IMG/VR virus record: IMGVR_UViG_3300010413_000025
Span: 3,192-67,191 of that record
DNA: 64,000 bases
Source: a virus
Reading direction: 5' to 3' (one strand)
Shown: positions 1-64,000 of the stretch, one piece after another
Numbering within the stretch: position 1 is the stretch's first letter
Layout of the letters: each line of letters begins with the position of its first letter
The notes under the pieces: generated by a model
What the model was told of the DNA's origin: nothing
Database searches by the model: none
What the model saw: the letters and a program-made list of their open reading frames with translations, nothing else
Program-made: the position numbers and the translations under genes

Positions 1-922
1 CCAGTGCGACGGAACCGATGCACGGCTGGTCGCGAAGGTTGTTTTCGACAGTGAACTGCACGTTCGTGAAACATGCGGCGGTATCGCTGACCGGAAGGCC
101 GTCCACCAGAATGTCGGTGATATTGTCGACCGCGTTCATCACATCCGCCACGGACACAGCCTGCGTGCCTGCGGCAGCGACCGACGCACTGGACGCCGTC
201 AGGTCCTTGCCTTGGAACGTGAACGAACCGCCGATGATCGCGCCCGGCGCCACGGTCAGTTCCATGGAACCGACACGCATCCCGGTGTAAAGCTGGTATT
301 CCAGCGGCGACAGGTCGCTGAACAGCTTTTCAATGGTGAAGGACTTCCGCGTGGTGCCGTTCTTGATGTAGGTCCCTTTCAGGGTACCCACGCCAGTGAT
401 CGTTTCGGCACTGGGCGGGGCCGGGGTAACCGTCAGGGTATGCGGCGAACCGGTGCCCTTTGCGGTTACCTTGTAGTACCCGTCGTTCGTCGGGGATGCC
501 GTCGAACCACCCATTTGCAAGAACTGACCGACAGCCACATTCCGCAGTGGGTCCGGGGAACCACCCGACACGATCAGCGTCGCGGTGTTGTTCAGCGGGG
601 ACGGCAGCACAATCTGGATCGTCAGACCGGTTTCGTTTACTGCGGTGGAAAAGTCGTCGTAAAGCCCGCCTGCCAGCAGTGCATCGTGCGAACCGTAGGA
701 CAATTCAATGCCCACGTCGCCACCTGCGCCGACCTGCGTGCGAACAATGTCGGAAACCTGCCGGTCACTCCGGATTTCTTCCGACTGCGTGGTTTGGATG
801 TTCTGGGTCAGGGATTCGTTTGTGAAGCGAAGTTCATTGATCACATCCGGGCTATTGTCCGGCGTGACGCCCCACTGCGTTTCCTCGACATAGAACAGTT
901 GTACAGAACTAGAATCAGACAT
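1..922 (-). CDS. Major tail tube protein (3' end truncated by window)
   Basis: Not in the ORF track. Hand translation from ATG at 922: MSDSSSVQLFYVEETQWGVTPDNSPDVINELRFTNESLTQNIQTTQSEEIRSDRQVSD...KSFTIEKLFSDL...YTGMRVGSMELTV, a typical tail-tube pattern. GGGAG SD upstream; follows the tail terminator gene. Confidence 0.85.
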   Translation of the reverse strand, partial: MSDSSSVQLFYVEETQWGVTPDNSPDVINELRFTNESLTQNIQTTQSEEIRSDRQVSDIVRTQVGAGGDVGIELSYGSHDALLAGGLYDDFSTAVNETGLTIQIVLPSPLNNTATLIVSGGSPDPLRNVAVGQFLQMGGSTASPTNDGYYKVTAKGTGSPHTLTVTPAPPSAETITGVGTLKGTYIKNGTTRKSFTIEKLFSDLSPLEYQLYTGMRVGSMELTVAPGAIIGGSFTFQGKDLTASSASVAAAGTQAVSVADVMNAVDNITDILVDGLPVSDTAACFTNVQFTVENNLRDQPCIGSVAL

Positions 923-952
923 TTAGCTGCACTCCCTGTTGCAGTGAAAACA

Positions 953-1378
953 TTATGGTGTAGGGTTCAAAACAAGGCTGTCCGACTGGAAAGGTGTCGA
1001 ACAGTTCCATTGCACCCATGCACCTGTCACACCGACGCGATTCAAAGCCGTTCCCCGGAAGATCACGCCGCTTACTGTTCGCCCTTCGAAAATGTCGGTG
1101 ACGCTGTCCGCCAGTTCCCGGGCTACACCGTCCCCACTCCCGGCGGGGACAAAAATCTGGACTTCCACCAGTCCGATGCGGCGAAACCGCCTGTACTTGC
1201 CCATGCCGACCTGACGCTGGTCGCCGGACAGTACGTGCAGCACCACGTACGGTTCGTTTTCCGGCGGCGTGAACCCGTCTACATCGCCGAAAGTGTATGT
1301 TGCGGGAACCGGACTGGACGCCGTCCACTGCGCTTCGAATCGTTCCCGAATTGTCTGTGCGTCCGATGCGTATCCCAT
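953..1378 (-). CDS. Tail terminator / tail-completion protein (DUF4128-like)
   Basis: 141 aa with G..VQIFVPAGSG...LAD motif; lies just before the tail tube. Confidence 0.75.
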   Translation of the reverse strand: MGYASDAQTIRERFEAQWTASSPVPATYTFGDVDGFTPPENEPYVVLHVLSGDQRQVGMGKYRRFRRIGLVEVQIFVPAGSGDGVARELADSVTDIFEGRTVSGVIFRGTALNRVGVTGAWVQWNCSTPFQSDSLVLNPTP

Positions 1379-1414
1379 GTCGAATTGTCCCTTTTTCGCG
1401 CGAAAACCGCAAGT

Positions 1415-1846
1415 TTACGGAAACTGCGACTGAACTTCCGCGACGGTTAGCTTGACCATGCCCTGCGGCGCCTGTCCGCTGTGCCCATTTTCCAGCGCCA
1501 CGATATATTCCACGTTGTTATAGATCACGATGGTGGAACCCAGCTTGACGCTCGACAGTTTCCCCAGCCCGGCCGCGATAGCCGCCGACGAACTGGCGTC
1601 TAAGTGCGCTTCCGCTTCGCCGGACGGGTCCAGCAGTTCCACGGTACCGCCGCCAGCCGCGCCGACTGCGACCTGCCAGTTCCCCCGGGCGCGCCCCGTA
1701 TCGACGGGGGTTTTCTCGACGACGCCGGTCAGGACTTGCAGCGCGACTTTTTTCAGCAGCTTGATCCCTTCAGCTTCGGTCAGCTTTTCGAAATCCTTCA
1801 GCTGGACCTTGAACTGGTTCAGGTTCTTGAACTTGGCTTTCATCAT
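1415..1846 (-). CDS. HK97 gp10-like neck / tail-completion protein
   Basis: TPVDTGRARGNW and NNVEYIVALENGHSGQAPQGMV motifs. Confidence 0.85.
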   Translation of the reverse strand: MMKAKFKNLNQFKVQLKDFEKLTEAEGIKLLKKVALQVLTGVVEKTPVDTGRARGNWQVAVGAAGGGTVELLDPSGEAEAHLDASSSAAIAAGLGKLSSVKLGSTIVIYNNVEYIVALENGHSGQAPQGMVKLTVAEVQSQFP

Positions 1847-2199
1847 AGCCGCAGCTGCAATTCATAGAACGCAATCACCGTGCCCGCCGACTGGGGCCGG
1901 ACGCCGACAATCTGGTATTCGACCCCGCCATAAATCAGGCGGTCGCCGGTGGCCGGGGACAGGCCCTTGCCCTTGACCAGTGTCGACAGGTCCGTGCTGC
2001 GGATCACATCGCCGTCGATCCGCCCCTGTTTGAAGGGTTCCGGCGGCGTGGCATAGCAGGCCGTATCCGTGGGCGTTTCGGTGACCTTCCCTGTCGTCGC
2101 AGAAAATGCGCGCGATACCGTCCGCAGCGTGGCCGCCGCGCCGAAATCCTGTATCAGCGTGGTGGCGACCCCTTGAAGGCTGTCCAGCTTCCCGGGCAT
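1843..2199 (-). CDS. Head-closure (head-tail joining) protein
   Basis: 118 aa beta-rich protein between adaptor and neck genes; ends ...FYELQLRL. Confidence 0.7.
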   Translation of the reverse strand: MPGKLDSLQGVATTLIQDFGAAATLRTVSRAFSATTGKVTETPTDTACYATPPEPFKQGRIDGDVIRSTDLSTLVKGKGLSPATGDRLIYGGVEYQIVGVRPQSAGTVIAFYELQLRL

Positions 2200-2200
2200 G

Positions 2201-2791
2201 TCAGCGCCTTGCCAGCGTGCCGACGATGCCGGACGACGGGTTGAAGAACGGCTGAACGCGCTTTTCCGCGTCCCAGTAGTACGTGGTCATGCGGGCATCG
2301 CCGCCGTTCTGCGGTGTCATGTACTCGACTTCCAGCGAACCGGCCTTTTCCCGCTTCGTCTGGCGGCCCAGCGCGCCCTGTAGGCTGCCGCTGATCGCGC
2401 CGCTGTCGTCCATCTGCGCCCGGGCCAGCAGGCACTGGGCGTCGATCACTTCCTGCGGGACCGTATCGGTGCCGATGAAGTACGAATCCGAAAAGTTCAG
2501 GGGAACGTCGGGCTGCGGGGTAAAGAACGGGTCGAAAAAGTCGGGGACCGGGACGCCGTTCCGTGGCCACGGCAGGGGCTGGGTCGCATCGACCAGCGAC
2601 GCCCGCCACTTCAGGCGCCACGCCTGCGTCATGTAGTCGCAGGCCAGCACCAGCACGCGTTCCTTGTCGTTCGTAGCCGCAGCGGCCCATCCGTCGTCGT
2701 GCCGGACCAAAAAATACGCGTCGGCGTCAGCCACCGAAATGAAACTGTTCGCCCCCGCCACAATGCTGCCGTCTTCGACTGTCAATGCCAT
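2201..2791 (-). CDS. Head-tail adaptor (DnaT-like family)
   Basis: MALTVEDGSIVAGANSFISVADADAYF...QPLPWPR...VPQEVIDAQCLLA...REKAGSLEVEY signature. Confidence 0.8.
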   Translation of the reverse strand: MALTVEDGSIVAGANSFISVADADAYFLVRHDDGWAAAATNDKERVLVLACDYMTQAWRLKWRASLVDATQPLPWPRNGVPVPDFFDPFFTPQPDVPLNFSDSYFIGTDTVPQEVIDAQCLLARAQMDDSGAISGSLQGALGRQTKREKAGSLEVEYMTPQNGGDARMTTYYWDAEKRVQPFFNPSSGIVGTLARR

Positions 2792-2831
2792 GTCCGTGTC
2801 CCCGTGTTGTCCCTTCCGTCGATTTTACGCG

Positions 2832-3227
2832 TCAGCCTAGTTCCACGCAAACCCAGTCGCTGAACCGGTTCAGAATGAAGAACTTGCGGCCCCGCAGGTG
2901 CGCCTTGATCGCGCCCAGCGGCCCCATGATCCGGGCGCCCGGGACCGGGTCCGGGTAGATGCCCGGAATGTCCCGAAAAATCACGACGGCGCCGTACTGG
3001 CCAGCGGGTCCGGCCTTCAGGGCGACGTTGCCCGGCAGGGTCGGCGGTTTCTTTCTTGCCACCCCTTCAATCATGGGGTGCCGGATAAAGTTCGTTTCGA
3101 ACAGGTGCGCGTCGCGCGCCCGGTCCGCTACGAATTCGATTGCTGGATGCCACCCGACCACCGCGACAGGACCGCCCTTGAAGGCGGCCCCGCGCAGGTT
3201 CCCGTAAAGGAAGTCAGGGATTGACAC
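2832..3227 (-). CDS. Hypothetical protein
   Basis: Probable GTG start at 3227 overlapping the upstream stop; fills the gap in the head operon. Confidence 0.5.
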   Translation of the reverse strand: MSIPDFLYGNLRGAAFKGGPVAVVGWHPAIEFVADRARDAHLFETNFIRHPMIEGVARKKPPTLPGNVALKAGPAGQYGAVVIFRDIPGIYPDPVPGARIMGPLGAIKAHLRGRKFFILNRFSDWVCVELG

Positions 3228-3669
3228 CGTCGCCGGTATCGCCTTCGGGATGCCCTTCCGAAAGGCCCGCAGGTCCGTCGGTGTCGGCTTCGTCGGTTCC
3301 GTCGGTTCCGGTGGTTTCGGCCACAGGTTCCTGAACGGGCTGCGGCTTGAGAGTAATTTTTTCAGGTTCTGGTTCGTCATCTTCGGCCACGTCCCCTTCG
3401 TCATCGAAAAACACGATTTCGACGCCGTTGCTTCCGAACTTCTGATACATGGACGCAATCAGCTTCGATTTCGCTGCGCTTTTCTGGATCAGCACCAGCG
3501 CGCAGGCTTCCACGTCGTTTTCATCCGTGAAAAACTGCTGGTCGATCAGGTTGCAGGTGCGATTCTGGTCGCGGATATGGGCGGCGATTCCTTTCGCCAG
3601 ATCAGCGAAAGCCGTTTTGAAATACAGTTTCGCCAGTCGTTTGGTGTCTGGTTCTTCGACGTTAAGCAT
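3214..3669 (-). CDS. Hypothetical protein with acidic C-terminus (post-capsid gene)
   Basis: ORF with GGGAG SD directly after the capsid terminator. Confidence 0.6.
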   Translation of the reverse strand: MLNVEEPDTKRLAKLYFKTAFADLAKGIAAHIRDQNRTCNLIDQQFFTDENDVEACALVLIQKSAAKSKLIASMYQKFGSNGVEIVFFDDEGDVAEDDEPEPEKITLKPQPVQEPVAETTGTDGTDEADTDGPAGLSEGHPEGDTGDGVNP

Positions 3670-3696
3670 TCTGTGTTCACTCCCATTTCGTCAATC

Positions 3697-3728
3697 AAAA
3701 AGTGCGGCCGGGGTTGCCCCCGGCCACG
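3697..3728 (-). terminator. Rho-independent terminator after major capsid gene
   Basis: Minus strand GC hairpin (GGCCGGGG arm, GCAA-type loop, CCCCGGCC arm) followed by ACTTTTT; a near-identical hairpin occurs at 47065-47093. Confidence 0.75.
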
Positions 3729-3739
3729 GTTCGTTGCTT

Positions 3740-4768
3740 TTAGAAGGACTTGATAACGACACCGGCCAAGTCTTTGACCGAATCCATTACGCTGTCCCAG
3801 TTGGTGCTGGTGGCCAGCGCCGCGTCGGTGGGGTTTACGCCGCCGTTGGTAACGTCCCACTTGAAGCCTTTCACGCCCACGTTGTAGGCATGTTCGCCCT
3901 GAAGGCGGGCAACAAGGTTTTCGTTACCGGTGACGACTTCGCTGTACATCAGCGGGCTTTCGCTGTCTTCCAGCACGCAGGCGCCTTCGACCAGACCCAG
4001 CGTCAGGTACTGATTGCGCAGCGGCGAATCAGTCTGCTGGATCAGGGCGGCCGAATCGGTGACCAGAACCGGGCGGTTCAGGGTGACCGGGGTCGCGCTT
4101 GCGATGTTGAAGTTCGACAGGCCGTCGATGTTGCGGGTGATCTGATCCTTGACAAGATCGTAATACACCTTGCTGTGCATGACCCACAGGCCGACACGGT
4201 TCGCGGCATCACCGAACAGCGCCAACGCATTGACAAGGTCGATAGTGTCCAGCGTGGTGGGCGGCGAAGCTTCACCATCGGCAATCAGCGCGGCCTGACC
4301 CTGCAAGGCGGCCTGAATCGAACGCAGACCTGCGTCCAGCTGGTCGACCTGCATTGCTTTCGCAATCTGGCCACCCAGAAGGAAGGACAGCGTCTGGAAA
4401 TCGGCATTCATGCCCAGTTTCTTGAAGCTGTCAATCGTCTGGTCGATAGGACCGATGCGCCGGTTCAGCTTGACGCTGATCAGTTCATCACCAGTCACCG
4501 CGCTGGCGGTCACTGCCGGGTTCGACGGCGAAGTGGAAACCTGCCGACGGTTGATCAGGCTGGACACGTTCTTGAAGAACGATTCCTGATGAAAGTCACC
4601 CATCCGCATGGCGGTGACCAAACGAATCGTGTTCAGCGACGCGGCGTTGAATGCGTCGGTATTCTGAACAAGCGTTTCGACCATACCGCTGTGGACCAGT
4701 TCCGGATAAATCAGACCTTCCGGAAGGCGGCCGCTGCCAGCAAAACTTTCGCGAGTACCAGTAGTCAT
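3740..4768 (-). CDS. Major capsid protein
   Basis: About 342 aa from ATG 4768 with GGGAG SD; WVMHSKVYYDL, LNRPVLVTDS, GVKGFKWD...NPTDAALATSTNW motifs; follows the scaffold gene. Confidence 0.9.
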   Translation of the reverse strand: MTTGTRESFAGSGRLPEGLIYPELVHSGMVETLVQNTDAFNAASLNTIRLVTAMRMGDFHQESFFKNVSSLINRRQVSTSPSNPAVTASAVTGDELISVKLNRRIGPIDQTIDSFKKLGMNADFQTLSFLLGGQIAKAMQVDQLDAGLRSIQAALQGQAALIADGEASPPTTLDTIDLVNALALFGDAANRVGLWVMHSKVYYDLVKDQITRNIDGLSNFNIASATPVTLNRPVLVTDSAALIQQTDSPLRNQYLTLGLVEGACVLEDSESPLMYSEVVTGNENLVARLQGEHAYNVGVKGFKWDVTNGGVNPTDAALATSTNWDSVMDSVKDLAGVVIKSF

Positions 4769-4803
4769 TGTATGCAAACTCCCTATGCTTGCGGTTCAGT
4801 AGG

Positions 4804-5610
4804 TTACAGGGGCAGGGCCATGAAGGCGTCGTGCCCGTGTTCGTTGATAAATGCGACCTTTTCGTTCGGCTTCATGCTGCCGCGCTTCAGGTCCGAAGGT
4901 ATCCCACCTTTGCCGCCTTTACCGCCCTTTTCACCAGCGCCCGGCGGGGTCCCGCCCCCCGAACTTCCGGTACCAAGGAAGGCACCTGCGAAAGTTTCCT
5001 GATCGCGCAAATCCTTCACGTAATCGGAAACAGAAAGGTACTGACCGTCGCCGTTCATGCGCGCGCTGCCTGCGTCATCGACTACGCGGGTCACGAACAT
5101 GCCGTTGTCGTCCCTTTCGATCTTCAGCGCCGCCAGAACGTGCGGTTTCAGCAGCGCCGTGTTGCCCTTGTTGTCGGAAATCGCCTGAAGTGCGGCGGTT
5201 TCCTTCATCTGACGGCCGAAGGCGTCCAGCAGATCGCTTTTTTCCTTGTCCCACGCCGACCGATCTTCATTGTGCTTCGTGACCAGCTGATTTTTCAGCG
5301 AATCCCATTCGCCCGCCTTCCGCTGCCGGTCTTCTTCGGCCTTCGCCTGTGCTTCGCGCAGTTCCTTCAGTTCGTCCAGATCGAAACCGCTATACTGTTC
5401 CTGAATCTGGCGAATCTTGCGCTGGGCTTCGCGGGCCGCGTCGCGCTCTTTGTTCAGCGCGCTTTTCAGGCCGCTTACATCCTCGACCTGATCGCTGGGC
5501 ACGTAACCTTCCAGTGCCTTCAGTACAAATTTTCCGTCCTTTTCCACGTAGTCTTCACGCAGGCTTTCCGGAACAGAATCCAACGAATCCACGATTGCTT
5601 CGATTGCCAT
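4804..5610 (-). CDS. Capsid scaffolding protein
   Basis: SLDSVPESLREDYVEKDGKFVL...DVSGLKSALNKER coiled coil, Gly-rich linker, terminal helix. Confidence 0.85.
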   Translation of the reverse strand: MAIEAIVDSLDSVPESLREDYVEKDGKFVLKALEGYVPSDQVEDVSGLKSALNKERDAAREAQRKIRQIQEQYSGFDLDELKELREAQAKAEEDRQRKAGEWDSLKNQLVTKHNEDRSAWDKEKSDLLDAFGRQMKETAALQAISDNKGNTALLKPHVLAALKIERDDNGMFVTRVVDDAGSARMNGDGQYLSVSDYVKDLRDQETFAGAFLGTGSSGGGTPPGAGEKGGKGGKGGIPSDLKRGSMKPNEKVAFINEHGHDAFMALPL

Positions 5611-5670
5611 AGGTCCTTTACTCCCTAAAGGTAAGTGCGACGCCTGCCGCTAATTAGTGTTCAGACTGAT

Positions 5671-5699
5671 ATTGTGGTGGACTCTAAAAATTTTTGCAA
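5671..5699 (-). promoter_or_regulatory. sigma70-like promoter for scaffold/capsid
   Basis: TTGCAA-N17-CACAAT in an AT-rich intergenic gap. Confidence 0.45.
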
Positions 5700-5761
5700 G
5701 TGCAATTAAATTTTAATTCGCTGGACCGCCTTAAAATTTCCCGGCCCGGACTTTAATCCGG

Positions 5762-5944
5762 TCAGGTGGTCACTTCCCCGTCCTTCGCGCCGGGAACTTT
5801 CGGCGTGTCGTCCATGGGCCGCCCGGTTTTTATCGCCCGGGCCATGCCTTCCAGCGCCGCCGCCTGCGTTAAACTGTAAATCGGCGGTTCGTCCCCGAAT
5901 GCGGCCTTGTAGTCGGCCCGTAACTGCTGAAAATTTCCGTTCAT
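5762..5944 (-). CDS. Small protein, candidate immunity partner of the MuF toxin domain
   Basis: 60 aa ORF overlapping the MuF stop (ATGA). Confidence 0.5.
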   Translation of the reverse strand: MNGNFQQLRADYKAAFGDEPPIYSLTQAAALEGMARAIKTGRPMDDTPKVPGAKDGEVTT

Positions 5945-7650
5945 TGATAGACACCCTTGTTTTTCAATAAGATTTCGACCTGATCAAGGAACTGGCTGTG
6001 TCCCAGTGCCCGGATCACCTTCGCCCAGCCGCGTTCCCCGCCCAGTATCGCGGTGACGTTCGCAAATCCTTCCGTTGTCCGGAACGCGTAGCCGTTCTTT
6101 TTGTAGTACGACAGGCTGTGGCCATACCCGATTTCGTTCAAAGTCTGGGCGCCGTACAGGTCCGCAATCGTTCCTTCGATCCCGTTATAGAAGAACCGGC
6201 CATTTTCCCAGACCTGATTCAGGTAGTAGTACGGGTTCTGCGTTTCCAGCGCCACCAGCAGGTGAACCATTTTGTTTCGCATGGCCACGTCGTTGGCTGA
6301 ATCCATGGCCGTGGTGCCCATGTGCTTGTAGTGCAGGTCGCGCATTTCCCGGTACGTCAGCCCGTATTCTTTCAGGCGGCTGTCTATCCAGTCAACACCC
6401 TTCCCGTCCCGCACGATTCTTTCCATGTGGCGCCGGAACAGGGCCTGCCCTTCGGCGTACCGCTTGGCGGCTTTCTTGACCGACCGCCCGTCGGCCTGAA
6501 ACGCCGATTTCAGCTTGCCCACGTTGCTGATGTAGCCTTTCGACGCCGCATACTGGGCCGGGGTCAGGTGCTTGGTAAAGTCGTTGTCGATATGGTGGCC
6601 GTATTCGTGCCGCCACACGACCTGCGCCCGCAGATCGCCGCGCTTGTAGTCTTCGGTCATGTTGATAAGGTTCCCGCCGCGCCAGTGGTAGGCGCCTTCC
6701 TTCGTGCGGGTGACCTGCGACAGCGGCTTGCCAGCGTCCAGCGCCGGGCCGATGTAGCCGGGCGCATCTTCCCAGCTTTGGGCGTGCCACTTGTTCGCTT
6801 CCGCCGGTTCCTGCGGGTTCTGGTACTTCGGCGGTGGCGGCGCGACCACGGCTGCCGTCCCAGCTGCTGCCGCGCGCTTTTTCTTCGACAATGCCAGAAG
6901 TTCTTCCGGCGACAGCGGCTGGCCCCTGAAGTCCAGCATCTGCTGCAAGGAAATTTTCCCGCTACGCCACAGCCGGGCGCGCACCGGTCCCAGCAGCTTG
7001 TCCTGAAACGCCGTGCCCTTTTTCTTCAGGAAGGCGTCGAAGGTGGTATCCGCCGGAACTTGCCCGTCCATGCTGGCCCGGGTCGTCGGGGTCAGTTCCT
7101 TGAACGGCAGGCCCAGTTCTTCCCAGCTTTTTAGGATCGGGACCAGCGTCGACCGGCAGTTGAAGTGCCGTGGCGGGCCGCCGTTAAAGGGAAGGGTAGT
7201 CGGTGCAATGGGGGTGTAGTCGGGCAGCGACCACTGTTTGTTGCTGTAGGCGGCGCAGATCACGGACGTGCGGTTGTCCAGCGTGGAAACTTGCTTGACG
7301 CCCTTCACCACGTCGTCGTTCGCTTCGAACGTGCGCAGCCGGGCTTCGTTCGTGATCTTGTTCACGGCGGTGCGGCCCAGTGCTTCGGCGTTGTGCTTGG
7401 CGGCCTTCATGATGCCGGGGACCTGCGCGCCGTCGATCACGCCGCCGCCGATCCGCTTCCGTAGCTTGTCGATGCCTTCCCCGGCTTCCATGGACTGCCG
7501 GACGGTGTCCATGAACTTGTTGTGCAGGTCAGTTCCTTGCCGCTTCCACCACGTAATAGGCCGGGCGCCCTGCACCAGTACGTCGTCGACTATGACTTTC
7601 GCGGTGGTGGGGTCCAGTTCCTTGCCATTGAAGGGGATTTCCTTCGCCAT
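5941..7650 (-). CDS. MuF/SPP1 gp7-type minor head protein (C-terminal part) with C-terminal zincin metallopeptidase extension
   Basis: STLDNRTSVIC...GPPRHFNCRS MuF core; Ala/Pro linker; WRHEYGHHID (HExxH) and downstream TEGFAN. Confidence 0.85.
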   Translation of the reverse strand: MAKEIPFNGKELDPTTAKVIVDDVLVQGARPITWWKRQGTDLHNKFMDTVRQSMEAGEGIDKLRKRIGGGVIDGAQVPGIMKAAKHNAEALGRTAVNKITNEARLRTFEANDDVVKGVKQVSTLDNRTSVICAAYSNKQWSLPDYTPIAPTTLPFNGGPPRHFNCRSTLVPILKSWEELGLPFKELTPTTRASMDGQVPADTTFDAFLKKKGTAFQDKLLGPVRARLWRSGKISLQQMLDFRGQPLSPEELLALSKKKRAAAAGTAAVVAPPPPKYQNPQEPAEANKWHAQSWEDAPGYIGPALDAGKPLSQVTRTKEGAYHWRGGNLINMTEDYKRGDLRAQVVWRHEYGHHIDNDFTKHLTPAQYAASKGYISNVGKLKSAFQADGRSVKKAAKRYAEGQALFRRHMERIVRDGKGVDWIDSRLKEYGLTYREMRDLHYKHMGTTAMDSANDVAMRNKMVHLLVALETQNPYYYLNQVWENGRFFYNGIEGTIADLYGAQTLNEIGYGHSLSYYKKNGYAFRTTEGFANVTAILGGERGWAKVIRALGHSQFLDQVEILLKNKGVYQ

Positions 7651-7653
7651 TCA

Positions 7654-8196
7654 TTACGCGCCCGGTTCGTACCACGTCGCCAGAAGGTGCGCGTCCTGCG
7701 CCTGCCCGGAAATATTCTGCAACACCAGCAGATATTCGTTCGCCGGGTCCAGAATCCGTTCATGGTTGAAGTCCAGCGCGGTTCCCCGGGACAGGCCGCC
7801 ACTGCCGCCGAATACTGGCAGCCGGGCGCCCCACTGCGTGCCGGTCGACGAAATCGACGGGTCCTGCGTCACGGTCATGCCGGAAGTCTTGCTGGACAGG
7901 TCGTTGTGCTGTTCGGGCGTGATGATCTGGTTCGGGCTGGCCACGGCCCACGTCGGGTTCCGGTACAGCCACACGTGGGAATCGCCGCCGCAGAATCCGG
8001 TGTACCGCAGGTGCGCGGCCCGGCTGGGTTGCAGCAGCATGTACAGGTACCCATTGTTCGCAATGGTCTGGTTTTCGGCCACGGCCGTGAACAGCTTCCC
8101 CTTGTGGATCATTCCGTGCACGCTGTCCATCGAAAATATCGAACGCGCAATGTCGTCGATTTCCAGTGAGTTGCCGTCCTTGTCGAAAAGTAACAT
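7654..8196 (-). CDS. Hypothetical beta-rich protein, possibly virion-associated
   Basis: 180 aa ORF with GGGGA SD, between the two MuF halves. Confidence 0.65.
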   Translation of the reverse strand: MLLFDKDGNSLEIDDIARSIFSMDSVHGMIHKGKLFTAVAENQTIANNGYLYMLLQPSRAAHLRYTGFCGGDSHVWLYRNPTWAVASPNQIITPEQHNDLSSKTSGMTVTQDPSISSTGTQWGARLPVFGGSGGLSRGTALDFNHERILDPANEYLLVLQNISGQAQDAHLLATWYEPGA

Positions 8197-8211
8197 GTCC
8201 CTGTCCCCCGG

Positions 8212-8406
8212 TTAGCCGATAGTGATCCGCTTCAGTAGCTTCCGCAGTCGGGAACAGTGCCTGCTGATGTCCGAAAAAATTGCTGCATTGCTGTTCGTCT
8301 GGCGCAGCTTTTCGTACCGGTTGTTCGACGCGTTGCCCACCACGTAGGCCCAGTCGTCCATCGACAGGTCGTCCAGCTGCTGAATCAGTTTGGCGTTTTC
8401 CATCAT
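8212..8406 (-). CDS. Hypothetical protein
   Basis: 64 aa, overlaps the upstream stop. Confidence 0.55.
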   Translation of the reverse strand: MMENAKLIQQLDDLSMDDWAYVVGNASNNRYEKLRQTNSNAAIFSDISRHCSRLRKLLKRITIG

Positions 8407-8735
8407 GGTATGTTTGTTTCCAGTGCGGTGACCACGGCCATGGATTCAACCCCGACCATTTTCATGGACTGTCCACGGGTGATCGTATTCAGATCGGCGT
8501 ACGCTTGCCGGATCGCTTCACGACTGGCCTTTTCCAGCTTGGCCAGCCTTCGAATTTGTGCATCCCTGCGCGGCGTCCCTGCCGGGTCGATTTCATCCGC
8601 CAATCGCCGAAGTTCCTTTTCCAGTTCGTCCATGCGCGCCGCTACCTTGCGACGCAGGTCAGCTTCGACCTTTGTCTTTTGTACATCATGTTCGGTCAGG
8701 TCGTCAAGTATTTGGGTCGCGATATTGTCAGCCAC
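8403..8735 (-). CDS. N-terminal helical part of a MuF-type head morphogenesis protein
   Basis: GTG start; (M)ADNIATQILDDLTEHDVQKTKVEADLRRKV...RLAKLEKASREAIRQAY resembles long-MuF N-termini. Confidence 0.6.
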   Translation of the reverse strand: MADNIATQILDDLTEHDVQKTKVEADLRRKVAARMDELEKELRRLADEIDPAGTPRRDAQIRRLAKLEKASREAIRQAYADLNTITRGQSMKMVGVESMAVVTALETNIP

Positions 8736-8850
8736 GGTCGGTCGCCCCTGTATGCGGTTCGCGAATAGCATACGCCGCCGGTTTGGGCGGCCGGGGCTTC
8801 GGTACCGAATTCGGCTTGCCGTTCTTGCTGCCGCTGCATCCACAGCCCAT
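8728..8850 (-). CDS. 40-aa MGCGC- peptide
   Basis: Hand-translated MGCGCSGSKNGKPNSVPKPRPPKP...; fills the gap exactly. Confidence 0.35.
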   Translation of the reverse strand: MGCGCSGSKNGKPNSVPKPRPPKPAAYAIREPHTGATDRG

Positions 8851-8852
8851 GG

Positions 8853-9056
8853 TCATTTCCCCAGTAGTGATTTCGTTTTGCGTTTGCCGACGCGCGCTGC
8901 CAGCGAACCCGGCTTGCCACTACTATGCGACAAGTTCTTGAAAAACACAACTTGCCGTTCCCGTTTCTGGGCCTGTTTCTTCGTGGGATAGCATCCCAGA
9001 TCGCGGCCCGTGGTGCGTGAAACCACGCAGAATTTACTGCCTTTGCGCTTGATCAT
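8853..9056 (-). CDS. Small basic hypothetical protein
   Basis: MIKRKGSKFCVVSRTTGRDLGCYPTKKQAQKRERQV; overlaps the portal stop. Confidence 0.6.
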   Translation of the reverse strand: MIKRKGSKFCVVSRTTGRDLGCYPTKKQAQKRERQVVFFKNLSHSSGKPGSLAARVGKRKTKSLLGK

Positions 9057-10756
9057 TGCGGTGTCCCTGTATCGGTGGCCGACGGGGTACCGCCCTGTGC
9101 GGCCTGATTAGGGGCCGCCGCTGGCTGCGGCTTCACGGCCCCGGGGTCCCGTGGGGTAACCCCCAGCGGGTGCTGGTGCGGGGGATCGCCAGCCGTGCCC
9201 GTGGCATCGCCGGTCGGTTCCCACTTGTGGCGGTGGCCATCGACAAGGTTCGTCCAGCCATTCGCCTGTAGCACGTGTGTGTGCCCTTCAGCTTCCCCGG
9301 TTTCATCACCGGCCATATTGCCCTGTTCCAGTTCGGCTTCGGTCAAGCCTTCCCGGTTCGGGGCTTCCAAATCCAGCAGGTCAACTTCCGTTTCTGCGTC
9401 GAATTCGTCCGACAGCAGGCCCCGCCGCTTCATTTCCTCCCAGTACGTCAGCTGGGAAATGTCACCACGCGCCCGCATTTCGCCCAGCGCCTTGATGTCT
9501 TCAGCGTCGCGCATGGTCAGGCTAAAGTCAGTGAATACGGCGACCGTGCCGCCCTGATCTTCGCCCAGACCCAGAAAGACGCCGAAATAATCCAGCATCT
9601 TCGCCAGTGCCTGTTCCAGTTCCCGGGCAAACATGCCCAGCGGGCTGTCGGATTCGGCCTGATCCAGAACGCGCGCGGTGGCCGTTGCCGTGCCGGATTT
9701 TCCCTTCACCAGCATGTTCAGGCCCATCTGCGACATGCGTGATTCAAGGTCCTGCAAATCCTGCCGCCCGGCTTCGATGCCCTTGCCGTTGTGTTCGACG
9801 TACTTCAGGTCGGACCCGGACTGGCCCTTGATGAACGTAGTCGCGCCGATATTTAGCTTCGTCACGGGGGCTTCGCTGTCGCCCAGTCCAGCGGCGAACA
9901 GGATCGGGACCCGGGCCACGTGCAGGATGTTTCGCTGGTCGCTGTCCGACTGCCAGTGGGTCACGTTCAGGTCGGCAAGGTCCATCATGGCCGGTTCGGC
10001 GGTCATGTAGCCGGTCTTGTTCGAATAGACGCCGATCAGTGGAATGAAGTCCAGCGCGACGCCCTTCACGGTCACTTCATAGCTGTCGATCAGGACCCAG
10101 TCCTGTTTGCCTTCGCCCACTTCCCGCAGTTCGAACAGGCGGTAAAAGCCCGGTTCCAGTACCCGGATTCGGTGCACTTCGGCCTGTTCAAATTCCCCGG
10201 TGTCTTCGTAGGATTCTTCTGCGATGCGGACCTGCGTCAGGACGCGTTTCCCGTTCCGGACTTCGGTCTTCCAGCCGATCACCTGCGTGGCCGAATAGTT
10301 CACGGCGTACGGGCGAATGTTGTTCGCCTTTTCTTCGGCAATCGTCGCGTCGGGATTGTTTCGCGGGAAGTCGACCAGAATGTACGACACCCCGTGGTTC
10401 AGGGAATCTTCGCCCAGTTGCTTGGCGAACACGTCCAGATCGGTGCCCTGCCCGTCGATGTTGTCGCGGTACTTTTCGATGCTGGCTGGCACGTCGTCTT
10501 TCAGCACGACCGGCTGTTTCAGGGGCTTCGCCACCAGCTTTTCGATTGTGTCGCGGTAGTAGTTCGTCAGGACCGACTGTTTCAGGCGCGCGTTGTAGGC
10601 GGCTTCGGGTTCTTCGGTCATGGGCGGCAGGTACTTTTTGCCAGCCTTGCGCATGGCCCGGGTGCCGCCCCACAGTGTGTCGACCATGTTCCAGTTCGGC
10701 CGCATTTCGGCGTACTGGTGGACGGGTACCGCTACGGGATTCGTGTTTTCGGTCAT
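9053..10756 (-). CDS. Portal protein (DUF4055 type) with His-rich C-terminal extension
   Basis: LWGGTRAMRKAGKKYLP...YNARL; DLADLNVTHWQSDSDQRNILHVARVP; follows TerL. Confidence 0.9.
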   Translation of the reverse strand: MTENTNPVAVPVHQYAEMRPNWNMVDTLWGGTRAMRKAGKKYLPPMTEEPEAAYNARLKQSVLTNYYRDTIEKLVAKPLKQPVVLKDDVPASIEKYRDNIDGQGTDLDVFAKQLGEDSLNHGVSYILVDFPRNNPDATIAEEKANNIRPYAVNYSATQVIGWKTEVRNGKRVLTQVRIAEESYEDTGEFEQAEVHRIRVLEPGFYRLFELREVGEGKQDWVLIDSYEVTVKGVALDFIPLIGVYSNKTGYMTAEPAMMDLADLNVTHWQSDSDQRNILHVARVPILFAAGLGDSEAPVTKLNIGATTFIKGQSGSDLKYVEHNGKGIEAGRQDLQDLESRMSQMGLNMLVKGKSGTATATARVLDQAESDSPLGMFARELEQALAKMLDYFGVFLGLGEDQGGTVAVFTDFSLTMRDAEDIKALGEMRARGDISQLTYWEEMKRRGLLSDEFDAETEVDLLDLEAPNREGLTEAELEQGNMAGDETGEAEGHTHVLQANGWTNLVDGHRHKWEPTGDATGTAGDPPHQHPLGVTPRDPGAVKPQPAAAPNQAAQGGTPSATDTGTPQ

Positions 10757-12162
10757 AGGTATAGCAACTCCGATGTCGCGCCGGTCTTGCGAACCGGGAA
10801 TTCCTTCACAATGTAGTAGCCCAGCCCGTCAGACAGGTGGGTAAGCTTCGGGTCGTGTTTCTTGTCGATTTCGCCCGATCCGCCTTCCAGCAGTCGGACG
10901 CCTTCAAAATCTTTCACTGTCATGGGGGCCGTCACCGGGTCGACCATCATGTGCAGGCTACCATCCCCGCCCTTCAGGCGGCTGTTCATCGCGTTGACCC
11001 GGGACCGTTCGCTGGGGTTAGCCGGGGGAACACGGAAAAATATCCGTTCGGTGCCGAAATGCGCGTACAGGTCGCGCTTTACCAAGTCCCAGTCACTGCC
11101 CGATTCGGCCGATGTCTTGCGGCTGCCGCCTGTCGCGTCGCCGTATATGAAAATCCGGCCTTCGTGCTTGCCCCAGTCGGCGATAAATTTCCGGATCACT
11201 GCGGGCGTGTTGCTGTTGCTTGGAATATGCACTTCGCCGATAACCCCCGTTCCAAATTCCGGCGGCGCTAATACGTTGCCCATCAGCTGTTTGCCGCCTA
11301 AATTGATCGGTGCCAGTCCAGCTTTGCGCAGCGGCAGTTCCATTTCCTGCGCAATGACCGCCGTCCCGGGGTTCACGTTGAAGTCAAGGCACAAAATCAG
11401 ATCACCTTTCGGATTATACCTGTCGCGCAGATTTGCGCAATGTGCGTTTTCGTCGAACGGGTAGTACGCCCGGCCTTGGAAGTTCACAAAGCTGGCTTCG
11501 TATTCCTGTTCGAACGACAGCGGGTCCAGTTCCTGCATTGCTGCGGCGATTTCCGCCGGTGGCAGGACCGTGGACGACTTCCACGTGAAGGTGGCCCAGT
11601 CTTCAAGTGTCTGGGCGCGCTTGTAAAGTTCGTAGTAATGGTTCCGGCCTTCGGGCACCCCCGTGAATATGCAGAATCCCATGCGGTCAGATAGCGCCGG
11701 GCGGACGTTTTCCTGCCACGCCTTCGGCTTCATGTTCGCGTATTCGTCAAGAATTCCCCCGTCCCACGGCGTGCCTTCGATACGTTCCGGCTTGTCCATG
11801 CCCACGACCCACAGCGTCGCGCCGTTGATCAGTTCAATGGACAGTTCGGTTTCGGACGGCTTGCGCGCGTACAGCGACGGGTGAACCATCGCCTTTAAGT
11901 CCTTCCAGAATATGCGTTTTGCCTGATCGCGGGTCGGTGCCCCGAAAAAATAATTCGGCGGTTTGGTGGACGCGGCCCGGATAGCCCGGTGGATCAGCTT
12001 CCGTTTTCCGATTTCGGTCTTCCCCGACCGACGCCCGGCTGGAACGACAATGAATCGCTTTTCACAATGCCAGAACGCGTTCTGGTCTTCGTGATCGCGA
12101 AGTTTTTCCCATCGGTCAGTGAGTAGTGAAGCTGCCACCGGCGGTTGCCCCTTCCATTTCAT
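10753..12162 (-). CDS. terL: Terminase large subunit
   Basis: AGRRSGKT Walker A, ILDE Walker B, FEQEYEASF, LDFNVNP nuclease, HLSDGLGY. Confidence 0.95.
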   Translation of the reverse strand: MKWKGQPPVAASLLTDRWEKLRDHEDQNAFWHCEKRFIVVPAGRRSGKTEIGKRKLIHRAIRAASTKPPNYFFGAPTRDQAKRIFWKDLKAMVHPSLYARKPSETELSIELINGATLWVVGMDKPERIEGTPWDGGILDEYANMKPKAWQENVRPALSDRMGFCIFTGVPEGRNHYYELYKRAQTLEDWATFTWKSSTVLPPAEIAAAMQELDPLSFEQEYEASFVNFQGRAYYPFDENAHCANLRDRYNPKGDLILCLDFNVNPGTAVIAQEMELPLRKAGLAPINLGGKQLMGNVLAPPEFGTGVIGEVHIPSNSNTPAVIRKFIADWGKHEGRIFIYGDATGGSRKTSAESGSDWDLVKRDLYAHFGTERIFFRVPPANPSERSRVNAMNSRLKGGDGSLHMMVDPVTAPMTVKDFEGVRLLEGGSGEIDKKHDPKLTHLSDGLGYYIVKEFPVRKTGATSELLYL

Positions 12163-12640
12163 CGGCCAGCTGGCGCAGCAGCTTGGCCTTGTCTTCGGCG
12201 GTTTCGTTGTCGCTGTTGTCTTCGAACAGCTTCAGGATTTCCGCCAGCTTATCGTTCGCGCGCTGGGCGTCGTGCAGTTCCAGTTCGATGCCATGCTGCG
12301 TCGGCTTTATTTTCTTGATGCGCCGCCGCTGCTCCGGGGTCAGGTCGTCGATGTTCTTCAGCTGGAACCAGCCCCCGCCCGCTTCGTCGCCACCGCGCTT
12401 AAAATATTCTGTGATGTCGCCGTTCGCGATTTCCGCATACCGCGCAATGACCCGTTCCCGGGTTTCCATGGCGGTGGTCAGCCCGGCCCGGCGGTCGTGC
12501 ACCATGATTTCGTTCACTTCCGGGTCAGCGAACCATTCGGCAGCCGTCGCGTCGTCGATCCCCACGAAGTCGGCAGCTTTCTTCAGGTTCCCAGTCGTCA
12601 CGACTTGGTAGGCGAACCGGCGTTTCTGTTCCGTCAGCAT
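12116..12640 (-). CDS. terS: Terminase small subunit
   Basis: MLTEQKRRF HTH start; IKKIKPTQHGIELELHD motif; overlaps terL. Confidence 0.8.
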   Translation of the reverse strand: MLTEQKRRFAYQVVTTGNLKKAADFVGIDDATAAEWFADPEVNEIMVHDRRAGLTTAMETRERVIARYAEIANGDITEYFKRGGDEAGGGWFQLKNIDDLTPEQRRRIKKIKPTQHGIELELHDAQRANDKLAEILKLFEDNSDNETAEDKAKLLRQLADEMEGATAGGSFTTH

Positions 12641-12655
12641 CCCGCAGACCTTCCC

Positions 12656-12723
12656 TATAAACACGTATACCGGGACATTTTCCAGTTTTGAAACTTGGGG
12701 TCAACCCTAAATTCCTAGCGACA
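12656..12723. repeat. Bipartite motif copy 1 (TATAAACACGTATACCGGG ... CCTAGCGACA)
   Basis: Identical 19-mer and 10-mer with identical spacing recur at 50591-50658. Confidence 0.8.
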
Positions 12724-12947
12724 CCGTAAGTTAGGGTAACCTGTTGATTTACAGCGGACAATAATTTTAGAGTAAACCCCAAAATATCCAGCCGAACGGA
12801 AATACTATTGCATTCTAGCTGGTATACAAAAGAAAGGATCGTAAGCTGCGGATAAGTAAATAGAAAGGATAGGTCATATACCATATACCTACCCAAATAT
12901 GAAACCTGCCCAGATAGGGGACTAATGATTTGACCCTAGTATGCTAG

Positions 12948-13292
12948 TTATAGGGAAAGTCCTACCCGGTAGGTGTTGTCCACGTCCGTTAAATCGCGAT
13001 AAATCATAGACTTCTGATCGTTTTCCAGCTGCGAAAGCGTACATACTGGGATGTCCAGAAGGGCCGCCGCTTCCCGCTGCGACAGCGCGTGCCGCCTGCG
13101 CATCAGCCACAGTTCTTCCCCCGGCGATGCCATCACCGGCAGGTACCGATCTTCGATGAACTGGTACGGGGTTAGAATACCGCGTTCGATCAGCCGCACG
13201 TGATGCAGCCCGACCCCGAAAGTCCGGCCCGCTTCCAGTTGCGACAATTTATTTCGACGGCGCCAGATCAGCCAGCGTTCGACCAGCGTCAT
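12948..13292 (-). CDS. XRE-family protein with two HTH units
   Basis: WRRRNKLSQLEAG...IERG and MRRRHALSQREAAALLDI...LSQLEN. Confidence 0.75.
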   Translation of the reverse strand: MTLVERWLIWRRRNKLSQLEAGRTFGVGLHHVRLIERGILTPYQFIEDRYLPVMASPGEELWLMRRRHALSQREAAALLDIPVCTLSQLENDQKSMIYRDLTDVDNTYRVGLSL

Positions 13293-13458
13293 TCCCGGCC
13301 CCTTTGAAAATTGATAATGTCAGCCGTTCCCGATGTCCGCTTTTTTGTCCGCTTTGCCGCGAACCGAATCGCCTGATTCGCCTGTGCAAATTCGGCGGTG
13401 GCCGCCCGTAGGCGCGCGCAGGCGTCCCGTAGAATGTCCGCTTGCCGTCGCAGGGCCT

Positions 13459-13806
13459 TCATGGGGCCTTGTACCCAGCCAGCGTTCTATAGATCACAGG
13501 GCGCCCCACAGCCTGCGCAGCTTCGATGCCCAGCATCATTCCCGGGGAAATCCCCCGGTCGGTATACACCACCGTCGCGTCCGCCAGTGCGACATATTCC
13601 AGCCCGGCGTTGATCCCCAGCTGGCGTTCGATCTGTTTCTTGTCGTCCAGCAGTCCCGGCTGGTCGTACAGCAGGTGCGAAGCAAAAGGGGCTTCGCCGT
13701 ACACAATCAGGCATTCCCGGCAGCAGGCCCGCGCGTACACGCGGTTCGACTCCCGTTCCTGATCCGTATCCGCCGCTAACGGCGATTCGACCACGACGCG
13801 TTTCAT
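13459..13806 (-). CDS. Nucleoside deoxyribosyltransferase-like phage protein
   Basis: VVVESPLA...YARACCRECL..GEAPFASHLLY...VVYTDRGISPGM. Confidence 0.6.
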   Translation of the reverse strand: MKRVVVESPLAADTDQERESNRVYARACCRECLIVYGEAPFASHLLYDQPGLLDDKKQIERQLGINAGLEYVALADATVVYTDRGISPGMMLGIEAAQAVGRPVIYRTLAGYKAP

Positions 13807-13824
13807 GGCGTCCCCCTGTCATGT

Positions 13825-14004
13825 TCAGAACACTTCCCGCAGGTCAGCTTCGATGCTGGTTTGAACGTCGACCAGTTCGTGCCCGCCGGAAAGTATTCGT
13901 GCCAGTGTCCATTCCACGTCGATTCGCTTCACCACGACACCCGATGTCCTTGCATAGTTCCGCAGCAGCAGGTCCAGCTGCCGGTGAAAGTCTTTGTCGC
14001 TCAT
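13825..14004 (-). CDS. Hypothetical protein (59 aa)
   Basis: Hand-translated MSDKDFHRQLDLLLRNY...; ATGA overlap. Confidence 0.5.
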   Translation of the reverse strand: MSDKDFHRQLDLLLRNYARTSGVVVKRIDVEWTLARILSGGHELVDVQTSIEADLREVF

Positions 14005-14192
14005 TTCGTCACCTTTTCAATAAACAGGATTCGGCCCGGCGGTATCCAGTACCGGGCGTCGCTTCCCCACGTGTATTCCATGTCTTCGTTCAGCCAGAAC
14101 CCTTCCGTGAATCTGTCGAACTGGTCCGCCGTAACGTACTTCCGGACGTAGCCCCACATGAACCAGCACAGGTATTCAGTCGTCGTCGTCAT
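14001..14192 (-). CDS. Hypothetical protein
   Basis: ORF fits the gene packing. Confidence 0.45.
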   Translation of the reverse strand: MTTTTEYLCWFMWGYVRKYVTADQFDRFTEGFWLNEDMEYTWGSDARYWIPPGRILFIEKVTK

Positions 14193-14403
14193 GCTGCCGC
14201 CCCTGCGCAGGTTTGCAGAATCCCCCGGGCATATTCGCCGCGCGTTCTTCCAGCGTCGGCTGCCGCGCGAACGGGTTCTGGTCCCCCGGCCCACGAATAG
14301 CCACCCATTCGTCGCCCTTGTGCGTTTTGCGCCACAGGGTCCCGTCTTCGGTCAGTGCCCACACGTACGCACTGGTCGATTGGAACTGTTTTATCTTCCG
14401 CAC
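14176..14403 (-). CDS. Hypothetical protein
   Basis: GTG start; YVWALTEDGTLW motif. Confidence 0.45.
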   Translation of the reverse strand: MRKIKQFQSTSAYVWALTEDGTLWRKTHKGDEWVAIRGPGDQNPFARQPTLEERAANMPGGFCKPAQGRQHDDDD

Positions 14404-14726
14404 AGTTCCACCATATAGCCACCAGTCGCCAGATCGTGCGTTTCCTTCGCTTCCAGATCGTATTCGCTGATCGCCGCCAGTATGACCCACGCCGTCGACA
14501 TGCGCGGCGAATGGACAGACCGGCCCGAGTACGCGAAAGCCCCGATCAGTGCCCGGCACTGTGCAATCGTCAGGTCGCGTGCTGCCCCCGGCGGCCATGC
14601 AAAGAACTGGTCGGCCCGTAGGGTCCAGCGGCCGTCGCCGTAGGCCATGTAGTTGGCGAATGTCGCTGGCAGGGGATTTCCCAGCCGATCCGACACAGCC
14701 CAGTGCATACCGTCGCCCGCGTACAT
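14391..14726 (-). CDS. Hypothetical protein
   Basis: ORF directly after the SSB-like gene. Confidence 0.5.
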   Translation of the reverse strand: MYAGDGMHWAVSDRLGNPLPATFANYMAYGDGRWTLRADQFFAWPPGAARDLTIAQCRALIGAFAYSGRSVHSPRMSTAWVILAAISEYDLEAKETHDLATGGYMVELCGR

Positions 14727-14727
14727 G

Positions 14728-14979
14728 CTAAAACGGAATATCTTCGTCGATGCTGCCAGCAGGCGGCGTCCGGCCGGACGGTGCACCGTCGTCGTCGCGT
14801 GGCGCCTTCAGGCTGACGGAAAAGAACTTGCCGTTCTTGCCTTCCTTCAGCCAGCAGGCCACGTCCAGCAGCTGCCCGTCGGGCGTGCGGACCTGTCCCT
14901 TGTAGTCCGGGTGTTTGTCTTCCTTTTTGTACTGGTTCCGGAAAATTGACCCATTCCCCGGTTTGATTTCGTACGCCAT
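14728..14979 (-). CDS. Small ssDNA-binding-like protein (DUF736-like)
   Basis: GSIFRN..K..KHPDYKG...VACW.K...GKFFSVS and SSB-type DEDIPF tail. Confidence 0.7.
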   Translation of the reverse strand: MAYEIKPGNGSIFRNQYKKEDKHPDYKGQVRTPDGQLLDVACWLKEGKNGKFFSVSLKAPRDDDGAPSGRTPPAGSIDEDIPF

Positions 14980-15599
14980 CACTTCGCCCCTTTCCAGTCG
15001 TCGTATTTGTGGATGCCCCAGACTATCGCCCGCAGCACCCAAATGAATGAGTAGCTATACCGTTCTGTCCCGCCACCGTCGAAAAAGTCCTGAAACTGGA
15101 AAAACTTCCTGCGTTCCGACGGGCCATACCGAAATTCGAAATCCTGTACAGCGTGATAAGCTTCCCATTCATTGTCGGCCCTGTCCAGCACTGATTCCTT
15201 GACTTCCACGCGGCATTCGTCGCGGGCGTCCGGGTAGTCGGTGTCTTCCCAGTAGTCGCGAAAATATTGTTCGACACGGTCGCGAAATTCCTTTTCGTCG
15301 AATTCCCGGTACCCGCCGTTCGTCGCCACTGCCTGAAGCTTTTCGCCCCAGTAGCCCGGATTGATTGATTCGTGCCGAAAGAACGTGAACATGTCGCGCA
15401 CCCGGCTGAACACGTATGTTCCCATGTCCCCCGAAATGCACAGGTGCCCCGGCCATGTTGTCAGGTCAAACCAGTAGGTCCCCGACTCCGGTCGCTTGAA
15501 CCGGATGTGACGATATGCGTCGTTGCCGTCCATGATCACTTCGATTCCGTGCGTCGCCACGTCGGCCAGAAACCGGTCCTGATCGGGTTCGTACTTCAC
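14979..15599 (-). CDS. Conserved phage hypothetical protein
   Basis: YRHIRFKRPESGTYWFDLTTWPGHLCISGDMGTYVFSR; GTG start. Confidence 0.65.
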   Translation of the reverse strand: MKYEPDQDRFLADVATHGIEVIMDGNDAYRHIRFKRPESGTYWFDLTTWPGHLCISGDMGTYVFSRVRDMFTFFRHESINPGYWGEKLQAVATNGGYREFDEKEFRDRVEQYFRDYWEDTDYPDARDECRVEVKESVLDRADNEWEAYHAVQDFEFRYGPSERRKFFQFQDFFDGGGTERYSYSFIWVLRAIVWGIHKYDDWKGAK

Positions 15600-16297
15600 A
15601 GCAGCGTCGCCCGGCGCAACCCACGCCACGGGATGATTTTCACGGTCTGCGTGTCCGGTGAAATCGGCGACCGTTCGCTGCTTTGGATTCGCACGTACCG
15701 GATGCCAGCCGACAGGATCACGCCGGATACAGTTCCGCCGACGAATTCGAACCGCATCGGGATTCCCGGGTGTTCGTCCACAAAGTCGAAAATTTCCCCT
15801 GCGGCAGCGTCGGCCGTGCATTCAAACATCACGTCGCCCGGCTTCGGGCCAACTGGTACAAACACGACTTCCCCCGGGCGCATCACTGTCGGCGCGTCGA
15901 ATTCCAGATAGTCACTGATTGACTGATTCGCGGCAGCCACAGCGCGTTTCGCTTCCCCGCTGTCGATCACCACACGGCCGCTTCCGAACAGGTCGACCAT
16001 CGTCTTCAGTGCGTCCAGTGCCGAAATGTACCGCGCCCGCATCGCCTCATAGTCGGCCCGCTGTTCCAGCAGTTCGTTGTTCAGTTCCTTGTTCGCGCGT
16101 TCCGACATGGTCAGATTATATTCGGCCGCGTCGTACGCGCTGCGCGAAGTCTGGGCGTCGCGTTCGGCGTTTTCGGCCCGGCGCCGCTGGTCGTAGTAGT
16201 CGCGGCGCGCGCTGTCGCGTTCCTTGCGCGTGATCGCTTCCTGCTTTTTCCAGTCCACTTCGCGGACGTTGTGTGCGTCGGTGTATTCGGTGGTCAT
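15596..16297 (-). CDS. Coiled-coil hypothetical protein
   Basis: ORF track; heptad-rich N-terminal half. Confidence 0.6.
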   Translation of the reverse strand: MTTEYTDAHNVREVDWKKQEAITRKERDSARRDYYDQRRRAENAERDAQTSRSAYDAAEYNLTMSERANKELNNELLEQRADYEAMRARYISALDALKTMVDLFGSGRVVIDSGEAKRAVAAANQSISDYLEFDAPTVMRPGEVVFVPVGPKPGDVMFECTADAAAGEIFDFVDEHPGIPMRFEFVGGTVSGVILSAGIRYVRIQSSERSPISPDTQTVKIIPWRGLRRATLL

Positions 16298-16668
16298 GCC
16301 TGCGCTTCCTTATCCTGATTGATGTAGGGATAGTTCGACGGCCGCAGTTCTTCACGGCCAGTCGCCGGGTGTTTGTGACTGGTCTGTTCGCGAATCCGGA
16401 AAAATCCTTTGTACTGCGGATATTTTTCCATGAACCACCGCGCATAGAACGGACGATAGTTGTTGTTCAGAACAAATTCGTCTTCACCGGCAAGCCGCGC
16501 CGCGTCGGTTTCCCAACGAATGCGCTCGAAAATGGCATAGGCCGAATAGTTCTTGAACCCGCGCGCGATGCGGTCGAATGTGAACCGCACGAACATTTTC
16601 CAGATTTGCGGGTGCGCCTTGTTATATTCGTTGGCGGCCTTCAGTAGTTCATCGTATCGGGTAGCCAT
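16294..16668 (-). CDS. Conserved phage hypothetical protein
   Basis: HPQIWKMF...YSAYAIFERIRW...LNNNYRPFYARWF. Confidence 0.65.
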   Translation of the reverse strand: MATRYDELLKAANEYNKAHPQIWKMFVRFTFDRIARGFKNYSAYAIFERIRWETDAARLAGEDEFVLNNNYRPFYARWFMEKYPQYKGFFRIREQTSHKHPATGREELRPSNYPYINQDKEAQA

Positions 16669-17021
16669 CAGTCTTCCCCGCAGAAAGAACGAACCAGCTT
16701 CAGGGCCTGTTCGGCATCCCCTAGCATGATTTCGTCAATGGTTCGGCGCATCGTTGTTTCGATGCGGGCTTTGCGTCTTGCGAACGACGGGTGCACCTTC
16801 TGTTCGAACGGCTTGAAGTCGAATGCGTTCACCACGTCGGTGTAGTTCGAAATTTCCTTGACGGTGCGGCGCATCTTCACCTTTCCCGTGCGCAGCAGTT
16901 CGGCCCGGCGTTGACTGGTCAGCGGTTCGCCCACCGTGCATTCGTCCTTCAGCCGTTTGATCATATTCGCCGCGTGTTCTTCCACGCGGGACACGGCATA
17001 ATCTTTCTGTGCCTTGTTCAT
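16668..17021 (-). CDS. Hypothetical protein
   Basis: ORF with AAGGGGA SD. Confidence 0.6.
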   Translation of the reverse strand: MNKAQKDYAVSRVEEHAANMIKRLKDECTVGEPLTSQRRAELLRTGKVKMRRTVKEISNYTDVVNAFDFKPFEQKVHPSFARRKARIETTMRRTIDEIMLGDAEQALKLVRSFCGED

Positions 17022-17032
17022 CGCTGTTCCCC

Positions 17033-17254
17033 TTAGTCAGTGGCAGCGGGCGCCATAGCGGCCCGGCCTTCGTCTTCCGGCAGTTCTACCAGTGCCGGTT
17101 CGGGCGCGATGTCTTCCACGTACACGCTTGACCCCGATATGTAGGAAATTTCCAGCGCCTTGCCTTCCAGCGCGGTTCCTTTCAGCAGGACCGTCCGCAC
17201 GTAGTGTTCGACGGCCTTGTTCATGTCGCTACTATTCAGTTCGATTCGCATCAC
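17033..17254 (-). CDS. Hypothetical protein
   Basis: ORF fits the gene packing. Confidence 0.5.
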   Translation of the reverse strand: MMRIELNSSDMNKAVEHYVRTVLLKGTALEGKALEISYISGSSVYVEDIAPEPALVELPEDEGRAAMAPAATD

Positions 17255-17715
17255 AGCACCTTTACCAAAAGGCCCAGCCAGTAGAACTTCCCGCCTGTGG
17301 TTGTATCCAGAACGGGACCTGTCAGGCCGTCAATGTCACGACCGGCCGGACAGTGTTCCAGCTGGTCACCTTTACAAATTACAGTGTGGGCCACCCCCAG
17401 CGTGCCCTGTGCAGTCACGATGTACCGCTGGTCGTCCCCGATGTACGCTGCCGCGCTTTTCAGGAATTCGGCCGGGCTTATATCGTCACTTGTGAATGGC
17501 ATTTCAACGAACTTCAGGCCCCACACGTCGCCCAGCCACTTGTTCATTCGTGCCAGTGCCGTGGCCGCCTTCGCATCGTCGTCGACGCCGTGCATGACAT
17601 GCGGGACCTGCATCGGACAATCAAGGTCCAGCAGACACGCGATACACGTCCGGAAACAGTCGCCCCAGTTGTCGTTTTCGGGGTCGTGTCTGATCATTTG
17701 GTGGTGATACTTCAT
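17251..17715 (-). CDS. Papain-fold (C39-like) hypothetical protein
   Basis: Q...GDCFRTCIACLL and later HTVI...HCP, consistent with a Cys-His dyad. Confidence 0.5.
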   Translation of the reverse strand: MKYHHQMIRHDPENDNWGDCFRTCIACLLDLDCPMQVPHVMHGVDDDAKAATALARMNKWLGDVWGLKFVEMPFTSDDISPAEFLKSAAAYIGDDQRYIVTAQGTLGVAHTVICKGDQLEHCPAGRDIDGLTGPVLDTTTGGKFYWLGLLVKVL

Positions 17716-18002
17716 GCCAGCCCCTGCCTGATCCGACGCGCGCATTCCCGCTTGCCTTGATGCGGCATGTACTTCGACCGATCCCCGGCGTACTTCAGGC
17801 GCCACGTGGGCCGCATACCCGGAACCGGGACGCCTGTCGTCTTGTCCGTGCGGCCGGTCATGTAGCCGTTCCACTGCGGCTTGTCGGGTGCTTCCCAGTT
17901 CGGACCGCGCTTGCGCTTCGACTTCACGGGTTCAGACCGCATCGACGGCAGCCGCTTGACCAGTGCCAGCGTGACCATGTTCATCAGTTCCGAAATTTTC
18001 AT
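17712..18002 (-). CDS. Basic hypothetical protein
   Basis: RSKYMPHQGKRECARR motif. Confidence 0.55.
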   Translation of the reverse strand: MKISELMNMVTLALVKRLPSMRSEPVKSKRKRGPNWEAPDKPQWNGYMTGRTDKTTGVPVPGMRPTWRLKYAGDRSKYMPHQGKRECARRIRQGLA

Positions 18003-18054
18003 GCTTTACCCTTTCTGTAGTGTGCGTTCAGTTTCCGATCTGGCGGGTGCCCTG

Positions 18055-18480
18055 TCAACACCCTGCCGACAAAATTTTTCCCAGTTCTTCCCAGTCCATG
18101 CGCGAAATCCAGACGCGTGTCGCGATGTCCATCAGTTCGTCTTTCGGCAGCTGCCCGAATTCCTGCGCCTGCCGCCAGTCGAACAGGAAATGATCCCGGC
18201 CGATCTGCGCGAACAGCCACGCGTTCCCAGCCTTGCTTCCCTTTGCCTTCAGGAAATTTTTCTGTTCTGGCGTGTAATGCGGACAGCGAACAATAGTGCC
18301 CGGCCGTTTCGGGTACGCCTTCAGGTACTTTAGTTCCATCCAGCCGTGTTTCCCGCCGCAGCAAAACGACACGTCGGAAACGCCCGGCGTCAGCTTTTCT
18401 TCATGCCGGGTCGCTTCGTCCCAGTGTCGGCCCCGGCCCATGCCCTGCCGTATCTTGTGCCACAGGCTATTTTCAGACAT
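18055..18480 (-). CDS. PD-(D/E)xK nuclease, VRR-NUC/Holliday-junction resolvase-like
   Basis: MSENSLW...TPGVSDV...GWMELK...TPEQKNF. Confidence 0.75.
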   Translation of the reverse strand: MSENSLWHKIRQGMGRGRHWDEATRHEEKLTPGVSDVSFCCGGKHGWMELKYLKAYPKRPGTIVRCPHYTPEQKNFLKAKGSKAGNAWLFAQIGRDHFLFDWRQAQEFGQLPKDELMDIATRVWISRMDWEELGKILSAGC

Positions 18481-18721
18481 GGCGGCGCGCGGCTTCCACT
18501 TCGTCTTCGGTTTCGACGGGTGCCTTCAGCCACGAAATACGCAGGCTGGCCACCAGCAGGGCAAAGATCACCGTCCGGCCACCAGCTTGGAAACCCAGCT
18601 TCCAGTTCCAGCCACCACCGAACCGCCCCATGAATCCGTCGGCTTTGCGCATTGACAGTTCGACCAGTAGCCGCCCGATGTATGCGCGCTTGCAGAATGA
18701 ATACGTGCTGAACCAGTTCAT
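18473..18721 (-). CDS. Hypothetical protein
   Basis: ORF track; overlapping neighbours. Confidence 0.5.
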   Translation of the reverse strand: MNWFSTYSFCKRAYIGRLLVELSMRKADGFMGRFGGGWNWKLGFQAGGRTVIFALLVASLRISWLKAPVETEDEVEAARRHV

Positions 18722-19173
18722 CGCATGTTCACCTTTTTGCGCATGATTCGCGCTTCCGCCAGCATCTGCTGGGCGTACTGTTGTTCGGCTTCCCAGTGGT
18801 CACCTTTGCCGGGGAATTTTTTATTCGGTCCGATCACCTGCGCGATGCCCGACTGGATAACGGCCTTCGTGCATTCGACGCACGGGCACGGTTCCCAGTT
18901 CAGGTACATGCGGGCGCCTTTCAGGCGGATGCCTTGCCGGGCTGCGTTGTATATCGCGTTCCGTTCGGCGTGTTCGACGTACTTGTATTTCACCGGCCGT
19001 TCCCAGCGTGTCACGCTGCCTTCGTCCACGCCCCGGGGAAATCCATTGAAGCCTGTCGACAGCACTTCGTTGTCTTCGCCCACGATCACCGCGCCGACCT
19101 TCGTCGACGGGTCCTTGCTTTTCGTGGACACAAGCTGCGCCATCTTAATAAAGTATTTGTCCCAGCTGTTCAT
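18718..19173 (-). CDS. dCMP deaminase
   Basis: SKDPSTKVGAVIV, GFNGFPRG, HAERNAI, PCVEC zinc motifs. Confidence 0.92.
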   Translation of the reverse strand: MNSWDKYFIKMAQLVSTKSKDPSTKVGAVIVGEDNEVLSTGFNGFPRGVDEGSVTRWERPVKYKYVEHAERNAIYNAARQGIRLKGARMYLNWEPCPCVECTKAVIQSGIAQVIGPNKKFPGKGDHWEAEQQYAQQMLAEARIMRKKVNMR

Positions 19174-19370
19174 CAGTAGTCCCGAATATCAATGTGCAGG
19201 TTATGCGGCGCCGTCCGGCCGTCGGAAACTTCGCGGTACCGGCCTTCGTCGATCTGCGGTCGCCAGTTCGGTGTCCGGGGGTCTTCGCAATCGCGGCGAT
19301 TCTCGACGCCCTTCGGATGTCTGGGCCGGTCGTCGTCCAGCATCAGGTTCAGCCAGTGTCCGCTGATCAT
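19173..19370 (-). CDS. Hypothetical protein
   Basis: ORF fits the gene packing. Confidence 0.4.
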   Translation of the reverse strand: MISGHWLNLMLDDDRPRHPKGVENRRDCEDPRTPNWRPQIDEGRYREVSDGRTAPHNLHIDIRDY

Positions 19371-19530
19371 AGCCGCTTAACCGCGTTCGCCAAGTGCCAC
19401 AGTAAGGCGCCGCCCGGCAGGTATGCGTACGCCGGGGCCGGACGGTCCTTGTCCGGAATCACCGCGAACGCCAGCAGGTCCAGCATCAGCATGATGTACA
19501 GCACCGCGATGTATGCCAGATATTCCACGG

Positions 19531-20661
19531 CTACACCTTCGGCAGTGTGACTTCGAACGTCGCTTTGCGGCGGCCTTCGGCCTTCGTCCAGCTGGCGCCC
19601 TTGACGTACTTCACCCACTTGATCCACGTCGGGAAGTGCTTCACGTCGACCAGATAGACGGCAGCGCCGTTTCGCGTGTACGTGTGTTCCCCGGAATCCG
19701 CAATGGGCTTCGTCAGGTTCAGTTCATCAGCCTTCAGCACGATAGACGAATGGACCACCACGTACGCTTCCTGCCCGGTTGCTTCGTATTCCGTGTGGTC
19801 TTCCATCGCGGGTTCCTTCACCTTGCGCACCTTGCCGTCGACTTCGACCTTGCGGCCGACAATGACCGGGTCGCCGGAACGGTTCAGCTTCTGTCGCTGT
19901 CGTGTCACCTGCGTGAACACTTCGCCGTTCACCAGTGCGATAGGATTTCGGCGCGACAGGGACGACGCGATGTCGTCGAAGTCAATATCCGCCGGGTTCA
20001 GTGATTTGAATTGCCATGTTTTCATATCGAATTTGCCTTTGTATTGGTCAGCAAAGCGGGCAAGGGTCTTTGTCCCTGCCCCATACATTGCGGCAAGATG
20101 CAGCGCCCTGTCCAGACTTTTTCCCATTTGCCGCGAAGGAACGGTGACGGCGTCCACAATTCGCCGTTCGACTTCCTTCAGGTCTATTTCCATTTTTGGC
20201 CCTGCGCGAACATCCACGCGCACGCCTTTCGGAATGCTTGCTTCGTCCAGCACAAACCTGTCGCCGCCGCGCCCATCCATGCCGAATTTGCGCGCGACTT
20301 CCATCACCTTTTCCATGGTCAATACGTCGTCGTCCCCGGATTGCTTCAGGCGGCCGGTCACTGTGCCCGCGAAATTGATCCCGTCCCACGGGTTCACCAT
20401 CATGTGTTCGGCCATCTTGCGCGACAGTTCTTTGCTTTCCAGCAGCTGCCGCAGTGCGCCGTCGCTGGTAACAGTGGCGCCCTGTACGTCGACCCGTGCA
20501 TGTGCCCCGTGCAGAATATCGCACGCTGGTTCGAAACGAACGATCCGGCCCTTGTACCGCTTGCCGTCAGCGTCGACGAATGTCGGCGTTCCGCGCAGGA
20601 ATGCGCCCCGCACGCGTTCGAATTCCGGGGTTCCAGCTTTGATTTTTACGGTCATGTCCAT
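19531..20661 (-). CDS. Hypothetical protein containing degenerate PolA-like motifs
   Basis: GTVTGRL, DLKEVERR and YGAG in PolA order; C-terminal HNH-less NUMOD-like/unknown region. Confidence 0.6.
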   Translation of the reverse strand: MDMTVKIKAGTPEFERVRGAFLRGTPTFVDADGKRYKGRIVRFEPACDILHGAHARVDVQGATVTSDGALRQLLESKELSRKMAEHMMVNPWDGINFAGTVTGRLKQSGDDDVLTMEKVMEVARKFGMDGRGGDRFVLDEASIPKGVRVDVRAGPKMEIDLKEVERRIVDAVTVPSRQMGKSLDRALHLAAMYGAGTKTLARFADQYKGKFDMKTWQFKSLNPADIDFDDIASSLSRRNPIALVNGEVFTQVTRQRQKLNRSGDPVIVGRKVEVDGKVRKVKEPAMEDHTEYEATGQEAYVVVHSSIVLKADELNLTKPIADSGEHTYTRNGAAVYLVDVKHFPTWIKWVKYVKGASWTKAEGRRKATFEVTLPKV

Positions 20662-20831
20662 GGTATCACCTGTGCACTGTGGGCATGTTTACCCGCGCCC
20701 GGTCGCAAAACGCCTGTCCGGCGGCCTTGTCTGCGCGGTCCTGTTCCCGTTTCGTGTCGTGGTGCGCCTTCGACTGAATTGTGTTGCCGTAGTGGCGCGC
20801 CGGTGCGTCGATCAATAAATTTTTCCAGTGT

Positions 20832-21254
20832 TTATCCACGTGGTCTTCCCCTTGTCGGTTGTTTAGCCCAGTCCTGCCACACGTGGACTTCCATCCCGCG
20901 TCGCAGTGCTTCGTCAATCATGTGCTTCGTGCCTTTCGATTCACCGTCCCAGAAGGCCAGCAACACGTCGCCCATTTTCGCCATTTCGATGTTGCGCAGG
21001 ATTCCAGCTTTCTTCCCGTGCTTGTCCCAGTCTGCGGCCGTTACCGGGAACCGGATAATGCCGAATCCCATGAATGCCGCCCACCGTTCCCCTAGTGTAT
21101 CGGCACCACGCGCGCATCCTGAAATAACATTCACGTCTGGCGTCGATGCCAGTGTACCGTACCACCAGCCCGCTTTGTTGAACAGCAGTTTTTCATTCGT
21201 GAATTCACGCGAACCCGCGATGATCACGTTCGGTCGTTCTAACTTTCTAGCCAT
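20832..21254 (-). CDS. SLOG-family (DUF2493/YspA-like) protein
   Basis: VIIAGSREF...ISGCARGAD..GE.WA...AGILRN.EM...AFWDGESKGTKHMI. Confidence 0.85.
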   Translation of the reverse strand: MARKLERPNVIIAGSREFTNEKLLFNKAGWWYGTLASTPDVNVISGCARGADTLGERWAAFMGFGIIRFPVTAADWDKHGKKAGILRNIEMAKMGDVLLAFWDGESKGTKHMIDEALRRGMEVHVWQDWAKQPTRGRPRG

Positions 21255-21856
21255 AAAATTTTACCTTCGAATTTCGGCACGTCGTTGACGTTATCATAAA
21301 GTCCCACGGAAGGGAACACAAAGTTGTCGAACTTCAGGCTGACGGGCGTCCGTACCAGACGGCAGCCGACCAGTCTTTTGCCCGGGTTGTACCACAGGTC
21401 GTCGATGTCGTAGCCGTTCAGCCGGGCCAGTTCCTTGAAGAACAGCGGGTGCGGATACCAGCGGCCGGGGAATCCCTTCGCGACGCCGTGTTTCTTCCAG
21501 CCACCGGGGGCCGGTAGGACGCAGCAGAGGCGCCCGAACGACGGGTGAACCATCTTGTGAATGTTCGCCCACGTTTCGGCCTGACGGTCCTGTACGTGTT
21601 CCGTGAACCCGAAATTCGTCACGATGTCGACCGGAATAATCCGTTCGATGTCCAGCGGCATCGGTTCGCGGATGTCCCACTGCAAAGCCCCGTCCTTCCC
21701 GTTGATGTCCGTCGACAGGTAGTTGCCGCCATGTGACTGGTACCAGTCACGATACAGGCCGGACGAATTCTTTTTGTTGCCCAGTTCCAGAATCCGTAAT
21801 GCGCGGAAATCTTTCGTCCCCAGCGCCCGCAGTTCGTCAATAGGGATTTCAGTCAT
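21239..21856 (-). CDS. Class I SAM-dependent methyltransferase
   Basis: ILELGN motif I, YLSTDING, DIVTNFGFTEHV. Confidence 0.7.
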   Translation of the reverse strand: MTEIPIDELRALGTKDFRALRILELGNKKNSSGLYRDWYQSHGGNYLSTDINGKDGALQWDIREPMPLDIERIIPVDIVTNFGFTEHVQDRQAETWANIHKMVHPSFGRLCCVLPAPGGWKKHGVAKGFPGRWYPHPLFFKELARLNGYDIDDLWYNPGKRLVGCRLVRTPVSLKFDNFVFPSVGLYDNVNDVPKFEGKILWLES

Positions 21857-22131
21857 GTGACACCAGCCACGCCAGAAGATAAAAGACACCAGCCACGAAT
21901 CCGGCCTGTAGCTGAACCATCGGGTCGAAACCCAGTATGGCCACGCCGCCGAAAAGGCCGCTGAACCACGTCAAAGTTAGTCGGGCCATTAGTGGATCAG
22001 CCCAGCCATGTTTTCGCGAAGGGTCAGCAGGACCTGAATAAAGCCCCAGCCCATGAATGCTACCAGTCCCAAATATATTTTAGTCATTTCAGTTCACCTT
22101 TCTGTAAGTTGTTTCGTTTGCCTTCCACTAT

Positions 22132-22160
22132 AGTATCGGACAGCCCGGCCAAAAGTTCAA
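22132..22160 (-). promoter_or_regulatory. sigma70-like promoter
   Basis: TTGAAC-N17-GATACT in an intergenic gap. Confidence 0.35.
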
Positions 22161-22163
22161 GGA

Positions 22164-22493
22164 TTATTTTGTGACAGCGTTCACGTTTCTGGTCACAAAT
22201 TCCACGTACATGGTGCACGGCGGTTCACTGCAAGTTCCGCGCCAAAGCTTGACCCACCACTGAAAACTTATGTCCGAATTTCCGGTGACGATGTGGTACG
22301 GCAGCCAGCGGTTTTCGTAGGATTCCAGCGGCCAGACACCTGACCACGTGATGATCGCCCGGCCTTCGTTCGTCTTGCGGTCGACGGTCAGCTTGTGGAT
22401 GTGCAGCCCGGCGATGCCGTCGGCGTACGCCGCGTCGATTCCTGCCGCCCCGATAATTATCGCGAATAAGATCGCGCCCAGTGTTCGTTTCAT
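22164..22493 (-). CDS. Exported hypothetical protein
   Basis: MKRTLGAILFAIIIGAAGIDAAYA signal peptide. Confidence 0.55.
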   Translation of the reverse strand: MKRTLGAILFAIIIGAAGIDAAYADGIAGLHIHKLTVDRKTNEGRAIITWSGVWPLESYENRWLPYHIVTGNSDISFQWWVKLWRGTCSEPPCTMYVEFVTRNVNAVTK

Positions 22494-22678
22494 AGCAAAC
22501 CTTCCTTCCTGCATTCAGTCAGATAATGTTCCAGCCTTTCCGCGCCGACGTAGAACATGCACGCCAGCCCGGCCGTTTCCAAATCTTCGTCGTCAGGTAC
22601 CGGGCCATCGAACAGCTTCTGGTACAGACAGCGAATTTCCGTTTCAGTCAGTAAGATTTTTCCGTTTTCTCGTTTCAT
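22490..22678 (-). CDS. Hypothetical protein
   Basis: ORF track. Confidence 0.5.
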   Translation of the reverse strand: MKRENGKILLTETEIRCLYQKLFDGPVPDDEDLETAGLACMFYVGAERLEHYLTECRKEGLL

Positions 22679-22849
22679 AAAATTTTCCTGCGGATTGACC
22701 AGTTACAGGTTATGAAGGGTCTTGGCTGCGGGCCAGTTTAGCAGACTAGCGCGCCCGGGTACCATCGACCGGCCATTTCAATTCACGTTACCGCTACCTG
22801 CGGACGCCGCAGGTCGCCCGGGAGATAACACCCGGTGCCACCCATTGTA

Positions 22850-23128
22850 TTAGGTTCTAACAAGGTTCGGGAACCGCCCGAACTTCATGTATAGGGTCAC
22901 TTCGTTTTGCACGGCCTGCGCGGCTGACTTCACGCTGGGGAACATTCCCAGCAGGGCCAGACGCGTGTCGGGCAGTGCTTCGAATCCGATTGTCCCGTTT
23001 TGGGGTTCGGACATGAACGCCATTGTGAATTCCCCCTGCGCCTTTACGGCCGCAATCAGGGTGCCGTCTTCGTCCCGTAGGGCTAGAAGGTTCGGCGCGC
23101 TTGTGGGCTTCCACAGGTACTTCATCAT
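22850..23128 (-). CDS. Hypothetical protein
   Basis: ATGA overlap with the upstream gene. Confidence 0.5.
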   Translation of the reverse strand: MMKYLWKPTSAPNLLALRDEDGTLIAAVKAQGEFTMAFMSEPQNGTIGFEALPDTRLALLGMFPSVKSAAQAVQNEVTLYMKFGRFPNLVRT

Positions 23129-23322
23129 GACAGCCCCAGATTCGCCCACGTCCGCTTCAGGATTTCGTCGGTCTTCCGACGATAGTCCAGCAGCTGCGTC
23201 AGGTAGTCCTGACCTTCGCCCAAGTGCGGCGGCAGTGCTTCGCGGATTTCAGCCAGCGCCCCGAACATCACGCGATGTTCACGGACGAAATCGTTTCGGT
23301 TCTGTTCTGCGTACTTGTCCAT
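23125..23322 (-). CDS. Hypothetical protein
   Basis: AGGGG SD. Confidence 0.5.
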   Translation of the reverse strand: MDKYAEQNRNDFVREHRVMFGALAEIREALPPHLGEGQDYLTQLLDYRRKTDEILKRTWANLGLS

Positions 23323-23576
23323 TTTTAGCCCCTGTTCGTGTTTCGTGTACGGTTAGTCTTCGTGTACAGTTTCGGATTCAGCCCGCGCCCTGTCAATGGC
23401 CTTCTGGCGGCGTTCCTGCGCGGCGCGTTTGATTGCGGCCAGCTTCCTGTGCGTGTCATTCCACGCGCGGACGAAACTGTTCCGGTCGCCTTCCCGGCAG
23501 GGGGACCCGTCAGGGTACCGCCCTTTCGCCAGATTCCGGTCAAAGGCGCGTTCGGCCCGGGTGCGTTCGACGGCCA

Positions 23577-23858
23577 TCAGTCGACCACCTGCATTTCGCC
23601 GTTCCCGATGTCCACTGCTACGGACAGATTCGTTTCCAGCCACGCCACGGCGCCACAGTTCAGCGGCTTTTCCGGCTGGTATACGAACGTCGCCACCACT
23701 TCCCCGGCGTCGTTCAGCAGCGCCACACGCTGTCCCACGTTGTTTCCGCGCGATGTCTTCACAGTATACACCGGTTCCGATTTGTCGCCCCGGCGCCTGT
23801 TGCGCGCGATGTTGTGGCGGTTCACGTGGATTCGCTTTTTCAGATGCCTGATTTTCAT
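23577..23858 (-). CDS. Conserved phage hypothetical protein
   Basis: IHVNRHNI..N...PVYTVK...VYQPEKPLNCGAVAWLET. Confidence 0.65.
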   Translation of the reverse strand: MKIRHLKKRIHVNRHNIARNRRRGDKSEPVYTVKTSRGNNVGQRVALLNDAGEVVATFVYQPEKPLNCGAVAWLETNLSVAVDIGNGEMQVVD

Positions 23859-23862
23859 AGGT

Positions 23863-24273
23863 TCACCATTTCAGTTCTAAGTTAAATGCCTGACCGAACC
23901 ATGCGACGCTGACGTGTTTCGTCAGGTCCAGTTCGGCCGCCACCAGCGGGACAATCCCCGCCGCTTTGCCTTTCACGCGACGCGTGTCGCTGTCGAAAGT
24001 ATAGCCGGAAATGATCCCGGCGCCTATCCTGAATCGTTCGCCCAGCGGCAGGAAAAGCGCGCCATAGACGGACGGTTTCTTATAGCTGTTGTACAGCGCG
24101 CCGATTCGTGCGTGTTCGGTCACGTCGTACCCCAGCCCCGGATTGAAGTTGTTCAGGTCGTCCACGTCCCGGCCGCCGGGCAGCTGCACGTGGTACGAAA
24201 CCGTGTGCAGGGTCCAGCCTTCGGCGTGTACGTTACCAGCCAGCAGGGCCAGAATCAGGGCTGCGCGCTTCAT
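23863..24273 (-). CDS. Putative outer-membrane beta-barrel protein (PagP-like)
   Basis: Signal peptide, SYH...NNFNPGLGY...GALYNSY, alternating beta strands, terminal aromatic (LELKW). Confidence 0.6.
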   Translation of the reverse strand: MKRAALILALLAGNVHAEGWTLHTVSYHVQLPGGRDVDDLNNFNPGLGYDVTEHARIGALYNSYKKPSVYGALFLPLGERFRIGAGIISGYTFDSDTRRVKGKAAGIVPLVAAELDLTKHVSVAWFGQAFNLELKW

Positions 24274-24524
24274 GCGTCACCCCCGAACAGGTCCATCGGG
24301 TCCACGCCAGTGCGCAGCGTTTCCAGTTCTTCGCAGCGGTTTTCGAACAGACCTTTGTAATGTCCCGCTTGATGCCGCGCGCACTTCAGCTGCGTGTACA
24401 GCTTCGCTATGATCTGGGCCGGGTCCATGTCCCCGTACTGTTCCGACAGTTCGTCGGCGCCAGCCCGCGACAGCAGTTCGCCTTCGCGGATTTCCAGAAT
24501 CAGTTTCGTGGTTTCGGTTGTCAT
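24270..24524 (-). CDS. Hypothetical protein
   Basis: AGAAAGGGGAAACGAAATG leader. Confidence 0.6.
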   Translation of the reverse strand: MTTETTKLILEIREGELLSRAGADELSEQYGDMDPAQIIAKLYTQLKCARHQAGHYKGLFENRCEELETLRTGVDPMDLFGGDA

Positions 24525-24555
24525 TTCGTTTCCCCTTTCTGTTGTTTAGGTTGTC

Positions 24556-24569
24556 GGCCGTCCGTGGCC
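24556..24569 (-). repeat. GGCCACGGACGGCC hairpin (CsrA/RsmA-type site), copy 1 of 7
   Basis: Also at 25094, 25708, 39132, 42128, 42641 and 42940; always intergenic. Confidence 0.75.
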
Positions 24570-24580
24570 GATCTTTAATT

Positions 24581-24988
24581 TTATTTTACGGTGTAGGGCT
24601 TGTTCCAGCGGCCCACGTTGATGTCGATGTACCACCCGACATGGAAATAGTCGGTCATGATGTCGGACTTGTCGAAGTTGCCCTGCATCATGGCGTCTTT
24701 CAGTTCGGTCAGGAACTGGCGGACTTCGCCGGTGTAGCCCCGGTCGATGTGGTACGTGTTCACGTCAATGTAGCCGTCGGCCAGATTCACTTCGTGGCCC
24801 ATCATTTCGGCCTGTTCCTTGCGGACCGCGTTAGCGTTCGCGACGATGTCCAGCTTGCCTTCCTTCAGGTTCACGACCAGCGTGCTGTGGTGGCGAACTG
24901 CGATGGTGCCCTTCATGCCGAATTTTTTCAGAACGGCCTTGATTGCAGGTGCCAGTTCAGCTTTGCGTTCTTGACTCATGTATGCCAT
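24581..24988 (-). CDS. Conserved phage early protein
   Basis: MAYMSQERKAELAPAIKAVLKKFGMKGTIAV...DKSDIMTDYFHVGWYIDINVG. Confidence 0.7.
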   Translation of the reverse strand: MAYMSQERKAELAPAIKAVLKKFGMKGTIAVRHHSTLVVNLKEGKLDIVANANAVRKEQAEMMGHEVNLADGYIDVNTYHIDRGYTGEVRQFLTELKDAMMQGNFDKSDIMTDYFHVGWYIDINVGRWNKPYTVK

Positions 24989-25025
24989 TTTCGTGTCCCC
25001 TTTCTGTGGTCGGTTTGTCGTGCTG

Positions 25026-25082
25026 TTACTTACCTTAACGACCATTATACAGAAACCTTTAGGCCCTGCAACAAAAAAATTT
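25026..25082 (-). promoter_or_regulatory. Repeated early promoter (sigma28 + sigma70 composite)
   Basis: TAAAGGTT-N11-GTCGTTAA overlapping TTGCAG-N16-TATAAT. Confidence 0.75.
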
Positions 25083-25093
25083 CATGTATTTGC

Positions 25094-25107
25094 GGCCGTC
25101 CGTGGCC
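25094..25107 (-). repeat. CsrA/RsmA-type hairpin
   Basis: GCGGCC-ACGGAC-GGCCGC. Confidence 0.7.
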
Positions 25108-25115
25108 GCCAGTTT

Positions 25116-25682
25116 TTAGTTGCAATCCAAGAACTTAGACAGCAGTTCCTTGTCAGCGCCCTGAACTTTCCGCACCTTGACCATCTTCGCGACGGTCAGC
25201 ATGTCGGCCAGTTTCGCTTCGTTCAGGTTCAGATCGGTGGCCTTTTCCAGCGCGGCCCGGATTGCCTTGAACGTGTCGCTGTTTGGGTCCTTGCACTGCG
25301 CGCGGAATGCCAGCTTCGCTTTTGTCTTCACCCGGCGGGCTGCCATGTCGGCGCAGTAGTTGGCGACGCCGTCATGGATGAACGTCCCGTGTGCGCCTTC
25401 GTATTCGTTCAGCGCGGCCCTGTACACGCGGTGCCCCAGCTTTTCCAGTGCCTTGTCGCCGCAGGACGCGTCGACCTTCATCCCGTACCGCTTGGCAAGG
25501 TGGCGCAGCTTCGACACCCAGCCGTCGCCGTCGTTGTAAACCCGGTAGTACGCGTTCTGGAACCGGCGCCAGTCTTCAAGCTTCGGGCGGTTCTTGTCCA
25601 GCACCTTGCCTTCGTGTGGAATGTCGATGTTCAGCAGTTCCACCATCGCTTCGCCAAAATTTGTATGCCAAAAAGAATTCAT
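25116..25682 (-). CDS. Hypothetical early protein
   Basis: NAYYRVYNDGD motif; SD present. Confidence 0.6.
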   Translation of the reverse strand: MNSFWHTNFGEAMVELLNIDIPHEGKVLDKNRPKLEDWRRFQNAYYRVYNDGDGWVSKLRHLAKRYGMKVDASCGDKALEKLGHRVYRAALNEYEGAHGTFIHDGVANYCADMAARRVKTKAKLAFRAQCKDPNSDTFKAIRAALEKATDLNLNEAKLADMLTVAKMVKVRKVQGADKELLSKFLDCN

Positions 25683-25707
25683 GTCGTTACCCTTTCGTTT
25701 AAGTTGG

Positions 25708-25721
25708 GGCCGTCCATGGCC
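25708..25721 (-). repeat. CsrA/RsmA-type hairpin
   Basis: GGCC-ATGGAC-GGCC. Confidence 0.7.
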
Positions 25722-25855
25722 GGGAAATTATCCTGTTGTTTAATCGGCCCAGACGTAGTCCGGGTGCGTTGCCAGCGTGATTTCGGTCACTTCCACGCCG
25801 TCTTCGTTGGTGTACATGTTTTCGTACCAGACAGTCCGGGTTATGCAGCAGTAGT

Positions 25856-26125
25856 TCATGCCAGCACCTGCACGCGGGCTTCGTCGGTGTAGTCGCTGTC
25901 TTCGTCGAAGATTTCCATCGGCACGTTGACGATCAGGCCGACGCGGTTGTGGTCGCCCAGAAACGTGGCGTCCTTCGTGCAGCGAACGGTCAGGAAGTCA
26001 GCAAACCCGTCGGTGGTGCGGCCTTCCACGACACCTTCGAAGTACATCGGGCGGCGTTCGGGGAACGGCGGATGGTCGAAAGCTTTGATCGTCTGGCCAT
26101 TCTGGATGTGTTCGTATTTCAGCAT
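25856..26125 (-). CDS. Hypothetical early protein (SH3-like)
   Basis: Repeated leader AGAAAGGGGACACGAAAATG. Confidence 0.6.
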   Translation of the reverse strand: MLKYEHIQNGQTIKAFDHPPFPERRPMYFEGVVEGRTTDGFADFLTVRCTKDATFLGDHNRVGLIVNVPMEIFDEDSDYTDEARVQVLA

Positions 26126-26166
26126 TTTCGTGTCCCCTTTCTGGTTTCAGTTGCCTTACAGTATGT

Positions 26167-26213
26167 TTAACGGCTGGTCGGGCTAATCCTTTAGCCCTAT
26201 TTCGAAAAAATTT
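26167..26213 (-). promoter_or_regulatory. Repeated early promoter (sigma28-type only)
   Basis: CTAAAGGAT-N11-GCCGTTAA with upstream A/T tract. Confidence 0.7.
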
Positions 26214-26537
26214 TTAGAATGTCCAGTTACCGTTTCCGTCGCTTTCGTAGAAGGCTTCGAAGCTTTTCACGTGCGGGTAGTTGGCGCCGATCAGGAAGGG
26301 TTTCGCTTCCAGATTCATGCCGGTCTGGCCGGGCACGATGCGGTCGTTCACCACAGGGTTGTCGACCCAGATCAGGCCCTTTTGCGTCAGCTGGCCCACA
26401 TAGCCCGCGTACTGACGGTCGGTCAGGCCCAGCGCCTTGTAGTCGATTTCGTCGGTAAAGCCGAAGTCGCCGCCGTTGTTCATCATGTTGTCAGCCAGCG
26501 CCAGCAGTACGTTCAGTTCGGTGGTGTTCAGTTTCAT
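26214..26537 (-). CDS. Winged-helix-like early protein
   Basis: LGLTDRQYAGYVGQLTQKGLIWV. Confidence 0.55.
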   Translation of the reverse strand: MKLNTTELNVLLALADNMMNNGGDFGFTDEIDYKALGLTDRQYAGYVGQLTQKGLIWVDNPVVNDRIVPGQTGMNLEAKPFLIGANYPHVKSFEAFYESDGNGNWTF

Positions 26538-26567
26538 TTCGTTTCCCCTTTCTGGTTTCGGTCGGTG

Positions 26568-26624
26568 TTACTTAACTTAACGACCACAGTACAGGAAACT
26601 TTAGGGCATTGCAACAAAATTTTT
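26568..26624 (-). promoter_or_regulatory. Repeated early promoter (sigma28 + sigma70 composite)
   Basis: TAAAGTTT-N11-GTCGTTAA overlapping TTGCAA-N17-TACTGT. Confidence 0.75.
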
Positions 26625-26725
26625 CTGTTGCACCGAATGCAGGGCGGTCGGGGTCGGCGGCGGGTCGGGAATGGGCAGGATGTCGCCGCACCCCGCCACG
26701 ATCAGAATTGCCAGCAGGGCGCCCA

Positions 26726-27037
26726 TCAGTGGCGCGTGGGCGGGTTTTCGAACCCGGGCGGCGTGTCGGTCCCGGTGTCCTTGATGTCGCCCCAGTCCAT
26801 CCCCTGCGCGGCGTGCGCGATAGCCTGAAGTTGTTCGAACAGGTCGGGGTCGGCGAATGCCTTCGCGATGCCTTCCAGCAGATACGCGTGCGGCGGCTGT
26901 TCTTCGCTGTCATCGACCGGGTACAGGGCCATCACGCCCACTTCGCCGTCAGCTGCGACCGTCAGGGCCGTTTCCTGCCGGTCTTGATCCAGCATGACGC
27001 CCACCTTGCCACCATCAAATTCAACCATCTTCGCCAT
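26726..27037 (-). CDS. Hypothetical protein
   Basis: ATG 27037 with GGGGGA SD. Confidence 0.5.
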   Translation of the reverse strand: MAKMVEFDGGKVGVMLDQDRQETALTVAADGEVGVMALYPVDDSEEQPPHAYLLEGIAKAFADPDLFEQLQAIAHAAQGMDWGDIKDTGTDTPPGFENPPTRH

Positions 27038-27038
27038 G

Positions 27039-27752
27039 TCAGTTCCCCCAGTTTTCGCGTACCCACGGGTCGGGCACTTCGTGCGGGTCCGGCTTGCCGT
27101 GGAACACGACCACGCGCGCGTCCTTCGGCAGGCCCTTTCCCCGGCAGTGGTACTTGTAGGACACCACAAACCGGCGTTCGAAATTGGCTATGCTGTCCCG
27201 CAGTATGCGCCAGATCGCGCACTGGTCGCCGTGAAGCTTCGCCATGGCGCGTTCATCGTTCGCTTCGAATGTCCGGAACAGCCTGTGAATGTCCGGGTCC
27301 GTTACGTCGAACAGCATCGCGGACGAATTGTGCGCGCAGTGCGCCTTGTTGGGCGAAAAGTTTTCGACCATGATCAGGGGCTGGTCAGCCACTGCCCGAA
27401 CAATCGGGTCCAGTGAACCGGTCAGGACCACGTCAAGGTCCAGATACAGCGTTTTCCCGCCGGGCATAATTTCCGGGTTGAACATGTTGAACTTTTGCCA
27501 CCATGTGCCCCATTCGTTCATCGGCAGGATTCGCGTCACGCCGTCCGGAACTTCGTCGTCGGTGATGCAAAACATGTCCCAGCGAACTGTCGCGGGCATA
27601 CAGCAGGCCACAGAATCGCGCAGCCGGGCGACATACTTCGGGGAATACTTCGGCCCCCACTTCACGCAAACGACGTTCACGTGGTAGGGCTGCGGCCCCT
27701 GTTCGGCCCAGATCGGCGGGTTAAGGTTCGGCAGCGTCAGGTCCATGATCAT
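27039..27752 (-). CDS. GT-A glycosyltransferase (GT8-like)
   Basis: VVCVKWG.KY...WWQK...LYLDLDVV (DxD), NSSAM, GDQ, VVFHGKPDP. Confidence 0.85.
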   Translation of the reverse strand: MIMDLTLPNLNPPIWAEQGPQPYHVNVVCVKWGPKYSPKYVARLRDSVACCMPATVRWDMFCITDDEVPDGVTRILPMNEWGTWWQKFNMFNPEIMPGGKTLYLDLDVVLTGSLDPIVRAVADQPLIMVENFSPNKAHCAHNSSAMLFDVTDPDIHRLFRTFEANDERAMAKLHGDQCAIWRILRDSIANFERRFVVSYKYHCRGKGLPKDARVVVFHGKPDPHEVPDPWVRENWGN

Positions 27753-28432
27753 TTCCCCGGGACAAAGATCAGGTCGCGGTGAATCGACGCGTGCAGCTTG
27801 TAGCCCATCACGTCGACCAGCCAGCGTTCGGATGCGCCCACGCGGTGCCCGGTTTCCCGGTCCTGCGGCAGCGCCTTTTCTTCGATCATAATCACGGGCT
27901 GGTTCGTTTCGATCAGTTTCCGCGCACCCTTCAGTGCCTTCAGTTCCAGTCCTTCGATGTCCAGCTGGATCAGGCCCACGGGTCCCACGATGTCGCCAGA
28001 CGCCACCAAATCGTCCAGTCGGTATACGGGGACCTTTTCAGCGCCCGGACTTGGGATGCCTTCCTTCACTTCCTTGATGTAGTAGGCGCCAGCGTTCGAA
28101 ATTTCACTGGGCGGCAGCTTCACTTCGCCGTAGCCCATGTGATCAGACAGCGCGCCACGGATCGGCGTCACGTTCGTGCGGTCTTCCAGATTCGTGGACA
28201 GGCACGCGAAGTTTTCGCGGTCGGGTTCGAACGTGTACACGTGGTGGAATTCTTTCGACATGACCCACGGCCACACGCCCATGGCCCCGCCCGCCTGAAT
28301 GGCGACCGATGCGCCCGGTTCTGCGACTGCGTCCATGGCCACGTTCAGGTCGTTAATCCAGCTGTTGACCTGTATCAGTTTCGTGTCTTCCTGATTCCAG
28401 CGCCACGATTTGCCTAAAAATGAAATCATCAT
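27749..28432 (-). CDS. FkbM-family methyltransferase
   Basis: IQAGGAMGVW, YTFEPD, IQLDIEGLELKALKGA...PVIMIE. Confidence 0.88.
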   Translation of the reverse strand: MMISFLGKSWRWNQEDTKLIQVNSWINDLNVAMDAVAEPGASVAIQAGGAMGVWPWVMSKEFHHVYTFEPDRENFACLSTNLEDRTNVTPIRGALSDHMGYGEVKLPPSEISNAGAYYIKEVKEGIPSPGAEKVPVYRLDDLVASGDIVGPVGLIQLDIEGLELKALKGARKLIETNQPVIMIEEKALPQDRETGHRVGASERWLVDVMGYKLHASIHRDLIFVPGK

Positions 28433-29082
28433 AATATTTCGTCCAGTTCTGCGGTTTCGAAAAAGTCCAGCGCCGAATCCGGCGTGCAGTTGATTATACG
28501 CACCCCTAGCGCGTCCGTGTCAATGGTCCGGAATACTTTCAGCAGGCCGGTGAATTCGCCGTTCGGCCCCACCTTCGGCCAGTGTTGCAGGGCCTTCGGA
28601 TATTCGCCGAAATAGTGGCGCCCCTGCCCCGCCTTGTGCTTCGCCCGGTCATAGCCCGGCAGGTAGCGCATGTCGTAGCCGATCAGGATGAAATTCCGGG
28701 CGCCGTAGTGGTAGGCCAAATTCAGGATTTGAAACCCGGACGCATGGCCGTAGTGGATGTAGCCGGGGTCGGTCGAAAAACTGTCGCCCCACTTGCCCGG
28801 AATGTAGTTGATCCCGTAGCGGTCGGCCGTTGCCTTGTCCCACGTCCACTTGTCAGCCTTCGAATCACGCAGGGCCGCGCTGTCCTTGTAGTGGTCCCAC
28901 CATTCGATGTTGCAGGCCATGTGCACGTCCAGCGGCGTTACCATAACAGCATTGTTCACCCCGAACACCCGGCACTGGTTCTGCTGCCGCGCGTAGCGCA
29001 CGCGTTCCAGCTGTTCGACGGTAAGGGAAGGGCCGGTGCCGATGATCACGGCCGGATAGTCAGCGAAATTTTTGAAGGGCAT
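28429..29082 (-). CDS. Maf/DUF115 (CMP-sugar transferase-like) glycosyltransferase
   Basis: IIGTGPSL, GVNN, SGFQILNLAY..GA..ILIGYDM, HYFG, IINCT. Confidence 0.75.
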   Translation of the reverse strand: MPFKNFADYPAVIIGTGPSLTVEQLERVRYARQQNQCRVFGVNNAVMVTPLDVHMACNIEWWDHYKDSAALRDSKADKWTWDKATADRYGINYIPGKWGDSFSTDPGYIHYGHASGFQILNLAYHYGARNFILIGYDMRYLPGYDRAKHKAGQGRHYFGEYPKALQHWPKVGPNGEFTGLLKVFRTIDTDALGVRIINCTPDSALDFFETAELDEIL

Positions 29083-29884
29083 CTGTCAGACTCATTTTAG
29101 GGAACATGTTCAGCGCCGTGTTCGGCGTCGCGTTGACGATTTCAATCCCGTAGTCTTCGGGCTTTATCGTCGCATAATTTTGAACGAATCCGGTGTATCC
29201 ACCGTTCCGCGCCAGTCCTTCAGGATGATCACCGAAAAAATGCTTTTTGTTGTTCACCACGCGCATGTTGTAGCCGCACAAAATAATTCGGTTAATCCCG
29301 AACAGGTAGGCCAGATTTATAAGCTGGTAGCCGCTGTTGTTTCCGAAATGGATCAGGTCCTGCTTTCTCGACAGTCCCTTTGCCCCGCAGCCTTTGATCC
29401 GCCGCAGGCCCGGGAACTGCGATTGCGGCATGTTCGGTTCCTGCGTCCACATTCCATGCGTGGTTTCGTATTCGCGGATATGTTCGAAGTGTTTCCGCCA
29501 CCATGCGAAATCGCAGGCATAGTGGACGTTCAAGTACGGCGCGATGCGATAGGCGTCATTGCACCCGAACAGGTAAAGTTCCTGCGTCAGCCGGGCGGCC
29601 ATGATTTCGTCCATAACTTCGGGGGTCAGGCCGGGGCCGGTCGCCATCAGGACGGCCGCCTTGCCTTCGAAATCCCGGGGAATGGTTTCCGGCTTGATGG
29701 GGTCCGGCGGTGGGCTGCGCCTGTGCTGTCCGCGAACGCCAGCGGCCTGACGGGGCTGTGCCTTCGCGGGAAGGTCCTTGATCAGGGAAACAGGCCCGGG
29801 CGCCGCAGACGGCCCCAGCTTCGGCCGCAGGTGGCGGTCTTCCGCTGTAGCACGAATATTTTTCAGTCGCTGCAAGCGAATCAA
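29060..29884 (-). CDS. Second Maf/DUF115-like glycosyltransferase (paralogue)
   Basis: LMATGPGL, GCND, NSGYQLINLAYLFG...LCGYNM, HFFGDHP, IVNAT. Confidence 0.75.
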   Translation of the reverse strand: MIRLQRLKNIRATAEDRHLRPKLGPSAAPGPVSLIKDLPAKAQPRQAAGVRGQHRRSPPPDPIKPETIPRDFEGKAAVLMATGPGLTPEVMDEIMAARLTQELYLFGCNDAYRIAPYLNVHYACDFAWWRKHFEHIREYETTHGMWTQEPNMPQSQFPGLRRIKGCGAKGLSRKQDLIHFGNNSGYQLINLAYLFGINRIILCGYNMRVVNNKKHFFGDHPEGLARNGGYTGFVQNYATIKPEDYGIEIVNATPNTALNMFPKMSLTDALQKFR

Positions 29885-31827
29885 TGTGCTTCCGCCCAGT
29901 TCGCGCCGTGGTCGCTGCTGACCAGCAGGGGAACCCGCAGCTGGTACACGTCTTTCATCATTCTGGCCGCTTCAGCGTGCGCCTGAACGGCTTGCGGGGT
30001 TTGGGGGACCGACCAGTTCAGTTCGTCGTGAACGGTCAGCAGCGGCGGCCCCATGAAGTCACACACGCCAGATTCCCAGATATTGACCATTGCAAGTTTC
30101 ATCAGATCGGCCGCGCTTCCCTGCATTAGTGCGTTCAGGGCTGCGTACCCGAACGCCCGTTTCACGCCATGTTTACCCCACGCCAGCACCGCGTCGTCGT
30201 ACAGCAGCGGGGTCGGCTTGTTGTCCTTGTAATTATACCCGAATTTTCCATAGTCGCGCGGTTCCCACAGATCGAACCGGCGGCGGCGCCCCAGCAGGGT
30301 CATGATGTAGCCCCGATTTTCGGCCACCCGGGACACATTCCGCATCAGTGCCTTGATGAACGGCAGCCGGGCGTGGTACATCGCAAAAATTTCTTCGGCT
30401 TTTTCGCGGGTTACGCCCAGCTGACGGGCCAGCTTTTCGATGCCCATCCCGTAGCCCAGCCCAAAATTGATATTTTTCGCCGGTTTGCGGTCGATCCCGG
30501 TTATGCTGGCGACGTAGTCGTGGAAATCGGTCGTCGGGTCTTCCCTGTATGCCCGCTGCGTAGCTTCGGCCGACTTTCCGGTGCCGTAGTGGACCAGTTC
30601 GCGGAATTCGATCTGCGACCAGTCGTCGCTGTACCAGACTTCGTCCGGTTCCGGAATAAACATGGACCGCATCAGCGGCCCCAGTTCTTCGTCCCGGGCA
30701 GGGATGTTTTGCAGGTTCGGGTTCGATGAACTGAATCGGCCGGAAACCGTCCCGTTGCTGTCGGTCTTCAGCTGGTGGAATTGCGTATGCACCCGGCCGT
30801 CGACGGCGTTTCCCAGCACCGCCCCCTGAATGAACGTGGTCACGGTCTTGTCATACTTGCGCGCTTCGACCAGCTTCCGCAGTCGCGGGTCTTCGTGCTT
30901 TTCCAGCCACAGCGCCGTGAAGGATGGTTTCTTTGTCTTCGCGGTCAGGGGGTATTCGATGCCGGACCTGTCGCACATTTTCGCGACCTGTTCCGCGTTC
31001 CAAATATCCGGAATGCCGATGTCCTTACAGATTTGAATTTTCCGTGCGGTCAGGTCGTCCGTCGCGCGCTGCGCGTTCGCTTCGTCGACTTTGACGCCAC
31101 GGCGCCGCATGGACAGCATCATAGGCATAAGCCGTTTTTCAATGTCCCAGACGCGCCCTAGTTCCTGTTCTTCGATGATCGCCAGCTGTTTGCGAATAAT
31201 CTGCTGCGGCAGTGTCACGTCGGCGATTGCATACGGCGCCGCTATTTCCGGCGGGCACCGATAGATATTTTTCCGCTGATCCCGTTCCTTGCCATAGGTC
31301 CGGTTCAGCCAGTCTTCCATGTCGGATTTTTCCTTGCCGATGCCCAGATACTTGAACGACTGCCGGTCCAGCGAAAAACTGTGCTGGTTTTCGTCAATCA
31401 GCGGTTCCGCAATCTGGATGTCGAAATATGGCCCCGGGACCTGCACGCCTTCTTCCCACAGGTAGTCCAGATCGTACAGCAGGTTCGCGCCGATCTTCGG
31501 GACGCCTTTCAGGCATAGATTCCGCTGTGCCCATGCCATAACGTGTTCGCGCAGGTAGCCGACGCCGTTCGGATTGTATTCAAGGTCGTGCCGTATCGGC
31601 AGGTAAAAGGCTGCGTCTTCGGTGGCCACGGAAATTCCGACGATATAGCCGCCAGTTCGCACGCCGGGTCCCTTTGTCTTCAGGTCCGGATCATACGTTT
31701 CGGTGTCAATGGTCAGTTCTTTGGCCGCTGCCAGATTGAAATCATTCAGCGACTGGAATCGCAGCTTGTTCGTCCACTCCCGATATTTTTCGGGGATTTC
31801 CTGATACCGGGGATGCTTAAACGCCAT
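29881..31827 (-). CDS. polA: Family A DNA polymerase with 3'-5' exonuclease
   Basis: IDTET ExoI, GTVSGRFSS, DWSQIEFR (A), KNINFGLGYG (B), TVHDE (C). Confidence 0.95.
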   Translation of the reverse strand: MAFKHPRYQEIPEKYREWTNKLRFQSLNDFNLAAAKELTIDTETYDPDLKTKGPGVRTGGYIVGISVATEDAAFYLPIRHDLEYNPNGVGYLREHVMAWAQRNLCLKGVPKIGANLLYDLDYLWEEGVQVPGPYFDIQIAEPLIDENQHSFSLDRQSFKYLGIGKEKSDMEDWLNRTYGKERDQRKNIYRCPPEIAAPYAIADVTLPQQIIRKQLAIIEEQELGRVWDIEKRLMPMMLSMRRRGVKVDEANAQRATDDLTARKIQICKDIGIPDIWNAEQVAKMCDRSGIEYPLTAKTKKPSFTALWLEKHEDPRLRKLVEARKYDKTVTTFIQGAVLGNAVDGRVHTQFHQLKTDSNGTVSGRFSSSNPNLQNIPARDEELGPLMRSMFIPEPDEVWYSDDWSQIEFRELVHYGTGKSAEATQRAYREDPTTDFHDYVASITGIDRKPAKNINFGLGYGMGIEKLARQLGVTREKAEEIFAMYHARLPFIKALMRNVSRVAENRGYIMTLLGRRRRFDLWEPRDYGKFGYNYKDNKPTPLLYDDAVLAWGKHGVKRAFGYAALNALMQGSAADLMKLAMVNIWESGVCDFMGPPLLTVHDELNWSVPQTPQAVQAHAEAARMMKDVYQLRVPLLVSSDHGANWAEAH

Positions 31828-33154
31828 TTTTTAACCTGCCCGCGCCGGGAACGATAATGGTTAGGTATTCTGTCGCACGGCTGGCGGCCGTGTAAAGCCA
31901 TCGTCGCCACTGCGCCGCGCCAACGACGCCCGGCTTGTCTGCGTACACAATCACGTGTGGCCATTGCGAACCCTGCGACTTGTGCCCTGTCATCGAATAG
32001 ACAAAGTCGGCCCGCATCCCATCCACGTGGTCGTCGAACGGTTCGTGCGTGTCGGGGTCAAGGTTCGCGTCGATCCGCGCGCAGTGAAACAGCTTGCGGT
32101 TCACCTGAACATGCGGCAGCAGGTACCCCCTGTCGATGTCTTGCAGGTCGTATGTCCCGTCCGCGTGTTCGGCCATGACCTTATAAACGAACCCGTTCCT
32201 GAATCGCCGCTGGCGTCCTTCGAATCGGTCCTGATATTGTTTATAGCAGCGGATCAGGTCGCCCACTGCCGGTTCCTTGTTCGGGGAAAAATAGTCGTTG
32301 AACTTGCGCACGTCGCTGACCTTGTACGCAATCACGGCGTCGTGGTTCGGGTTCAGGGAATTTTCCGCGTAGTAGTCTTCGACTTCGCCGCCGACGATCT
32401 TATACGTGGTCCCCTTGCCGACGCGCGGGACGGACCCGTTCTTGCGGATCAGGTGCAGTAGTTCCAGAAGTTCGCGGTCCTTCTGGCGGCATATTTCGTT
32501 CAGGGTGTAATCCATGGTCGTGAAAAACGGCGTGCCCTGCACTGGCGGCAGCTGGCCGTGGTCCCCGATGAAAACCACCGGGACCCCTTGCGCCAGAATG
32601 TGTTCGGCGTGTTCTTCAGTCATCATGCTGGATTCGTCGATAATGACCCCGCGCACGTGCCGCTTGTTTCCGCTTTCGTCTTCAGCGTCTTCGTCGTCTT
32701 CGCGCGGTCCGAACATCAGCGGGTAGCGCGCGTCCAGTCGGCGAAGTTCGGTTTCCTTCTGTTCGCGCAGCTGGCGCAGCACGGTCAGGTCGGCTTTCTT
32801 CATCTTCCCGGCTTCGGCCTTGAACTTGTCGACGATCTTTTGTTTTTCGTCCTTGTATTCGTCTTCGTTCGAACGGGACGGAATCAAAAAAACGCTGTGG
32901 TACGTCGCCACGTCGGTTTGCATTTCCTGCCCCAGCCGCTTGGCTGCGACCCATGTCGGCGCCGCGATAATGCACTGGTTCTTGAACGCGGTCGCAATCA
33001 CTGACGTTTTACCAGTTCCAGCCAGTCCGCCCACGCGAATAAATCGCCTGTTCTGGTAGTGCCGCTTTTCCAGAAACGTGTCGATAAATTCCAGCGCGCC
33101 CAGCTGCTGTTCCTTTAGCTTGAACGGGAACATGTCTTGAAATTTATTTGTCAT
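31817..33154 (-). CDS. SF1B (RecD/Dda-like) helicase
   Basis: GLAGTGKT, IIDESSM, IGDHGQLPPV, HKSQGSQW, LYTAASRA. Confidence 0.9.
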   Translation of the reverse strand: MTNKFQDMFPFKLKEQQLGALEFIDTFLEKRHYQNRRFIRVGGLAGTGKTSVIATAFKNQCIIAAPTWVAAKRLGQEMQTDVATYHSVFLIPSRSNEDEYKDEKQKIVDKFKAEAGKMKKADLTVLRQLREQKETELRRLDARYPLMFGPREDDEDAEDESGNKRHVRGVIIDESSMMTEEHAEHILAQGVPVVFIGDHGQLPPVQGTPFFTTMDYTLNEICRQKDRELLELLHLIRKNGSVPRVGKGTTYKIVGGEVEDYYAENSLNPNHDAVIAYKVSDVRKFNDYFSPNKEPAVGDLIRCYKQYQDRFEGRQRRFRNGFVYKVMAEHADGTYDLQDIDRGYLLPHVQVNRKLFHCARIDANLDPDTHEPFDDHVDGMRADFVYSMTGHKSQGSQWPHVIVYADKPGVVGAAQWRRWLYTAASRATEYLTIIVPGAGRLKNGV

Positions 33155-33400
33155 CTTTTAGCCTTTTCAGTTCTTCGCGTAGTTGTCGCACACGTTCCAC
33201 TTGCATTCGGTATACCTTGCCCAGATACCCGCCGCCTTCCATCAGGCATTCGTGCGCCTTCAGCAGTCGGGCCTTTTCGTCGTCATCGTCGTTCGTCGTC
33301 ATCTGGTGTCCCCGGGCACGGCTTGCGCGCCGCCTTCCGGGTCGCCTTGTTCTTCAGCAGGATCAGTCCGCATTTGCGGCAAACTGGCCAGCTGAAAATT

Positions 33401-34213
33401 TTAGTCGTCACAAACGTGTGTCGGTGCATTGAATTCAGCCAGTCGTGGCCCGCGCATAGGATTAAGCCGTTCCCAAAAGTACCCGCTTTCGATTTCCCGT
33501 GTAAAGTATTGGCAGTGCGCCAAGTACCGGAACAGCTGCATTCGGTCAGGTGTCAGCGTTTCCGCGATGGTCTTTCCCGCTACTGCGTGGGCCGGGTTGC
33601 CTTCGTCGAAGGAAATCACCGGCACGCCGCCCATCAGGGCGTCAACCGCCACCGTCGAATTCAGGACAGCGGCTGCGCGCGCCTGTCGCAGGTGCGTGGC
33701 CAGTGGGACCCGCTGCCCGTGGTTCGGATGCGGCCGGAACATCACAGGTTCGGCGACCGTTCCCTTCACGTAGTCGTACCATTCGCCGGGCGTCGCGTAC
33801 CTGCCGCAGCGGCCCAGATCAGCCTGCCCGCACAGCAGCAGATACCGGCCTTCCTTGCGCCACGGTTTCACGTCCTTGACCGGGTCGATGAACAGGCGCA
33901 GACGATCTTCGGCCGGGTCGTCGACGCAAAAGGTCCCGCGCCCGTTGAACCCGTTCCACGAAATCGCGACCACGTCGTGCACGTGCTGGGGGTCTTTCGT
34001 GATCAGGACCCGGTTCACCATGATGTAATCGCCGCCGTCCCGTTCGATATTTTTCCAGTAATTAGGGCCAAACAGCACCGCCACTTCGGATTCGCGGCGG
34101 GCCTTGTTCGAAACCGACGCGAAAATTCCGTGCTTTGCGAATCCGCGCCGAAAAAATTCAGTATAGCGTTTTTGCCATGCAATCGCTTTATTTGCGTGGA
34201 TTGTCACATTCAT
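33401..34213 (-). CDS. GT-B glycosyltransferase (KpsS/KpsC capsule-synthesis-like)
   Basis: LLCGQ, FRPHP, NSTVAVDALMGGVPV. Confidence 0.7.
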   Translation of the reverse strand: MNVTIHANKAIAWQKRYTEFFRRGFAKHGIFASVSNKARRESEVAVLFGPNYWKNIERDGGDYIMVNRVLITKDPQHVHDVVAISWNGFNGRGTFCVDDPAEDRLRLFIDPVKDVKPWRKEGRYLLLCGQADLGRCGRYATPGEWYDYVKGTVAEPVMFRPHPNHGQRVPLATHLRQARAAAVLNSTVAVDALMGGVPVISFDEGNPAHAVAGKTIAETLTPDRMQLFRYLAHCQYFTREIESGYFWERLNPMRGPRLAEFNAPTHVCDD

Positions 34214-34791
34214 GCGTTCACCGCTTCGTTGTAATAAGTCCAGAACAGTTCGACCGCTTCACCGTCAGGGTGTTGCTTGTACGGGTGCCCGGGTATCGGA
34301 TGCCACGGCTGCCGATCCAGATCGCTGTAGTGGATCAGCTTCGTGTCTGGAAATACTTTGTCGATCACGTTCCACTGTCCGGGGATGCTTGGCTGCATGA
34401 ATGACCGCAGCGCACTTCGAATCTGATCCTTTTTCTGCGACTGAATTCTTTCCGGTACCAGCCAGTCGAACCGGCTGCAATCAATCACAGACACGTCGTC
34501 ACGCATCGGGGTCGTACACCACGTGCCCGGCGTTTTATACGACCATAATTCGGCGATGTCGCCCAGCACCAGCATGTCCACGTCCAGATAAATAGCATAG
34601 CCTTCGAATCCACAAATCCACGGAATCAGGAAACGGTGATTCGTAAACCCGGTGCACCCTGATTTCCAGCCCGGCCGCATGAAATTAACCTGCACGTCCG
34701 GCGTCGACGAATTCTTTCGAATCGAATGTGCCAGCGCCTTTTCAGCCTTGCCGTGAATGTCGCTATCGGTGCCCACGAAAACCCTGATCAT
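34210..34791 (-). CDS. GT-A glycosyltransferase
   Basis: IRVFVG, TGFTNHRFLIP, AIYLDVDML (DxD), WN, LIHYS...PW. Confidence 0.85.
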   Translation of the reverse strand: MIRVFVGTDSDIHGKAEKALAHSIRKNSSTPDVQVNFMRPGWKSGCTGFTNHRFLIPWICGFEGYAIYLDVDMLVLGDIAELWSYKTPGTWCTTPMRDDVSVIDCSRFDWLVPERIQSQKKDQIRSALRSFMQPSIPGQWNVIDKVFPDTKLIHYSDLDRQPWHPIPGHPYKQHPDGEAVELFWTYYNEAVNA

Positions 34792-34985
34792 TGCGCGTCC
34801 CCCCGTCGTAGAATGTACCGAACGCAGCGAACCGGGCACTTGCACCGGCCGCCGCCACCGTCGCAGATTTCGATTGCCAGTGCGCGGGCTTTCTGCGGTT
34901 CTGTTATTCGGTCTTCATTGATCCACACGTGCGTTTCAGTATTGAACGGCGCGTGGTAGTGATAAATTGGCAGGCGTTCAGTCAT
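34788..34985 (-). CDS. Small Cys-rich protein
   Basis: C...RCKCPVRC; overlaps both neighbours. Confidence 0.45.
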   Translation of the reverse strand: MTERLPIYHYHAPFNTETHVWINEDRITEPQKARALAIEICDGGGGRCKCPVRCVRYILRRGDAQ

Positions 34986-35713
34986 GTGCTGCCCCTTTTT
35001 GGGTAGTCTAATGGCGGATATTTCAGGGCTTTTAGTAGCACCCGTCGTTCGCGTTTATCGCCGCCGTAAAAGTTGCAATACTTGTGTCGGACTGGTTCCT
35101 TGTCGCGCTTCCATCCTAACCCGGCCCAGTAGTCCCAGTCCAGTGGTTCACCTGTGTTTTTGCGTCGTCGGCGCCAGCTGCGACTGCTGACCTTTTTCCC
35201 TGTTTCGTCCCAGTATCTGAACCGACTTGGATTCTTTCCACGGCCCGGGCTACCGCCCAAATAGTGCCAGTTGCAGGCTTGATAAATCGTGCCGATTTCC
35301 CCAGCTTCCACGTCGCTGTACGCGTAAAAAATGCGCCACCCGTAGTCGTCGGCCGCCATTTTACACGCGTTCGCTACCAGAAAACTTCCAGCGTGCGGAT
35401 GTGCATAATGAACGCAGGCGCCGCGTTCCAGACAAATCGCTTTTGTTCTGTTTTCTTTTCCGCATAGATTGGCAGCCAGTGATCCGCCGCCGTTTCCGAA
35501 CACGGCTACGCCCAGCAGTTCGTGGCCGGGGGAAAACAGGCCATAACATGCGCGGACTATAGACGGCATTGTTCCCAGCCATTCGTAAACGAAAATCACG
35601 CTTTCGGCCTGTTCCCGCGTTATCTGTTCGACGAAACAACCGGCCAGTGGAATCACTGGCCGGTCATCCTTCGCCGCAATTTCATCCCTGATTTTGCGCT
35701 GGTGGCATTTCAT
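34982..35713 (-). CDS. Mom-like GNAT-fold DNA adenine modification enzyme
   Basis: YGLF...LLGVAVFG, LERGAC, SFLVA, YAYSD..AGEIGTIYQACNWHYLG, a Mu Mom family pattern. Confidence 0.75.
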   Translation of the reverse strand: MKCHQRKIRDEIAAKDDRPVIPLAGCFVEQITREQAESVIFVYEWLGTMPSIVRACYGLFSPGHELLGVAVFGNGGGSLAANLCGKENRTKAICLERGACVHYAHPHAGSFLVANACKMAADDYGWRIFYAYSDVEAGEIGTIYQACNWHYLGGSPGRGKNPSRFRYWDETGKKVSSRSWRRRRKNTGEPLDWDYWAGLGWKRDKEPVRHKYCNFYGGDKRERRVLLKALKYPPLDYPKRGST

Positions 35714-36714
35714 TGTGCTAACGGGACCCGCTTCAGTTTGCGGACGTTGCTGTTGAATGTCGCCTGCGTGACTTCCTTCCCTGCCCGTGCGTAATTCCAC
35801 GCGACAATGTAGGCTTTCATCAGTTCGCGAACATAGTCACGGTGCCGCCCTTTTGCGATAGCGCGCTGGTTTCTATCTTCCCGATGTTCTTCGGATTTAG
35901 CCTTAGACGCAGCGGCGTAGTCCCTAGCATACCGGAAACATGTGTTCGGACGATTGTCGTCTGTGGCCATCCAGTTGGCTACAATGTCGGTAAGTTTCGG
36001 GTCTATTTTGGTCCATTCGTACAGCAAAAACACCACTGCCGAATAAGGTCCGTTCCCGGTCTGACGATAGCGCAAGGCCGCGTCGTGGTACTTTTCACGG
36101 GTAGCCGGAAGATCATTGAACGACGCACGAATTGCGTCAGCAATATTTCCTTCCGATTCGCGCAGTCCCGCTTCCGGATTAGTCAGCGGGTCGCCAGTCA
36201 AGCCACGGCGCCACAGGTACCGACCAGTGCGTGCAAGGTCAGACGTGTACGTTTGCCAGCCGCCCTTGTTCCCCTGATCTTCGATGTACAAAATGTCCTT
36301 AACATCGCGTGAATTGCCTTGGTCAAAGTGCCGGAATGCGGCGTATGGAACATCGAATACAGCCCAAAATGATTGGGCCTTGCCAGCTTTGATAACAGCT
36401 TCCAGCCTGTGCTGCCCGTCGATCAGTATCTGCTTTCCGTCCAATATGCTGAATTTCAGCAGTTCGAATGTATCAGTGAACCACCGACCTTCGCGGATGT
36501 CATTCGCATACGTCGCGATACTTGCCCGTGCTTCTGCGCGATTATAAAACCCGGCTTCCGCTGTTTCCTTGAGTATTTTTTCAGCTTGTTCCGGTGTAAT
36601 AACTACAGTAAGGATCGTTCGCCTTTCACCGGCAGGTTTCAGGTCGTACGAATTGCCCCGACTGATAGGGGTCACGTTGTTAATAGGATTTATTTTGTCT
36701 TTCATCGTCAGCAC
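35710..36714 (-). CDS. ParB/Srx-like (DGQHR) domain protein
   Basis: ITPEQA..IL, NR, YANDIREGRW, LIDGQHRLEAV, DQG..R. Confidence 0.75.
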   Translation of the reverse strand: MLTMKDKINPINNVTPISRGNSYDLKPAGERRTILTVVITPEQAEKILKETAEAGFYNRAEARASIATYANDIREGRWFTDTFELLKFSILDGKQILIDGQHRLEAVIKAGKAQSFWAVFDVPYAAFRHFDQGNSRDVKDILYIEDQGNKGGWQTYTSDLARTGRYLWRRGLTGDPLTNPEAGLRESEGNIADAIRASFNDLPATREKYHDAALRYRQTGNGPYSAVVFLLYEWTKIDPKLTDIVANWMATDDNRPNTCFRYARDYAAASKAKSEEHREDRNQRAIAKGRHRDYVRELMKAYIVAWNYARAGKEVTQATFNSNVRKLKRVPLAQ

Positions 36715-36802
36715 TCCCGTGGTTTGACGTATTACAATATGGGCATTTATGACTGTGCGGATTCGCTGCGTCTAGCCCGGTTTATCCCTTTCGGGGAATT
36801 CT

Positions 36803-37375
36803 TTAGCGCCTTATCGCGCCTTTCGTTTTTTCTTCGTCGAACATCACGCCGCAGTATTCCAAAGCTTCGCGAATCTGCGTGAAGTCTCCCTGAATCAGTC
36901 GGTCGGTGTCAACCCAGACGCCGCCGTATTGCTGGTGCAGGATTTTCATTTGCAGGTACCGCCATTCGGCCGCCTTGCGCGCCATTTCCGGGTCGGCGTT
37001 TCGTCGCTTGTCGCAGATTGATTTCACCACGGCTTCGGGGTCGCGAACTATGAACACATTGAACGGATTCAGCGGACGGAATACATGGAAATATTCGATT
37101 CCGGTTTTCATCATCCACGGCCTGTCGCTGGGGGTTACCCCCTGAATATCGCGAAGGCACGGTGGAACATTCGGTTCGTCGATAGCTGGCAGGGTGCAGA
37201 ATGGCAGGCCGAAATACTGTTTCAGAATCGCCTTGATCTGCTGATTTTCGAACGTGTCATACCCGGCGGACTGCTGCTGCCGGTTTCCCCAGTACAGGCC
37301 GTGCGCGGCGAATATTGCTGCCACCATGCTAGATCGGCTGCGGCTTGTCATCCATAGCAAAATCGGGCTGTGCAT
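36803..37375 (-). CDS. Sulfotransferase-like protein
   Basis: LWMTSRSRSSMVA (PAPS 5'-phosphosulfate-loop-like), IVRDPEAVVKS. Confidence 0.65.
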   Translation of the reverse strand: MHSPILLWMTSRSRSSMVAAIFAAHGLYWGNRQQQSAGYDTFENQQIKAILKQYFGLPFCTLPAIDEPNVPPCLRDIQGVTPSDRPWMMKTGIEYFHVFRPLNPFNVFIVRDPEAVVKSICDKRRNADPEMARKAAEWRYLQMKILHQQYGGVWVDTDRLIQGDFTQIREALEYCGVMFDEEKTKGAIRR

Positions 37376-37661
37376 CGGGTCCCCCCATGTGCGCTATTTG
37401 ATTGTCCAGCTGTAACTGTGTGTCCTGAAACAGCTGCATGAAAGTGTCGGCAAATACTGGCAAGGTCAGGCGGCCCTGTCCAGTCTTCGACTGTACCTGC
37501 GTCATCAGGACGGCCAGTACGTCGACAGCCCCTGCCAGATAGTCCAGCCGCCGAATGTGGTAGTCGTCCGAATCCATGGGCGCCCCGTCCATTTGCGACG
37601 TTATGTGCCGATCCCATGCTTCGGCCAGTGTTTCCATTATCGGTCCGGTTGTCGCTGTCAT
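37329..37661 (-). CDS. Hypothetical protein
   Basis: ORF track. Confidence 0.55.
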   Translation of the reverse strand: MTATTGPIMETLAEAWDRHITSQMDGAPMDSDDYHIRRLDYLAGAVDVLAVLMTQVQSKTGQGRLTLPVFADTFMQLFQDTQLQLDNQIAHMGGPDAQPDFAMDDKPQPI

Positions 37662-37842
37662 GTTATAAAATCCCCGGAAAATATAACCTTTAAGGTATAA
37701 GCCCGGGTTCCATCCCGGGCCGATTTTAGTTAGGTTTCTGATCGGTTAGCTATTCATTCAAAGCCCCCCTGCGTGTAGTTCAACGGTTATTAAGGCAGCC
37801 ACCCGTTCGGACAGTAGGCGCCTTCCGTGGCGCCCCTGTCAA

Positions 37843-38592
37843 TTACGCGGCCAGTTCCACCACGCTGTCGGTCAGCAGGTGAAGCTTTTCCGTCTTGCGG
37901 ACGATGTCCACCACGTTCGTGCCCTTCAGGGCTTCGGTCGCGGCGTTGAACATGCGCCACGCCGACCGGCCTGTGCGGGTGAACGAATCGTGGTCGGGCG
38001 CGTCCCACTGCTGGACCAGCTTCGGGAACCGGTGGGCGTTCATGATGCCCTGACGCAGCATTTCGACCATGATGTGTTCGGCTTCGAACGTGGCCAGCTG
38101 GCGCGACTTATAGGCTTCGAACCGGGTGTTCTGGAATTCCGCCTTGTTCACCATCTGACCGATTGAACCAGCGACGATTTCGGGCAGGTCCAGAAGGATG
38201 TTGCCGGATTCGCCCGCCGTATGCTTGCGCACGGCCTTGACTTCGCCGCTGAACGACAGGTTGTCGCATACGAACACGCTTGCGCCGATTGCGATGCCAG
38301 CCCCGAACCGCTTCGAATGACTGTTACGCATTCCGACCATCAGGGCGTAGTCCTGCGTCGTCAGGTTTTTGCCTTCGACTTCGAACATGCCGAAATAGTC
38401 ACGGCCGCCGTTGTTCAGGCCGTGGACCTGATCGGCGATGGTGAAACCGCGTTCAGCCAGCTTGCTTTCGACCAGATCAACGAAATAGTCGTGGCCTATC
38501 GGCTGGTAGGTCTTCGTCGACGCGGGCAGCGTCGGGTTCGACAGTTCCGAACGATTCACCTTTTTCGAACCACAGTGCAGAATAATAGACAT
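37843..38592 (-). CDS. DUF932-family protein
   Basis: TYQPIGH, MRNSHSK, VFVCDNL, RKHT, SAWRMFNAATEALK. Confidence 0.8.
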   Translation of the reverse strand: MSIILHCGSKKVNRSELSNPTLPASTKTYQPIGHDYFVDLVESKLAERGFTIADQVHGLNNGGRDYFGMFEVEGKNLTTQDYALMVGMRNSHSKRFGAGIAIGASVFVCDNLSFSGEVKAVRKHTAGESGNILLDLPEIVAGSIGQMVNKAEFQNTRFEAYKSRQLATFEAEHIMVEMLRQGIMNAHRFPKLVQQWDAPDHDSFTRTGRSAWRMFNAATEALKGTNVVDIVRKTEKLHLLTDSVVELAA

Positions 38593-38623
38593 GTTGTTTC
38601 CCCTTTCTCAGTTGACGATTTGA

Positions 38624-38653
38624 AGTTTACAGCGGCATTCACGCTGCTGTCAA
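38624..38653 (-). promoter_or_regulatory. sigma70-like promoter
   Basis: TTGACA-N18-TAAACT with upstream A/T tract. Confidence 0.6.
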
Positions 38654-38686
38654 TAAATTTTTCGGCAGTACCACCGTTTCCTTTAG

Positions 38687-38908
38687 CTAAATCAGGAAAA
38701 AATGTTTGTCGTTGCGAATCTTCACCCAGCGCGATGCGCGGTCCCGACTGTCACCTTCCAGCAGTGAATCCGGCGCCACCAGTGCGTGCTGTCCCTTCGC
38801 GAATGCCACGTTGTCGACCCGCAGAATGGTCCAAATATCGCCCCATTCCTTGATGATCTGGCGGCCCTTCGCCGTTTTTGCTTCCAGTCGTACAGTGTTC
38901 GGTTTCAC
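38687..38908 (-). CDS. Hypothetical early protein
   Basis: GTG start overlapping the upstream stop. Confidence 0.45.
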   Translation of the reverse strand: MKPNTVRLEAKTAKGRQIIKEWGDIWTILRVDNVAFAKGQHALVAPDSLLEGDSRDRASRWVKIRNDKHFFLI

Positions 38909-39117
38909 GCGTTTTCCCCTTTCAAAAGTTTTTCGGCGACCGCGCGGCTGATATTGCGCGCGCCGATGCTGAAGTATGCCCGGGTCTTGTCCACGCCGTT
39001 TTTCGACCGCGTGATAAGCTGGCACTCCACGTTTCCGCAGGCTGAATGCTGGCGGTACCCATCGCAATGGATTCCCGGCTGTTTGCGTGCGGCTTCGATC
39101 ATTTCGGTAGTATTCAT
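38905..39117 (-). CDS. Hypothetical early protein
   Basis: Repeated SD leader. Confidence 0.55.
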   Translation of the reverse strand: MNTTEMIEAARKQPGIHCDGYRQHSACGNVECQLITRSKNGVDKTRAYFSIGARNISRAVAEKLLKGENA

Positions 39118-39131
39118 TTCGTTTCCCCTTT

Positions 39132-39145
39132 GGCCGTCCGTGGCC
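39132..39145 (-). repeat. CsrA/RsmA-type hairpin abutting the SD
   Basis: GGCCACGGACGGCC-AAAGGGGAAACGAAATG. Confidence 0.7.
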
Positions 39146-39152
39146 GGTCAGT

Positions 39153-39374
39153 TTAGATTTCGGTCCAGCTGTCTTTTTCCAGTTTGACGCCGTCGTTCAG
39201 CATTTCCTGAAGGACCATGGCGTTTTCGGCGGCGTTGCCCGGGCAGCCCCACAGGGCCTTCGCTGCCCACTGGCGCCCCTTGCGGTTCTGGACGACAGTC
39301 GCGAACATGTCGGCGTCGGCATCTTCGAAAATTTCCTGCGCGGGCCGGACGATCACTTTGAATTTCAGTTCCAT
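39153..39374 (-). CDS. Hypothetical early protein
   Basis: Repeated SD leader. Confidence 0.55.
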   Translation of the reverse strand: MELKFKVIVRPAQEIFEDADADMFATVVQNRKGRQWAAKALWGCPGNAAENAMVLQEMLNDGVKLEKDSWTEI

Positions 39375-39398
39375 TTCATTTCCCCTTTCTGGTCGGTG

Positions 39399-39455
39399 TT
39401 ACTTAATTTAGCGACCACCTTACAGGAAACTTTAGCCTGCCGCAACAAATTTTTT
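39399..39455 (-). promoter_or_regulatory. Repeated early promoter (sigma28 + sigma70 composite)
   Basis: TAAAGTTT-N11-GTCGCTAA overlapping TTGCGG-N17-TAAGGT. Confidence 0.75.
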
Positions 39456-39778
39456 CACTTTTCCCATACGTCGGTGGTCCCTTCGACCCAGCGGTGGCCG
39501 TAGCTGTCCACGAATGATACCCGGGCGGTCACGGTCCAGCGCACCGCGTATTCGTCGCGGCTGTATCCCGGTTCTGTGGTGCGAACCATCAGCCCGGCGT
39601 TCATCAGGTCGCCGAATGCCATGCTGCGCGCCCCAGCGACCCACAGGGCGGTCGTCACCGGCTGTTCCAGTGTCAGCGCAAGGATCACGCCCTTTCGCAG
39701 CAGACGCGCGGCCCTGCGCAGGCTGCGGGGGTGTTCCGGGCCGAAGTCGACCCATTCACCGTTCAGGAATGCAATCAT
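39455..39778 (-). CDS. Hypothetical early protein
   Basis: ATGA overlap. Confidence 0.5.
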   Translation of the reverse strand: MIAFLNGEWVDFGPEHPRSLRRAARLLRKGVILALTLEQPVTTALWVAGARSMAFGDLMNAGLMVRTTEPGYSRDEYAVRWTVTARVSFVDSYGHRWVEGTTDVWEK

Positions 39779-40023
39779 TTTTTGTCCCCTTCGAAAAACC
39801 ACAGGGCGTATACAGCGCCCTTTGTGTACGTCACGGTGCCCGTGTCGCCCACTTCCACGTCGTGCACCCCATTGAATGAACCGTTCACAAAAATGTGACC
39901 TTCACCCGCGTCGTCCACCGCCCGGGCGTACCCGGCGTAGTGCCGGGGATAGCCCCATTCGTCCTTCCGGGTCTGGTTCGGGACGACTTCGACGATTTCC
40001 GCCTTGCGCGTGGTGCCGATCAC
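39775..40023 (-). CDS. Hypothetical early protein (OB-like)
   Basis: ORF track. Confidence 0.5.
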   Translation of the reverse strand: MIGTTRKAEIVEVVPNQTRKDEWGYPRHYAGYARAVDDAGEGHIFVNGSFNGVHDVEVGDTGTVTYTKGAVYALWFFEGDKK

Positions 40024-40307
40024 GACAGCACCTGCACAGGGTAAAGTTCGCGGATTTTGTTCGCCATGGCGAATACGTGCTGGTCGTCGCTATCGCGAAC
40101 GTGCGACCAGTCCCACAGCAGGTCGGTCGACAGCCGGGCGCCTTTCAGGTCGCCGAACCCGTTCCCTTCCAGCCGGACTTTCGCCTGCTGCAAATCGTTC
40201 AGCAGCGTGCGGTGCTTCCCCTGATAGTGCAGGAAATCCACCACCAGCTGCCACGCTTCGTCGCGCTTGGTCATGAAGTCTTCCAGTTCTTTCAGTGTGT
40301 CGGTCAT
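40020..40307 (-). CDS. Hypothetical early protein
   Basis: AAGGGGA SD. Confidence 0.55.
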   Translation of the reverse strand: MTDTLKELEDFMTKRDEAWQLVVDFLHYQGKHRTLLNDLQQAKVRLEGNGFGDLKGARLSTDLLWDWSHVRDSDDQHVFAMANKIRELYPVQVLS

Positions 40308-40318
40308 GATCGTTCCCC

Positions 40319-40522
40319 TTAGTACAGGCCCGCCAGACGGCGGCGTTGCAGTTCGGCGTATGCGTAGTGCATTTCGTCGATGTAGTACCCGGCGTTTTCG
40401 CCTTCCGGGTTCGCTTCCGACGCTTCGCGCGCGTCCTGAATGATGAACCGCAGCTGGTCGATGCTTTTCCGCTTCAGGCCGCGCTGGTAGGCTGCGTGGT
40501 CCATTTTTTTCGCTGTTGCCAT
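40319..40522 (-). CDS. Hypothetical early protein
   Basis: MATAKKMD start after the repeated leader. Confidence 0.55.
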   Translation of the reverse strand: MATAKKMDHAAYQRGLKRKSIDQLRFIIQDAREASEANPEGENAGYYIDEMHYAYAELQRRRLAGLY

Positions 40523-40553
40523 GTCGTTTCCCCTTTCTGAATTTCGGCTGGTG

Positions 40554-40610
40554 TTACTTAACTTAGCGACCACCTTACAGGAACCTTTAGCCCGTTGCAA
40601 CAAATTTTTT
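40554..40610 (-). promoter_or_regulatory. Repeated early promoter (sigma28 + sigma70 composite)
   Basis: TAAAGGTT-N11-GTCGCTAA overlapping TTGCAA-N17-TAAGGT. Confidence 0.75.
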
Positions 40611-41179
40611 CAGTTTTCCCACAAATAAACCGCCGACAGCGCCCGCAGGAACAAATCCCGGTGTCCTTCGGTCAGGACTTCCAGCAGCTGCGCCTTTTCG
40701 CGCATGTACACCACCGCAAAATTCGGGTCGTACAGCGTTATCGACCGCGTGTTGTCCAGCAGGTCCGCCAGCTTGACCGTCTTCGCCATGGCCGACGCCT
40801 GCGCCGTGTGCGCCCGATCCAGTGCCTTGCGGGCTGCCCGGTTGCCGTCTTCCGGCGTACTAATATCGGTCAGCTGCTGAACCAGCCGGACCATGCTTGA
40901 CCCCAGCCCATGCTGTAACAGGTCAGTAGCGGTCACGTCGGTGTCTTCCAGCACGTCATGCAGGTAGGCCGCGCCTATCATATCCACGTCAGGGAAAACG
41001 CCCCCGACAAGCCGTGCGACAGCCACGGGGTGCGTCACGTAGGGTTCGCCGGTGTACTTGCGCACCTGCCCGGCGTGGGCTTCCACGGCGACCCGCAGGG
41101 CGGTGTCCAGCAGGTCCACCGAACGCGGGGCCACAGTGCAGTGCCATCCGTGGCCGTTCTTCAGTATATCGTCAGTCAT
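40610..41179 (-). CDS. HD-domain (p)ppGpp hydrolase-like protein (RelA/SpoT HD, small alarmone hydrolase)
   Basis: AHAGQVRKYTGEPYVTHP, AAYLHDVLEDT, LTD, VKLADLLDN. Confidence 0.85.
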   Translation of the reverse strand: MTDDILKNGHGWHCTVAPRSVDLLDTALRVAVEAHAGQVRKYTGEPYVTHPVAVARLVGGVFPDVDMIGAAYLHDVLEDTDVTATDLLQHGLGSSMVRLVQQLTDISTPEDGNRAARKALDRAHTAQASAMAKTVKLADLLDNTRSITLYDPNFAVVYMREKAQLLEVLTEGHRDLFLRALSAVYLWEN

Positions 41180-41190
41180 CAGTGTTCCCC

Positions 41191-41478
41191 TTAAATCAGT
41201 GCGTCCAGCGGGCCGCGCTTCATGTCGGCCACCACATTGTGATGGTAGCCGCTGCGGTCCTGATAAAAGCCCCGGCAGTCGTAGCCGTTGTTTCGGCGGC
41301 GGTCTTCCTGCGTGTGGTAGGTCTTCCCACCACAGCGAAAGCAAACCCCGCCCGGGCCTTTCGGCTTGCCGTTTTCCACGTACGTGATGAACTGGCCGGT
41401 GCCCGCACAGCGGCGGCAGTGGTGGTTCCCGGTCACGGTGTAGTCGTTGTCGATCACGCCTATGTTCTGAATTTTCAT
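41191..41478 (-). CDS. Zinc-finger protein
   Basis: CRRCAGTG...CFRCGG (DnaJ-like CxxCxGxG). Confidence 0.6.
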   Translation of the reverse strand: MKIQNIGVIDNDYTVTGNHHCRRCAGTGQFITYVENGKPKGPGGVCFRCGGKTYHTQEDRRRNNGYDCRGFYQDRSGYHHNVVADMKRGPLDALI

Positions 41479-41632
41479 TTCGGTTCCCCTTAGTACAGCG
41501 GTTTCATCGGACGGTTGCGGGCAGCCTTGAATTCGATCCAGAAAATCCCGGCTACTGCGGCGGTTCCGGCTACTACTGCAATCAGTGTCATGAATGTGGT
41601 CATTTCGTTTTCCTTTCTGATTTCGTGTGGTC

Positions 41633-41689
41633 TTACTTAACTTAACGACCACCTTACAGGAAACTTTAGCCCATTACAACAAATTTTTT
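41633..41689 (-). promoter_or_regulatory. Repeated early promoter (sigma28 + sigma70 composite)
   Basis: TAAAGTTT-N11-GTCGTTAA overlapping TTGTAA-N17-TAAGGT. Confidence 0.75.
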
Positions 41690-42104
41690 ACGCTTTGCGG
41701 CTGATCTTGTACATGCAGACGATTCGCTTCCGGCGGTTCTTTGACCAGTCTAGCACTTCGCTTCCGGCCACGGCGCCCAAGTGCCGCGAATAGCTGACAA
41801 TATAGCGGTCTGGGAATGCGCCCGGCTTTTCGGTCAGCAGGCGGTTCAGGGTCAGGCCGGTGCGGGCCGGGATTTGCGTCGCGTCGATTCGTTCCCATGT
41901 GTAGCCCAAAGATTCCAGCGCGTCCAGCGTTTGCCAGATAAAGGTCCCGTCCCGGGGCTTGCGGCCCTGACATTCCAGCGCGTAGTGGGCCATTTCGTAG
42001 CCTTCGCCAGTCGCTATCGCCAGCGCCTTTACTGCGCAGTCGTTGCGCTCGAAAAATTCGTTCGATGTTTCCATGACCTTTTCGTAAAGTTCGTAGGGTG
42101 TCAT
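41688..42104 (-). CDS. Papain-fold (C39-like) hypothetical protein
   Basis: NDCAVKALAIATG.GY...HLGAV...LDW. Confidence 0.55.
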   Translation of the reverse strand: MTPYELYEKVMETSNEFFERNDCAVKALAIATGEGYEMAHYALECQGRKPRDGTFIWQTLDALESLGYTWERIDATQIPARTGLTLNRLLTEKPGAFPDRYIVSYSRHLGAVAGSEVLDWSKNRRKRIVCMYKISRKA

Positions 42105-42127
42105 CTTTCTGTACCTTTCTGGTTTGG

Positions 42128-42141
42128 GGCCGTCCATGGCC
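42128..42141 (-). repeat. CsrA/RsmA-type hairpin
   Basis: GGGCC-ATGGAC-GGCCC. Confidence 0.7.
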
Positions 42142-42153
42142 CGGGGGTTCGTT

Positions 42154-42525
42154 TTAGGCTTCGTGGCGGTCGGCCATCCACTGTTTGTACCCGGCCTGCG
42201 TCTGCGGGTAACCGTCGGCCTTCAGCCACTTTTTGATGTGACTCAGGACGAAACCCTTCGACTGCACGATTTCCAGCGGGGTTTCACCAGCGGCCATGCG
42301 GCCCAGATATTCTTCGACGGTGAAGTTCTTGCAAAGGAAGGTGATCCACGGACCCTTGCTGCTGGTCGACGCGTACTTGAAGCGGGCAATAAAAGCGGGC
42401 TTCGCGATGCCTTCGCGGGTCGGGTGACAGGGCTGCGTGTAGTATTCAGTCATTTCGCCCTGTTCGCCGTTGTAGGTCAGGTAGCCGCCGTGGTAGCTGA
42501 AGTCGTCGCGGTTGAATTTGGTCAT
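42154..42525 (-). CDS. Conserved phage early protein
   Basis: F.YHGGYLTY...FIARFKY...FLCKNFTVEEY. Confidence 0.65.
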   Translation of the reverse strand: MTKFNRDDFSYHGGYLTYNGEQGEMTEYYTQPCHPTREGIAKPAFIARFKYASTSSKGPWITFLCKNFTVEEYLGRMAAGETPLEIVQSKGFVLSHIKKWLKADGYPQTQAGYKQWMADRHEA

Positions 42526-42561
42526 TTCGTTTCCCCTTTCTGATCTGGTTTGTGTTGCCGT

Positions 42562-42618
42562 TCACTTAACTTAACGGCAAGGTTACCGGAACCTTTAGGG
42601 CATTACAACAATTTTTTT
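42562..42618 (-). promoter_or_regulatory. Repeated early promoter (sigma28 + sigma70 composite)
   Basis: TAAAGGTT-N11-GCCGTTAA overlapping TTGTAA-N17-TAACCT. Confidence 0.78.
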
Positions 42619-42640
42619 CGTTTTTACCGAAAAAAGTTTG

Positions 42641-42654
42641 GGCCGTCCGTGGCC
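42641..42654 (-). repeat. CsrA/RsmA-type hairpin
   Basis: GGGCC-ACGGAC-GGCCC. Confidence 0.7.
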
Positions 42655-42663
42655 CGGTTCTTG

Positions 42664-42918
42664 CTACAGCCGGTCGATATTGTCCAGCAGCTTGCGGATC
42701 GCAGCCGTTCGGGCTTCGTCGCGCCGCAGCCAGACGCGTTCCGGCTTGTACCCGACGTGGTCGATGATCACGGCCCGGCCGTCGGAGTAGTATTTGTAGT
42801 CGCCGCGTGCGACACGTGTCACGCGCCCTTCCTTGATCTTCACGCCGCCGTCGCGGGTGTACACCATGACGTACACGGTCGTGCGGGGTTTCAGTTCGTC
42901 GAATTCTCTACCTTGCAT
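42664..42918 (-). CDS. Hypothetical early protein
   Basis: AAGGTGA SD. Confidence 0.55.
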   Translation of the reverse strand: MQGREFDELKPRTTVYVMVYTRDGGVKIKEGRVTRVARGDYKYYSDGRAVIIDHVGYKPERVWLRRDEARTAAIRKLLDNIDRL

Positions 42919-42939
42919 AGTATCACCTTTCTAGGTTGT

Positions 42940-42953
42940 GGCCGTCCATGGCC
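42940..42953 (-). repeat. CsrA/RsmA-type hairpin
   Basis: GGCC-ATGGAC-GGCC. Confidence 0.7.
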
Positions 42954-42960
42954 GTCAGGG

Positions 42961-43323
42961 TTAGTTTACGGGGTAGGTCCAGTCCAGCCCGTAGTCGTAA
43001 CGAAAATGGTCGTCGTCACGTGCGTGATATTCGTCGGCACTGCGCAGCCAGCGAATCGCGGTTTCCCGGGTGCGGGCGCCCATGGCCACCACGTCGGCCA
43101 CCAGCTTTTCGAACTTGGCGGCGTTGCGGGCGAACATTTCGCGTTCGTGCTGTTCCTGCCCGGCGCAGTCGTCGGAAACCTGCTGCGCCAGCACGCGCAG
43201 TTCGTCCATCGACATGGCGTCGAAGTTCACCCAGCGCGGGCGGATGCCGTGGGCCGACTTGTATTCGTCCCAGATATAGATTTCCAGAAATTCGCGGTCG
43301 TTGCAGGTGCTGAAGTCGTTCAT
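42961..43323 (-). CDS. Conserved phage early protein
   Basis: IWDEYKSAHGIRPRW...GARTRETAIRWL. Confidence 0.65.
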   Translation of the reverse strand: MNDFSTCNDREFLEIYIWDEYKSAHGIRPRWVNFDAMSMDELRVLAQQVSDDCAGQEQHEREMFARNAAKFEKLVADVVAMGARTRETAIRWLRSADEYHARDDDHFRYDYGLDWTYPVN

Positions 43324-43347
43324 TTTGTGTCCCCTTTCTGTTGTCGT

Positions 43348-43404
43348 TCACTTAACTTAACGGCAACTCTACAGGAAACTTTAGCCCACTGCAACAATTT
43401 TTTT
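43348..43404 (-). promoter_or_regulatory. Repeated early promoter (sigma28 + sigma70 composite)
   Basis: TAAAGTTT-N11-GCCGTTAA overlapping TTGCAG-N17-TAGAGT; overlaps the end of the upstream gene. Confidence 0.8.
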
Positions 43405-43905
43405 CGGTAGTGACACCAGAACCGTGAATTCCCCGTGCCCGGCTTCGACCATTTCAACCGAATCCCAGCGGTCCATCAGCTTCGAAAACCACCATTCCGG
43501 CGGTTTCACCAAAATGTGCGTATTCCGGCCGTCCGGCAGGGTTTTATGCGCGTGTCGGGTCGCGATGTTCAGCAGGGCACATTCCCGGGCCAGCTGTTGC
43601 AGGTGGTCCAGCACGTCGTCGATGTATTCCGGTTCGATGTGTTCCAAAACATCGGTACATACGACGATGTCCGCAGGTTCCGGTGCAGTGCAGTGTTTCG
43701 GAATGGCCGGGTCGTACTGATTGATATGGAACGGCAGGGCAGCCGCCAGACGGCCTTTGCCGCAGCCGTAGTCCAGCACGTCGTCCGTGTCGTACTCTGC
43801 GCACAGGGTCGACACTGCGGTGACCCAGCGGGCGCCGCCGGTGCCGTATCCGGGTTTCGTGTTGTGCAGGATTTCGTTTTGCTTGCGATAGTCGTCGCTA
43901 ATCAT
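43381..43905 (-). CDS. Class I SAM-dependent methyltransferase
   Basis: VLDYGCGKG, YDPAI, DIVVCTDVLEHIEP, H..VKPPEWW. Confidence 0.85.
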   Translation of the reverse strand: MISDDYRKQNEILHNTKPGYGTGGARWVTAVSTLCAEYDTDDVLDYGCGKGRLAAALPFHINQYDPAIPKHCTAPEPADIVVCTDVLEHIEPEYIDDVLDHLQQLARECALLNIATRHAHKTLPDGRNTHILVKPPEWWFSKLMDRWDSVEMVEAGHGEFTVLVSLPKKIVAVG

Positions 43906-45479
43906 GCTACTTTTGCCTTTTCGCTGAATTTAGGGAACGGGTACCCGTTCAGGGATTGTTTGTTGCAAATTATCAGGCGCCGACGTGCCCGGGACGCGCC
44001 GACATAAAAAACCCGATGTTCTTCGTCGGCCGCGCGCAGGTTGTGGGCGTACATGCGGTGGGTCTGGCGGGACATGTCCGTTAATAGTAGCACGTTGTCG
44101 GCTTCGCCGCCTTTGACCTTGTGAATCGTTGACAGCGTGACGCGCGGGTTTTTCAGTGATTCACCGTGCCGCCTGACGCGCCGATAATAGTCGACTTTGT
44201 GCTGCGGGATTTTTTGCAGGATGTCCCACCAGTTCGCCGCCGGATCGGTCAGCAGGGAAAACTGGTCGCGCAGTTCATCGAACGAAAACTGGTCGGTATC
44301 TTCGACGTGTTCCATGCGCGCTTTGCCACCGTAGCCGATGTGTTTCTGCGTCCGCAGCAGGGCGAACAGCTGTTTCGCGCGTAGGCCGGAAATTTGCTTG
44401 CCCTGCGCCAGATTCGCCCACGCATGAATAGCGCCCATTTCGTCCGGCTTTATCACGTCGTAATTGCTGAACTTGATCGGAACGCCTTTGTTCATCAGCC
44501 AGCCTTTGATTGTGTTCAGGTGGTGTCCGTTACGCGCCAGCACCAGCCAGTCGCCGCCTTCCACAATGTCGACCGCGTACTTCACGTCGGCGATGCGGTA
44601 CACTTCGCCTTCGGTCCCATTGTGGGACCAGTCCTTTTCGTACCGTTCGCTGATCCGGTTCGACAGGTGATTTGCGACCATCCACGGCCTGCGCGGCAGC
44701 CGGTAGGACTTGTTCAGCACCTGTTTTTCGCCGTCAAGGTGCAGGAACTGCTGCACGTCGGCCCCGTTCCATTCGTAAATCGCTTGGTCGTCGTCACCTG
44801 CAATGTACAGTTCTTTCACGTCGCGAAACATCCAGTGAATGAAATCCCACTGGACGGCGGTCAGGTCCTGCGCTTCGTCGATTATCGCCACGTCCACGTC
44901 AATGGCCGGATATTCCAGATACACGGGTTCAATCATCAGGTCGGTGTAGTCGCGCAGGCCGTAGGTCTTTTTGTACTGATCCAGCGCCACGACCAGCCGC
45001 TTCAGTTCCTTGCCATACCGCCCGATGCTGTACTGCCATTCCAGCTGCGACATGCTGCGAACGTAATCGCGCAGCGTCATTTTCATGTTACGCGCGACGC
45101 TGATCACAGACAGCAGGTGATTCCCCAGATTGTTAGCGCGCGTTTCGGTCTTGCTGTCCGCGCGTTCGCCGGTCAGGCCCGGCAGCCCGATCAGCTGGCC
45201 TATTTCCTTGTATTGCGGCTTGTACATGTAGTCGTCTTGTTTCATGCCCATGACCATGGACGCCAGCGAATGCAGCGTTTTGAAGTATGGCATGTCTTCG
45301 CGTTCGAACTTGAACCGATCAATGGCCCGGTCCTGTGCTTCGTGCGCGGCTTTTCGCGTGAACGACACGTACGCGATGCGCTGCGGGGAAATCCCCGAAC
45401 GCATCTTTTCGTCGACGATGTTCAGCAGTGTCGTCGTTTTGCCGGTTCCCGGCGGTCCCAGAATGATTCGCTTGCGCAT
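43902..45479 (-). CDS. UvrD/Rep-like SF1A helicase
   Basis: GPPGTGKTT, SFTRKAA, IIDEAQD, AGDDDQAIY, STIHKVKGGEAD, YVGASRA. Confidence 0.92.
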   Translation of the reverse strand: MRKRIILGPPGTGKTTTLLNIVDEKMRSGISPQRIAYVSFTRKAAHEAQDRAIDRFKFEREDMPYFKTLHSLASMVMGMKQDDYMYKPQYKEIGQLIGLPGLTGERADSKTETRANNLGNHLLSVISVARNMKMTLRDYVRSMSQLEWQYSIGRYGKELKRLVVALDQYKKTYGLRDYTDLMIEPVYLEYPAIDVDVAIIDEAQDLTAVQWDFIHWMFRDVKELYIAGDDDQAIYEWNGADVQQFLHLDGEKQVLNKSYRLPRRPWMVANHLSNRISERYEKDWSHNGTEGEVYRIADVKYAVDIVEGGDWLVLARNGHHLNTIKGWLMNKGVPIKFSNYDVIKPDEMGAIHAWANLAQGKQISGLRAKQLFALLRTQKHIGYGGKARMEHVEDTDQFSFDELRDQFSLLTDPAANWWDILQKIPQHKVDYYRRVRRHGESLKNPRVTLSTIHKVKGGEADNVLLLTDMSRQTHRMYAHNLRAADEEHRVFYVGASRARRRLIICNKQSLNGYPFPKFSEKAKVA

Positions 45480-47050
45480 CAGAATTCCATGCGTTCGTCG
45501 ACTTGCGGCACCGCGCTTTCCGGGTCTTTCGTCACGAAGTCTTCCGGAACCAGCCAGTAGTTCAGCTTTTTGTTGCCGGTAGTGGTCGTTTCTTTCTTTT
45601 CGACGCCCAGATTGTGCAGCTGCTGCCACAGCCCGCTGGCAGTCGTGTTCGGGAACCGCTGCTGCTGAAGATATTTCGAAAAAGCTTCGAAATGGAACAG
45701 GAATTTGTTGTTTTCGAAAAGTACCATTCCGGTCAGTATATCACGCCGCGACTTTGCTTCGGGCGCCGTTTCGATGAAGTCCTTCAGCATAGTGCCCAGA
45801 CTGGCGGTCGACGTGTATTCATACGGGATTTCGATCACTTCCCGATTCACAAGCCAGTGCTGAATCATCTGGTCCCACATTGCATTGTTCATTCGCGGCG
45901 GCATCTTGTCCAGAACTTCAAAAACCTTTTCGCGGAATTTCACATTATTGGTCAGTTCAGCCCGCTGAAACTTCACGTCCTGCCCGTTTATCGACATGAT
46001 GTACTGCGGCGGTTCGTCAGTAACGACAGCCCCGGCAGCGTTCACCTGCACGATCTTTCGGACGCCTTCAATGTTCCAGTCTTCCCAGACCTGAACTAGA
46101 CCGCCCATAACTCCGAATTCACGGGTCTGGCATAGTGGTTTGTTGCAGACTTCCATGCAGACCGCATCCTTGCACAGATAGCCGTACTCCCGGTCTGTAT
46201 CCAGTGACTTGAAGATGGTCGCAGTGATTTCGCGCATGGGCAAGGCCGGGCTGAAGTAGTCGCCGTTCCACTCTATGACCTTGTCCTGCCATTCGTCGGG
46301 GTATTTTTTCTTTGCGTATATGGCGAACTGGAACAGTGCTTTGTTCCGCCCGCCTTCGCCGACGCCATTGTGCGCCATGGTCTGAATGCACGGCGGCCCG
46401 TCACTGAATGGAATTTCCTGCTGGTGAATTTCCAGCTTGTCGAAATCGGCGGGACTGATCCGCTTGCTTTCCGCGTAGTCCAAGAATTTTTCGAAATCAG
46501 CAATCGGCTTTCCCGCGTCGTCGAATGCGTACCGCTGCGTCATTTCGGCGTCGAAGTACGGGAGGTTTATCCAGTTCCCGACTTCACCGTTCGCGGCGTC
46601 TAGCTTTTCCTGTTTCGGGAAGATTTCGATTTTCGGGTATCCCAGCATCCTAGCCAGTTCGCCCAGCTTCGCGCGAATTTTCGCTGCGTTCGCCGGTTCC
46701 GAAAAGAAAATGTAAAGGTGGGCGCCGCCAGACTTTGACTTTGCCCAGACGATAGGGAACCCGGACCGCTTTGCATCGGTCACGAATCGTTTCACTGTGG
46801 GTTCATCGTACACGTCGAAATCAATCGCTGCGAATTCGCACGTGCCGTCGTCGTGGATCGGAACTACGCCCAGACCAGATTTGCCCGTCAGGTGGGCTTC
46901 CCATTTTTCGGTCGTTACAGGTTCGGCGACTGTTTGCGCGCGACCGCCGATCTTTCCGGACTCTTTTTGCAGGTTCCGGTCTTCCCGGTATATACCATGC
47001 GCGCGCGTCAGGCCGCTAAACAGCCGACTGAATCGTTCTATCTTGTCCAT
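45479..47050 (-). CDS. AEP-family primase/primase-polymerase with PriCT-like domain
   Basis: AIDFD, SKSGGAHLYIF, EIFPKQ, GNWINLPY, PPC...EGGRN. Confidence 0.85.
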   Translation of the reverse strand: MDKIERFSRLFSGLTRAHGIYREDRNLQKESGKIGGRAQTVAEPVTTEKWEAHLTGKSGLGVVPIHDDGTCEFAAIDFDVYDEPTVKRFVTDAKRSGFPIVWAKSKSGGAHLYIFFSEPANAAKIRAKLGELARMLGYPKIEIFPKQEKLDAANGEVGNWINLPYFDAEMTQRYAFDDAGKPIADFEKFLDYAESKRISPADFDKLEIHQQEIPFSDGPPCIQTMAHNGVGEGGRNKALFQFAIYAKKKYPDEWQDKVIEWNGDYFSPALPMREITATIFKSLDTDREYGYLCKDAVCMEVCNKPLCQTREFGVMGGLVQVWEDWNIEGVRKIVQVNAAGAVVTDEPPQYIMSINGQDVKFQRAELTNNVKFREKVFEVLDKMPPRMNNAMWDQMIQHWLVNREVIEIPYEYTSTASLGTMLKDFIETAPEAKSRRDILTGMVLFENNKFLFHFEAFSKYLQQQRFPNTTASGLWQQLHNLGVEKKETTTTGNKKLNYWLVPEDFVTKDPESAVPQVDERMEF

Positions 47051-47064
47051 TCATTGCACCCGTA

Positions 47065-47093
47065 GAAAGTGTGGCCGGGATTGCCCCGGCCAC
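47065..47093 (-). terminator. Rho-independent terminator
   Basis: GTGGCCGGG-GCAAT-CCCGGCCAC-ACTTTCT. Confidence 0.7.
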
Positions 47094-47111
47094 CATCAAG
47101 CTTCCAGTTGC

Positions 47112-47921
47112 TTAATACTCGGGTTTTCCTTCCACCGTTGTACCACCTTCGGCGTCGTCCCCGCCGTTCAGTGATTCGGTCGCTTCCTTGACTTCGCCCG
47201 CGCGGATTCTGTTGTGGAAATCCACGGCCGCGTCGAACAGGTTCTGATCCTCGACCAGTCCCGAATAGTTGATGTCCCAGCCCCACCAGCTGTTGTCGTC
47301 CTTGCTTTCGCCGACCACGCCGATGCCGTACAGGAACGCCTGCATAAAGCGAATGCCTTTCGACTTTTTCTTTATGTCGATGTCACTGTTCAGTCGCTTG
47401 GACTTTTTGGTTTGGGTCCGTTCCATGGTGATTATTGCCGGTTCATACGTGCCGTCATTGCGGACAATGATCACGTAGTGGTACCGGGTGTCGGACAGCT
47501 GATTGCCATTCGGCAGGATGTCGCGATTCTTGTCGTCGCGTTCGGTTTCCTTCATCAGTTCCAGACCATCCAGAACACCGTGTTCGGCCACGTAGCCGCC
47601 GCCCTGTTCGCGGGTCTTCCATTCCATGAACGCGCGCCGGTAGTACACCGGGACCAGCTTCAGTTCGTCCTTTTCAAGGTCGAAGATTTCCTGCGTCACA
47701 GTGTTGATCAGCATTCCTTCCTGCGCGCCTTCGATGAAACTGCCACTGGTCTTTTTCACCTGCGGCGATGTACTCTGAAGGATTCGCAGAAAAGGAATCG
47801 CGAACGAATCAGCGTCGGCCTGTTCAAGGCCCGCGTCTTCGAAATCAGCATACGCGCCGTCTTTCAGGAATGCGGGCAGGCCCGCGTCTTTCTTTGTTGC
47901 TACAGCTTTGCCTGTTGCCAT
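47112..47921 (-). CDS. ssDNA-binding/annealing-like replication protein
   Basis: IPFLRILQSTSPQV..., acidic C-terminus, highly expressed position before a terminator. Confidence 0.6.
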   Translation of the reverse strand: MATGKAVATKKDAGLPAFLKDGAYADFEDAGLEQADADSFAIPFLRILQSTSPQVKKTSGSFIEGAQEGMLINTVTQEIFDLEKDELKLVPVYYRRAFMEWKTREQGGGYVAEHGVLDGLELMKETERDDKNRDILPNGNQLSDTRYHYVIIVRNDGTYEPAIITMERTQTKKSKRLNSDIDIKKKSKGIRFMQAFLYGIGVVGESKDDNSWWGWDINYSGLVEDQNLFDAAVDFHNRIRAGEVKEATESLNGGDDAEGGTTVEGKPEY

Positions 47922-48012
47922 GTCGTTGCACCTTAGTCGTTTTAACGGTTAGGGGGAAATATGCTGTTCCCCTTCAGCGGTTTCGAAAATTACGCCCCCG
48001 GGCTGACCCCTG

Positions 48013-48591
48013 TCAACCCTTGCCCTTTTTTCCCTTGCGTTCTTTGGGTAGCACGACTTTCGAAATGTCCAGTCGAAAAATGTTGATAACGTCTTCCGGA
48101 ATCGGGTCGTCGGTTTCCAGCTGGGCTTTTGCCCACGCCTTCAGGGTCTGCGGCGGGATGTTTTCCTTCAGGGTGTAATCGAACCCCTGCAATTCCGCGA
48201 ATTCCACGGCCACGTCCTTTTCGCTGTCCGAACCCATTCCGAATAGCATAGTGATCTGGTTTTTTATGATGTCGCCATGCCCGTGTTCACGCAGCCACCC
48301 GTATGCGGCTGGTCGATTGTCTTCCTTGATGTTCACGTTAATGTCGTCTGCGATAACGATCTTTGCGCCATTGTCTAGCGCCAGTTCGGTTAATCCGACC
48401 GACTTCATCGCTTCCGGCAAGGTTTCGGTCCGCATCTTCGTGTATTCCGCATTCACGTCTTCCAGCTGTTTTTTCAGGTCCAGCAGACGCTGTTCGATGC
48501 GGTATTGCTGCCGGGCCAGTTCCACGATGTCGGACAATTCCAGTTTCGTGGGTTCATCGGTCCCTTCGGCTTTGCTGTAATCAATGGCCAT
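48013..48591 (-). CDS. Conserved replication-module protein
   Basis: LPEAM..G..EL.L..G, WLREHGHGDIIKN, PQTLKAW. Confidence 0.7.
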   Translation of the reverse strand: MAIDYSKAEGTDEPTKLELSDIVELARQQYRIEQRLLDLKKQLEDVNAEYTKMRTETLPEAMKSVGLTELALDNGAKIVIADDINVNIKEDNRPAAYGWLREHGHGDIIKNQITMLFGMGSDSEKDVAVEFAELQGFDYTLKENIPPQTLKAWAKAQLETDDPIPEDVINIFRLDISKVVLPKERKGKKGKG

Positions 48592-48592
48592 T

Positions 48593-48940
48593 TCAGTTCC
48601 CCTTCAGGTCGAATTTCAGGTTCACATAGGCGCGACGTTTCTTGTCCCAGCGCAGGACGTTTACCCTGCCCAGATTGACTTCTGCGGCCAGTGCCATGGA
48701 CAGCCCGATTGCAGCCGGGTCACCGACCGCCAGAATAAAGTCGTCGTCGGTGTATTCCTTCAGCCGCTTGCGCACTTCGTGCACGTCGTTCTGCGTCATG
48801 AAGGACACGCCGGTACCCGGGAACAATGGCGAACTGAATTCACCGAATGTCGCTGCCGGGGAAATATCGACCACCGGGACAAGGCGCCCCGATTCAAGGT
48901 CGCGTCGTTTCGGTATCTGTACCACATACACTTTCGCCAT
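48593..48940 (-). CDS. Conserved hypothetical protein
   Basis: VYVVQ...A.FG...DFILAVGDPAAI...LRWD. Confidence 0.65.
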   Translation of the reverse strand: MAKVYVVQIPKRRDLESGRLVPVVDISPAATFGEFSSPLFPGTGVSFMTQNDVHEVRKRLKEYTDDDFILAVGDPAAIGLSMALAAEVNLGRVNVLRWDKKRRAYVNLKFDLKGN

Positions 48941-50437
48941 TTATAGCCACTCCGCTGGTTTATCTTTCGTAATTTCGTCTGCTATGTTCTTTTTTGATCG
49001 TAGCGCGTTAATTATTTTGCTGTCAACCGTCTTTTCCGCTTCGATGTCGATATACGTCACGTTCCGTTTCTGACCGATGCGGTGCGCGCGGTCTTCGCTT
49101 TGCAGTCGGGCTTCCAGCGAAAAATCATTGCTGTAATAAATCATCGTTGTGGCAGCTGTCAGGGTCAGGCCGTAGCCGCCCGAATGCTGCTGACCGACGA
49201 AAAACTGGCAAGTCGGGTCGTTCTGGAACCGGTCTATATTTTCTTCGCGCAGATGACGGTCGACGCCGCCATGGTAGGACACAGCCGCGCCCTTGCCGTA
49301 CTTTTCTTTCAGGACGTTTTCGATTGCTTCCAGTTCGGCCCGGAACCGCGCCCAGATAATTATTTTTCCGTCCGGGTTCGCTTCCTCGACGATGTTCAGT
49401 AGGGCTTCCATTCGCGGGTTTTTCCCGGGAATCGGTTCTGACGGCGCGAATTCGTCGGTCGGCAGGAAACCGCCCAGCACCTGCTGAAGCCGCAGCAGCT
49501 TCGTCAGGACGTTTTGCACCGTGACTTCCCCTTGTCCCAGTTCGTACAGGGCTTTCGTGCGGATGTCCTTGTACAGCTTTTTCTGTTCGGCGGTCAGTTC
49601 CACCGGGTAGCGTTCGTATATCTTGTCCGGCAGGTCCAGACATTCGTTTTTCGTGATCCGGAAACTGTACGCCTGAATGTTGTCCACCAGTTCGTCCAGA
49701 TTGCGATACGACACCAGTTCTTCGAATTCGCGCGGCTTGCCCGTCTTCGGGTCGATCTGTTTCAGCTGGCGCCGGACCCATTCCGCGTATCGGTGCTTGA
49801 ACGAATAAAAATTTTCGTACCCCAGTATGGCCGTGTTCAGGAACGCGAACTGCGCCCACGCATCCATGGGGCCGTTCGTGATTGGGGTCCCGGTCATGAT
49901 GCGGCGGTACTTGGCCCGCTTGCCCAGCCTGATCAGGGTTTTCGTCCGTTTCGACCCCGGCGTTTTTATCACGGTCGATTCGTCGATGATCAGCAGCGTG
50001 GGGAACGTGTTCAGGATGCTGGCCAGATATTTGGCAGCCTTGCCGGTCATGCCCTGCCCGAATGCTTCCACGTTCATGGAAATGATCCGCAGGCTGTTTC
50101 CGGCGTCCCAGATTTTGTCCAGCGCCTGCTGTTCCGGCTTGCGCAGGGTACTGGCCCACACTGCCGCCCGGTATCCGGTCCAGTCGGGCATGTGCGCGGG
50201 GACTTCGCGCAGTATCCAGTTCCGATGCACCCCGTTCGGCGCTATCACGACCACGGCCATGATTTCCCGGCGCGCCCACAGGTGCGCAGCCGTGTCGATG
50301 CCGACCTTCGTCTTGCCAGTTCCCATGCCCATTAGCAGGGCGAAGTCGGTTTTGTCGCGGCTTTTGTGGAACACTTCGCGCTGGTGGTCGAAGGGTTCGG
50401 TCTTGTAGTCATAATCGTGGTGCATTTCGGTCAGCAT
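48941..50437 (-). CDS. SNF2-family helicase
   Basis: MGMGTGKT, IIDES, MTGTP, LLRLQQ, GLTLTAA, QSEDRAHRIGQ. Confidence 0.92.
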   Translation of the reverse strand: MLTEMHHDYDYKTEPFDHQREVFHKSRDKTDFALLMGMGTGKTKVGIDTAAHLWARREIMAVVVIAPNGVHRNWILREVPAHMPDWTGYRAAVWASTLRKPEQQALDKIWDAGNSLRIISMNVEAFGQGMTGKAAKYLASILNTFPTLLIIDESTVIKTPGSKRTKTLIRLGKRAKYRRIMTGTPITNGPMDAWAQFAFLNTAILGYENFYSFKHRYAEWVRRQLKQIDPKTGKPREFEELVSYRNLDELVDNIQAYSFRITKNECLDLPDKIYERYPVELTAEQKKLYKDIRTKALYELGQGEVTVQNVLTKLLRLQQVLGGFLPTDEFAPSEPIPGKNPRMEALLNIVEEANPDGKIIIWARFRAELEAIENVLKEKYGKGAAVSYHGGVDRHLREENIDRFQNDPTCQFFVGQQHSGGYGLTLTAATTMIYYSNDFSLEARLQSEDRAHRIGQKRNVTYIDIEAEKTVDSKIINALRSKKNIADEITKDKPAEWL

Positions 50438-50538
50438 CCCGCCTTTGTGTTCTGTGAATGAATCGGGCGCCCGCACACTGGGGGGGCGCCCGTCCACCGG
50501 CCCGCATACGCTGACCCCATGGGCTATGCCCGACACTT

Positions 50539-50567
50539 ATTTTCTGGATCGGTCGACCTGCTGTCAA
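50539..50567 (-). promoter_or_regulatory. sigma70-like promoter for the replication module
   Basis: TTGACA-N17-GAAAAT. Confidence 0.5.
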
Positions 50568-50590
50568 ACCCCCGGCCCCTGAACTTCCCA

Positions 50591-50658
50591 TATAAACACG
50601 TATACCGGGCAGTTTTCGTTTTTCTTTCAGCAAATCAAAAACTTATTGCCTAGCGACA
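50591..50658. repeat. Bipartite motif copy 2 in AT-rich intergenic region
   Basis: TATAAACACGTATACCGGG plus CCTAGCGACA 58 nt later, as at 12656. Confidence 0.8.
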
Positions 50659-50894
50659 TTGTAGCCTTGACTGTATACCACGTGGTATATCGTAGTATAT
50701 AGCTTAAAGTCCTGATCTTGTTGAATAAAACACCTAAATATACCGGGTTCTAGGGTCCTGAAATATTTTGCCCCTGAAATATCACTTTTCGTTTTGCCCC
50801 TAGTATCCCTTTTTATAGGGCAAGTGTTGCGCCACGACGTTAAAAAGCCCCGGCGGCAGCTGGAAGCGTTACCACCACCGGGGAAAAACACGGA

Positions 50895-51179
50895 TTATTC
50901 GGCTTTGATGTAGTCGCGCAGCGCGCGGTGCTTGCGGCTGCATTCGTTCAGGGCTGCCACGTCGTCGGAATGCGCCCGCAGCACGTCCCTGACAGCTTCT
51001 GCGGCTGGCAGGTCCGGAAGGTCGGCTGGCAGCTGGGAAGGCTCCCTGCACGGCGTCAGGGCTTCCACAGGCTGCGCCCGTGGGATAGGTTCAATCGGCG
51101 GCGCCGGTACCGTTCCACAGCCGGACAAAGTCAGGCCCGAAAGGGTTACCGCTGCCGCCATCCTTGCAAATTTCGTCAT
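50895..51179 (-). CDS. o-spanin (Rz1-like lipoprotein)
   Basis: Lipobox LSGC, Pro-rich region; overlaps the i-spanin. Confidence 0.75.
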   Translation of the reverse strand: MTKFARMAAAVTLSGLTLSGCGTVPAPPIEPIPRAQPVEALTPCREPSQLPADLPDLPAAEAVRDVLRAHSDDVAALNECSRKHRALRDYIKAE

Positions 51180-51492
51180 GGGGCTTCACCACAGCCGCGC
51201 CACGCAGGGCGGCTTCCAGTTCCGTGCGTTGGGTTCGAATCCGTTCCAGATCGGACGACAGGGCTTCAGCGGCGGCCTGATCCCGGGCCTGCTGGTCCCG
51301 GTACTTCTGCATAAATAGTTCGTGCTGCTTCGCGTAATTTTTCGCGATTTCCGCCCTTTCGTGTTCCATCTTCGCCCGGTATCGCCACCCGTTTACCGTC
51401 CACCCGGCCCCGAAAATGAACACCAGCACCGCCACGATTCCGACGACGCGCAGGTTGACTTTGCGGAGTAATGCCAAAAGGGTTAAGTACAT
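51091..51492 (-). CDS. i-spanin (Rz-like)
   Basis: N-terminal TM helix, AGW.VNGWR, coiled coil. Confidence 0.75.
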   Translation of the reverse strand: MYLTLLALLRKVNLRVVGIVAVLVFIFGAGWTVNGWRYRAKMEHERAEIAKNYAKQHELFMQKYRDQQARDQAAAEALSSDLERIRTQRTELEAALRGAAVVKPHDEICKDGGSGNPFGPDFVRLWNGTGAAD

Positions 51493-51510
51493 AGCACTTT
51501 TTCGCCATAT

Positions 51511-52035
51511 TTAGGGCCACAGGTTATACAGATTTGCAGCTGATTCTGTCAGGTCTTCGATTGTACCACGATTCTGCACGATGTAATCGCAGTACCCGGG
51601 GTCCACGCCAGCTTCGGACGCGTGCCCGGCGTTGTCCATGGCCTGCGGGTCCGGGCGTTCCACGCGGACGATCACGCCGCCGTGTTCCCTGATCCACCGG
51701 GCTTCGTTGTCAAAACGGGCGTCTGGGATGATCAGGTTCGCGTGCTTCAGCACCGCCTGTTCGGCCAGTAACAGCCACAGGTCCGGGTGCACCTTTTCGC
51801 GGCCCCATTCGGTGCCCAGCGTCTGCGCCAGATAGCGCGGCGACTTTCCCAGCCACGGAATCGGGGCTTCCTTCGCTTCCCGGTCGTCCCATACGGACGG
51901 GTCCAGATCAAACGCAAGTTCGATCATTCGCTTGATCGGGTCAGCGAACGAATGCCGCGCATAGCCCCTATCGGTGAAAAATTTCGCAAAAGTGTCTTTA
52001 CCTGCCCCGGCTTTGCCAGTTACGCCAACTAACAT
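51511..52035 (-). CDS. Deoxynucleoside monophosphate kinase
   Basis: GKAGAGKDT, SFADPIK, SPR...QTLGTEWGR, PDARFDNE, HASE. Confidence 0.9.
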   Translation of the reverse strand: MLVGVTGKAGAGKDTFAKFFTDRGYARHSFADPIKRMIELAFDLDPSVWDDREAKEAPIPWLGKSPRYLAQTLGTEWGREKVHPDLWLLLAEQAVLKHANLIIPDARFDNEARWIREHGGVIVRVERPDPQAMDNAGHASEAGVDPGYCDYIVQNRGTIEDLTESAANLYNLWP

Positions 52036-52486
52036 ATTTTCGCACCCTTTCGTCTTTGTTTAGATTGATCACCGTCAGGCCGTTGCCGGTCCCGGTGTCG
52101 TGCTTGGCCGCTATCTCTACAGCGCGGACCGCGTCCACGCCAGCTTCCATCGCGCCCAGTGCAAAGTCGGCCCCGCTGCCCCACGCTTCGAACTTGTCGA
52201 ATACAGGCATCGGAACCATGTTGCTATCGTAGGCGGTGACCTTCCCCGTGACAAGGTTCAGCACCACCGCTTCAGAATCTTCGTCTAACGACCAGTCGTC
52301 GTCCTTGTTGCTGCCGTTCTTCAGCCATTCACAGAACCGGATACCGGCGGACAGCGACCCGGTGATTGCCACTGCGTAGTCAGTGCCACGCACGCGCCAC
52401 AGTTTTTCGCATAGCTTGCGCGCGCCCCCCGCTGTTGCCTGCCTGTCGGTGCACAGGACCCCGTCTTTCCACGCGACTGTTGTCAT
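51998..52486 (-). CDS. Ntn-hydrolase (HslV/proteasome beta-like) protein
   Basis: MTTVAW...TDRQ N-terminal Thr; AWGSGADFALGAM. Confidence 0.8.
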   Translation of the reverse strand: MTTVAWKDGVLCTDRQATAGGARKLCEKLWRVRGTDYAVAITGSLSAGIRFCEWLKNGSNKDDDWSLDEDSEAVVLNLVTGKVTAYDSNMVPMPVFDKFEAWGSGADFALGAMEAGVDAVRAVEIAAKHDTGTGNGLTVINLNKDERVRKYVSWRNWQSRGR

Positions 52487-54024
52487 CGCCGCCAGCGCCC
52501 CCCGATAATATGCAGCAGGGTTCGCTTGCCGTTCGCGTAAATCACTGCGTCGGAATGCAGCCAGTTCGACGGCCCCCGGTTGTACTGGACCCGCAGGCGA
52601 CTGTTCGTGCCGACCTGCATACAGCCTTCTTCGGTGCCCGGGCCATGGCCGTGGCCGATTATACTTTTGACGCCGATCCGCCGCAGGTTCATGATGCTTC
52701 CCCGGGACCCGTTCGGACCCAGATCGCCGTGCATCCCGGTTTCGATGCCCAGCACCATCAGGGATTCGTCCCGCTTCAGCAGGACTTTATTCACGGTCAG
52801 CAGGCGTTCGGCCCAGTAGTGGAACGGGTCGACCGTCCGGGCGCCCGCGTCGGTCATTTCCGTGTTCCGGACCATTTCCAGCGCGGTTTCCAGATAAAAT
52901 TCCATGTGCGACGGGTCCTTTCGCCAGTCGGTTTCCCGAATCCAGCGTTCCAGACCTTCGTTGTGGTTACTGGGGACCATCACGTTTTCGAACCCTGCGC
53001 CGTGCTTGTTCACGAACGCGCAGGTCAGTTCCAGTTCCTTCGGGATGCTGGCCATGCCTGCACGGTGCTTCGCCAGCTTTATAAACGGGTTGTCGCGGTC
53101 GTGATGGTTCTGCGAATAGTGGTCGTACACGTCGTGCCAGATCAGCTTTTTCGGCTTCAGAACGGCCGTGATTGATCCCGGGCCGTTGAATGTAGCCTTG
53201 ACCACGTCCGGGTCGATGAACTGCACGTGGGAATCGCCCATGATCAGGGCGGCGGCGGGCGGTGCATCTTCGACCCCGTCCGGCGTGTACTTTTTGTCCA
53301 GATCAATGAACGTCCCGTTTTGCAGGGCGGAAATCTGGCGCATAAAGAACATGTCGCCGTCGACTTCGACCACCACCGCCCCGATAGTGTGGTGGAATTC
53401 GCCGCGCTTGCCGGTCGCCGTATCGGTGTAATTTTCCACCGTAACAGCACCGGTCGTCGTCATGATTTTGGGAAGCTTGCTTTGCGGGGTCGCAATCGAC
53501 TTCAGCTGGACTTTCGGGTGCGGCAGGATGCCGGACTTGTCGCCGGTGATCGCTTCGAACCCGGTCAGGGGCTGCGTGTTCGTCGGCTGCGTGCGGATGT
53601 CACCCAGCAGGATCAGGTTCCGGTTAATGTCGGCTCGGCTGGAAAACAGGTATTCGTGCAGTTCAGGCGCCCACCAGTCGTCGTCCTGCTGCTTCTGGCC
53701 CCAGACGCTTGTCGGGTTCTTGTACCGTATCGGCACGACCACCAGCTGCGCGCCGTTGTGGGCACAGTAGTTTTCCAGTGTAGCAAGGAATTTTTTATGT
53801 ACTGGCGTCGCGTTCTGGGCGGCGGTGAAAACGTAGCGTTCGGCGGGCGGCAGTTTGCCTTCGTATTGTCGGTGGGTCGGTTCCTTGACAGGCTTCGCTT
53901 TCGACGGGTTCGCGGTCGTTTTGCCGCAGGATTTGCAGCGCCATCGGTTCTGGCGCCCCGTTTTGCGTTCCCGCCACCCATCCTTGACTAGCTTCCCCTG
54001 TTCACCGCAGTGCGGACAATACAT
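52483..54024 (-). CDS. Calcineurin-like metallophosphoesterase with N-terminal Zn ribbon
   Basis: CPHC...CKSC; MGDSH, HD, SNH, MHGD, GHGH. Confidence 0.75.
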   Translation of the reverse strand: MYCPHCGEQGKLVKDGWRERKTGRQNRWRCKSCGKTTANPSKAKPVKEPTHRQYEGKLPPAERYVFTAAQNATPVHKKFLATLENYCAHNGAQLVVVPIRYKNPTSVWGQKQQDDDWWAPELHEYLFSSRADINRNLILLGDIRTQPTNTQPLTGFEAITGDKSGILPHPKVQLKSIATPQSKLPKIMTTTGAVTVENYTDTATGKRGEFHHTIGAVVVEVDGDMFFMRQISALQNGTFIDLDKKYTPDGVEDAPPAAALIMGDSHVQFIDPDVVKATFNGPGSITAVLKPKKLIWHDVYDHYSQNHHDRDNPFIKLAKHRAGMASIPKELELTCAFVNKHGAGFENVMVPSNHNEGLERWIRETDWRKDPSHMEFYLETALEMVRNTEMTDAGARTVDPFHYWAERLLTVNKVLLKRDESLMVLGIETGMHGDLGPNGSRGSIMNLRRIGVKSIIGHGHGPGTEEGCMQVGTNSRLRVQYNRGPSNWLHSDAVIYANGKRTLLHIIGGRWRR

Positions 54025-54034
54025 GGCGACCCCT

Positions 54035-54415
54035 TTACTTTTCTTTCAATTCAAGCGCGCGAATCTTTTCCTCTGCGGCTTTCAGCCGGTCTTTCAGTGC
54101 CCTGTGTTCTTCCGTATCCGTGGCCTTGTGCGCGTCCACCTGCTGTTGCAGGAAATCAATCTGCTGATCCCGCAGGCGCAGGTCCTGCGTCGCAGTTTCT
54201 GTCTTGTACTGCGAACTGGCGGCCGCTGTCAAGGCGTCGCGCATCTGGCCCATTTGGGAAGTCATGGTGGCAGCCCACCACGCCCCGGACACCGTCACGC
54301 CTATGACCCAGATCAAAAAGGAAAACGACACAGCCGGGCGAACCCGTTCCTGTTTCGTGTGCAGTTCTTTCCAGATTTGGTCTAGTTCCTGTTTCACTTC
54401 ATCCAGATCAGCCAT
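54035..54415 (-). CDS. Membrane-anchored coiled-coil protein (lysis region)
   Basis: One TM segment plus coiled coil. Confidence 0.55.
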   Translation of the reverse strand: MADLDEVKQELDQIWKELHTKQERVRPAVSFSFLIWVIGVTVSGAWWAATMTSQMGQMRDALTAAASSQYKTETATQDLRLRDQQIDFLQQQVDAHKATDTEEHRALKDRLKAAEEKIRALELKEK

Positions 54416-54626
54416 TGTCGCTTCCACCACCCCTTCGCCATTTGAACAGGGCGACGGCGGCTGCCGGAACGCCCACTACAGTTCCCAGTGCACTGACGAC
54501 GGCCGCATTGATCAGCGAAATGTCATCGAACACGCGAAAAACGACCCACGTCAGAAGGCCATAGGTCCAAATCACTAGGATAGCGGACAGCAGCTTGTAC
54601 TTTTCCATGTACTCTATGATGTTCAT
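54408..54626 (-). CDS. Putative holin
   Basis: 72 aa, two TM helices, immediately after the endolysin. Confidence 0.6.
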   Translation of the reverse strand: MNIIEYMEKYKLLSAILVIWTYGLLTWVVFRVFDDISLINAAVVSALGTVVGVPAAAVALFKWRRGGGSDNG

Positions 54627-54627
54627 A

Positions 54628-55167
54628 TCAGAAAACCGCGCGCCGGAACCACCCTAGTTCAAACACCCGCAGATCGGGCTTGCTAGTCATTATACCTTCG
54701 TAAAAATTTTTCTGCATTTCGCGAAGGGTGATCAGCACCGCCCAGTCGACTTTTTCCAGTGCATTCAGGGCCGCGATGGTCTTCGGACCCACCACCCCGT
54801 CGTCGGTGCACGGGTGCCCGTTCGCGGTCATGGATCGCTGGGCAAGCTTCCATGCTTGTTTACTGCCCATATTTACAGCCATATCGAATATTTTCGTCGC
54901 AAGTAGCTGACTTTTAACGTCGCGGAAACGGTTCGGTGTCCAGAATGCGGCTTCATACACCTGCAAAGCCATCGGCCGGGTCATGGCCGCGATGTCGTCC
55001 GCGTCCACATCGCCGTCGCCGTCAAAATCGCCCAGCAGGTCGCCCCGCTTTTGCAGGTAGCGAAGCGAAATGCCGTACTTCGTGGCGCCGCCCGGGTCCC
55101 GTTTGTTGTTCACGTACCCGCCTTCATGTTCCAGAATATGCGGAATTGCTAAATTGAAATTTGCCAT
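54628..55167 (-). CDS. Endolysin, glycoside hydrolase family 108 with peptidoglycan-binding domain
   Basis: HEGGYVN..RDPGGATKYGIS, FDMAVNMG, DGVVGPKT, GWFRR. Confidence 0.92.
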   Translation of the reverse strand: MANFNLAIPHILEHEGGYVNNKRDPGGATKYGISLRYLQKRGDLLGDFDGDGDVDADDIAAMTRPMALQVYEAAFWTPNRFRDVKSQLLATKIFDMAVNMGSKQAWKLAQRSMTANGHPCTDDGVVGPKTIAALNALEKVDWAVLITLREMQKNFYEGIMTSKPDLRVFELGWFRRAVF

Positions 55168-55178
55168 GCCGTGTACCT

Positions 55179-58100
55179 TTATTCAGCCGTCGGAACGGTG
55201 CTTGTGAATGGTTCCATAACGCCCCACGCGTACAGTTCGCCGGTGGTGGTGTCTTGTATCCTGAAAAAGATCGGTCGACCCACCCGGTGAAAATGCAGGA
55301 TATTTACGTGGTGCCCAGCCCAGTTCGACGGGCTGCCGTTCTGCAAATTGTTGAAAATATATTGCGAATCTGGGGACGACAGGGAATAGTCGTGCACCAG
55401 CTGCGCAGGGGACCCATCATCGGACAGAATAAATAGCTTGCCCTGATCACCTGACCCCGTGCCTTCGTCGAACTGTGCGCCTACCGCGAACTTCAGTGTC
55501 AGGTTCGGGATCACCTGCGGACTTCCGGGCGAACCGGCCTTGAACACTTCAATGCCCGGCGACACGACTGTGCCGTACGGGATGCGACCCAAATATTTGT
55601 CTGGGGCATAGTCGGCGTCACTTACTAGCTGGAATTCATGAATGCACGCGTCGCGCGATTCCTGCCCCGGGCTGGTCAGGCGATGTTTCGCTAATATTTC
55701 GATGCGAAGCTGGGCGCCATTAGGCTGTAGAACCATCGCCATTAGATCATTAGGCGGAATGTTCTTGAGATAGTTGGTCGGATCATCGGCCGGGGTTTCA
55801 TATTCATAGATGAAATTCGGGCTGCCGATGTTCGGGCTTGAAATGTCGTACATGCGGATTATATAGGACAATCCGTCGCCTGCGTCGGTGGTGCCGGGAT
55901 TGAACGTGGTCCCGTCGCTGTTTTCACCCTTCACAGATTTTTGCGCGCCTAGTGTCCGCCAGTTCCGGCGTGTCCATGACACCTGCATATAGGACGACGT
56001 GGCGTACAGCGGCACCGATTTATTGTATCTACTGCTGCCTATTGTAATTTCATTCGGGCATAGCGGCGCGTTTACACGAAAGCCGTCATGGATTCGTGTC
56101 ACGTTCGTGATGGTGGCCGATCCCACGCCCAGCGCCCCGCTTTCCTGCGTCGACGGGCATATTTTCGCGGCCACGTAGAAGTTGTTCGTAAATTGTTCGG
56201 ACGAAATGCTGGCGCCGCCAAAAGATACGAACCAGACCAGCGAACCAGCGGGCCAGTCCTGCACGCGGGAATCAAGGGCGCCGCGCCAGCAATCGAACAG
56301 CCTAATGCCGGTAACTAGCGGGGACCCACCGACGCTTTCTACTGCCTGCGTGTACAGTATGAATTCACCAAAATCGCGCAGTTGATCCGGTGAATTCACA
56401 GTGGGCGGCGTTATGTATACCAGTGACAGCAGGTCGTCAATTTCACTTTCCGATAAGGCGTCCGCGTCGATCAAATCAGCCAGTGATTCACCGGGAAGCG
56501 GGTCCACATCATAATCGCCAGCCCCCTGCGTCGCGACGCTTCCGCTTAACGGGCCGGGCAAGGCTGACCGCAGCTGCCCCACCAGAACGAAGTTCGGATT
56601 CGTGCCGTTGTTTATGAATGTGCCAGTGATCGCACCGGACGCCGACGTTGCTTCATGCGTGTAAAGGTCGTATTCGTCGCCAGCGCCACCGGTAAGACGC
56701 GGCAAGGCTGTGATGCGCGGCGTTTTGTCCGGATTGTCCGGGTCTTGCAGCTGCATCAGTCGCGGCGTTTCGAATATCACTTGGTCTTCCGGGTCTTCGG
56801 CAGTAACTGTCTGCGTCGGTGCCGACCAGCTGCTGTCGATAGGGTCGTGGAAACTGGCCGCCTGCGTGGTGAACACGTCTTCAACTGCGTCGATGGTGAT
56901 TTTGTTATTCAGTAGTTCGCCGTAATTGACGCGCGTCGCGCGCATCAGCAGGTCGGTGATGCCGTACAAGTCCCACGACAGCAGGAACAGGTCGCCCGGC
57001 TTGATGGTGTACAGTTCGCGGTTCACTGTCAGGGTAGCTTTCGCCAGCGGCGTGGCCAGATTGCGCAGGTCCCGCCATGCGATGTAATTCGCAAGCGCGG
57101 CGTTCTTGACGCCCATAAAATTTTCGGTAACAGTGATGGGCGCGCCCTGAATGATTTTGTTCGCCATGTCCTGCGCCAGCCCGTAGCTTGTCGCGTAGTT
57201 CTTGCCGGGGTCAGCGTACTGAACCCGAACAATGTTTTTCGTTTCGGACCACGATCCACGGCTGAATTCGACTTTCTTGCAGTTGGTTTCGTCGATTGAC
57301 AGCAAAGACGACAGCGGGCTGGGAATATCCGCTTCGCGGATCAGTTTGAACGTGTACTGGCCGGTCGTGATGTCGCGCTGAAGAACGCCGTCGCACTGCC
57401 GTTCGATTTCCTGAATGATCTGTTCAGTTTTTTTCGGGTTATCCAGCAGCGCGGAAAATCCGTTTCCTTCCGCCGCCAGCGTAGCGCCCACAGCGGCCAG
57501 TGTCGTGGTGTCGATGTCGCCAGTCGACCGGGCCAGACCCCATTCGGTGTTCGTCAGGATTTCATACAGGACGTTCATCGGGTTCGCGTCAAAGTTATTT
57601 ATCAGCGCATCAGCGCCCAACGATAGGCCGTCGGGAATGCGGCGAACCACGAACTTGAACGGACGCAGCGACGGACTGTTGCCGATGTAAATTTGTTCCG
57701 CTACAAGGTACGCCGTCCCGCGATATGCGGGCAGGATGTCAGGGGAAAACGTCACGGCCCCTTCCAGATAGGTGCTTTTCACCTGCGTGCTACTGCCGGG
57801 AAACATGGTAAACGTGCCACTGATTCCGCCACTGTCCTGACCGAACAGGGTCGGTTCGTTGACTGTCACTGACCCGCTTGCGACCGCTGACAATGGGGAC
57901 GTATCGTAAATAGATTCGTCGTCGACAAGAATTTGCATCAGGCCGTCGTCGGCGCCAGTCATCGGACCACGGCAAAACGCGAACTGAATCCCGACGTAGT
58001 ATTTATAGCCGACCGTGACTTTCTTCGATGAAAACATGCCGGTTTTGATCTTTTCGCGAATGCGTTCCGTGCGCAGATCACCGTACCAGATAATATTCGG

Positions 58101-58274
58101 CGCCGACAGCTGGACCGTTCCCCACAGTAGTGGGACCACGCGCCCTTCAGTGGCGGTCGGAAAATTGAAATCGCCCAGTCCTGACGGCCGGGCGTTTTCG
58201 ACTTCGGGTTTCGGTGCGAACAGTTCGGAAAGAATGAACGACGCGACCCAGATCGCTAGATATACCCAAAACAT
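55179..58274 (-). CDS. Tail tip / central tail protein (Phage-tail_3-like)
   Basis: FPTATEGRVVPLLWGT, PAYRG, DANP..LYEILTNTEWGL; SP-rich C-terminal extension. Confidence 0.85.
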   Translation of the reverse strand: MFWVYLAIWVASFILSELFAPKPEVENARPSGLGDFNFPTATEGRVVPLLWGTVQLSAPNIIWYGDLRTERIREKIKTGMFSSKKVTVGYKYYVGIQFAFCRGPMTGADDGLMQILVDDESIYDTSPLSAVASGSVTVNEPTLFGQDSGGISGTFTMFPGSSTQVKSTYLEGAVTFSPDILPAYRGTAYLVAEQIYIGNSPSLRPFKFVVRRIPDGLSLGADALINNFDANPMNVLYEILTNTEWGLARSTGDIDTTTLAAVGATLAAEGNGFSALLDNPKKTEQIIQEIERQCDGVLQRDITTGQYTFKLIREADIPSPLSSLLSIDETNCKKVEFSRGSWSETKNIVRVQYADPGKNYATSYGLAQDMANKIIQGAPITVTENFMGVKNAALANYIAWRDLRNLATPLAKATLTVNRELYTIKPGDLFLLSWDLYGITDLLMRATRVNYGELLNNKITIDAVEDVFTTQAASFHDPIDSSWSAPTQTVTAEDPEDQVIFETPRLMQLQDPDNPDKTPRITALPRLTGGAGDEYDLYTHEATSASGAITGTFINNGTNPNFVLVGQLRSALPGPLSGSVATQGAGDYDVDPLPGESLADLIDADALSESEIDDLLSLVYITPPTVNSPDQLRDFGEFILYTQAVESVGGSPLVTGIRLFDCWRGALDSRVQDWPAGSLVWFVSFGGASISSEQFTNNFYVAAKICPSTQESGALGVGSATITNVTRIHDGFRVNAPLCPNEITIGSSRYNKSVPLYATSSYMQVSWTRRNWRTLGAQKSVKGENSDGTTFNPGTTDAGDGLSYIIRMYDISSPNIGSPNFIYEYETPADDPTNYLKNIPPNDLMAMVLQPNGAQLRIEILAKHRLTSPGQESRDACIHEFQLVSDADYAPDKYLGRIPYGTVVSPGIEVFKAGSPGSPQVIPNLTLKFAVGAQFDEGTGSGDQGKLFILSDDGSPAQLVHDYSLSSPDSQYIFNNLQNGSPSNWAGHHVNILHFHRVGRPIFFRIQDTTTGELYAWGVMEPFTSTVPTAE

Positions 58275-58276
58275 TT

Positions 58277-59098
58277 TTATTCCTTCGTCAGCTGTTGTTT
58301 GTTGAACGGGTTAATCGACGGCACGAACGGAAACCCGCCATAATTTAGCACATTATTGAACTTCTGCGCGCAGGTAGTCACGGAATGATCGCACCCCTGA
58401 TACGCGTACAGGGTGCCACCAGACACGTTTTGCTTGAACGGGTACAGGATGCGAACCTGCGTCCCTGACTGGTCGATGATCAAGCGCGATTCCGATCCGT
58501 CCGGCAGCGAAACATACCCACCGATGAACGGGGACCCGGTAGTTGGCAGCGCCTGAATGGTCAGCAACACGTCATCGGTTACGCCTAGCACCTTTCCGCT
58601 GTGCAGGTAGGACCCTTCAGACAGGCCGCAGCCGCTGTCGTACAGAATATGGTTGCACAACCCCTGAAAACTGAACCGTGGCATTTCCCGGGTGAACAGT
58701 TCGTTGTTCGGTATGCACCGCAATTCGCAGATTTCGTCCTTGAATGCGACACTGGCCACGTATCCCGCGAACATGATAATCGACGCGGTGGCCGGGACCG
58801 AATTCGGCTGGATGCGGTACACGGTCACGTTCATGATGTACGACGGTTGCACGGCGATGAAGTTCGTCGCAATTACGTCGTCGGTGGGAATCTTGATGGT
58901 GATCGAAGTCGACTTTTGTTCCTTCGCTTCCTGATATGCCGTGCGCTTTATGGCCACCGGCGTGTAGTCGACACCGCTGTATGTCACGGTCCCTTCGGAA
59001 CTGGTCCGACGGTAGGTCGTCCCCGAAATCTGGAATTCGTACAGTTCAATCGGGCGCGAATCTTCTATGCTGACTTCAAGCTGGTCTAAGGTACTCAT
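58277..59098 (-). CDS. Tail assembly protein (DUF2163/BR0599 type)
   Basis: PIELYEF, C..ILYD..CG, GCDH...C..KFNN..NYGGFPFVP. Confidence 0.85.
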   Translation of the reverse strand: MSTLDQLEVSIEDSRPIELYEFQISGTTYRRTSSEGTVTYSGVDYTPVAIKRTAYQEAKEQKSTSITIKIPTDDVIATNFIAVQPSYIMNVTVYRIQPNSVPATASIIMFAGYVASVAFKDEICELRCIPNNELFTREMPRFSFQGLCNHILYDSGCGLSEGSYLHSGKVLGVTDDVLLTIQALPTTGSPFIGGYVSLPDGSESRLIIDQSGTQVRILYPFKQNVSGGTLYAYQGCDHSVTTCAQKFNNVLNYGGFPFVPSINPFNKQQLTKE

Positions 59099-60978
59099 AC
59101 GTCATACGCCCCGCTAACCGGTACATTTATTTCGCTGTCGATCTGGTCGCCCATTAGATCGGTCCATTTATGTAACAGGTCCACGGTATCGCTGTCAAAT
59201 CGCGACTTGATCATGAACTGAATCGACAGGACGTTTGCGGCGGTGAAGTCCATCGGAAAGGTCGGCGAAACAGACAGCCGTTCCACATCGGTGGATACTT
59301 CAGTGCTGGAAACGATGTCTAAAAACATGTAAGTCTGACCGTCTTCCCAGTTGTGCGGACTGCCAATAGGAAACGGGCTGGCGACCGACGGCATGTTGTT
59401 CGGGTCAAACTGTATCACGATGGTGGTGTACGGTTCGCGCGACTTCATGAACTGCGTGTACCCGACGTTTGTCACGTCTATGGACCCTGACCCGACACTG
59501 ACGGCGGCCTGCAATTCCAAATCCTTGCCGAAAGTCGGCAAATAAAACGACGTTTGCTTGCCGTGCAGTGCATACAGCAGGTTCCGCACTTCCCAGCTTT
59601 TTTGTGCCGTTTCCACGTTCCAGCGTTTTTCGCTGGTGGGCGTCGACCTGTCTTCGGTGGACGACTGTGCAATTTCGCCGGTATCGCCGTCGATTCTGGT
59701 GATCTTTTTCCGGAAGTTTTCCCGAATTTCGTTGTCCATAAAGTTCAGGTCGTCGATCACAGTGCGGCCATTCCACGATTTGAACGCCGTCGCGTCTTCG
59801 GTAGCGCGCGCATCGTTGTCGACAGACAGGAACGACATTGTCACTTTTTGCTGTCCAGCTGGCAGGCGGGATCGCGCCACGCCATCGCTGACCACGCCCG
59901 GGACCACAGGGACCAGCACCGCCTGCCCGGCTGTATACGCGTTCTGAATGCCCGACGTGAACGTGACCTGCGCCGGGGACGCCGACACCGCGCTGATTTC
60001 CAGTGTGTCGGCAGTGCGATTCCCGTCCGCGTCGTATGCAATCAGAACCGCCAGACCGCCAACGCGGAATTCAGCAAAATCCGTCGACGTGATCGAAACC
60101 ACCGTGTCACTGATCACCGCATTAGCCGTCAGTAGTCGCGCATCCCACCACATCGGAACGCCGAAAACACGGCTGTGCCAGTCGAAAATAAACGAATTGA
60201 ATTCATTCCGATCATAATCGCGCGGCAGTAGTGCTTCGAATTCGATTTGCTGACGTGGAAACCGGCGAAGTGCCACGCGCTGTTCAGTGCCGTCGGCCGC
60301 CTTCATAATGTCGGTTTTCCATACCAGCCGTTCTTTGACGCTGCCAGTCGGCGAAAAACCGTACAAAATTATGCGCGTTCCGGTGATCGGAACGCTGACG
60401 CTAGTCGTGTCAAAGGCGAAGTCCAGTGTCCCGTTGATCGTAGGCGGACCCGACGGGGAAATTTGAACACTTACCACAAAAGACGTTTGCGCCACAATAG
60501 TTTTCGGTAAAGTGGGCAGGTTCAGGATAGTGATACCGCCGCCAGCATTGTTCGTGAATGTCGTCCATGTGCGGTCGTCAGTGCGGTAGGCACTGTACAG
60601 TTCAAGGTCCTTCAGAATGTTCGACACGACGTTGCCCAAGTCTAGCCGCTGCGGCTTAACGTGAATTCGTTCGAACCAGTCGAATCCGATCCCCTGCCCG
60701 TCGTATGGCGCCTTGCCTATATTCTTTTCGCGGGCGTGGCGGTTCCCCCGCTGCGTATTCGCAAACACGTCGACGATGTTCTGCGCACGAAGTTGTGTCG
60801 GCCGAAATACAGCGTTTGACACTTCAAACGGGCCAGACACATGCGGCAGGGGATCAGGGTAAGGTAGCACCATTGTTCCGGGCGCCACCTGTTTGACCTG
60901 TTGTGTCGGCCAGTGCGAAGTCGATTCCGCGAAAGTGATTCGCAGCGTCGACGAAAATGTGCCTTTGAATGTAGCCAT
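59095..60978 (-). CDS. Distal tail / virion structural protein
   Basis: ERL.WKTD.....GTEQR.ALR..PR; LYALHGKQ.SFYLPT. Confidence 0.75.
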   Translation of the reverse strand: MATFKGTFSSTLRITFAESTSHWPTQQVKQVAPGTMVLPYPDPLPHVSGPFEVSNAVFRPTQLRAQNIVDVFANTQRGNRHAREKNIGKAPYDGQGIGFDWFERIHVKPQRLDLGNVVSNILKDLELYSAYRTDDRTWTTFTNNAGGGITILNLPTLPKTIVAQTSFVVSVQISPSGPPTINGTLDFAFDTTSVSVPITGTRIILYGFSPTGSVKERLVWKTDIMKAADGTEQRVALRRFPRQQIEFEALLPRDYDRNEFNSFIFDWHSRVFGVPMWWDARLLTANAVISDTVVSITSTDFAEFRVGGLAVLIAYDADGNRTADTLEISAVSASPAQVTFTSGIQNAYTAGQAVLVPVVPGVVSDGVARSRLPAGQQKVTMSFLSVDNDARATEDATAFKSWNGRTVIDDLNFMDNEIRENFRKKITRIDGDTGEIAQSSTEDRSTPTSEKRWNVETAQKSWEVRNLLYALHGKQTSFYLPTFGKDLELQAAVSVGSGSIDVTNVGYTQFMKSREPYTTIVIQFDPNNMPSVASPFPIGSPHNWEDGQTYMFLDIVSSTEVSTDVERLSVSPTFPMDFTAANVLSIQFMIKSRFDSDTVDLLHKWTDLMGDQIDSEINVPVSGAYDV

Positions 60979-60979
60979 C

Positions 60980-61966
60980 TTAGGTCGTCACTTTTTTGTA
61001 CGCTACCCCGAAATTGTACGACTGTTCCTGATCATAGGATAACCCGTTGTTGCCTTTGCGCGTGATCGGGAAAACCACCCAAGTGTCAGCGCCTACCGTC
61101 ACTTCCTGCGCGGTAATTAGGCCGTACATGTTTATCCAGCGAATGTCGGGAACGTAACCCATTAAGGCGTAAGTGTCCGGCGCCACAAACGTGTTCGCGT
61201 AAAACAGGGGGATGGGGATCAGGGGCTTGAAGCCATTCAAGTCGCTGCTGCGATTAGCCATAAACTGCACGTGCGCGCCACCGCGCCAGCCGCCGGGCGC
61301 AAGTTGCCCTATCGCGTCGCCGTCATCGTCCGGCGTTGTGTATCCGCTGTAGTTGCGAAAATATTTCGTATTCGCATCGTATAGGCCAGTCATACCGGTG
61401 ACATGCAGTCCAGCGCCGCGAACCGTGCTGCTTAAATTCAGGCCGTCGAAGTGCGCTTGGTGCTGCGTGCTTGTTGGGTTGTCAATCGTCGATGCTGTCT
61501 GCTGCCAGTAGTGCGTGTAGGCGTACGCGCCACCTTTCAGGTCACCCAACAAAAACGCATTCCCGAAACCAAAATGCCGATATAGACCAGAACTTATTTC
61601 AACGACCACGTGGCAGTAGGTATCGTCTTCGAAAAAATGATACGACGGAAACGGCCCTGTCATGATGTTGCAGTATCGACAGGACGTGATCGTGCTGCTG
61701 GTAAATTCGCAAGCGGTCTGACTGGTCCATACCACGTCGCCGACATAGCCGCCGATCATAGCCACGCCCAAATATCCCGACGCGTTGTCCCACTGGACCT
61801 GTATCAAACGCGACATGGTTTCTGGCGATGTCGGTTTACTCCATACGGCGCGCCGGTTTGTCGCGTTGAACAAATTGTTCGTCCAGCCGGGCGTACCCGT
61901 CAGGAACGTGTTCAACTTCGACATTAAGTCGTCAAGGTCTGTCGCTGATCCGCTTTGATAACTCAT
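60980..61966 (-). CDS. Virion tail structural protein
   Basis: MSYQSGSATDLDDLMSKL...YRHFGFG...TWVVFP; ATG 61966. Confidence 0.75.
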   Translation of the reverse strand: MSYQSGSATDLDDLMSKLNTFLTGTPGWTNNLFNATNRRAVWSKPTSPETMSRLIQVQWDNASGYLGVAMIGGYVGDVVWTSQTACEFTSSTITSCRYCNIMTGPFPSYHFFEDDTYCHVVVEISSGLYRHFGFGNAFLLGDLKGGAYAYTHYWQQTASTIDNPTSTQHQAHFDGLNLSSTVRGAGLHVTGMTGLYDANTKYFRNYSGYTTPDDDGDAIGQLAPGGWRGGAHVQFMANRSSDLNGFKPLIPIPLFYANTFVAPDTYALMGYVPDIRWINMYGLITAQEVTVGADTWVVFPITRKGNNGLSYDQEQSYNFGVAYKKVTT

Positions 61967-61968
61967 GT

Positions 61969-63051
61969 TTAAGTGTCCCTTACTGCCATGAACGACCATG
62001 GGTCGGTTCGGTGTACGTTTTGGAAAATAAGATACCGCTGCGCTGGACTTACGCCGTAGTCCCATATTTCGTCTTCGGCGGTTATGCCGCCGTTGTTGTG
62101 CATCCAGTATATTCCGTCCAGTTCGCCCAGCATCTGATAACTTGGATCGTTCCAAAGAATCGACAGCGGCCACAGGGTTGTGATCGGGTCAGGGCTTCCG
62201 GGCGTCTGCACCAGATACGCGGTCGGCGTGCCGCCAGCACTCGTCGCATGGAATAGGTCGTAGAATGTTCGTGTCGTATCCGTGGTCCTGTCGTCCGTAT
62301 TGTATAGGGTGTAATTGTAAGAACATATCGGCCACATTTGCCGCTTGTATACTGCGCCGAAATTGGAACCAGTTCGATAGCCGTTTTTGATCGGGTACCA
62401 CTGACCATCGACAAATCGCACGTACAGACACGATTCACCAGTTCCCGGGACTTCGTCACTGTTACCCATCGGAATGGCGCCGGTGCTGAAGTCCAGTGAA
62501 TTGCTATTAAACGCAAACGTGTTCGTCCAGCTGCTACCCATGACAGCCAACGGATATGGGTACTCCGATTCCGTAGCGAATGGGTTAATGAACCCGGCGT
62601 ACATCCACTGGTAGGCGGTACCAGTCTTCACGACTATGATCACGCGGCGTTCGTTCGCCCAGAACCAATACGACATGGACGTGTTCTGCAAAGGGATGTA
62701 AACCGATTTGCTGGCGTCAGGCTGATCGGCGAACAGCACGGAACCTTCCGGGCTGCCGGGGCTAAATCCGGTGAAACCTTTCAGTGCCCAGCCATAAATA
62801 CTGCCGCCCGGGTCTTCATAAGACTGAATGCCGAAGTAGAAAAGCCGCGACGGGGACCCGCCGTTGCTGGCGTCCCCTTCAAAGATCATTTCCTGAACAT
62901 TCGGCGACGGATACACGACAGGGCTTCCCGCCGGGGTCGTATCGCGCACCGCCGTATATGGCGACGGCGACCCGACGGAACCCGTCAGGAAGTCCCGCAG
63001 GTGAATCATCAGGTCCAGATAATCAGTTGCTGTTCCAGTTGCTTTTGCCAT
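61969..63051 (-). CDS. Virion tail structural protein (SP-rich)
   Basis: MAKATGTATDYLDL...YPYPL.V.G...LGELDG; related to the downstream gene. Confidence 0.75.
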   Translation of the reverse strand: MAKATGTATDYLDLMIHLRDFLTGSVGSPSPYTAVRDTTPAGSPVVYPSPNVQEMIFEGDASNGGSPSRLFYFGIQSYEDPGGSIYGWALKGFTGFSPGSPEGSVLFADQPDASKSVYIPLQNTSMSYWFWANERRVIIVVKTGTAYQWMYAGFINPFATESEYPYPLAVMGSSWTNTFAFNSNSLDFSTGAIPMGNSDEVPGTGESCLYVRFVDGQWYPIKNGYRTGSNFGAVYKRQMWPICSYNYTLYNTDDRTTDTTRTFYDLFHATSAGGTPTAYLVQTPGSPDPITTLWPLSILWNDPSYQMLGELDGIYWMHNNGGITAEDEIWDYGVSPAQRYLIFQNVHRTDPWSFMAVRDT

Positions 63052-64000
63052 TAGCTTAATGCCCTTTTAACTGCGTCAGGATTCGTCTGAATCACGTTTA
63101 GAATCGCTTTTGTGCCCTGCGCGCTTTCGATTGCGCCGACCATAGACGCCGGGTCGACCACGTTCGTGATATTCACAGGAACGTCGACCTGCGGCGCCTG
63201 ACCGCCACCCATACCGCTGGTGGGAACCACTGTGCCGTCCTGTTTCGGAATGAACAGTTCCGGCTTTCCGGTTTCGCCCACCATGGCCGCCTGACCCGCC
63301 TGCAAGGGTCCGCCGTTTGCGCGCGCCGCGAAGGCACCCCCGATGCTTGTCAGAATGCTGCCGAATCCACCGCCAGCTGCACCGCCTGCCGCGCTGAAAA
63401 GTTTCTGCAATATCATATTCGACAGGGCTTCGGCTGCCATCTTCCGCAGCGAATCGGCGAATCCTTTCACCATGCCATCCAAACCGCCTTGGAACGGATT
63501 AAACAGAAAATCCGCGAAGGTGGACTGGATGTTGCGCGCCGCCTGTATGCCGAATTGTTCCATTGCTTTAGCGGCCGGGTCAAGTTTCTTTTTCGATTCA
63601 GCCAGATCGTCGTTCGCCTTCGTGACCGCACGACCGAAAGTTTCCGCGTTAATAGCGCCCTTGTTCAGCAGGTCCGTGTAATGGATTACGGTCGCGTTGT
63701 ATTCTTCCTGCGGCGTGCGCAGGGATTCCAGCAGGTCTTTCCCTTCCTGCATCAGTGCGATGCGCTTTTGTAGTTCGGGGTTCGCGGCGTTGTAAGCTTC
63801 GCCCGCCTTCGTGATCGCAGCCGCCGCCTGTTCTTCGCTGATCCGGTCGGACAGCAGCAGGGTATTGATCTTGTCCAGTTCCTTTTCGTACACGTACAGG
63901 GGGTCGACAGCGGCCTTCAGGGATTCCGCCTGCTGATCCAGCGCCTTCGCCAGCTTCGCCGCCGCCTTCGCTTCAGCGTCCAGTTCCGCCTGCGTCTTGC
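63051..64000 (-). CDS. Tape measure protein (5' part outside window)
   Basis: Ala-rich helical repeats; ARANGG...VGETGKPELFIP...NITNVVD C-terminus; frame open to the window end. Confidence 0.88.
   Translation of the reverse strand, partial: KTQAELDAEAKAAAKLAKALDQQAESLKAAVDPLYVYEKELDKINTLLLSDRISEEQAAAAITKAGEAYNAANPELQKRIALMQEGKDLLESLRTPQEEYNATVIHYTDLLNKGAINAETFGRAVTKANDDLAESKKKLDPAAKAMEQFGIQAARNIQSTFADFLFNPFQGGLDGMVKGFADSLRKMAAEALSNMILQKLFSAAGGAAGGGFGSILTSIGGAFAARANGGPLQAGQAAMVGETGKPELFIPKQDGTVVPTSGMGGGQAPQVDVPVNITNVVDPASMVGAIESAQGTKAILNVIQTNPDAVKRALS

What the first reader, a model, noticed from the sequence alone, without database searches (positions are those of the whole stretch)
1..64000. 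Genome-wide, strand- and frame-independent avoidance of the trinucleotide GAG/CTC
Seen: 3 GAG or CTC in bases 1-960 and 0 in 30001-30600 by hand count, against roughly 3-4 per 100 nt expected at ~60% GC. Other stretches inspected look the same. Glu is almost always GAA, and most ribosome-binding sites are AAAGGGGA instead of AGGAG. GGGAG is kept mainly at highly expressed structural genes, and many survivors are GAGT/ACTC. Because both strands and all frames are affected, selection is on DNA, not on tRNA supply. Inference: escape from host defences with GAG-containing targets (restriction-modification, BREX or DarT-like), or self-avoidance of a phage nuclease or of the Mom-like modifier.
Basis: partly seen in the sequence, partly recalled or inferred. 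Interest (0 to 1): 0.75.

Follow-up and report, generated by a model that had tools for sequence, protein, structure and literature searches.

The report
Phage genome purged of GAG/CTC
This bacteriophage has removed almost every copy of the three-letter DNA word GAG (and its complement CTC) from its whole genome, even rewriting its ribosome-binding sites, which points to an as yet unknown host defence that reads this very short word.

Summary
The window holds 70 GAG/CTC against about 1577 expected (z about -40). The whole 67-kb phage genome holds 73 against 1688. All frames and both strands are affected: Glu is GAA 1086 to GAG 26, and off-frame sites number 21 against about 565 after synonymous shuffling. 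Shine-Dalgarno words are rewritten (AAGGAG 0, AAGGGG 36).

It is not an artefact. Independent metagenomic relatives show the same depletion, graded from 0.06 to 0.57. Closely related phages with the same replication genes have normal GAG (0.9).

Depletion tracks total loss of CCWGG (rho 0.82), loss of many 6-bp palindromes (29 of 64 absent here), and a shared tail module. Survivors are mostly GAGT or TCGAG and are not conserved between relatives.

I found no DNA methyltransferase, no Mom homologue and no nuclease gene that co-varies with depletion.

Best reading (about 0.55): persistent selection by a host DNA-targeting defence whose core target is the 3-bp GAG, added to ordinary restriction-site avoidance. 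I know of no bacterial system with this specificity; the nearest precedents are chlorovirus Nt.CviQII (R^AG) and the G6mAG reader VchI. The host is unidentified, probably Pseudomonadota.

The parts
1..64000 (.). Genome-wide depletion of GAG/CTC: 70 sites in the window against about 1577 expected. It is uniform along the genome (1-11 sites per 4 kb against about 85-117 expected).
931..935 (-). Surviving Shine-Dalgarno GGAGT, 10 nt upstream of the tail tube gene start (Phage_tube_2).
4778..4782 (-). Surviving GGAGT immediately upstream of the major capsid gene (Gp13-like, 3740-4777). Similar GGAGT sites lie at 3679-3683, 5620-5624, 10767-10771 (portal) and 48949-48953.
26541..26625 (-). One of 6 copies of an 85-99-nt intergenic element that ends in the GAG-free RBS AGAAAGGGGAAA before ATG. 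The other copies are at 39372-39456, 40527-40611, 41606-41690, 42535-42619 and 43321-43405.
45479..47050 (-). AEP-type primase gene with the densest cluster of survivors: 5 sites in about 850 nt (46111, 46187, 46271, 46562, 46961). In relative L006 the same primase/helicase module has a normal GAG content.
55179..63893 (-). Tail module (Phage-tail_3 protein, BR0599/gp84-like hub and four neighbouring genes). Among the five relatives' contigs fetched whole, it is found only in the GAG-depleted G001 and G002, not in the non-depleted G003-G005.
29881..31827 (-). DNA polymerase A, part of the replication core that is shared with non-depleted relatives (48-56% identity). This shows the depletion is not tied to the replication machinery.

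Best explanation
The phage lineage has been under long, strong selection against the duplex DNA word GAG/CTC. The selecting agent is a DNA-targeting defence of its unidentified host population, probably Pseudomonadota. The core target of that defence is the 3-bp GAG, read less well when followed by T(A) or preceded by TC.

Each site lowers infection success a little, so sites are removed one by one through synonymous changes. No amino-acid change is needed in any frame. Removal extends to Shine-Dalgarno sequences, where GGAG becomes GGGG (a G.U wobble with the anti-SD; this step is inferred).

The phage carries no detectable DNA methyltransferase. It uses the same strategy against CCWGG and about 29 palindromic hexamers.

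Shown here: the depletion, its DNA-level nature, its inheritance and lability in relatives, and its co-variation with classical restriction-site loss. Inferred: that the agent is a host nuclease or nickase of restriction-modification type, that it acts per site, and that the adenine is the discriminating base.
For: 1. The size and frame-independence of the depletion.
2. Independent assemblies of relatives show it at graded strength. G001 is at 0.06, L070 at 0.06, L003 at 0.18, L010 at 0.23, G002 at 0.27, L020/L023 at about 0.45 and L006 at 0.57. G003, G004 and G005 share the polymerase, capsid and glycosyltransferase cluster but are at 0.90-0.95.
3. On the portal tree (41 rows) depletion appears in at least two subclades and differs between sister groups: L004/5/7 at about 0.3 against L016-18 at about 0.9.
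4. In the 20-row clade the GAG ratio correlates with the CCWGG ratio (Spearman 0.82, not corrected for phylogeny). All 9 rows with GAG at or below 0.35 have zero CCWGG.
5. This genome lacks 29 of 64 palindromic hexamers entirely while the other 35 are near or above expectation. G001 and G002 lack other, partly overlapping sets.
6. The tail module is shared only with depleted genomes.
7. L006 is a mosaic. About 4 kb carrying primase and helicase has normal GAG (53/57, 53/54, 44/44) beside a depleted backbone at about 0.3.
8. Survivors are transient. In 30,210 aligned nt of 43 orthologous genes, G000 has 34 sites and G001 has 40, with only 2 at shared positions. The commonest counterpart is GAA.
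9. The same flank tolerance (+1 T, +2 A, -2/-1 TC) is seen in G000, G001 and G002, as expected of one agent with flank preferences.
10. No other short asymmetric word is avoided. At k=4 no GAG-free word is at or below 0.25; at k=5 only CCWGG is.
11. No DNA methyltransferase or Mom was found among the 73 ORFs scanned.
Against: - The host is unknown, so no cognate enzyme, methylase or host methylome could be examined.
- I know of no bacterial restriction system with a 3-bp target (recalled; literature searches found none).
- A host with such a nuclease would have to protect roughly one site per 30-40 bp of its own DNA.
- With about 1700 sites, an efficient cutter would leave no intermediate fitness to select on. 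The agent must therefore be weak per site, which is an added assumption.
- GAGT is tolerated better but is still 8-fold depleted (43 against 363), so a simple GAGV rule does not fit.
- The correlation with CCWGG and the tail module is not phylogenetically independent.
- G001 is only 68% complete and G002-G005 57-89% complete, so absences in them are weak evidence.
- About 20 small ORFs were not scanned against any family library.
Confidence: 0.55

Rival explanations
1. Modification-dependent (Type IV-like) restriction. Some hosts methylate GAG, or adenines broadly. Other strains carry a reader-nuclease of G6mAG, so any GAG becomes a liability whatever its methylation state, and the word is purged.
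For: A winged-helix/HNH protein of Vibrio cholerae (VchI) binds G6mAG in duplex DNA, with exactly this 3-bp specificity (bioRxiv 10.1101/2025.05.22.655678, whole text read). A squeeze between restriction of unmethylated sites and restriction of methylated sites would explain why avoidance is used rather than a phage methylase. No methylase was found.
Against: VchI showed no cleavage in that preprint. No GAG-specific bacterial methylase is known to me. If TCGA-methylating hosts were involved, TCG6mAG would be a target, yet TCGAG is the best-tolerated left context. Nothing here shows that the phage DNA is methylated.
Confidence: 0.12
2. Pile-up of several longer targets that all contain GAG. These could be Type IIS, Type III or BREX sites, or Type I systems with a constant GAG half-site and variable partner half-sites. 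Only removal of the shared core escapes them all.
For: The phage clearly faces a very large restriction repertoire: 29 absent hexamers, CCWGG, RGATCY 0/46 and GGCAGA 0/23. In the partly depleted G002 the contexts differ strongly, from CTGAG 2/59 to TCGAG 93/128. Type I half-sites are 3-4 bp, for example EcoAI GAG(N7)GTCA (recalled).
Against: In G000 and G001 all 16 NGAGN contexts are depleted to 0.01-0.24. Apart from GAG words, no asymmetric 4-mer is at or below 0.25 and only CCWGG is at k=5. At least four unrelated specificities would all have to share GAG by chance. The flank preferences are the same in three diverged genomes.
Confidence: 0.12
3. Self-avoidance. The phage makes a GAG-specific nuclease or nickase that shreds host DNA for nucleotides, and a GAG-free genome is its way of sparing itself.
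For: The phage has nucleotide-salvage genes: dNMP kinase, dCMP deaminase and an HD-domain protein. Many ORFs have no known function. Chloroviruses do encode frequent nickases such as Nt.CviQII, R^AG (PMC3017599, passages).
Against: No nuclease domain was found in any scanned ORF. Outside the tail module, the only genes shared with depleted G002 and absent from G003-G005 are two small proteins (124 and 115 aa) with no nuclease likeness. This reading does not explain the co-variation with CCWGG and palindrome loss. It also does not explain why depletion is graded from 0.06 to 0.57.
Confidence: 0.1
4. Another cause: CRISPR PAM avoidance, DarT-type ADP-ribosylation, a Mom-type modifier, a context-specific mutational bias, or a sequencing or assembly artefact.
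For: GAG is one of several tolerated type I-E PAMs (recalled). GAA/TTC is enriched (1.52), as a G>A bias at GAG would give.
Against: - PAM: 73 sites remain, so spacers could still be acquired. Published PAM depletion is weak (recalled).
- DarT: TNTC is at 1.05.
- Mom: there is no homologue, and CAGNY is at 1.84.
- Mutational bias: all frames are cleaned by synonymous routes and Glu is kept. Where G003, G004 and G005 have Glu-GAG (245, 163 and 90 columns), G000 has Glu-GAA in 100, 78 and 42, and Gly is not enriched.
- Artefact: independent metagenome assemblies show the same depletion.
- Type III-like orientation escape: sense GAG to CTC is 57:16 here but 39:34 in G001 and about 1:1 in G002.
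Confidence: 0.05

Closest known systems
Classical restriction-site avoidance in phage genomes (4-6-bp palindromes; the literature by Sharp 1986, Rocha et al. 2001 and Rusinov et al. 2018 is recalled, not read here)
   Same: Depletion far beyond composition, on both strands and in all frames. It varies between related phages. In this genome it is accompanied by total absence of CCWGG and of 29 of 64 palindromic hexamers.
   Different: The word is only 3 bp long and asymmetric. About 1600 sites had to be removed rather than tens. A whole codon (GAG), most of another (CTC) and the canonical SD core were given up.
Chlorovirus frequent-cutter nicking systems: Nt.CviQII (R^AG) with M.CviQII (AG), and Nt.CviPII (^CCD) (PMC3017599, passages)
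   Same: They prove that site-specific nucleases with targets of 3 bp or fewer exist, paired with a protecting methylase. RAG includes GAG.
   Different: They are encoded by viruses of eukaryotic algae and protected by methylation, not by avoidance. Here AAG is not depleted (1.17), so the target is GAG, not RAG. No such gene was found in the phage.
VchI, a winged-helix/HNH protein of Vibrio cholerae that binds G6mAG (bioRxiv 10.1101/2025.05.22.655678, whole text)
   Same: It has exactly the same 3-bp word, read on duplex DNA by a bacterial protein with the architecture of a modification-dependent restriction enzyme.
   Different: It needs the methylated adenine and showed no cleavage in vitro. 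No link to this phage, its relatives or their host was shown.
Type III restriction escape by site orientation in T7 (EcoP15I sites all in one orientation; recalled)
   Same: An asymmetric target for which only one strand carries an adenine.
   Different: No consistent orientation bias among survivors: 57:16 here, but 39:34 and about 1:1 in G001 and G002. The word is removed, not oriented.

Membership tests
Restriction-site avoidance (anti-restriction by loss of target sites) | The word is depleted beyond mono- and dinucleotide and codon expectations | tested here: met
   70 against 1577 (z -40). Ratio 0.043. Off-frame sites 21 against about 565 after synonymous shuffles.
Restriction-site avoidance (anti-restriction by loss of target sites) | Depletion is independent of strand and reading frame (duplex DNA is the target) | tested here: met
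   Sense-strand GAG 57 and CTC 16, against about 879 and 697 expected. All three frames and the intergenic SD sites are affected.
Restriction-site avoidance (anti-restriction by loss of target sites) | A host enzyme with that specificity exists | not testable with these tools
   The host was not identified. The genome-contig scan gave one mis-binned MAG contig. Lysin relatives carry only 'Gammaproteobacteria bacterium' labels at about 50% identity. No E. coli match over the one 25-kb stretch searched, window 25001-50000.
Restriction-site avoidance (anti-restriction by loss of target sites) | Depletion varies with host rather than with phage backbone | tested here: inconclusive
   It co-varies with the tail module, CCWGG loss and palindrome loss, and differs between sister clades. 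Hosts are unknown and the rows are not independent.
Target of an R^AG nickase (Nt.CviQII type) | Both AAG and GAG are avoided | tested here: not met
   AAG/CTT 1941 against 1657 (1.17). GAG is at 0.04.
DarT2 (ssDNA thymidine ADP-ribosylation) target avoidance | A four-base motif with T at positions 1 and 3 (TNTC) is avoided | tested here: not met
   TNTC 1889 against 1799 (1.05). TTTC is at 1.44. Only TCTC, which contains CTC, is low. The motif is taken from PMC11543638 (passages).
Mom-type adenine modification (phage Mu) | A Mom homologue is present in the phage | tested here: not met
   tblastn of Mu Mom (from NC_000929) gave no hit in G000 at E<=10. The best phmmer E was 0.24.
Type III-like restriction escape by orientation | Remaining sites lie in one orientation | tested here: not met
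   57:16 in G000, largely explained by the supply of GAA codons. 39:34 in G001 and 200:177 in G002.
Modification-dependent G6mAG restriction (VchI-like) | Phage DNA carries m6A at GAG in some hosts, and hosts carry a G6mAG reader-nuclease | not testable with these tools
   No methylome and no host genome. The sequencing-run tool was unreachable.

The most novel reading that the evidence does not exclude
There is an undescribed bacterial immune system whose specificity is just the 3-bp word GAG. It acts weakly per site, by nicking, binding or slow cleavage, so that harm scales with site density. It has driven a whole clade of phages to recode their genomes: one Glu codon and one Leu codon abandoned, and the Shine-Dalgarno core changed from GGAG to GGGG. 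The graded series of relatives (0.04 to 0.9) captures this recoding in progress.
Probability: 0.45. Interest if true: 0.85.

Novelty: new variant of a known kind. Interest (0 to 1): 0.75.

Why it matters
Motif avoidance is the footprint that defence systems leave in phage genomes, and this footprint is unusually large. One 3-bp word is reduced 25-fold, a codon is given up, and translation signals are rewritten. The footprint does not match the specificity of any bacterial system known to me.

It therefore predicts a concrete, searchable thing: a GAG-specific methylase, nuclease or reader in the hosts of this clade. It also provides a natural series of related phages, from untouched to fully purged, in which the rate and route of genome recoding under defence pressure can be measured.

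It also shows how far a phage can recode at no protein cost. That is relevant to how restriction avoidance is modelled, and to host prediction from k-mer signatures.

Tried and rejected
1. Sequencing or basecalling artefact (GAG read as GGG or GAA). Rejected because independent metagenome assemblies share the depletion. Conserved Glu columns are Glu-GAA here, not Gly. The G002 rows contained about 30 off-frame codons from my mapping and were not used.
2. Mom-like modifier: no homologue.
3. DarT-like and R^AG-like targets: their motifs are not avoided.
4. Type III-style orientation escape: no consistent bias.
5. Phage nuclease. Nine family searches covered 73 window ORFs, of 94 predicted in the whole genome, and found no nuclease or DNA methylase domain. 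The two small proteins co-distributed with depletion (P0001, P0002) gave only phage families of unknown function.
6. Link to the glycosyltransferase/FkbM/MptE-like cluster or the nucleotide-salvage genes. Rejected because non-depleted relatives carry them too.
7. Named relatives. Pseudanabaena phage Pan1 (first 50 kb) has GAG at 0.78. The nearest isolates are only 30-40% identical in portal, tail and gp34-like proteins.
8. Host identification failed.
9. The tail-protein search for unrelated phages of the same host found only members of the same clade.
10. Literature searches for trinucleotide or GAG avoidance in phages found nothing relevant. One search failed on term format.
12. The look-up of sequencing runs was unreachable. 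No read-level check or microdiversity test was done.
13. No supplementary files were consulted.
Full report
WHAT THE WINDOW IS

The window is bases 3192-67191 of a single-contig virus record of 67,191 bp, 57% G+C. My own gene calls used a self-trained codon model and gave 92 ORFs, to which I added two by hand. They put 90 of 92 genes on the minus strand.

Recognisable genes, in window coordinates, all on the minus strand:
- Replication: DNA polymerase A (29881-31827), two SF1 helicases, an AEP-type primase (45479-47050) and an SNF2 helicase.
- Nucleotide metabolism: dNMP kinase, dCMP deaminase and an HD-domain protein.
- A glycosyltransferase/FkbM/MptE-like cluster (27039-29884).
- Packaging and head: small and large terminase, portal (9053-10756), a Mu-F-like head protein and the major capsid protein (3740-4777).
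- Tail and lysis: tail tube, a GH108 lysin, and a GTA-like distal tail module (55179-63893).

No tRNA gene was found. The nearest named phages are distant. DNA similarity is limited to about 68-75% over parts of the polymerase gene. Portal, tail and gp34-like proteins are 30-40% identical to those of Bordetella, Xanthomonas, Pseudomonas, Dinoroseobacter and Pseudanabaena phages.

THE OBSERVATION

- The window has 15 GAG and 55 CTC. 200 first-order Markov simulations gave a mean of 1577, SD 38 and a minimum of 1480, so z is about -40.
- For the whole genome the both-strand count is 73 against 1688 (0.043). The next lowest trinucleotide is at 0.62.
- Glu is coded GAA 1086 times and GAG 26 times, although Lys and Gln prefer the G-ending codon. 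Leu CTC occurs 6 times.
- Out-of-frame GAG and CTC number 4, 10, 4 and 3. Shuffles that permute synonymous codons within each gene gave 105, 162, 86 and 213; no shuffle fell below 81, 138, 68 and 185.

It is uniform along the genome. The longest GAG/CTC-free stretch in the window is 4794 nt.

CONSEQUENCES FOR TRANSLATION SIGNALS

- Of 94 predicted starts, 27 have GGGG and 15 have AAGGGG in the SD window. Only 5 have GGAG, and every one of these is GGAGT.
- The sense strand holds 0 AAGGAG and 36 AAGGGG. Non-depleted relatives hold 22-42 AAGGAG.
- Several early genes share an 85-99-nt upstream element that ends in AGAAAGGGGAAA.
- That GGGG pairs with the anti-SD through a G.U wobble is my inference.

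WHAT THE SURVIVORS LOOK LIKE

- 43 of 73 survivors are GAGT, and 19 of those are GAGTA.
- 13 of the 20 CGAG survivors are TCGAG.
- GAGT is still 8-fold depleted (43 against 363). GAGA, GAGC and GAGG are at 0.02-0.03.
- The same tolerance for +1 T, +2 A and -2/-1 TC is seen in two relatives, G001 and G002.
- Survivors are not conserved. In 30,210 aligned nucleotides of 43 orthologous genes, this genome has 34 sites and G001 has 40, with 2 at shared positions. The usual counterpart is GAA.
- They therefore look like recent mutations awaiting removal, not protected functional sites. The handful of GGAGT SD sites are the exception.

RELATIVES

Portal searches of viral contigs gave 48 loci, and one more came from a MAG. 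Five contigs were fetched whole.

GAG observed/expected values:
- 0.06 in G001 (51 kb) and in L070
- 0.18 in L003
- 0.23 in L010
- 0.27 in G002 (64 kb)
- 0.28-0.33 in L004 and L005
- about 0.42-0.47 in L014, L015, L020 and L023
- 0.54 in L009
- 0.57 in L006
- 0.90-0.95 in G003, G004 and G005

G003-G005 share the polymerase, the capsid, the terminase and the glycosyltransferase cluster with this genome.

On a portal tree of 41 rows, depletion occurs in at least two subclades and differs between well-supported sister groups. L006 is a mosaic. About 4 kb encoding primase and helicase has normal GAG, next to a backbone at about 0.3. These independent assemblies rule out an artefact of this record. 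So does the codon comparison: where G003, G004 and G005 have Glu-GAG (245, 163 and 90 aligned columns), this phage has Glu-GAA in 100, 78 and 42, with no excess of Gly.

CONTEXT: WHOLESALE SITE AVOIDANCE

- This genome has no CCWGG (about 120 sites expected) and no RGATCY (46 expected).
- It lacks 29 of the 64 palindromic hexamers, while the other 35 are near or above expectation.
- One asymmetric hexamer, GGCAGA, is also absent (0 against 23).
- G001 and G002 lack different, overlapping sets of hexamers.
- In the 20-row clade the GAG ratio and the CCWGG ratio correlate (Spearman 0.82). All nine rows with GAG at or below 0.35 have no CCWGG. This correlation is not corrected for shared ancestry.
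- Among the fetched contigs, the distal tail module is shared only by the depleted genomes.

BEST EXPLANATION

The phage carries no detectable DNA methyltransferase. It escapes DNA-targeting host defences by losing their target words. One of those defences has GAG as its core target.

Because GAG and CTC can be removed from every frame by synonymous changes, the cost is borne by codon choice and SD strength, not by proteins. The constant flank preferences across three diverged genomes point to one agent with flank-dependent efficiency rather than many unrelated ones. So does the absence of any other avoided short asymmetric word.

An efficient cutter would leave no viable intermediates with hundreds of sites. 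I therefore infer an agent that is weak per site, such as a nickase, a slow nuclease or a binder. The graded series of relatives fits such stepwise purging.

I put this reading at about 0.55. The host could not be identified, so the enzyme itself is entirely inferred.

RIVALS

- A methylation-dependent reader. VchI of V. cholerae binds G6mAG, exactly this word, but did not cleave in vitro. I put this at about 0.12.
- A pile-up of longer GAG-containing targets, or Type I systems sharing a GAG half-site. This is about 0.12, weakened by the uniform depletion of all 16 NGAGN contexts.
- Self-avoidance of a phage nuclease. This is about 0.10. There is no candidate gene, and it does not explain the link with CCWGG.
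- Other causes together are about 0.05. They are CRISPR PAM avoidance, DarT (TNTC at 1.05), Mom (no homologue, and CAGNY enriched), mutational bias and artefact.
- An R^AG nickase of the chlorovirus type does not fit, because AAG is not depleted.

COMPARISON WITH WHAT IS KNOWN, AND NOVELTY

This is restriction-site avoidance in kind. It is unusual in degree and in the length of the word: 3 bp and asymmetric, about 1600 sites removed, a codon abandoned and SD cores rewritten.

Four full-text searches found no report of trinucleotide or GAG avoidance in phages. Subscription journals and supplements were not covered. The closest molecular precedents are the chlorovirus nicking systems with targets of 3 bp or fewer (PMC3017599, passages read) and VchI (preprint, whole text read). 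I rate it a new variant of a known kind, with interest of 0.75.

LIMITS

- The host is unknown.
- The relatives' contigs are incomplete, at 57-89%.
- Gene starts are my own predictions.
- About 20 small ORFs were not scanned against any family library.
- The CCWGG and tail associations are not phylogenetically independent.
- The read-level check could not be run because the tool was unreachable.

Noticed in passing
window 1-64000 (whole genome): 29 of 64 palindromic hexamers are completely absent, for example CCGCGG 0/55, GCCGGC 0/46, CGATCG 0/36, GGGCCC 0/28 and TTTAAA 0/12. CCWGG is 0/120, RGATCY 0/46, and the asymmetric GGCAGA 0/23. The other 35 palindromes are near or above expectation, and CAGCTG is at 74 against 12. 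This bimodal, all-or-nothing pattern is itself remarkable.
   Followed up: partly
window 26541-26625, 39372-39456, 40527-40611, 41606-41690, 42535-42619, 43321-43405 (functional strand: minus): Six copies of an 85-99-nt intergenic element lie upstream of small early-region genes. Each has an A/T-rich promoter-like part, an inverted repeat, and then the RBS AGAAAGGGGAAA and ATG. It is probably a repeated early promoter and leader.
   Followed up: no
window 27039-29884, minus strand: A cluster of a glycosyltransferase, an FkbM-type methyltransferase and two MptE-like proteins lies next to the DNA polymerase. It is conserved in all four relatives whose contigs cover the region (39-52% identity), whether or not they are GAG-depleted. 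Its function is unknown; glycan or DNA hypermodification is possible.
   Followed up: partly
L006:1-4000 against L006:4000-13047: This is a mosaic relative. The primase/UvrD-helicase module has normal GAG content (53/57, 53/54, 44/44 per 2 kb), next to a backbone at about 0.3. Its portal is identical to that of the depleted L004 and L005. It looks like a recent recombinational import that has not yet been purged.
   Followed up: partly
G001 (contig behind L001; loci L049-L051): None of the 73 surviving GAG sites has G at position +3 (27% expected). AGAAG/CTTCT is at 4 against 63. This suggests further asymmetric targets in that phage's host.
   Followed up: no
G002 (contig behind L007; loci L052-L055): It lacks 23 palindromic hexamers, partly different from those missing here. 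CAGCTG, GGCGCC, GGTACC, CCATGG and TGGCCA are absent there but common or over-represented in the window's genome. This points to different restriction repertoires within one phage clade.
   Followed up: no
L009 (contig CAZVMT010000088.1): An 11.7-kb contig with a portal 73% identical to this phage's sits in a MAG labelled Bathyarchaeia. It is almost certainly a phage contig binned by mistake, and is not evidence of an archaeal host.
   Followed up: no
window 31817-33154, 34210-36714, 19531-20661 (minus strand): A RecD-like SF1 helicase and several large ORFs of unknown function (334, 376 and 211 aa) have no counterpart in any of the five fetched relatives. No nuclease domain of any kind was recognised in the 73 ORFs scanned, which is unusual for a phage of this size.
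   Followed up: partly

Follow-up and report, generated by a model that had tools for sequence, protein, structure and literature searches.

The window examined here is a 64,000-nucleotide stretch of DNA of an uncultured phage (IMGVR_UViG_3300010413_000025:3192-67191), taken from a virus record of 67,191 bp with direct terminal repeats. Its SD-preceded ORFs are on the minus strand, and Pfam matches were found in 8 of the 10 large minus-strand ORFs examined. The same strand carries seven exact matches to GGCCAYGGACGGCC (Table 1), compared with 0 in each of 100 dinucleotide shuffles; the full 67,191-bp record holds these seven copies and no further ones, and the backwards control gave 0. Since the SD-preceded and Pfam-matched ORFs lie on the minus strand, the hairpins are in sense orientation. 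A sequence-only reading had reported both the seven 14-mers and this orientation, and both hold. Minimum-energy folding predicts a 4-6 bp stem with a hexaloop and unstructured flanks for all seven copies. The loop is always AYGGAY (ACGGAC in four, ATGGAC in three), closed by GCC..GGC in 7/7. The transcripts that bear the hairpins are plausibly early, with small ORFs beside replication genes.

Table 1. AYGGAY hairpins and possible degenerate copies in the window; distances are measured in the direction of transcription.
Element	Positions	Strand	Stem	Upstream	Downstream or remark
GGCC-ACGGAC-GGCC	24556..24569	-	6 bp extended	Stop of ORF 24581-25045, 11 nt	SD of ORF 24270-24524, 18 nt
GGCC-ACGGAC-GGCC	25094..25107	-	6 bp extended	Stop of ORF 25116-25682, 8 nt	U-run and promoter-like element; no nearby SD
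GGCC-ATGGAC-GGCC	25708..25721	-		Stop of 39-aa ORF 25740-25859, 18 nt	SD of ORF 25116-25682, 13 nt
GGCC-ACGGAC-GGCC	39132..39145	-		Stop of ORF 39153-39374, 7 nt	SD of ORF 38905-39117, directly adjoining
GGCC-ATGGAC-GGCC	42128..42141	-	5 bp	Stop of ORF 42154-42525, 12 nt	SD of ORF 41688-42104, 10 nt
GGCC-ACGGAC-GGCC	42641..42654	-	5 bp	Stop of ORF 42664-42918, 9 nt	U6 (sole terminator-like copy) and promoter-like element
GGCC-ATGGAC-GGCC	42940..42953	-		Stop of ORF 42961-43323, 7 nt	SD of ORF 42664-42918, 10 nt
CGCC-ACGGAA-GGCG (possible variant)	37819..37832	-	Outer pair swapped	Stop of ORF 37843-38592, soon before	Final loop base A; may be chance
GGCCACGGATGGCA (degenerate copy)	41142..41155	-	Outer pair lost		About 24 nt inside HD-domain ORF start; may be chance

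The earlier description placed all seven copies just after stop codons. This is true of six, which lie 7-12 nt past the stops of ORFs of at least 73 aa, while the copy at 25708 has only a 39-aa ORF, 18 nt away. Five copies do stand upstream of an SD, at 1-18 nt and with 39132 abutting it, as had been stated, and GGA is present in two of these five SDs. The remaining two (25094 and 42641) have no nearby SD and are followed by promoter-like elements instead. A further proposal, that the sites belong to a sigma-28/flagellin circuit, finds no support, as only two of the four promoter-like elements adjoin a hairpin. Taken as a whole, the sequence-only interpretation is partly supported.

The hairpin is not confined to this phage: at least 51 viral contigs carry it in a module of constant layout made up of a stop codon, about 8 nt, the hairpin, about 8 nt, an SD and a start, with a median of 8 nt both from stop to hairpin and from hairpin to SD (IQR 7-9 for the latter; n=91). 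Base statistics were compiled from 59 unique instances of the strict layout, spread over 33 loci; the carrier loci were collected via exact matches, so the count of ACGGAC loops is inflated. All 59 stems are fully paired: 52 are GGCC/GGCC, 2 carry compensatory changes (GGGC..GCCC and CGCC..GGCG) and 5 contain G·U pairs, which form solely on the sense strand. The compensatory and G·U changes support an RNA hairpin. Within the loop, all 59 copies have A at positions 5 and 9; position 6 is split C40/A14/T3/G2, and position 10 holds a pyrimidine throughout (C55/T4). The hairpin flanks are A/C-rich, with 5-6% G, and are thus unstructured.

These open flanks, together with a distance of about 8 nt past the stop that stays constant even in the 15 unique copies without an SD behind them (carrier loci plus window, 2 of them in the window), would suit a purely structural mRNA element whose loop is not read, such as a decay barrier, a protector of 3' or 5' ends after processing, or a spacer by which the ribosome binding site behind it stays unstructured. 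We regard this as decidedly improbable: a stem of 4 bp makes a weak barrier, and neither the constancy of A5, G7, G8 and A9, nor the pyrimidine at position 10, nor the preference for GGCC over stems of equal stability (see below) follows from structure alone.

A role in transcription, as weak intrinsic terminators or as antitermination sites resembling nut/boxB, seems more remote than any other explanation considered here. The sequence-only reading had stated that the hairpins have no U-tail, which is correct for six of the seven. The exception is 42641, where GGGCC..GGCCC is followed by AAACUUUUUU, with U6 beginning after 3-5 nt, and it was the only one of the seven flagged on the sense strand under an intrinsic-terminator criterion of a GC-rich stem with a direct U-tract. 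A U-run also lies directly behind the hairpin in two carriers (L016 and L036), and the C-rich, G-poor flanks are like Rho loading sites. Against this, the region contains 24 terminator-like sites, below the shuffle mean of 30.5, in addition to the missing U-tracts of the other window copies. The boxB element of phage lambda is a 5-bp stem with a GNRA-like pentaloop, present about twice per genome after the early promoters and read by the phage N protein. The phage hairpins share with it small GC stems, C-rich flanks, location in plausibly early transcripts and, if the readings below are right, recognition by a protein. They differ in having hexaloops and in being placed before successive cistrons, at densities of up to 7 in 2.5 kb.

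The RsmA/RsmF consensus is given as CANGGAYG in 10.1101/315341, and PMC7652899 describes most E. coli CsrA SELEX ligands as hexaloops on stems of at most 4 bp. All seven window copies have the layout CA-Y-GGA-C-G with GGA within a hexaloop on a short stem, so the likeness to CsrA/RsmA sites noted in the sequence-only reading stands. Across the 59 instances the loop varies at N and Y, which is the pattern of CANGGAYG. A second GGA occurs at many of the linked SDs: across the carrier loci and the window, GGA is present in 52/59 linked SDs versus 373/615 controls (odds ratio 4.8, p=1.4e-5), and the loop GGA and SD GGA are separated by a median of 17 nt (IQR 16-18), inside the CsrA bridging range of 10-63 nt given in PMC7652899. 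We consider it nearly an even chance that the hairpin is a portable CsrA/Rsm-type operator, which would hold CsrA/Rsm at a distance of 17 nt from an SD that contains GGA. Several features count against CsrA. GGA itself is intact in 55/59 unique copies and lost in four (AAAGAC twice, AATCAC and ACAAAC), all of which keep the stem and position, and the E. coli SELEX ligands have ACA where the phage hairpins have CCA. In the window, GGA is present in only 2 of the 5 SDs beside a hairpin, and 2 of the 7 hairpins lie far from any SD.

No match to CsrA (PF02599) at E<=1 was found in the window phage, and no CsrA gene was found in 3 carrier genomes, so a phage-encoded CsrA was rejected as the reader for these phages. 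Since the window and a complete carrier genome (G002) also have only head genes in common (BLAST, E<1e-4), a host reader is favored. We infer a scheme in which CsrA/Rsm reads the hairpin and acts through repression, cistron coupling and titration. Each 14-mer would be transcribed within a polycistronic phage mRNA and fold into a GC stem of 4-6 bp with an A-Y-G-G-A-C hexaloop, to be recognized by a conserved host protein of the CsrA/RsmA family. The CsrA dimer would hold the hairpin with one face and contact the SD, some 17 nt further on, with its second, so that the small gene behind it would be translated less while free CsrA is abundant. On terminating at the stop codon about 8 nt before the hairpin, a ribosome would open the stem and could thereby lift the repression, coupling one cistron to the next, and many hairpin copies on abundant mRNAs could titrate a CsrA-type protein. 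If the reader is indeed CsrA/Rsm, many phages would make the expression of their small early genes depend on a global regulator of the host, or would drain that regulator.

The same hairpin is part of a catalogued bacterial RNA, the TwoAYGGAY motif (Rfam RF01731, clan CL00106), listed by Weinberg et al. 2010 (PMC2864571). The sequence-only reading overlooked this identity. The consensus line of hairpin 2 in RF01731 is cgcGCCaUGGAuGGCgcg, i.e. GCC-AUGGAU-GGC, which equals the inner 12 nt of the phage 14-mer, G-GCC-AYGGAY-GGC-C, and GGCC-AAGGAU-GGCC stands at the tip of TwoAYGGAY copies in a Pseudomonas genome. The two differ in architecture and in setting. TwoAYGGAY has a pair of hairpins joined by a shared basal stem, in many cases with long extensions, whereas the window sites are single hairpins, and the bacterial elements are dispersed intergenic repeats while the 14-nt phage hairpin is fixed between stop codon and SD. 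RF01731 gave no match in the window at E<=1, and no full TwoAYGGAY RNA reached the gathering threshold of 43 bits in 16 viral loci, with Pseudomonas copies at 44.7-53.3 bits as the positive control. The phage element is a one-hairpin version of the module that defines the bacterial RNA; our literature search found no description of this intercistronic phage form.

The bacterial element is abundant in Pseudomonadota, with 16,086 matches across 1,148 of 1,324 Pseudomonas strains reported in 10.64898/2026.09.22.753630. Its binding by Csr/Rsm was predicted in 2015 (PMC4333381) and is likewise discussed as a proposal in 10.64898/2026.09.22.753630. With its fixed spacing, the phage hairpin reduces TwoAYGGAY to one 14-nt hairpin, a simple and testable substrate. 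The operator reading, if correct, would make this hairpin the smallest unit of TwoAYGGAY that functions, and an RNA of 14 nt would suffice to identify the protein partner of the family.

The stem is constrained well past the needs of pairing. The strict layout is found in 20/126 instances of the GGCC stem, compared with 1/121 for GGGC..GCCC and 0/119 for GCGC..GCGC with the same loop, an approximately 20-fold preference over equally stable stems; chance is ruled out as its source by these two alternative-stem scans. Published CsrA rules do not explain so strong a preference, which counts against the CsrA reading, since known CsrA/RsmA sites tolerate many stem sequences and the phage copies are almost all GGCC. 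An alternative that we consider unlikely, but deserving of weight, is that a different dedicated protein, either a host factor or a phage protein, reads the GGCC stem together with the AYGGAY loop. It might be an endoribonuclease, or a binding protein, with specificity for the hairpin, by which the polycistronic mRNA is cut or insulated between cistrons, and the location of the hairpins between every pair of cistrons would suit such processing or insulation. The conservation of the GCC..GGC stem in hairpin 2 of TwoAYGGAY and the retention of stem and position by the GGA-less copies also favor it, although the variation seen in the loop is just what the CsrA/Rsm consensus permits.

Intercistronic hairpins that are cut are known from the early mRNA of phage T7, where they are processed by RNase III, which needs stems of about 20 bp. 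The AYGGAY hairpins resemble these in being repeated between the cistrons of a long phage transcript, but their stems are only 4-6 bp and their loop sequence is conserved. One candidate for a dedicated reader was a protein of 93 aa (23577-23858) whose N-terminus is rich in arginine, common to the window and 5 carrier loci. Only 10 homologues were found, and it was rejected as a universal hairpin binder because it is absent from complete carrier genomes (G002, G005 and G008). The sharing of head-gene proteins alone between the window and G002 also speaks against a common phage-encoded reader. Should the reader nevertheless be a protein other than CsrA/Rsm, the strong bias toward GGCC would indicate a novel RNA-binding factor common to phages and bacteria.

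Some properties of the module would also fit a DNA-level junction. The 14-mer is identical between phages whose proteins are just 22-47% identical, the genes downstream of it are diverse small ORFs, and a block of 929 bp with two genes, bordered by hairpin modules, is present in one carrier (L056) and absent from another (L120), the remaining DNA being 97-99.8% identical. The bacterial TwoAYGGAY elements are reported in 10.64898/2026.09.22.753630 to expand in a mobile-element-like fashion. It is conceivable, though improbable in our estimate, that the module is mainly a repeat for the gain, loss or exchange of small gene cassettes between phages, or a mobile repeat of the selfish kind, and does not itself function as RNA. 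Constraint at the RNA level is indicated by its strict sense orientation, the sense-only G·U pairs, the fixed spacing to stop and SD and the enrichment of GGA in linked SDs, and a single indel shows a consequence of the repeats and not their purpose. No Y1/REP-type transposase (PF01797) was found at E<=1 in 4/4 viral genomes searched, and a REP/REPIN-type element mobilized by a Y1/RAYT transposase was rejected on this result. Returning to the operator reading, the hairpin could serve as a seam for swapping gene cassettes as well, because it is a shared repeat. The combined statement, that the 14-nt GGCC-AYGGAY-GGCC is a host-Csr/Rsm translational operator for the small early genes of many unrelated phages and also a seam for cassette exchange, is one that we advance tentatively and would expect to fail somewhat more readily than to hold.

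Repeated elements near translation starts are known from other phages. The SAS and ESAS elements of cluster K mycobacteriophages are short conserved repeats upstream of many translation starts, some with inverted repeats, and SAS elements are genome- or cluster-specific. The AYGGAY module is similar in being a short conserved element repeated closely upstream of starts, but it differs in sequence and hosts and is common to very distant phages.

Searches for relatives of the window phage recovered little. Megablast of a 20-kb region against named phages gave no match, and a UvrD-based search of viral contigs found 0 relatives. A PolA-based search found one (L008, about 50% identity on PolA), in which the hairpin is absent. 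An 18-mer scan of bacterial genomes returned the module layout in none among the at least 120 matches listed, which were chance matches in high-GC coding DNA. Among the sequencing runs that contain the phage no RNA run was found. When contigs from two DNA runs were compared with the region, most proved to be either identical pieces at low depth or short dissimilar ones, and they carried no comparative signal. Hairpin arrays are absent from ten named phages, five of them distant relatives of the window and five relatives of carriers; these array-less phages include some with hosts likely to have CsrA, which counts against the CsrA reading. One exact copy of the hairpin is present in Xp12, the only copy among the named phages examined.

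The hairpin array in the window is real and non-random. A search with GGCCAYGGACGGCC found seven matches, all on the minus strand and exactly at the positions that a sequence-only reading had named (table below), and no match occurred in any of 100 dinucleotide-preserving shuffles of the window. Allowing two mismatches added three weak sites, where 2.46 were expected. The window makes up most of its virus record (67,191 bp with direct terminal repeats), which contains no copies beyond these seven. The minus strand is also the strand of the SD-preceded ORFs, and 8 of the 10 large ORFs examined on it have Pfam matches, with products including a tail protein, SNF2 and UvrD helicases, an AEP primase, a family A DNA polymerase, a portal, and a terminase. 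The hairpins therefore lie in sense orientation, as had been proposed. They had also been placed just after stop codons, and in six copies the hairpin does follow a stop codon by 7 to 12 nt, the ORF upstream being at least 73 aa long, but the copy at 25708 follows an ORF of only 39 aa. Five of the seven copies lie 1 to 18 nt upstream of an SD, in agreement with the same reading.

All seven copies are predicted to fold into a stem of 4 to 6 bp with a hexaloop, and all loops are AYGGAY (ACGGAC in four, ATGGAC in three). The copy at 42641 alone was flagged as terminator-like, so that the statement that the hairpins have no U-tail and are not terminators stands for the other six. With one copy of seven flagged, we regard it as very improbable that the element is a transcription signal. 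Past the DUF932 gene, a single intergenic region contains another two hairpins that have a GGA hexaloop but different stems; they may be diverged kin of the element or coincidental.

Coordinates of hairpins, promoter-like elements, and other features (window positions unless a viral contig, L, or genome, G, is named)
Feature	Position	Strand	Remark
Hairpin	24556	minus	
Hairpin	25094	minus	U-runs and promoter-like element next
Hairpin	25708	minus	
Hairpin	39132	minus	
Hairpin	42128	minus	
Hairpin	42641	minus	U-runs and promoter-like element next
Hairpin	42940	minus	
Weak sites, two mismatches	41142, 43074, 48692		
Hairpin, other stem	37704-37717	minus	GCCCGGG-ATGGAA-CCCGGGC
Hairpin, other stem	37819-37832	minus	CGCC-ACGGAA-GGCG
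Promoter-like element	25035-25061 (near 25054)	minus	
Promoter-like element	near 26596	minus	
Promoter-like element	near 40582	minus	
Promoter-like element	42571-42597 (near 42590)	minus	
Promoter-like element, weaker fifth copy	near 37685		
phrog_8676 protein	23577-23858	minus	93 aa
HD_4 protein	40610-41344	minus	244 aa; Pfam E = 5.9e-15
AEP-TOTE primase-like protein	45479-47050	minus	Pfam E = 3.7e-19
Repeated intergenic element	L008: 15255, 16645, 18429		
Exchanged block	L056: 537-1465		929 bp
CsrA-family gene locus	G010:C1:1575278-1575749		

The hairpin is not private to the window phage. An exact scan of a viral-contig collection with GGCCACGGACGGCC gave at least 120 matches; many of the matches listed are chance occurrences inside high-GC coding DNA, and a large subset of them has one architecture, consisting of a stop codon, an A/C-rich run, the hairpin, an AYCAAC-like short run, an SD, and ATG, on contigs with GC contents from 0.41 to 0.62. 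An 18-mer extended into the flank, which has almost no chance background, identified 37 loci, with contigs as long as 300 kb and 366 kb among them, and a filter for the layout yielded at least 51 carrier loci. These carriers are at most distant kin of the window phage, with a portal identity of about 27% and few further proteins in common. The window phage has seven copies versus one to four in the other genomes checked, and two short fragments pack six to seven copies within 2.5 kb. Ten named relatives of the window phage or the carriers have no hairpin arrays. In the viral loci L057 (two copies), L020, and L103, the exact 14-mer begins a longer conserved repeat of about 60 nt that ends with a terminator-like hairpin and U-run, a context unlike the stop-hairpin-SD module.

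We analyzed the anatomy of the element in 59 strict-layout instances from 33 loci, with duplicate contexts removed. Positions 5 and 9 of the 14-mer are A in all 59, the GGA of positions 7 to 9 is intact in 55, and position 10 is C in 55 and T in 4 but never a purine. Position 6 is C in 40, A in 14, T in 3, and G in 2, the count of ACGGAC being inflated because all carriers were discovered via an exact copy. Stems are fully paired in 59 of 59 (GGCC/GGCC in 52), with compensatory double changes in two (GGGC..GCCC and CGCC..GGCG) and G·U pairs that form on the sense strand only in five, so that covariation across phages, proposed earlier as a check, is present. This pattern of loop conservation and stem changes speaks for an RNA hairpin that forms on the sense strand and has a loop of specific sequence. 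Spacing is similarly regular, with median distances of 8 nt from stop to hairpin (IQR 6-9) and 8 nt from hairpin to SD (IQR 7-9), mostly 18 to 22 nt from hairpin to start codon (n=91), and only 5-6% G in the flanks. The downstream genes are diverse small ORFs; thus, the element does not accompany any single gene.

The GGCC stem is itself favored. Among the matches listed in scans with the same loop, the strict layout was found in 20 of 126 instances with GGCC..GGCC, versus 1 of 121 with GGGC..GCCC and 0 of 119 with GCGC..GCGC, stems of equal GC richness (p about 1e-5 and 1e-6, respectively). This preference exceeds what pairing explains, and with it a purely structural element appears quite improbable.

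Regardless of what they mainly do, the repeats act as seams for recombination. Two viral contigs, L056 and L120, are otherwise 97-99.8% identical, and L056 contains a block of two small genes with hairpin modules at both bounds that is absent from L120. A DNA-level cassette junction as the primary role would fit this exchange; set beside the sense-only G·U pairs, it seems improbable. No Y1-type transposase is encoded in the four viral genomes searched.

The RsmA/RsmF consensus is CANGGAYG, with an invariant GGA within a stem-loop (10.1101/315341). The sequence-only reading had recognized this motif correctly. The phage loops vary exactly at the positions that the consensus leaves free. In the E. 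coli CsrA SELEX data described in PMC7652899, GGA lay in a hairpin loop in 51 of 55 ligands, hexaloops occurred in 44, and most stems had no more than 4 pairs; a CsrA dimer is able to bridge sites 10-63 nt apart. Among 59 unique cases of a hairpin-linked SD, 52 have GGA in the SD, versus 373 of the 615 remaining SD-bearing starts in these loci (odds ratio 4.8, p = 1.4e-5); the distance to the loop GGA has a median of 17 nt (IQR 16-18). No CsrA gene was detectable in the window phage or three carrier genomes, and in BLAST comparisons head genes are the only genes common to the window and a complete 34-kb carrier. Together, the loop variation, the enrichment and spacing of SD GGAs, the lack of a detectable phage CsrA, and the sharing of head genes alone favor a conserved host reader. 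Such a protein would anchor on the hairpin and from there reach the SD. We tentatively predict that the hairpin is a CsrA/Rsm operator, at somewhat less than even confidence. The proposed sponge effect drew no support from the analysis and is only a possibility. Counting against this reading are the GGCC preference, which goes beyond known CsrA rules, the 4 of 59 copies that lost GGA yet kept stem and position, the presence of GGA in only 2 of 5 hairpin-adjacent SDs in the window, and the two window copies with no SD behind them. A different reader of stem and loop, or a processing site, would accommodate the stem preference and the GGA-less copies; with the loop varying as CANGGAYG permits, we consider it rather unlikely.

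The hairpin has a counterpart in a bacterial RNA family. A Pseudomonas genome met via a chance match (G010) contains 56 copies of GGCCAAGGATGGCC, versus 1 for the backwards control, each capping a long repeat that folds strongly (-116 kcal/mol, z = -9) and matches the TwoAYGGAY RNA, Rfam RF01731, at 44.7-53.3 bits (gathering score 43). The consensus of its second hairpin, GCC-AUGGAU-GGC in conserved capitals, equals the inner 12 nt of the phage 14-mer. The phage sites are single hairpins and not RF01731 members; the window has no RF01731 match at E<=1, and none of the 16 viral loci examined has an Rfam family at gathering score. The phage sites nonetheless have the defining module, stem preference included, which argues for a reader common to both. 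The most fitting description is an intercistronic phage variant, with a single hairpin, of the AYGGAY module from TwoAYGGAY RNAs, a form for which our literature searches found no description.

A 2010 paper (PMC2864571) lists TwoAYGGAY as a probable RNA, its sources being human gut, gamma-proteobacteria, and Clostridiales, and a 2015 motif study predicted CsrA binding, with validation pending (PMC4333381). A 2026 preprint (10.64898/2026.09.22.753630) counts 16,086 matches, spread over 1,148 of 1,324 Pseudomonas strains, and describes frequent divergent doublets and mobile-element-like expansion; it refers to the loops as proposed Csr/Rsm sites and leaves function unresolved. In G010, a TwoAYGGAY copy precedes the start of one of three CsrA-family genes by about 300 bp on the same strand, a closeness with a chance of roughly 2% (a rough estimate from 56 copies in 6.1 Mb).

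The promoter-like element TAAAGGTT-N11-GYCGTTAA has two exact occurrences in the window, and a longer conserved version of about 60 nt (A-tract, TTGTTGCA, CTAAAGGTT, N11, GTCGTTAAGTTAAGT) has four copies. Its core resembles the sigma-28 (FliA) consensus. The hairpin adjoins only two of these four copies, which indicates that the two elements are independent, and nothing links the phage to host motility; the proposed motility circuit of sigma-28 promoter plus CsrA sites was not borne out.

No close relative of the window phage was found in a named-phage collection. No named phage has a polymerase more than 43% identical to its own, and its portal shares about 40% identity with the portals of siphoviruses of Bordetella, Xanthomonas, Pseudomonas, Stenotrophomonas, and Variovorax. 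The single uncultured relative found, L008, is about 50% identical on the polymerase and lacks the hairpin; where the window phage has hairpins and sigma-28-like elements, it carries three copies of an intergenic element of its own, AAAGTGTGTCCGACCGCAC with promoter-like hexamers after it. The DNA runs containing the phage are labelled marine sediment metagenome, no RNA runs are among the sequencing runs listed as containing it, and the phage has no tRNA genes.

Three other proteins of the phage deserve mention. The phrog_8676 protein (function unknown), with an arginine-rich N-terminus, is 42-47% identical to homologs in five hairpin-carrying loci, was not found in three other carrier genomes, and has only 10 homologs in a large protein collection. 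The HD_4 protein belongs to the RelA/SpoT-type HD hydrolase family and is a possible phage (p)ppGpp hydrolase, with a relative in the carrier L090. The primase-like protein matches AEP-TOTE, a Pfam family named after a conflict system, and its gene neighbors those of the UvrD and SNF2 helicases within the replication module.

Follow-up and report, generated by a model that had tools for sequence, protein, structure and literature searches.

Candidate sigma-28-type promoters, most overlaid with weak sigma-70 boxes, precede putative early and replication genes of an uncultured marine phage

The DNA analysed here, referred to as the window, is a 64,000-nt stretch of the complete 67,191-bp genome of an uncultured marine phage. 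Short intergenic gaps on its minus strand carry eight promoter-like repeats, all in the same orientation as the genes and 26-39 nt 5' of a start codon. Seven of them hold boxes resembling both sigma-28 and sigma-70 promoters (termed dual below) and one holds sigma-28 boxes only. These predicted promoters and two neighbouring elements are:

43346..43405, minus strand: dual promoter 5' of the 120-aa ORF 42961-43323; sigma-28 boxes TAAAGTTT (43376-43383) and GCCGTTAA (43357-43364), predicted sigma-28 start near 43349; sigma-70-like boxes TTGCAG (43389-43394) and TAGAGT (43366-43371)
42560..42619, minus strand: dual promoter 5' of the 123-aa ORF 42154-42525; sigma-28 boxes TAAAGGTT (42590-42597) and GCCGTTAA (42571-42578); sigma-70-like boxes TTGTAA (42603-42608) and TAACCT (42580-42585); terminator-like hairpin just upstream (42640-42655)
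41631..41690, minus strand: dual promoter 5' of a short ORF and the 95-aa ORF 41191-41478; sigma-28 boxes TAAAGTTT (41661-41668) and GTCGTTAA (41642-41649); sigma-70-like boxes TTGTAA (41674-41679) and TAAGGT (41651-41656)
40552..40611, minus strand: dual promoter 5' of the 67-aa ORF 40319-40522; sigma-28 boxes TAAAGGTT (40582-40589) and GTCGCTAA (40563-40570); sigma-70-like boxes TTGCAA (40595-40600) and TAAGGT (40572-40577)
39397..39456, minus strand: dual promoter 5' of the 73-aa ORF 39153-39374, the replication module lying further downstream; sigma-28 boxes TAAAGTTT (39427-39434) and GTCGCTAA (39408-39415); sigma-70-like boxes TTGCGG (39440-39445) and TAAGGT (39417-39422)
26566..26625, minus strand: dual promoter 5' of the 107-aa ORF 26214-26537; sigma-28 boxes TAAAGTTT (26596-26603) and GTCGTTAA (26577-26584); sigma-70-like boxes TTGCAA (26609-26614) and TACTGT (26586-26591)
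26156..26215, minus strand: sigma-28-only promoter 5' of the 89-aa ORF 25856-26125; boxes TAAAGGAT (26186-26193) and GCCGTTAA (26167-26174); TTG is absent from the -35 register, and the spacer lacks nAnnnT
25024..25083, minus strand: dual promoter 5' of the 135-aa ORF 24581-24988; sigma-28 boxes TAAAGGTT (25054-25061) and GTCGTTAA (25035-25042); sigma-70-like boxes TTGCAG (25066-25071, 16-nt spacer) and TATAAT (25044-25049); hairpin upstream (25094-25107)
24556..42953, minus strand: seven copies of the hairpin GGCCA(C/T)GGACGGCC, each 3' of a gene stop, inside two promoter-rich regions
38624..38653, minus strand: separate sigma-70 consensus-like promoter, TTGACA-18-TAAACT, 5' of the DUF932 gene 37843-38592

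The window was scanned for TAAAGNNT-N11-GYCGYTAA with at most 1 mismatch permitted. Eight sites were obtained, each an exact match on the minus strand, the low coordinates of the boxes being 25035, 26167, 26577, 39408, 40563, 41642, 42571 and 43357; 0.05 matches were expected from shuffled windows and eight were reached in 0/100 shuffles. When the pattern was extended by the leading C and relaxed to as many as 3 mismatches, it returned these eight sites and none besides (0.40 expected in the window). One more dual copy, the ninth, is located beyond the window on the plus strand (genome 2230-2256), and the complete genome holds 9 matches to the true pattern vs 0 to a reversed control pattern. 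The repeat was also recovered de novo as families D1-D3 (60-85 nt, 6-7 copies each), in which the register is ungapped, and the spacer measures 11 bp in 9/9 copies. The motif array is thus confirmed as real, being far above chance and, in the window, strand-specific. The eight minus-strand sites named in a preliminary description of this DNA are exactly these; its positions are the low end of the longer repeat, 9 nt below the box, and at 26167 the low coordinate of the box itself. Its account of the boxes was recovered as well: an A/T tract and TTG(C/T)(A/G)(A/G) followed by TAnnnT after 17 nt (16 nt at 25035) in seven window copies, a single TATAAT (the copy at 25035), and sigma-28 boxes only, with neither sigma-70 box, at 26167.

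All seven hairpin copies, for which 0.09 were expected, are on the minus strand, at 24556, 25094, 25708, 39132, 42128, 42641 and 42940. Terminator-like stems were called at four of these places (24556, 25094, 39132 and 42641); the only call on the gene strand is 42640-42655, and the other calls are plus-strand readings of the same stems. The promoter at 38624..38653 matches 10/12 sigma-70 consensus positions and may be an ordinary host promoter alongside the sigma-28-type array, bearing in mind that consensus-like sigma-70 calls in the region are not above chance (6 found vs 7.3 expected).

Together with related phages, 28 sites on 8 phage contigs were collected, 9 in this genome and 19 on seven contigs of relatives, with a helicase identity of 56-60% in the six for which it was measured. 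All sites of the relatives keep CTAAAG(G/T)TT-N11-G(C/T)CG(T/A/C)TAA, whereas flanking and 11-nt spacer sequences vary from phage to phage; conservation across the related phages is confined to the two sigma-28 boxes and the distance between them, a distance that the search pattern prescribed in the relatives. At the positions which the collecting pattern did not fix, the sigma-28 consensus is followed: G at -35 position 5 in 27/28 sites, T at position 7 in 23/28, T at position 8 in 26/28 and a preceding C in 21/28. Within each of five IMG/VR records searched, the sites of the relatives are on one strand, and every locus that could be oriented by its helicase has its sites on the helicase strand.

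The sigma-28 class 3 consensus is TAAAGTTT-N11-GCCGATAA according to an excerpt of PMC2859248. For the fliC promoter of P. aeruginosa, the available part of PMC12784957 gives a -35 element TCTAAAG and a -10 element (-15)GCCGATAA(-8), and describes the flipping of an A into sigma-2 during melting as a key event. All nine genome copies match 6-8/8 positions of TAAAGTTT in the -35 box and 6-7/8 positions of GCCGATAA in the -10 box; the consensus A at -11 is present in 0/9 (T in 7, C in 2). Position 8 after the -10 box, which is +1 by the numbering in that part of PMC12784957, is a purine in 28/28 phage sites, preceded by T in 27/28, and purines at positions 8 and 9 are also favoured in host flagellar promoters. 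No RNA run was found to contain this DNA. Position 3 after the box is T in 25/28 phage sites vs 5/45 host flagellar promoters, and this T forms with the last three bases of the box TAAnnT, a sigma-70 -10-like hexamer. The phage array resembles class 3 flagellar promoters in its two boxes and their 11-bp distance, in the C ahead of TAAAG, in the A/T-rich upstream region and in the purine 8 nt after the box. It differs from them in that its copies lie in a virulent-looking phage genome and precede small ORFs of no known function and the replication module instead of flagellar genes, in the missing -11 A, in the phage-specific T-A at positions 3-4 after the box, and in the sigma-70 boxes overlaid on most copies.

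The deviating -10 box has counterparts in bacteria. The exact pattern CTAAAGGTT-N11-GCCGTTAA was found at at least 121 loci in bacterial genomes, and the first downstream ORF was flagellar or chemotactic in 45/71 loci tested (26 flagellin, 16 FlgM, 2 FlgA, 1 MCP). CTAAAGKTT-N11-GTCGTTAA was found at at least 120 loci, flagellar or chemotactic in 31/66 tested; among the controls, the proportion was 10/37 tested bacterial loci for GCCGCTAA and 0/23 for GCCGGTAA. At the variable -10 position, the 28 phage sites carry 22 T, 4 A and 2 C; G was never seen. Because the phage's exact variants sit before flagellin, flgM, fliS, flgK and motY genes in bacteria, its -10 variant appears to be a natural one among bacterial flagellar promoters. 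One Vibrio genome contains both GCCGATAA and GCCGTTAA sites, and a FliA-family gene scored above the cut-off in 5/5 bacterial genomes with the T variant. From the genes behind them, we infer that the bacterial GCCGTTAA, GTCGTTAA and GCCGCTAA promoters depend on FliA.

Phage-encoded sigma factors such as phiEco32 gp36 and SPO1 gp28 read phage regulons, and the array is like these regulons in that numerous near-identical promoters stand before groups of non-structural genes. It is unlike them in that its motif belongs to a host sigma factor and that six-frame searches here yielded no sigma gene: in the complete phage genome, Sigma70_r2 (PF04542) and FliA_WhiG (TIGR02479) both remained without a six-frame match at E ≤ 10. 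The only Sigma70_r4 (PF04545) signal comes from a 114-aa double helix-turn-helix ORF (12948-13292; 14.4 bits in six frames, 24.8 bits in hmmscan), which also has an XRE-type helix-turn-helix. A regulon of a phage-encoded sigma factor is therefore not supported by these searches. Among the relatives, five records, all of them fragments, gave no Sigma70_r2 match. Since no phage sigma gene was found, host sigma-28 (FliA) is the most likely reader. With a probability of about 0.68, early and replication genes of this phage would start from nine sigma-28-type promoters, most with a weak sigma-70 overlay, so that the motility sigma factor of the host is borrowed; the presence and activity of FliA in the host is an assumption of this reading.

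The sites could instead be middle promoters read by a phage factor, either a sigma factor diverged too far for detection or an appropriator redirecting host sigma-70, with CTAAAG(G/T)TT as the box of the factor and, as the sigma-70 -10 element, TAAnnT, which overlaps the last bases of the -10 box. T4 MotA and AsiA redirect host sigma-70 in this manner, T4 middle promoters consisting of a MotA box and a sigma-70 -10 element, and near-identical promoters in many repeats, as found here, are typical of phage-specific regulons. Like T4 middle promoters, the array has a fixed box in place of the sigma-70 -35, with TAAnnT readable downstream in 25/28 sites vs 5/45 host flagellar promoters; activator-dependent sigma-70 reading could use this hexamer. 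Ordinary sigma-70-like promoters (38653-38624 here, 14 in the relative L204) could express the factor first, and many early ORFs are without family assignment. However, no Sigma70_r2, FliA_WhiG or convincing r4 match was obtained in six frames of the complete genome, and the PHROGs and Pfam scans showed no relatives of MotA or AsiA. Unlike T4 middle promoters, the phage box and GnCG element copy the sigma-28 consensus: an unrelated factor would have to match 13-15/16 positions with exact spacing by coincidence and tolerate the -10 variants of the flagellar promoters themselves (T, C and A, not G), and the invariant GnCG has no role in sigma-70 -10 reading. We consider a phage factor unlikely.

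Concerning the sigma-70 overlay, TTG-N16-18-nAnnnT is present in 12/28 sites, neither box in 15/28 and TTG alone in 1/28. TTG and nAnnnT co-occur with a Fisher p = 4e-7, a test which overstates independence because the 28 sites share descent. The key sigma-70 positions TTG, A-11 and T-7 are conserved and the A-tract is at the location of a proximal UP element. The dual copies match 6-9/12 positions of the sigma-70 consensus (-35 3-4/6, -10 3-6/6), and a simple sigma-70 scanner (≥9/12, ≥4 per hexamer) called none of them. Dual sites mostly have GTCG (9/12) and the remaining sites mostly GCCG (14/16; p = 0.0015, sites related by descent), as if the two functions constrained each other. In L204, sigma-28-type and sigma-70-like sites are kept apart, with 14 sigma-70-like sites vs 6.3 ± 2.5 expected. 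The overlay is supported as a real and discrete class, each promoter probably being weak as judged by consensus. The suggestion of the preliminary description that both sigma factors drive these genes therefore stands in part: its sigma-28 side is supported by the relatives, the bacterial flagellar promoters and the search for phage sigma genes, and its sigma-70 side by the overlay class, yet each single sigma-70 promoter is weak by consensus. The same description proposed that the promoted genes may serve early host takeover and that the phage may bind flagella.

Plain sigma-70 early promoters, in which the sigma-28-like boxes are a duplicated spacer and leader with an accidental resemblance to FliA sites, would account for the A-tract, TTG and TAnnnT in 8/9 copies and for an A at -11 and a T at -7 kept while the middle bases vary, the usual mark of a working sigma-70 -10. 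This is quite improbable: the 15/28 sites with neither sigma-70 box (among them 26167 here and all 8 in L204) still have the sigma-28 boxes and a following gene with a ribosome-binding site, spacer and flanks diverge across phages whereas the two boxes do not, and the match reaches just 6-9/12. Operators for a phage DNA-binding protein, for instance the 114-aa double helix-turn-helix ORF 12948-13292, switching early promoters off or on, are very improbable as the whole explanation. The genome does encode an XRE-type regulator, and a dyad with co-varying arms (GGTCG..CGACC or TTGCCGTT..AACGGCAA) surrounds the predicted start in dual copies, but this dyad is missing from the sigma-28-only copies and most relatives, what stays invariant is a pair of asymmetric boxes separated by 11 bp and no palindrome, and mimicry of host flagellin and flgM promoters is not expected of an operator. 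Because an operator could coexist with a promoter, it would be an addition more than an alternative. Titration of FliA by the sites was also raised in the preliminary description. That they are mainly decoys drawing FliA off host flagellar genes, with incidental transcription, would fit nine sites per genome multiplied by replication, but is extremely improbable: every site has the placement and direction of a promoter, with a gene bearing a strong ribosome-binding site starting 26-39 nt further on, which decoys do not need.

If host sigma-28 is the reader, its region 4 would contact CTAAAG(G/T)TT, and its regions 2 and 3 would contact G(C/T)CG(T/C)TAA, 11 bp downstream. The conserved T-A step, 8 nt past the -10 box, would be the initiation point, giving a leader of 26-39 nt with a strong ribosome-binding site (AGAAAGGGGA) at its 3' end. 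A weak sigma-70 promoter with a proximal A-tract would overlap the sigma-28 promoter in eight of the nine copies, its TTGnnn set five bases 5' of the sigma-28 -35 box and its TAnnnT within the sigma-28 spacer. The boxes share DNA and therefore either holoenzyme could fire, so that dual copies would act as an OR gate. Judged from the box positions, the two starts would be ~8-10 nt apart, not the few nucleotides anticipated in the preliminary description. Genes behind sigma-28-only copies, of which there is one in this phage and which are the majority in relatives, would be expressed only with free FliA, that is, in cells with a completed hook-basal body.

A literature search returned no report of phage early genes wired to flagellar-sigma promoters. 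According to the available part of PMC9437464, flagellotropic and pilitropic phages of Alphaproteobacteria have CtrA-binding sites and ctrA genes. As in those phages, expression here would be tied to a host regulator of a surface appendage; unlike here, a response regulator, not a replacement sigma factor, acts on the promoters described in that part of the source, and the hosts belong to another clade.

Eight exact matches to the pattern TAAAGNNT-N11-GYCGYTAA were found in the window, all on the minus strand and with 0 mismatches, where 0.05 were expected; tolerating 3 mismatches added no site in the window scan. The element was also recovered de novo by repeat search, as a 60-85-nt repeat, and the repeated motif reported in the preliminary description is thus real. 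When the copies are aligned, the 5' half consists of an A-tract, TTG(C/T)(A/G)(A/G), five bases and CTAAAG(G/T)TT (the sigma-28 -35 box), and the 3' half of an 11-nt spacer containing TAnnnT, the -10 box G(C/T)CG(T/C)TAA and nnTAAGTAAC, followed 15-25 nt downstream by AGAAAGGGGA and the start codon. All window copies are located in short intergenic gaps, with the start codon 26-39 nt downstream. The copy at 26167 keeps both sigma-28-like boxes, as had been described, and TTG and TAnnnT are both absent from it in the alignment. A ninth copy, of the dual type (sigma-28 boxes plus overlaid sigma-70-like boxes), is found outside the window:

genome 2230-2256 (G000:C1), plus strand: ninth copy, orientation opposite to the others
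genome 2290-2487, plus strand: 65-aa ORF headed by the ninth copy, no Pfam family
genome 2499-2705, plus strand: 68-aa ORF headed by the ninth copy, no Pfam family

These two ORFs run towards minus-strand structural genes. The ribosome-binding block AGAAAGGGGA(A/C)ACGAAATG is long, conserved and common to translation start regions (repeat families D4-D7; window 24500-24541, 26513-26554, 38895-38923, 39104-39132 and others), and it is present also at genes without the promoter element.

The phage record (IMG/VR virus record) is complete, with 67,191 bp, 144-bp terminal repeats and 57% G+C, and nearly all genes are on the minus strand; the window covers its bases 3192-67191. According to PHROGs and Pfam, the genome encodes a siphovirus-type head, neck and tail set, terminase, portal and lysis genes, two superfamily-1 helicases, a family-A DNA polymerase, dCMP deaminase, dNMP kinase, an HD phosphohydrolase, a block of methyltransferase, glycosyltransferase and Mom-like genes, and many small ORFs without a family.

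Cultured phages offered nothing near by DNA search; the 81-nt element gave only chance-level matches against them (E = 8), and their nearest proteins are distant (DNA polymerase ≤ 43% identical, tail protein ~30%). No relatives came from a locus search with a single protein, and the 15-mer core occurred at at least 114 IMG/VR loci, with the -10 box in none among the matches listed. For the helicase at 43902-45629, about a dozen metagenomic relatives were found with 57-62% identity. Using the helicase alignment as query, three IMG/VR loci and three metagenome loci were obtained; promoter-derived patterns added two further IMG/VR contigs. Sites were collected with TAAA-N15-GnCGnTAA, which imposes the spacing and leaves the other box positions free. 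This pattern gave 28 sites on 8 contigs (9 in this phage, then 2, 3, 2, 1, 8, 2 and 1). Each of the five IMG/VR records searched has all its sites on a single strand; none appeared with the reversed control pattern, and at helicase-oriented loci the sites are on the helicase strand. Among the 159 loci obtained by helicase search (L123-L281), co-oriented sites of this promoter type were present only in five of six close relatives (56-60% identical; L123 2, L124 3, L125 2, L202 1, L204 8). L203 has no site within the only ~620 bp downstream of its helicase, and the array is absent from the more distant helicase relatives (~28-43% identical) among these loci. Four loci with 2-3 pattern matches each (L130, L236, L239, L243) were rejected, as none has the conserved flanks: both matches of L130 are tandem-repeat copies on the strand opposite to the helicase, L236 and L243 have theirs on both strands, and L239 has all of them opposite to the helicase strand. 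Contigs L123, L125 and L423 (records G158, G160 and G156) end inside or just past the promoter array; assemblies may break at its repeats.

At the positions left free by the pattern, the preceding base is C in 21/28 sites, -35 position 5 is G in 27/28, positions 7 and 8 are T in 23/28 and 26/28, and -10 position 2 is C or T in all 28 and never A or G. The consensus formed by these bases is that of sigma-28, published as TAAAGTTT-n11-GCCGATAA (PMC2859248, excerpt), with TCTAAAG as the -35 element in P. aeruginosa (PMC12784957, excerpt). The spacer varies between phages (CCTGTAAGGTG in this phage versus TCGGCAGGGAC or TTCCCGGACGT in L204), and the upstream flanks do likewise. Downstream of the -10 box, position 7 is T in 27/28 sites, position 8 a purine in 28/28 and position 9 A in 25/28; position 8 corresponds to +1 by the numbering in PMC12784957. 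Purines at positions 8 and 9 are favoured in host flagellar promoters too.

Neither Sigma70_r2 nor FliA_WhiG had a match in six frames of the complete phage genome at E ≤ 10, and an r2 match was absent from the records of five relatives, all of them fragments. The sole region-4 signal of the phage genome is in a small ORF which also has an XRE-type helix-turn-helix:

12948-13292, minus strand: 114-aa ORF that combines a Sigma70_r4-like (24.8 bits) and an HTH_31/XRE helix-turn-helix motif; it immediately precedes the small terminase gene and may regulate late genes or act as a switch

As no sigma gene was found in the phage genome, host sigma-28 is the simplest reader of the elements, and on the sequence evidence we put the probability that it reads the promoter array at roughly two in three. 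A phage-encoded FlgM was set aside, since the complete phage genome contains no match.

The phage -10 boxes depart from the consensus at one base. Of the octamer (-15)GCCGATAA(-8), the A at -11 is flipped into sigma-2 in the P. aeruginosa open complex (PMC12784957). This consensus A is found in 0/9 phage copies, and over the 28 sites the position holds T 22, A 4, C 2 and G 0 times. The weight of each -10 base was taken from PMC12784957 and from our genome scans. For each variant, the first ORF of ≥ 60 codons starting ≤ 300 nt downstream was compared with Pfam at loci with full flanks.

Flagellar or chemotaxis first ORFs behind -10 variants.
CTAAAGGTT-N11-GCCGTTAA: at least 121 loci; 45/71 among the matches listed
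CTAAAGKTT-N11-GTCGTTAA: at least 120 loci; 31/66 among the matches listed
GCCGCTAA (control): 62 loci; 10/37
GCCGGTAA (control): 49 loci; 0/23

According to these counts, the bases used by the phages are those tolerated before flagellar genes, and the base which they never use is not found there. Many Marinobacter, Vibrio and Halomonas/Vreelandella genomes are included in the listed GCCGTTAA matches, whose 45 flagellar or chemotaxis ORFs comprise 26 Flagellin_N, 16 FlgM, 2 FlgA and 1 MCP. Among the matches listed for GTCGTTAA, the 31 comprise 13 flagellin, 6 FlgM, 5 FlhD, 3 FliS and one each of FlgK, MotY, CheW and a Tar-type receptor. The A and T forms coexist in one Vibrio genome, and a FliA-family sigma factor scored above the cut-off in all five T-form genomes tested. 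That these bacterial variant promoters depend on FliA is our inference from the genes which they precede. A full-text literature search for the variant octamer returned no relevant paper among the matches listed. The phage element resembles a class-3 flagellar promoter in its boxes and spacing, has the -10 box only in natural variant form, and is predicted to be FliA-dependent.

Less probably, the elements are read by a phage-encoded factor that is no relative of sigma factors. Such a factor would fit better with one feature: position 3 after the box is T in 25/28 phage sites versus 5/45 host sites. Together with the last three box bases this T gives TAAnnT, which sigma-70 holoenzyme could use with an activator. 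The unrelated factor would have to reproduce the two boxes, the distance between them and the tolerated-variant pattern of host flagellar promoters. Position 4 is A in 24/28 phage sites, giving a T-A step (e.g., window 41638-41639).

On the alignments, the sigma-70-like boxes form a separate, optional layer over the sigma-28 boxes. TTG (at 16-18 nt) and nAnnnT are both present in 12 of the 28 sites and both missing from 15, and TTG stands alone in 1 (Fisher p = 4e-7, with independence overstated by kinship of the sites). The -10 box begins with GTCG in 9/12 dual sites versus GCCG in 14/16 other sites (p = 0.0015). In L204 the pair of sigma-70 boxes is absent from all 8 sites, and 14 separate sigma-70-like promoters lie between them (6.3 ± 2.5 expected). 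The preliminary description had proposed that both host sigma factors are used, which is supported in part: the flagellar-sigma boxes are indeed kept across the phages, and the sigma-70 boxes are confined to an optional class (12/28). The sigma-70 start predicted from the TAnnnT hexamer would lie 8-10 nt upstream of the predicted sigma-28 start, further than the few nucleotides proposed.

Around the predicted start, dual copies have a dyad (GGTCG..CGACC, GGTC..GACC, TTGCCGTT..AACGGCAA), whose arms vary between copies in a compensating manner:

25024-25083, minus strand: dyad-bearing dual copy (alignment)
26566-26625, minus strand: dyad-bearing dual copy (alignment)
39397-39456, minus strand: dyad-bearing dual copy (alignment)
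41631-41690, minus strand: dyad-bearing dual copy (alignment)
42560-42619, minus strand: dyad-bearing dual copy (alignment)
43346-43405, minus strand: dyad-bearing dual copy (alignment)

The dyad is missing from sigma-28-only copies and may be an operator. An RNA hairpin was set aside because the 5' arm is upstream of both predicted starts, which makes the dyad a DNA-level feature or one that acts in read-through RNA.

Early transcription of phages is usually ascribed to the housekeeping sigma factor of the host, or else to a polymerase or sigma factor of the phage itself. A literature search turned up no report of phage promoters that host sigma-28 reads, and a review of flagellotropic phages names FliA solely among its references. 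Closest in concept is the control by CtrA in phages of Alphaproteobacteria that are flagellotropic or pilitropic (PMC9437464, excerpt). New in this phage are a small complete genome in which no sigma gene was found, the sigma-70 box overlay, which is split into separate promoters in a relative, and the finding that the variant -10 forms are those present before flagellar genes. We tentatively propose, as a wider reading that is possible and rather unlikely, that a marine siphophage clade senses the state of its host through the host's flagellar sigma factor. With sigma-28-only promoters, expression of some early genes would depend on a completed hook-basal body, i.e., a motile cell, which would be exactly the cell type entered by a flagellum-dependent phage; dual promoters would keep other genes transcribed before and after phage interference with sigma-70 transcription, and the array, as it replicates, would also draw FliA away from the flagellar genes of the host. 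If true, infection would be tied to the motile state of the host through early and replication genes on the host motility sigma factor, a new layer of phage-host regulation. The promoters would also provide a sequence-only host clue for uncultured phages, pointing to flagellated bacteria with this promoter variant. The dual arrangement and the separated promoters of a relative would form a natural series for two holoenzymes sharing one DNA stretch.

For host identification, the C-terminal part of the tail protein had relatives only within the same phage group, and the tail-protein alignment matched bacterial genomes at ≤ 40% identity, in assorted MAGs. A 20-kb phage stretch gave only short, about chance-level matches to 151 genomes of the genus of one Marinobacter genome; the best (32 nt, 94% identical) is outside any repeat array. 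The runs containing the phage DNA are marine sediment metagenomes, which may be its source, and no RNA run is among them.

In the promoter-rich regions, seven copies of the hairpin GGCCA(C/T)GGACGGCC (0.09 expected) were located just after gene stops by sequence match:

24556-24569, minus strand: hairpin
25094-25107, minus strand: hairpin
25708-25721, minus strand: hairpin
39132-39145, minus strand: hairpin
42128-42141, minus strand: hairpin
42641-42654, minus strand: hairpin
42940-42953, minus strand: hairpin

The hairpin is probably a shared element for termination or RNA stabilisation, and with hairpins after stops and promoters in short gaps, these two regions look like strings of small transcription units. 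Relatives have the CACGGACGGCC part of the hairpin in two places: in a promoter spacer, where the hairpin is complete (L125:12581), and upstream of a promoter in L423. Glycosyltransferase and methyltransferase genes, two sialyltransferase-like genes and a Mom-like gene lie at window 27039-29884 and 34982-35800 (minus strand), a cluster which points to hypermodification of the phage DNA. The DUF932 gene heading the replication module has a near-consensus sigma-70 promoter in front of it, TTGACA-18-TAAACT (window 38624-38653, minus strand), and in L204 TTGACG-17-TAATAT (17363-17391, plus strand) is in a similar place before a 251-aa ORF.
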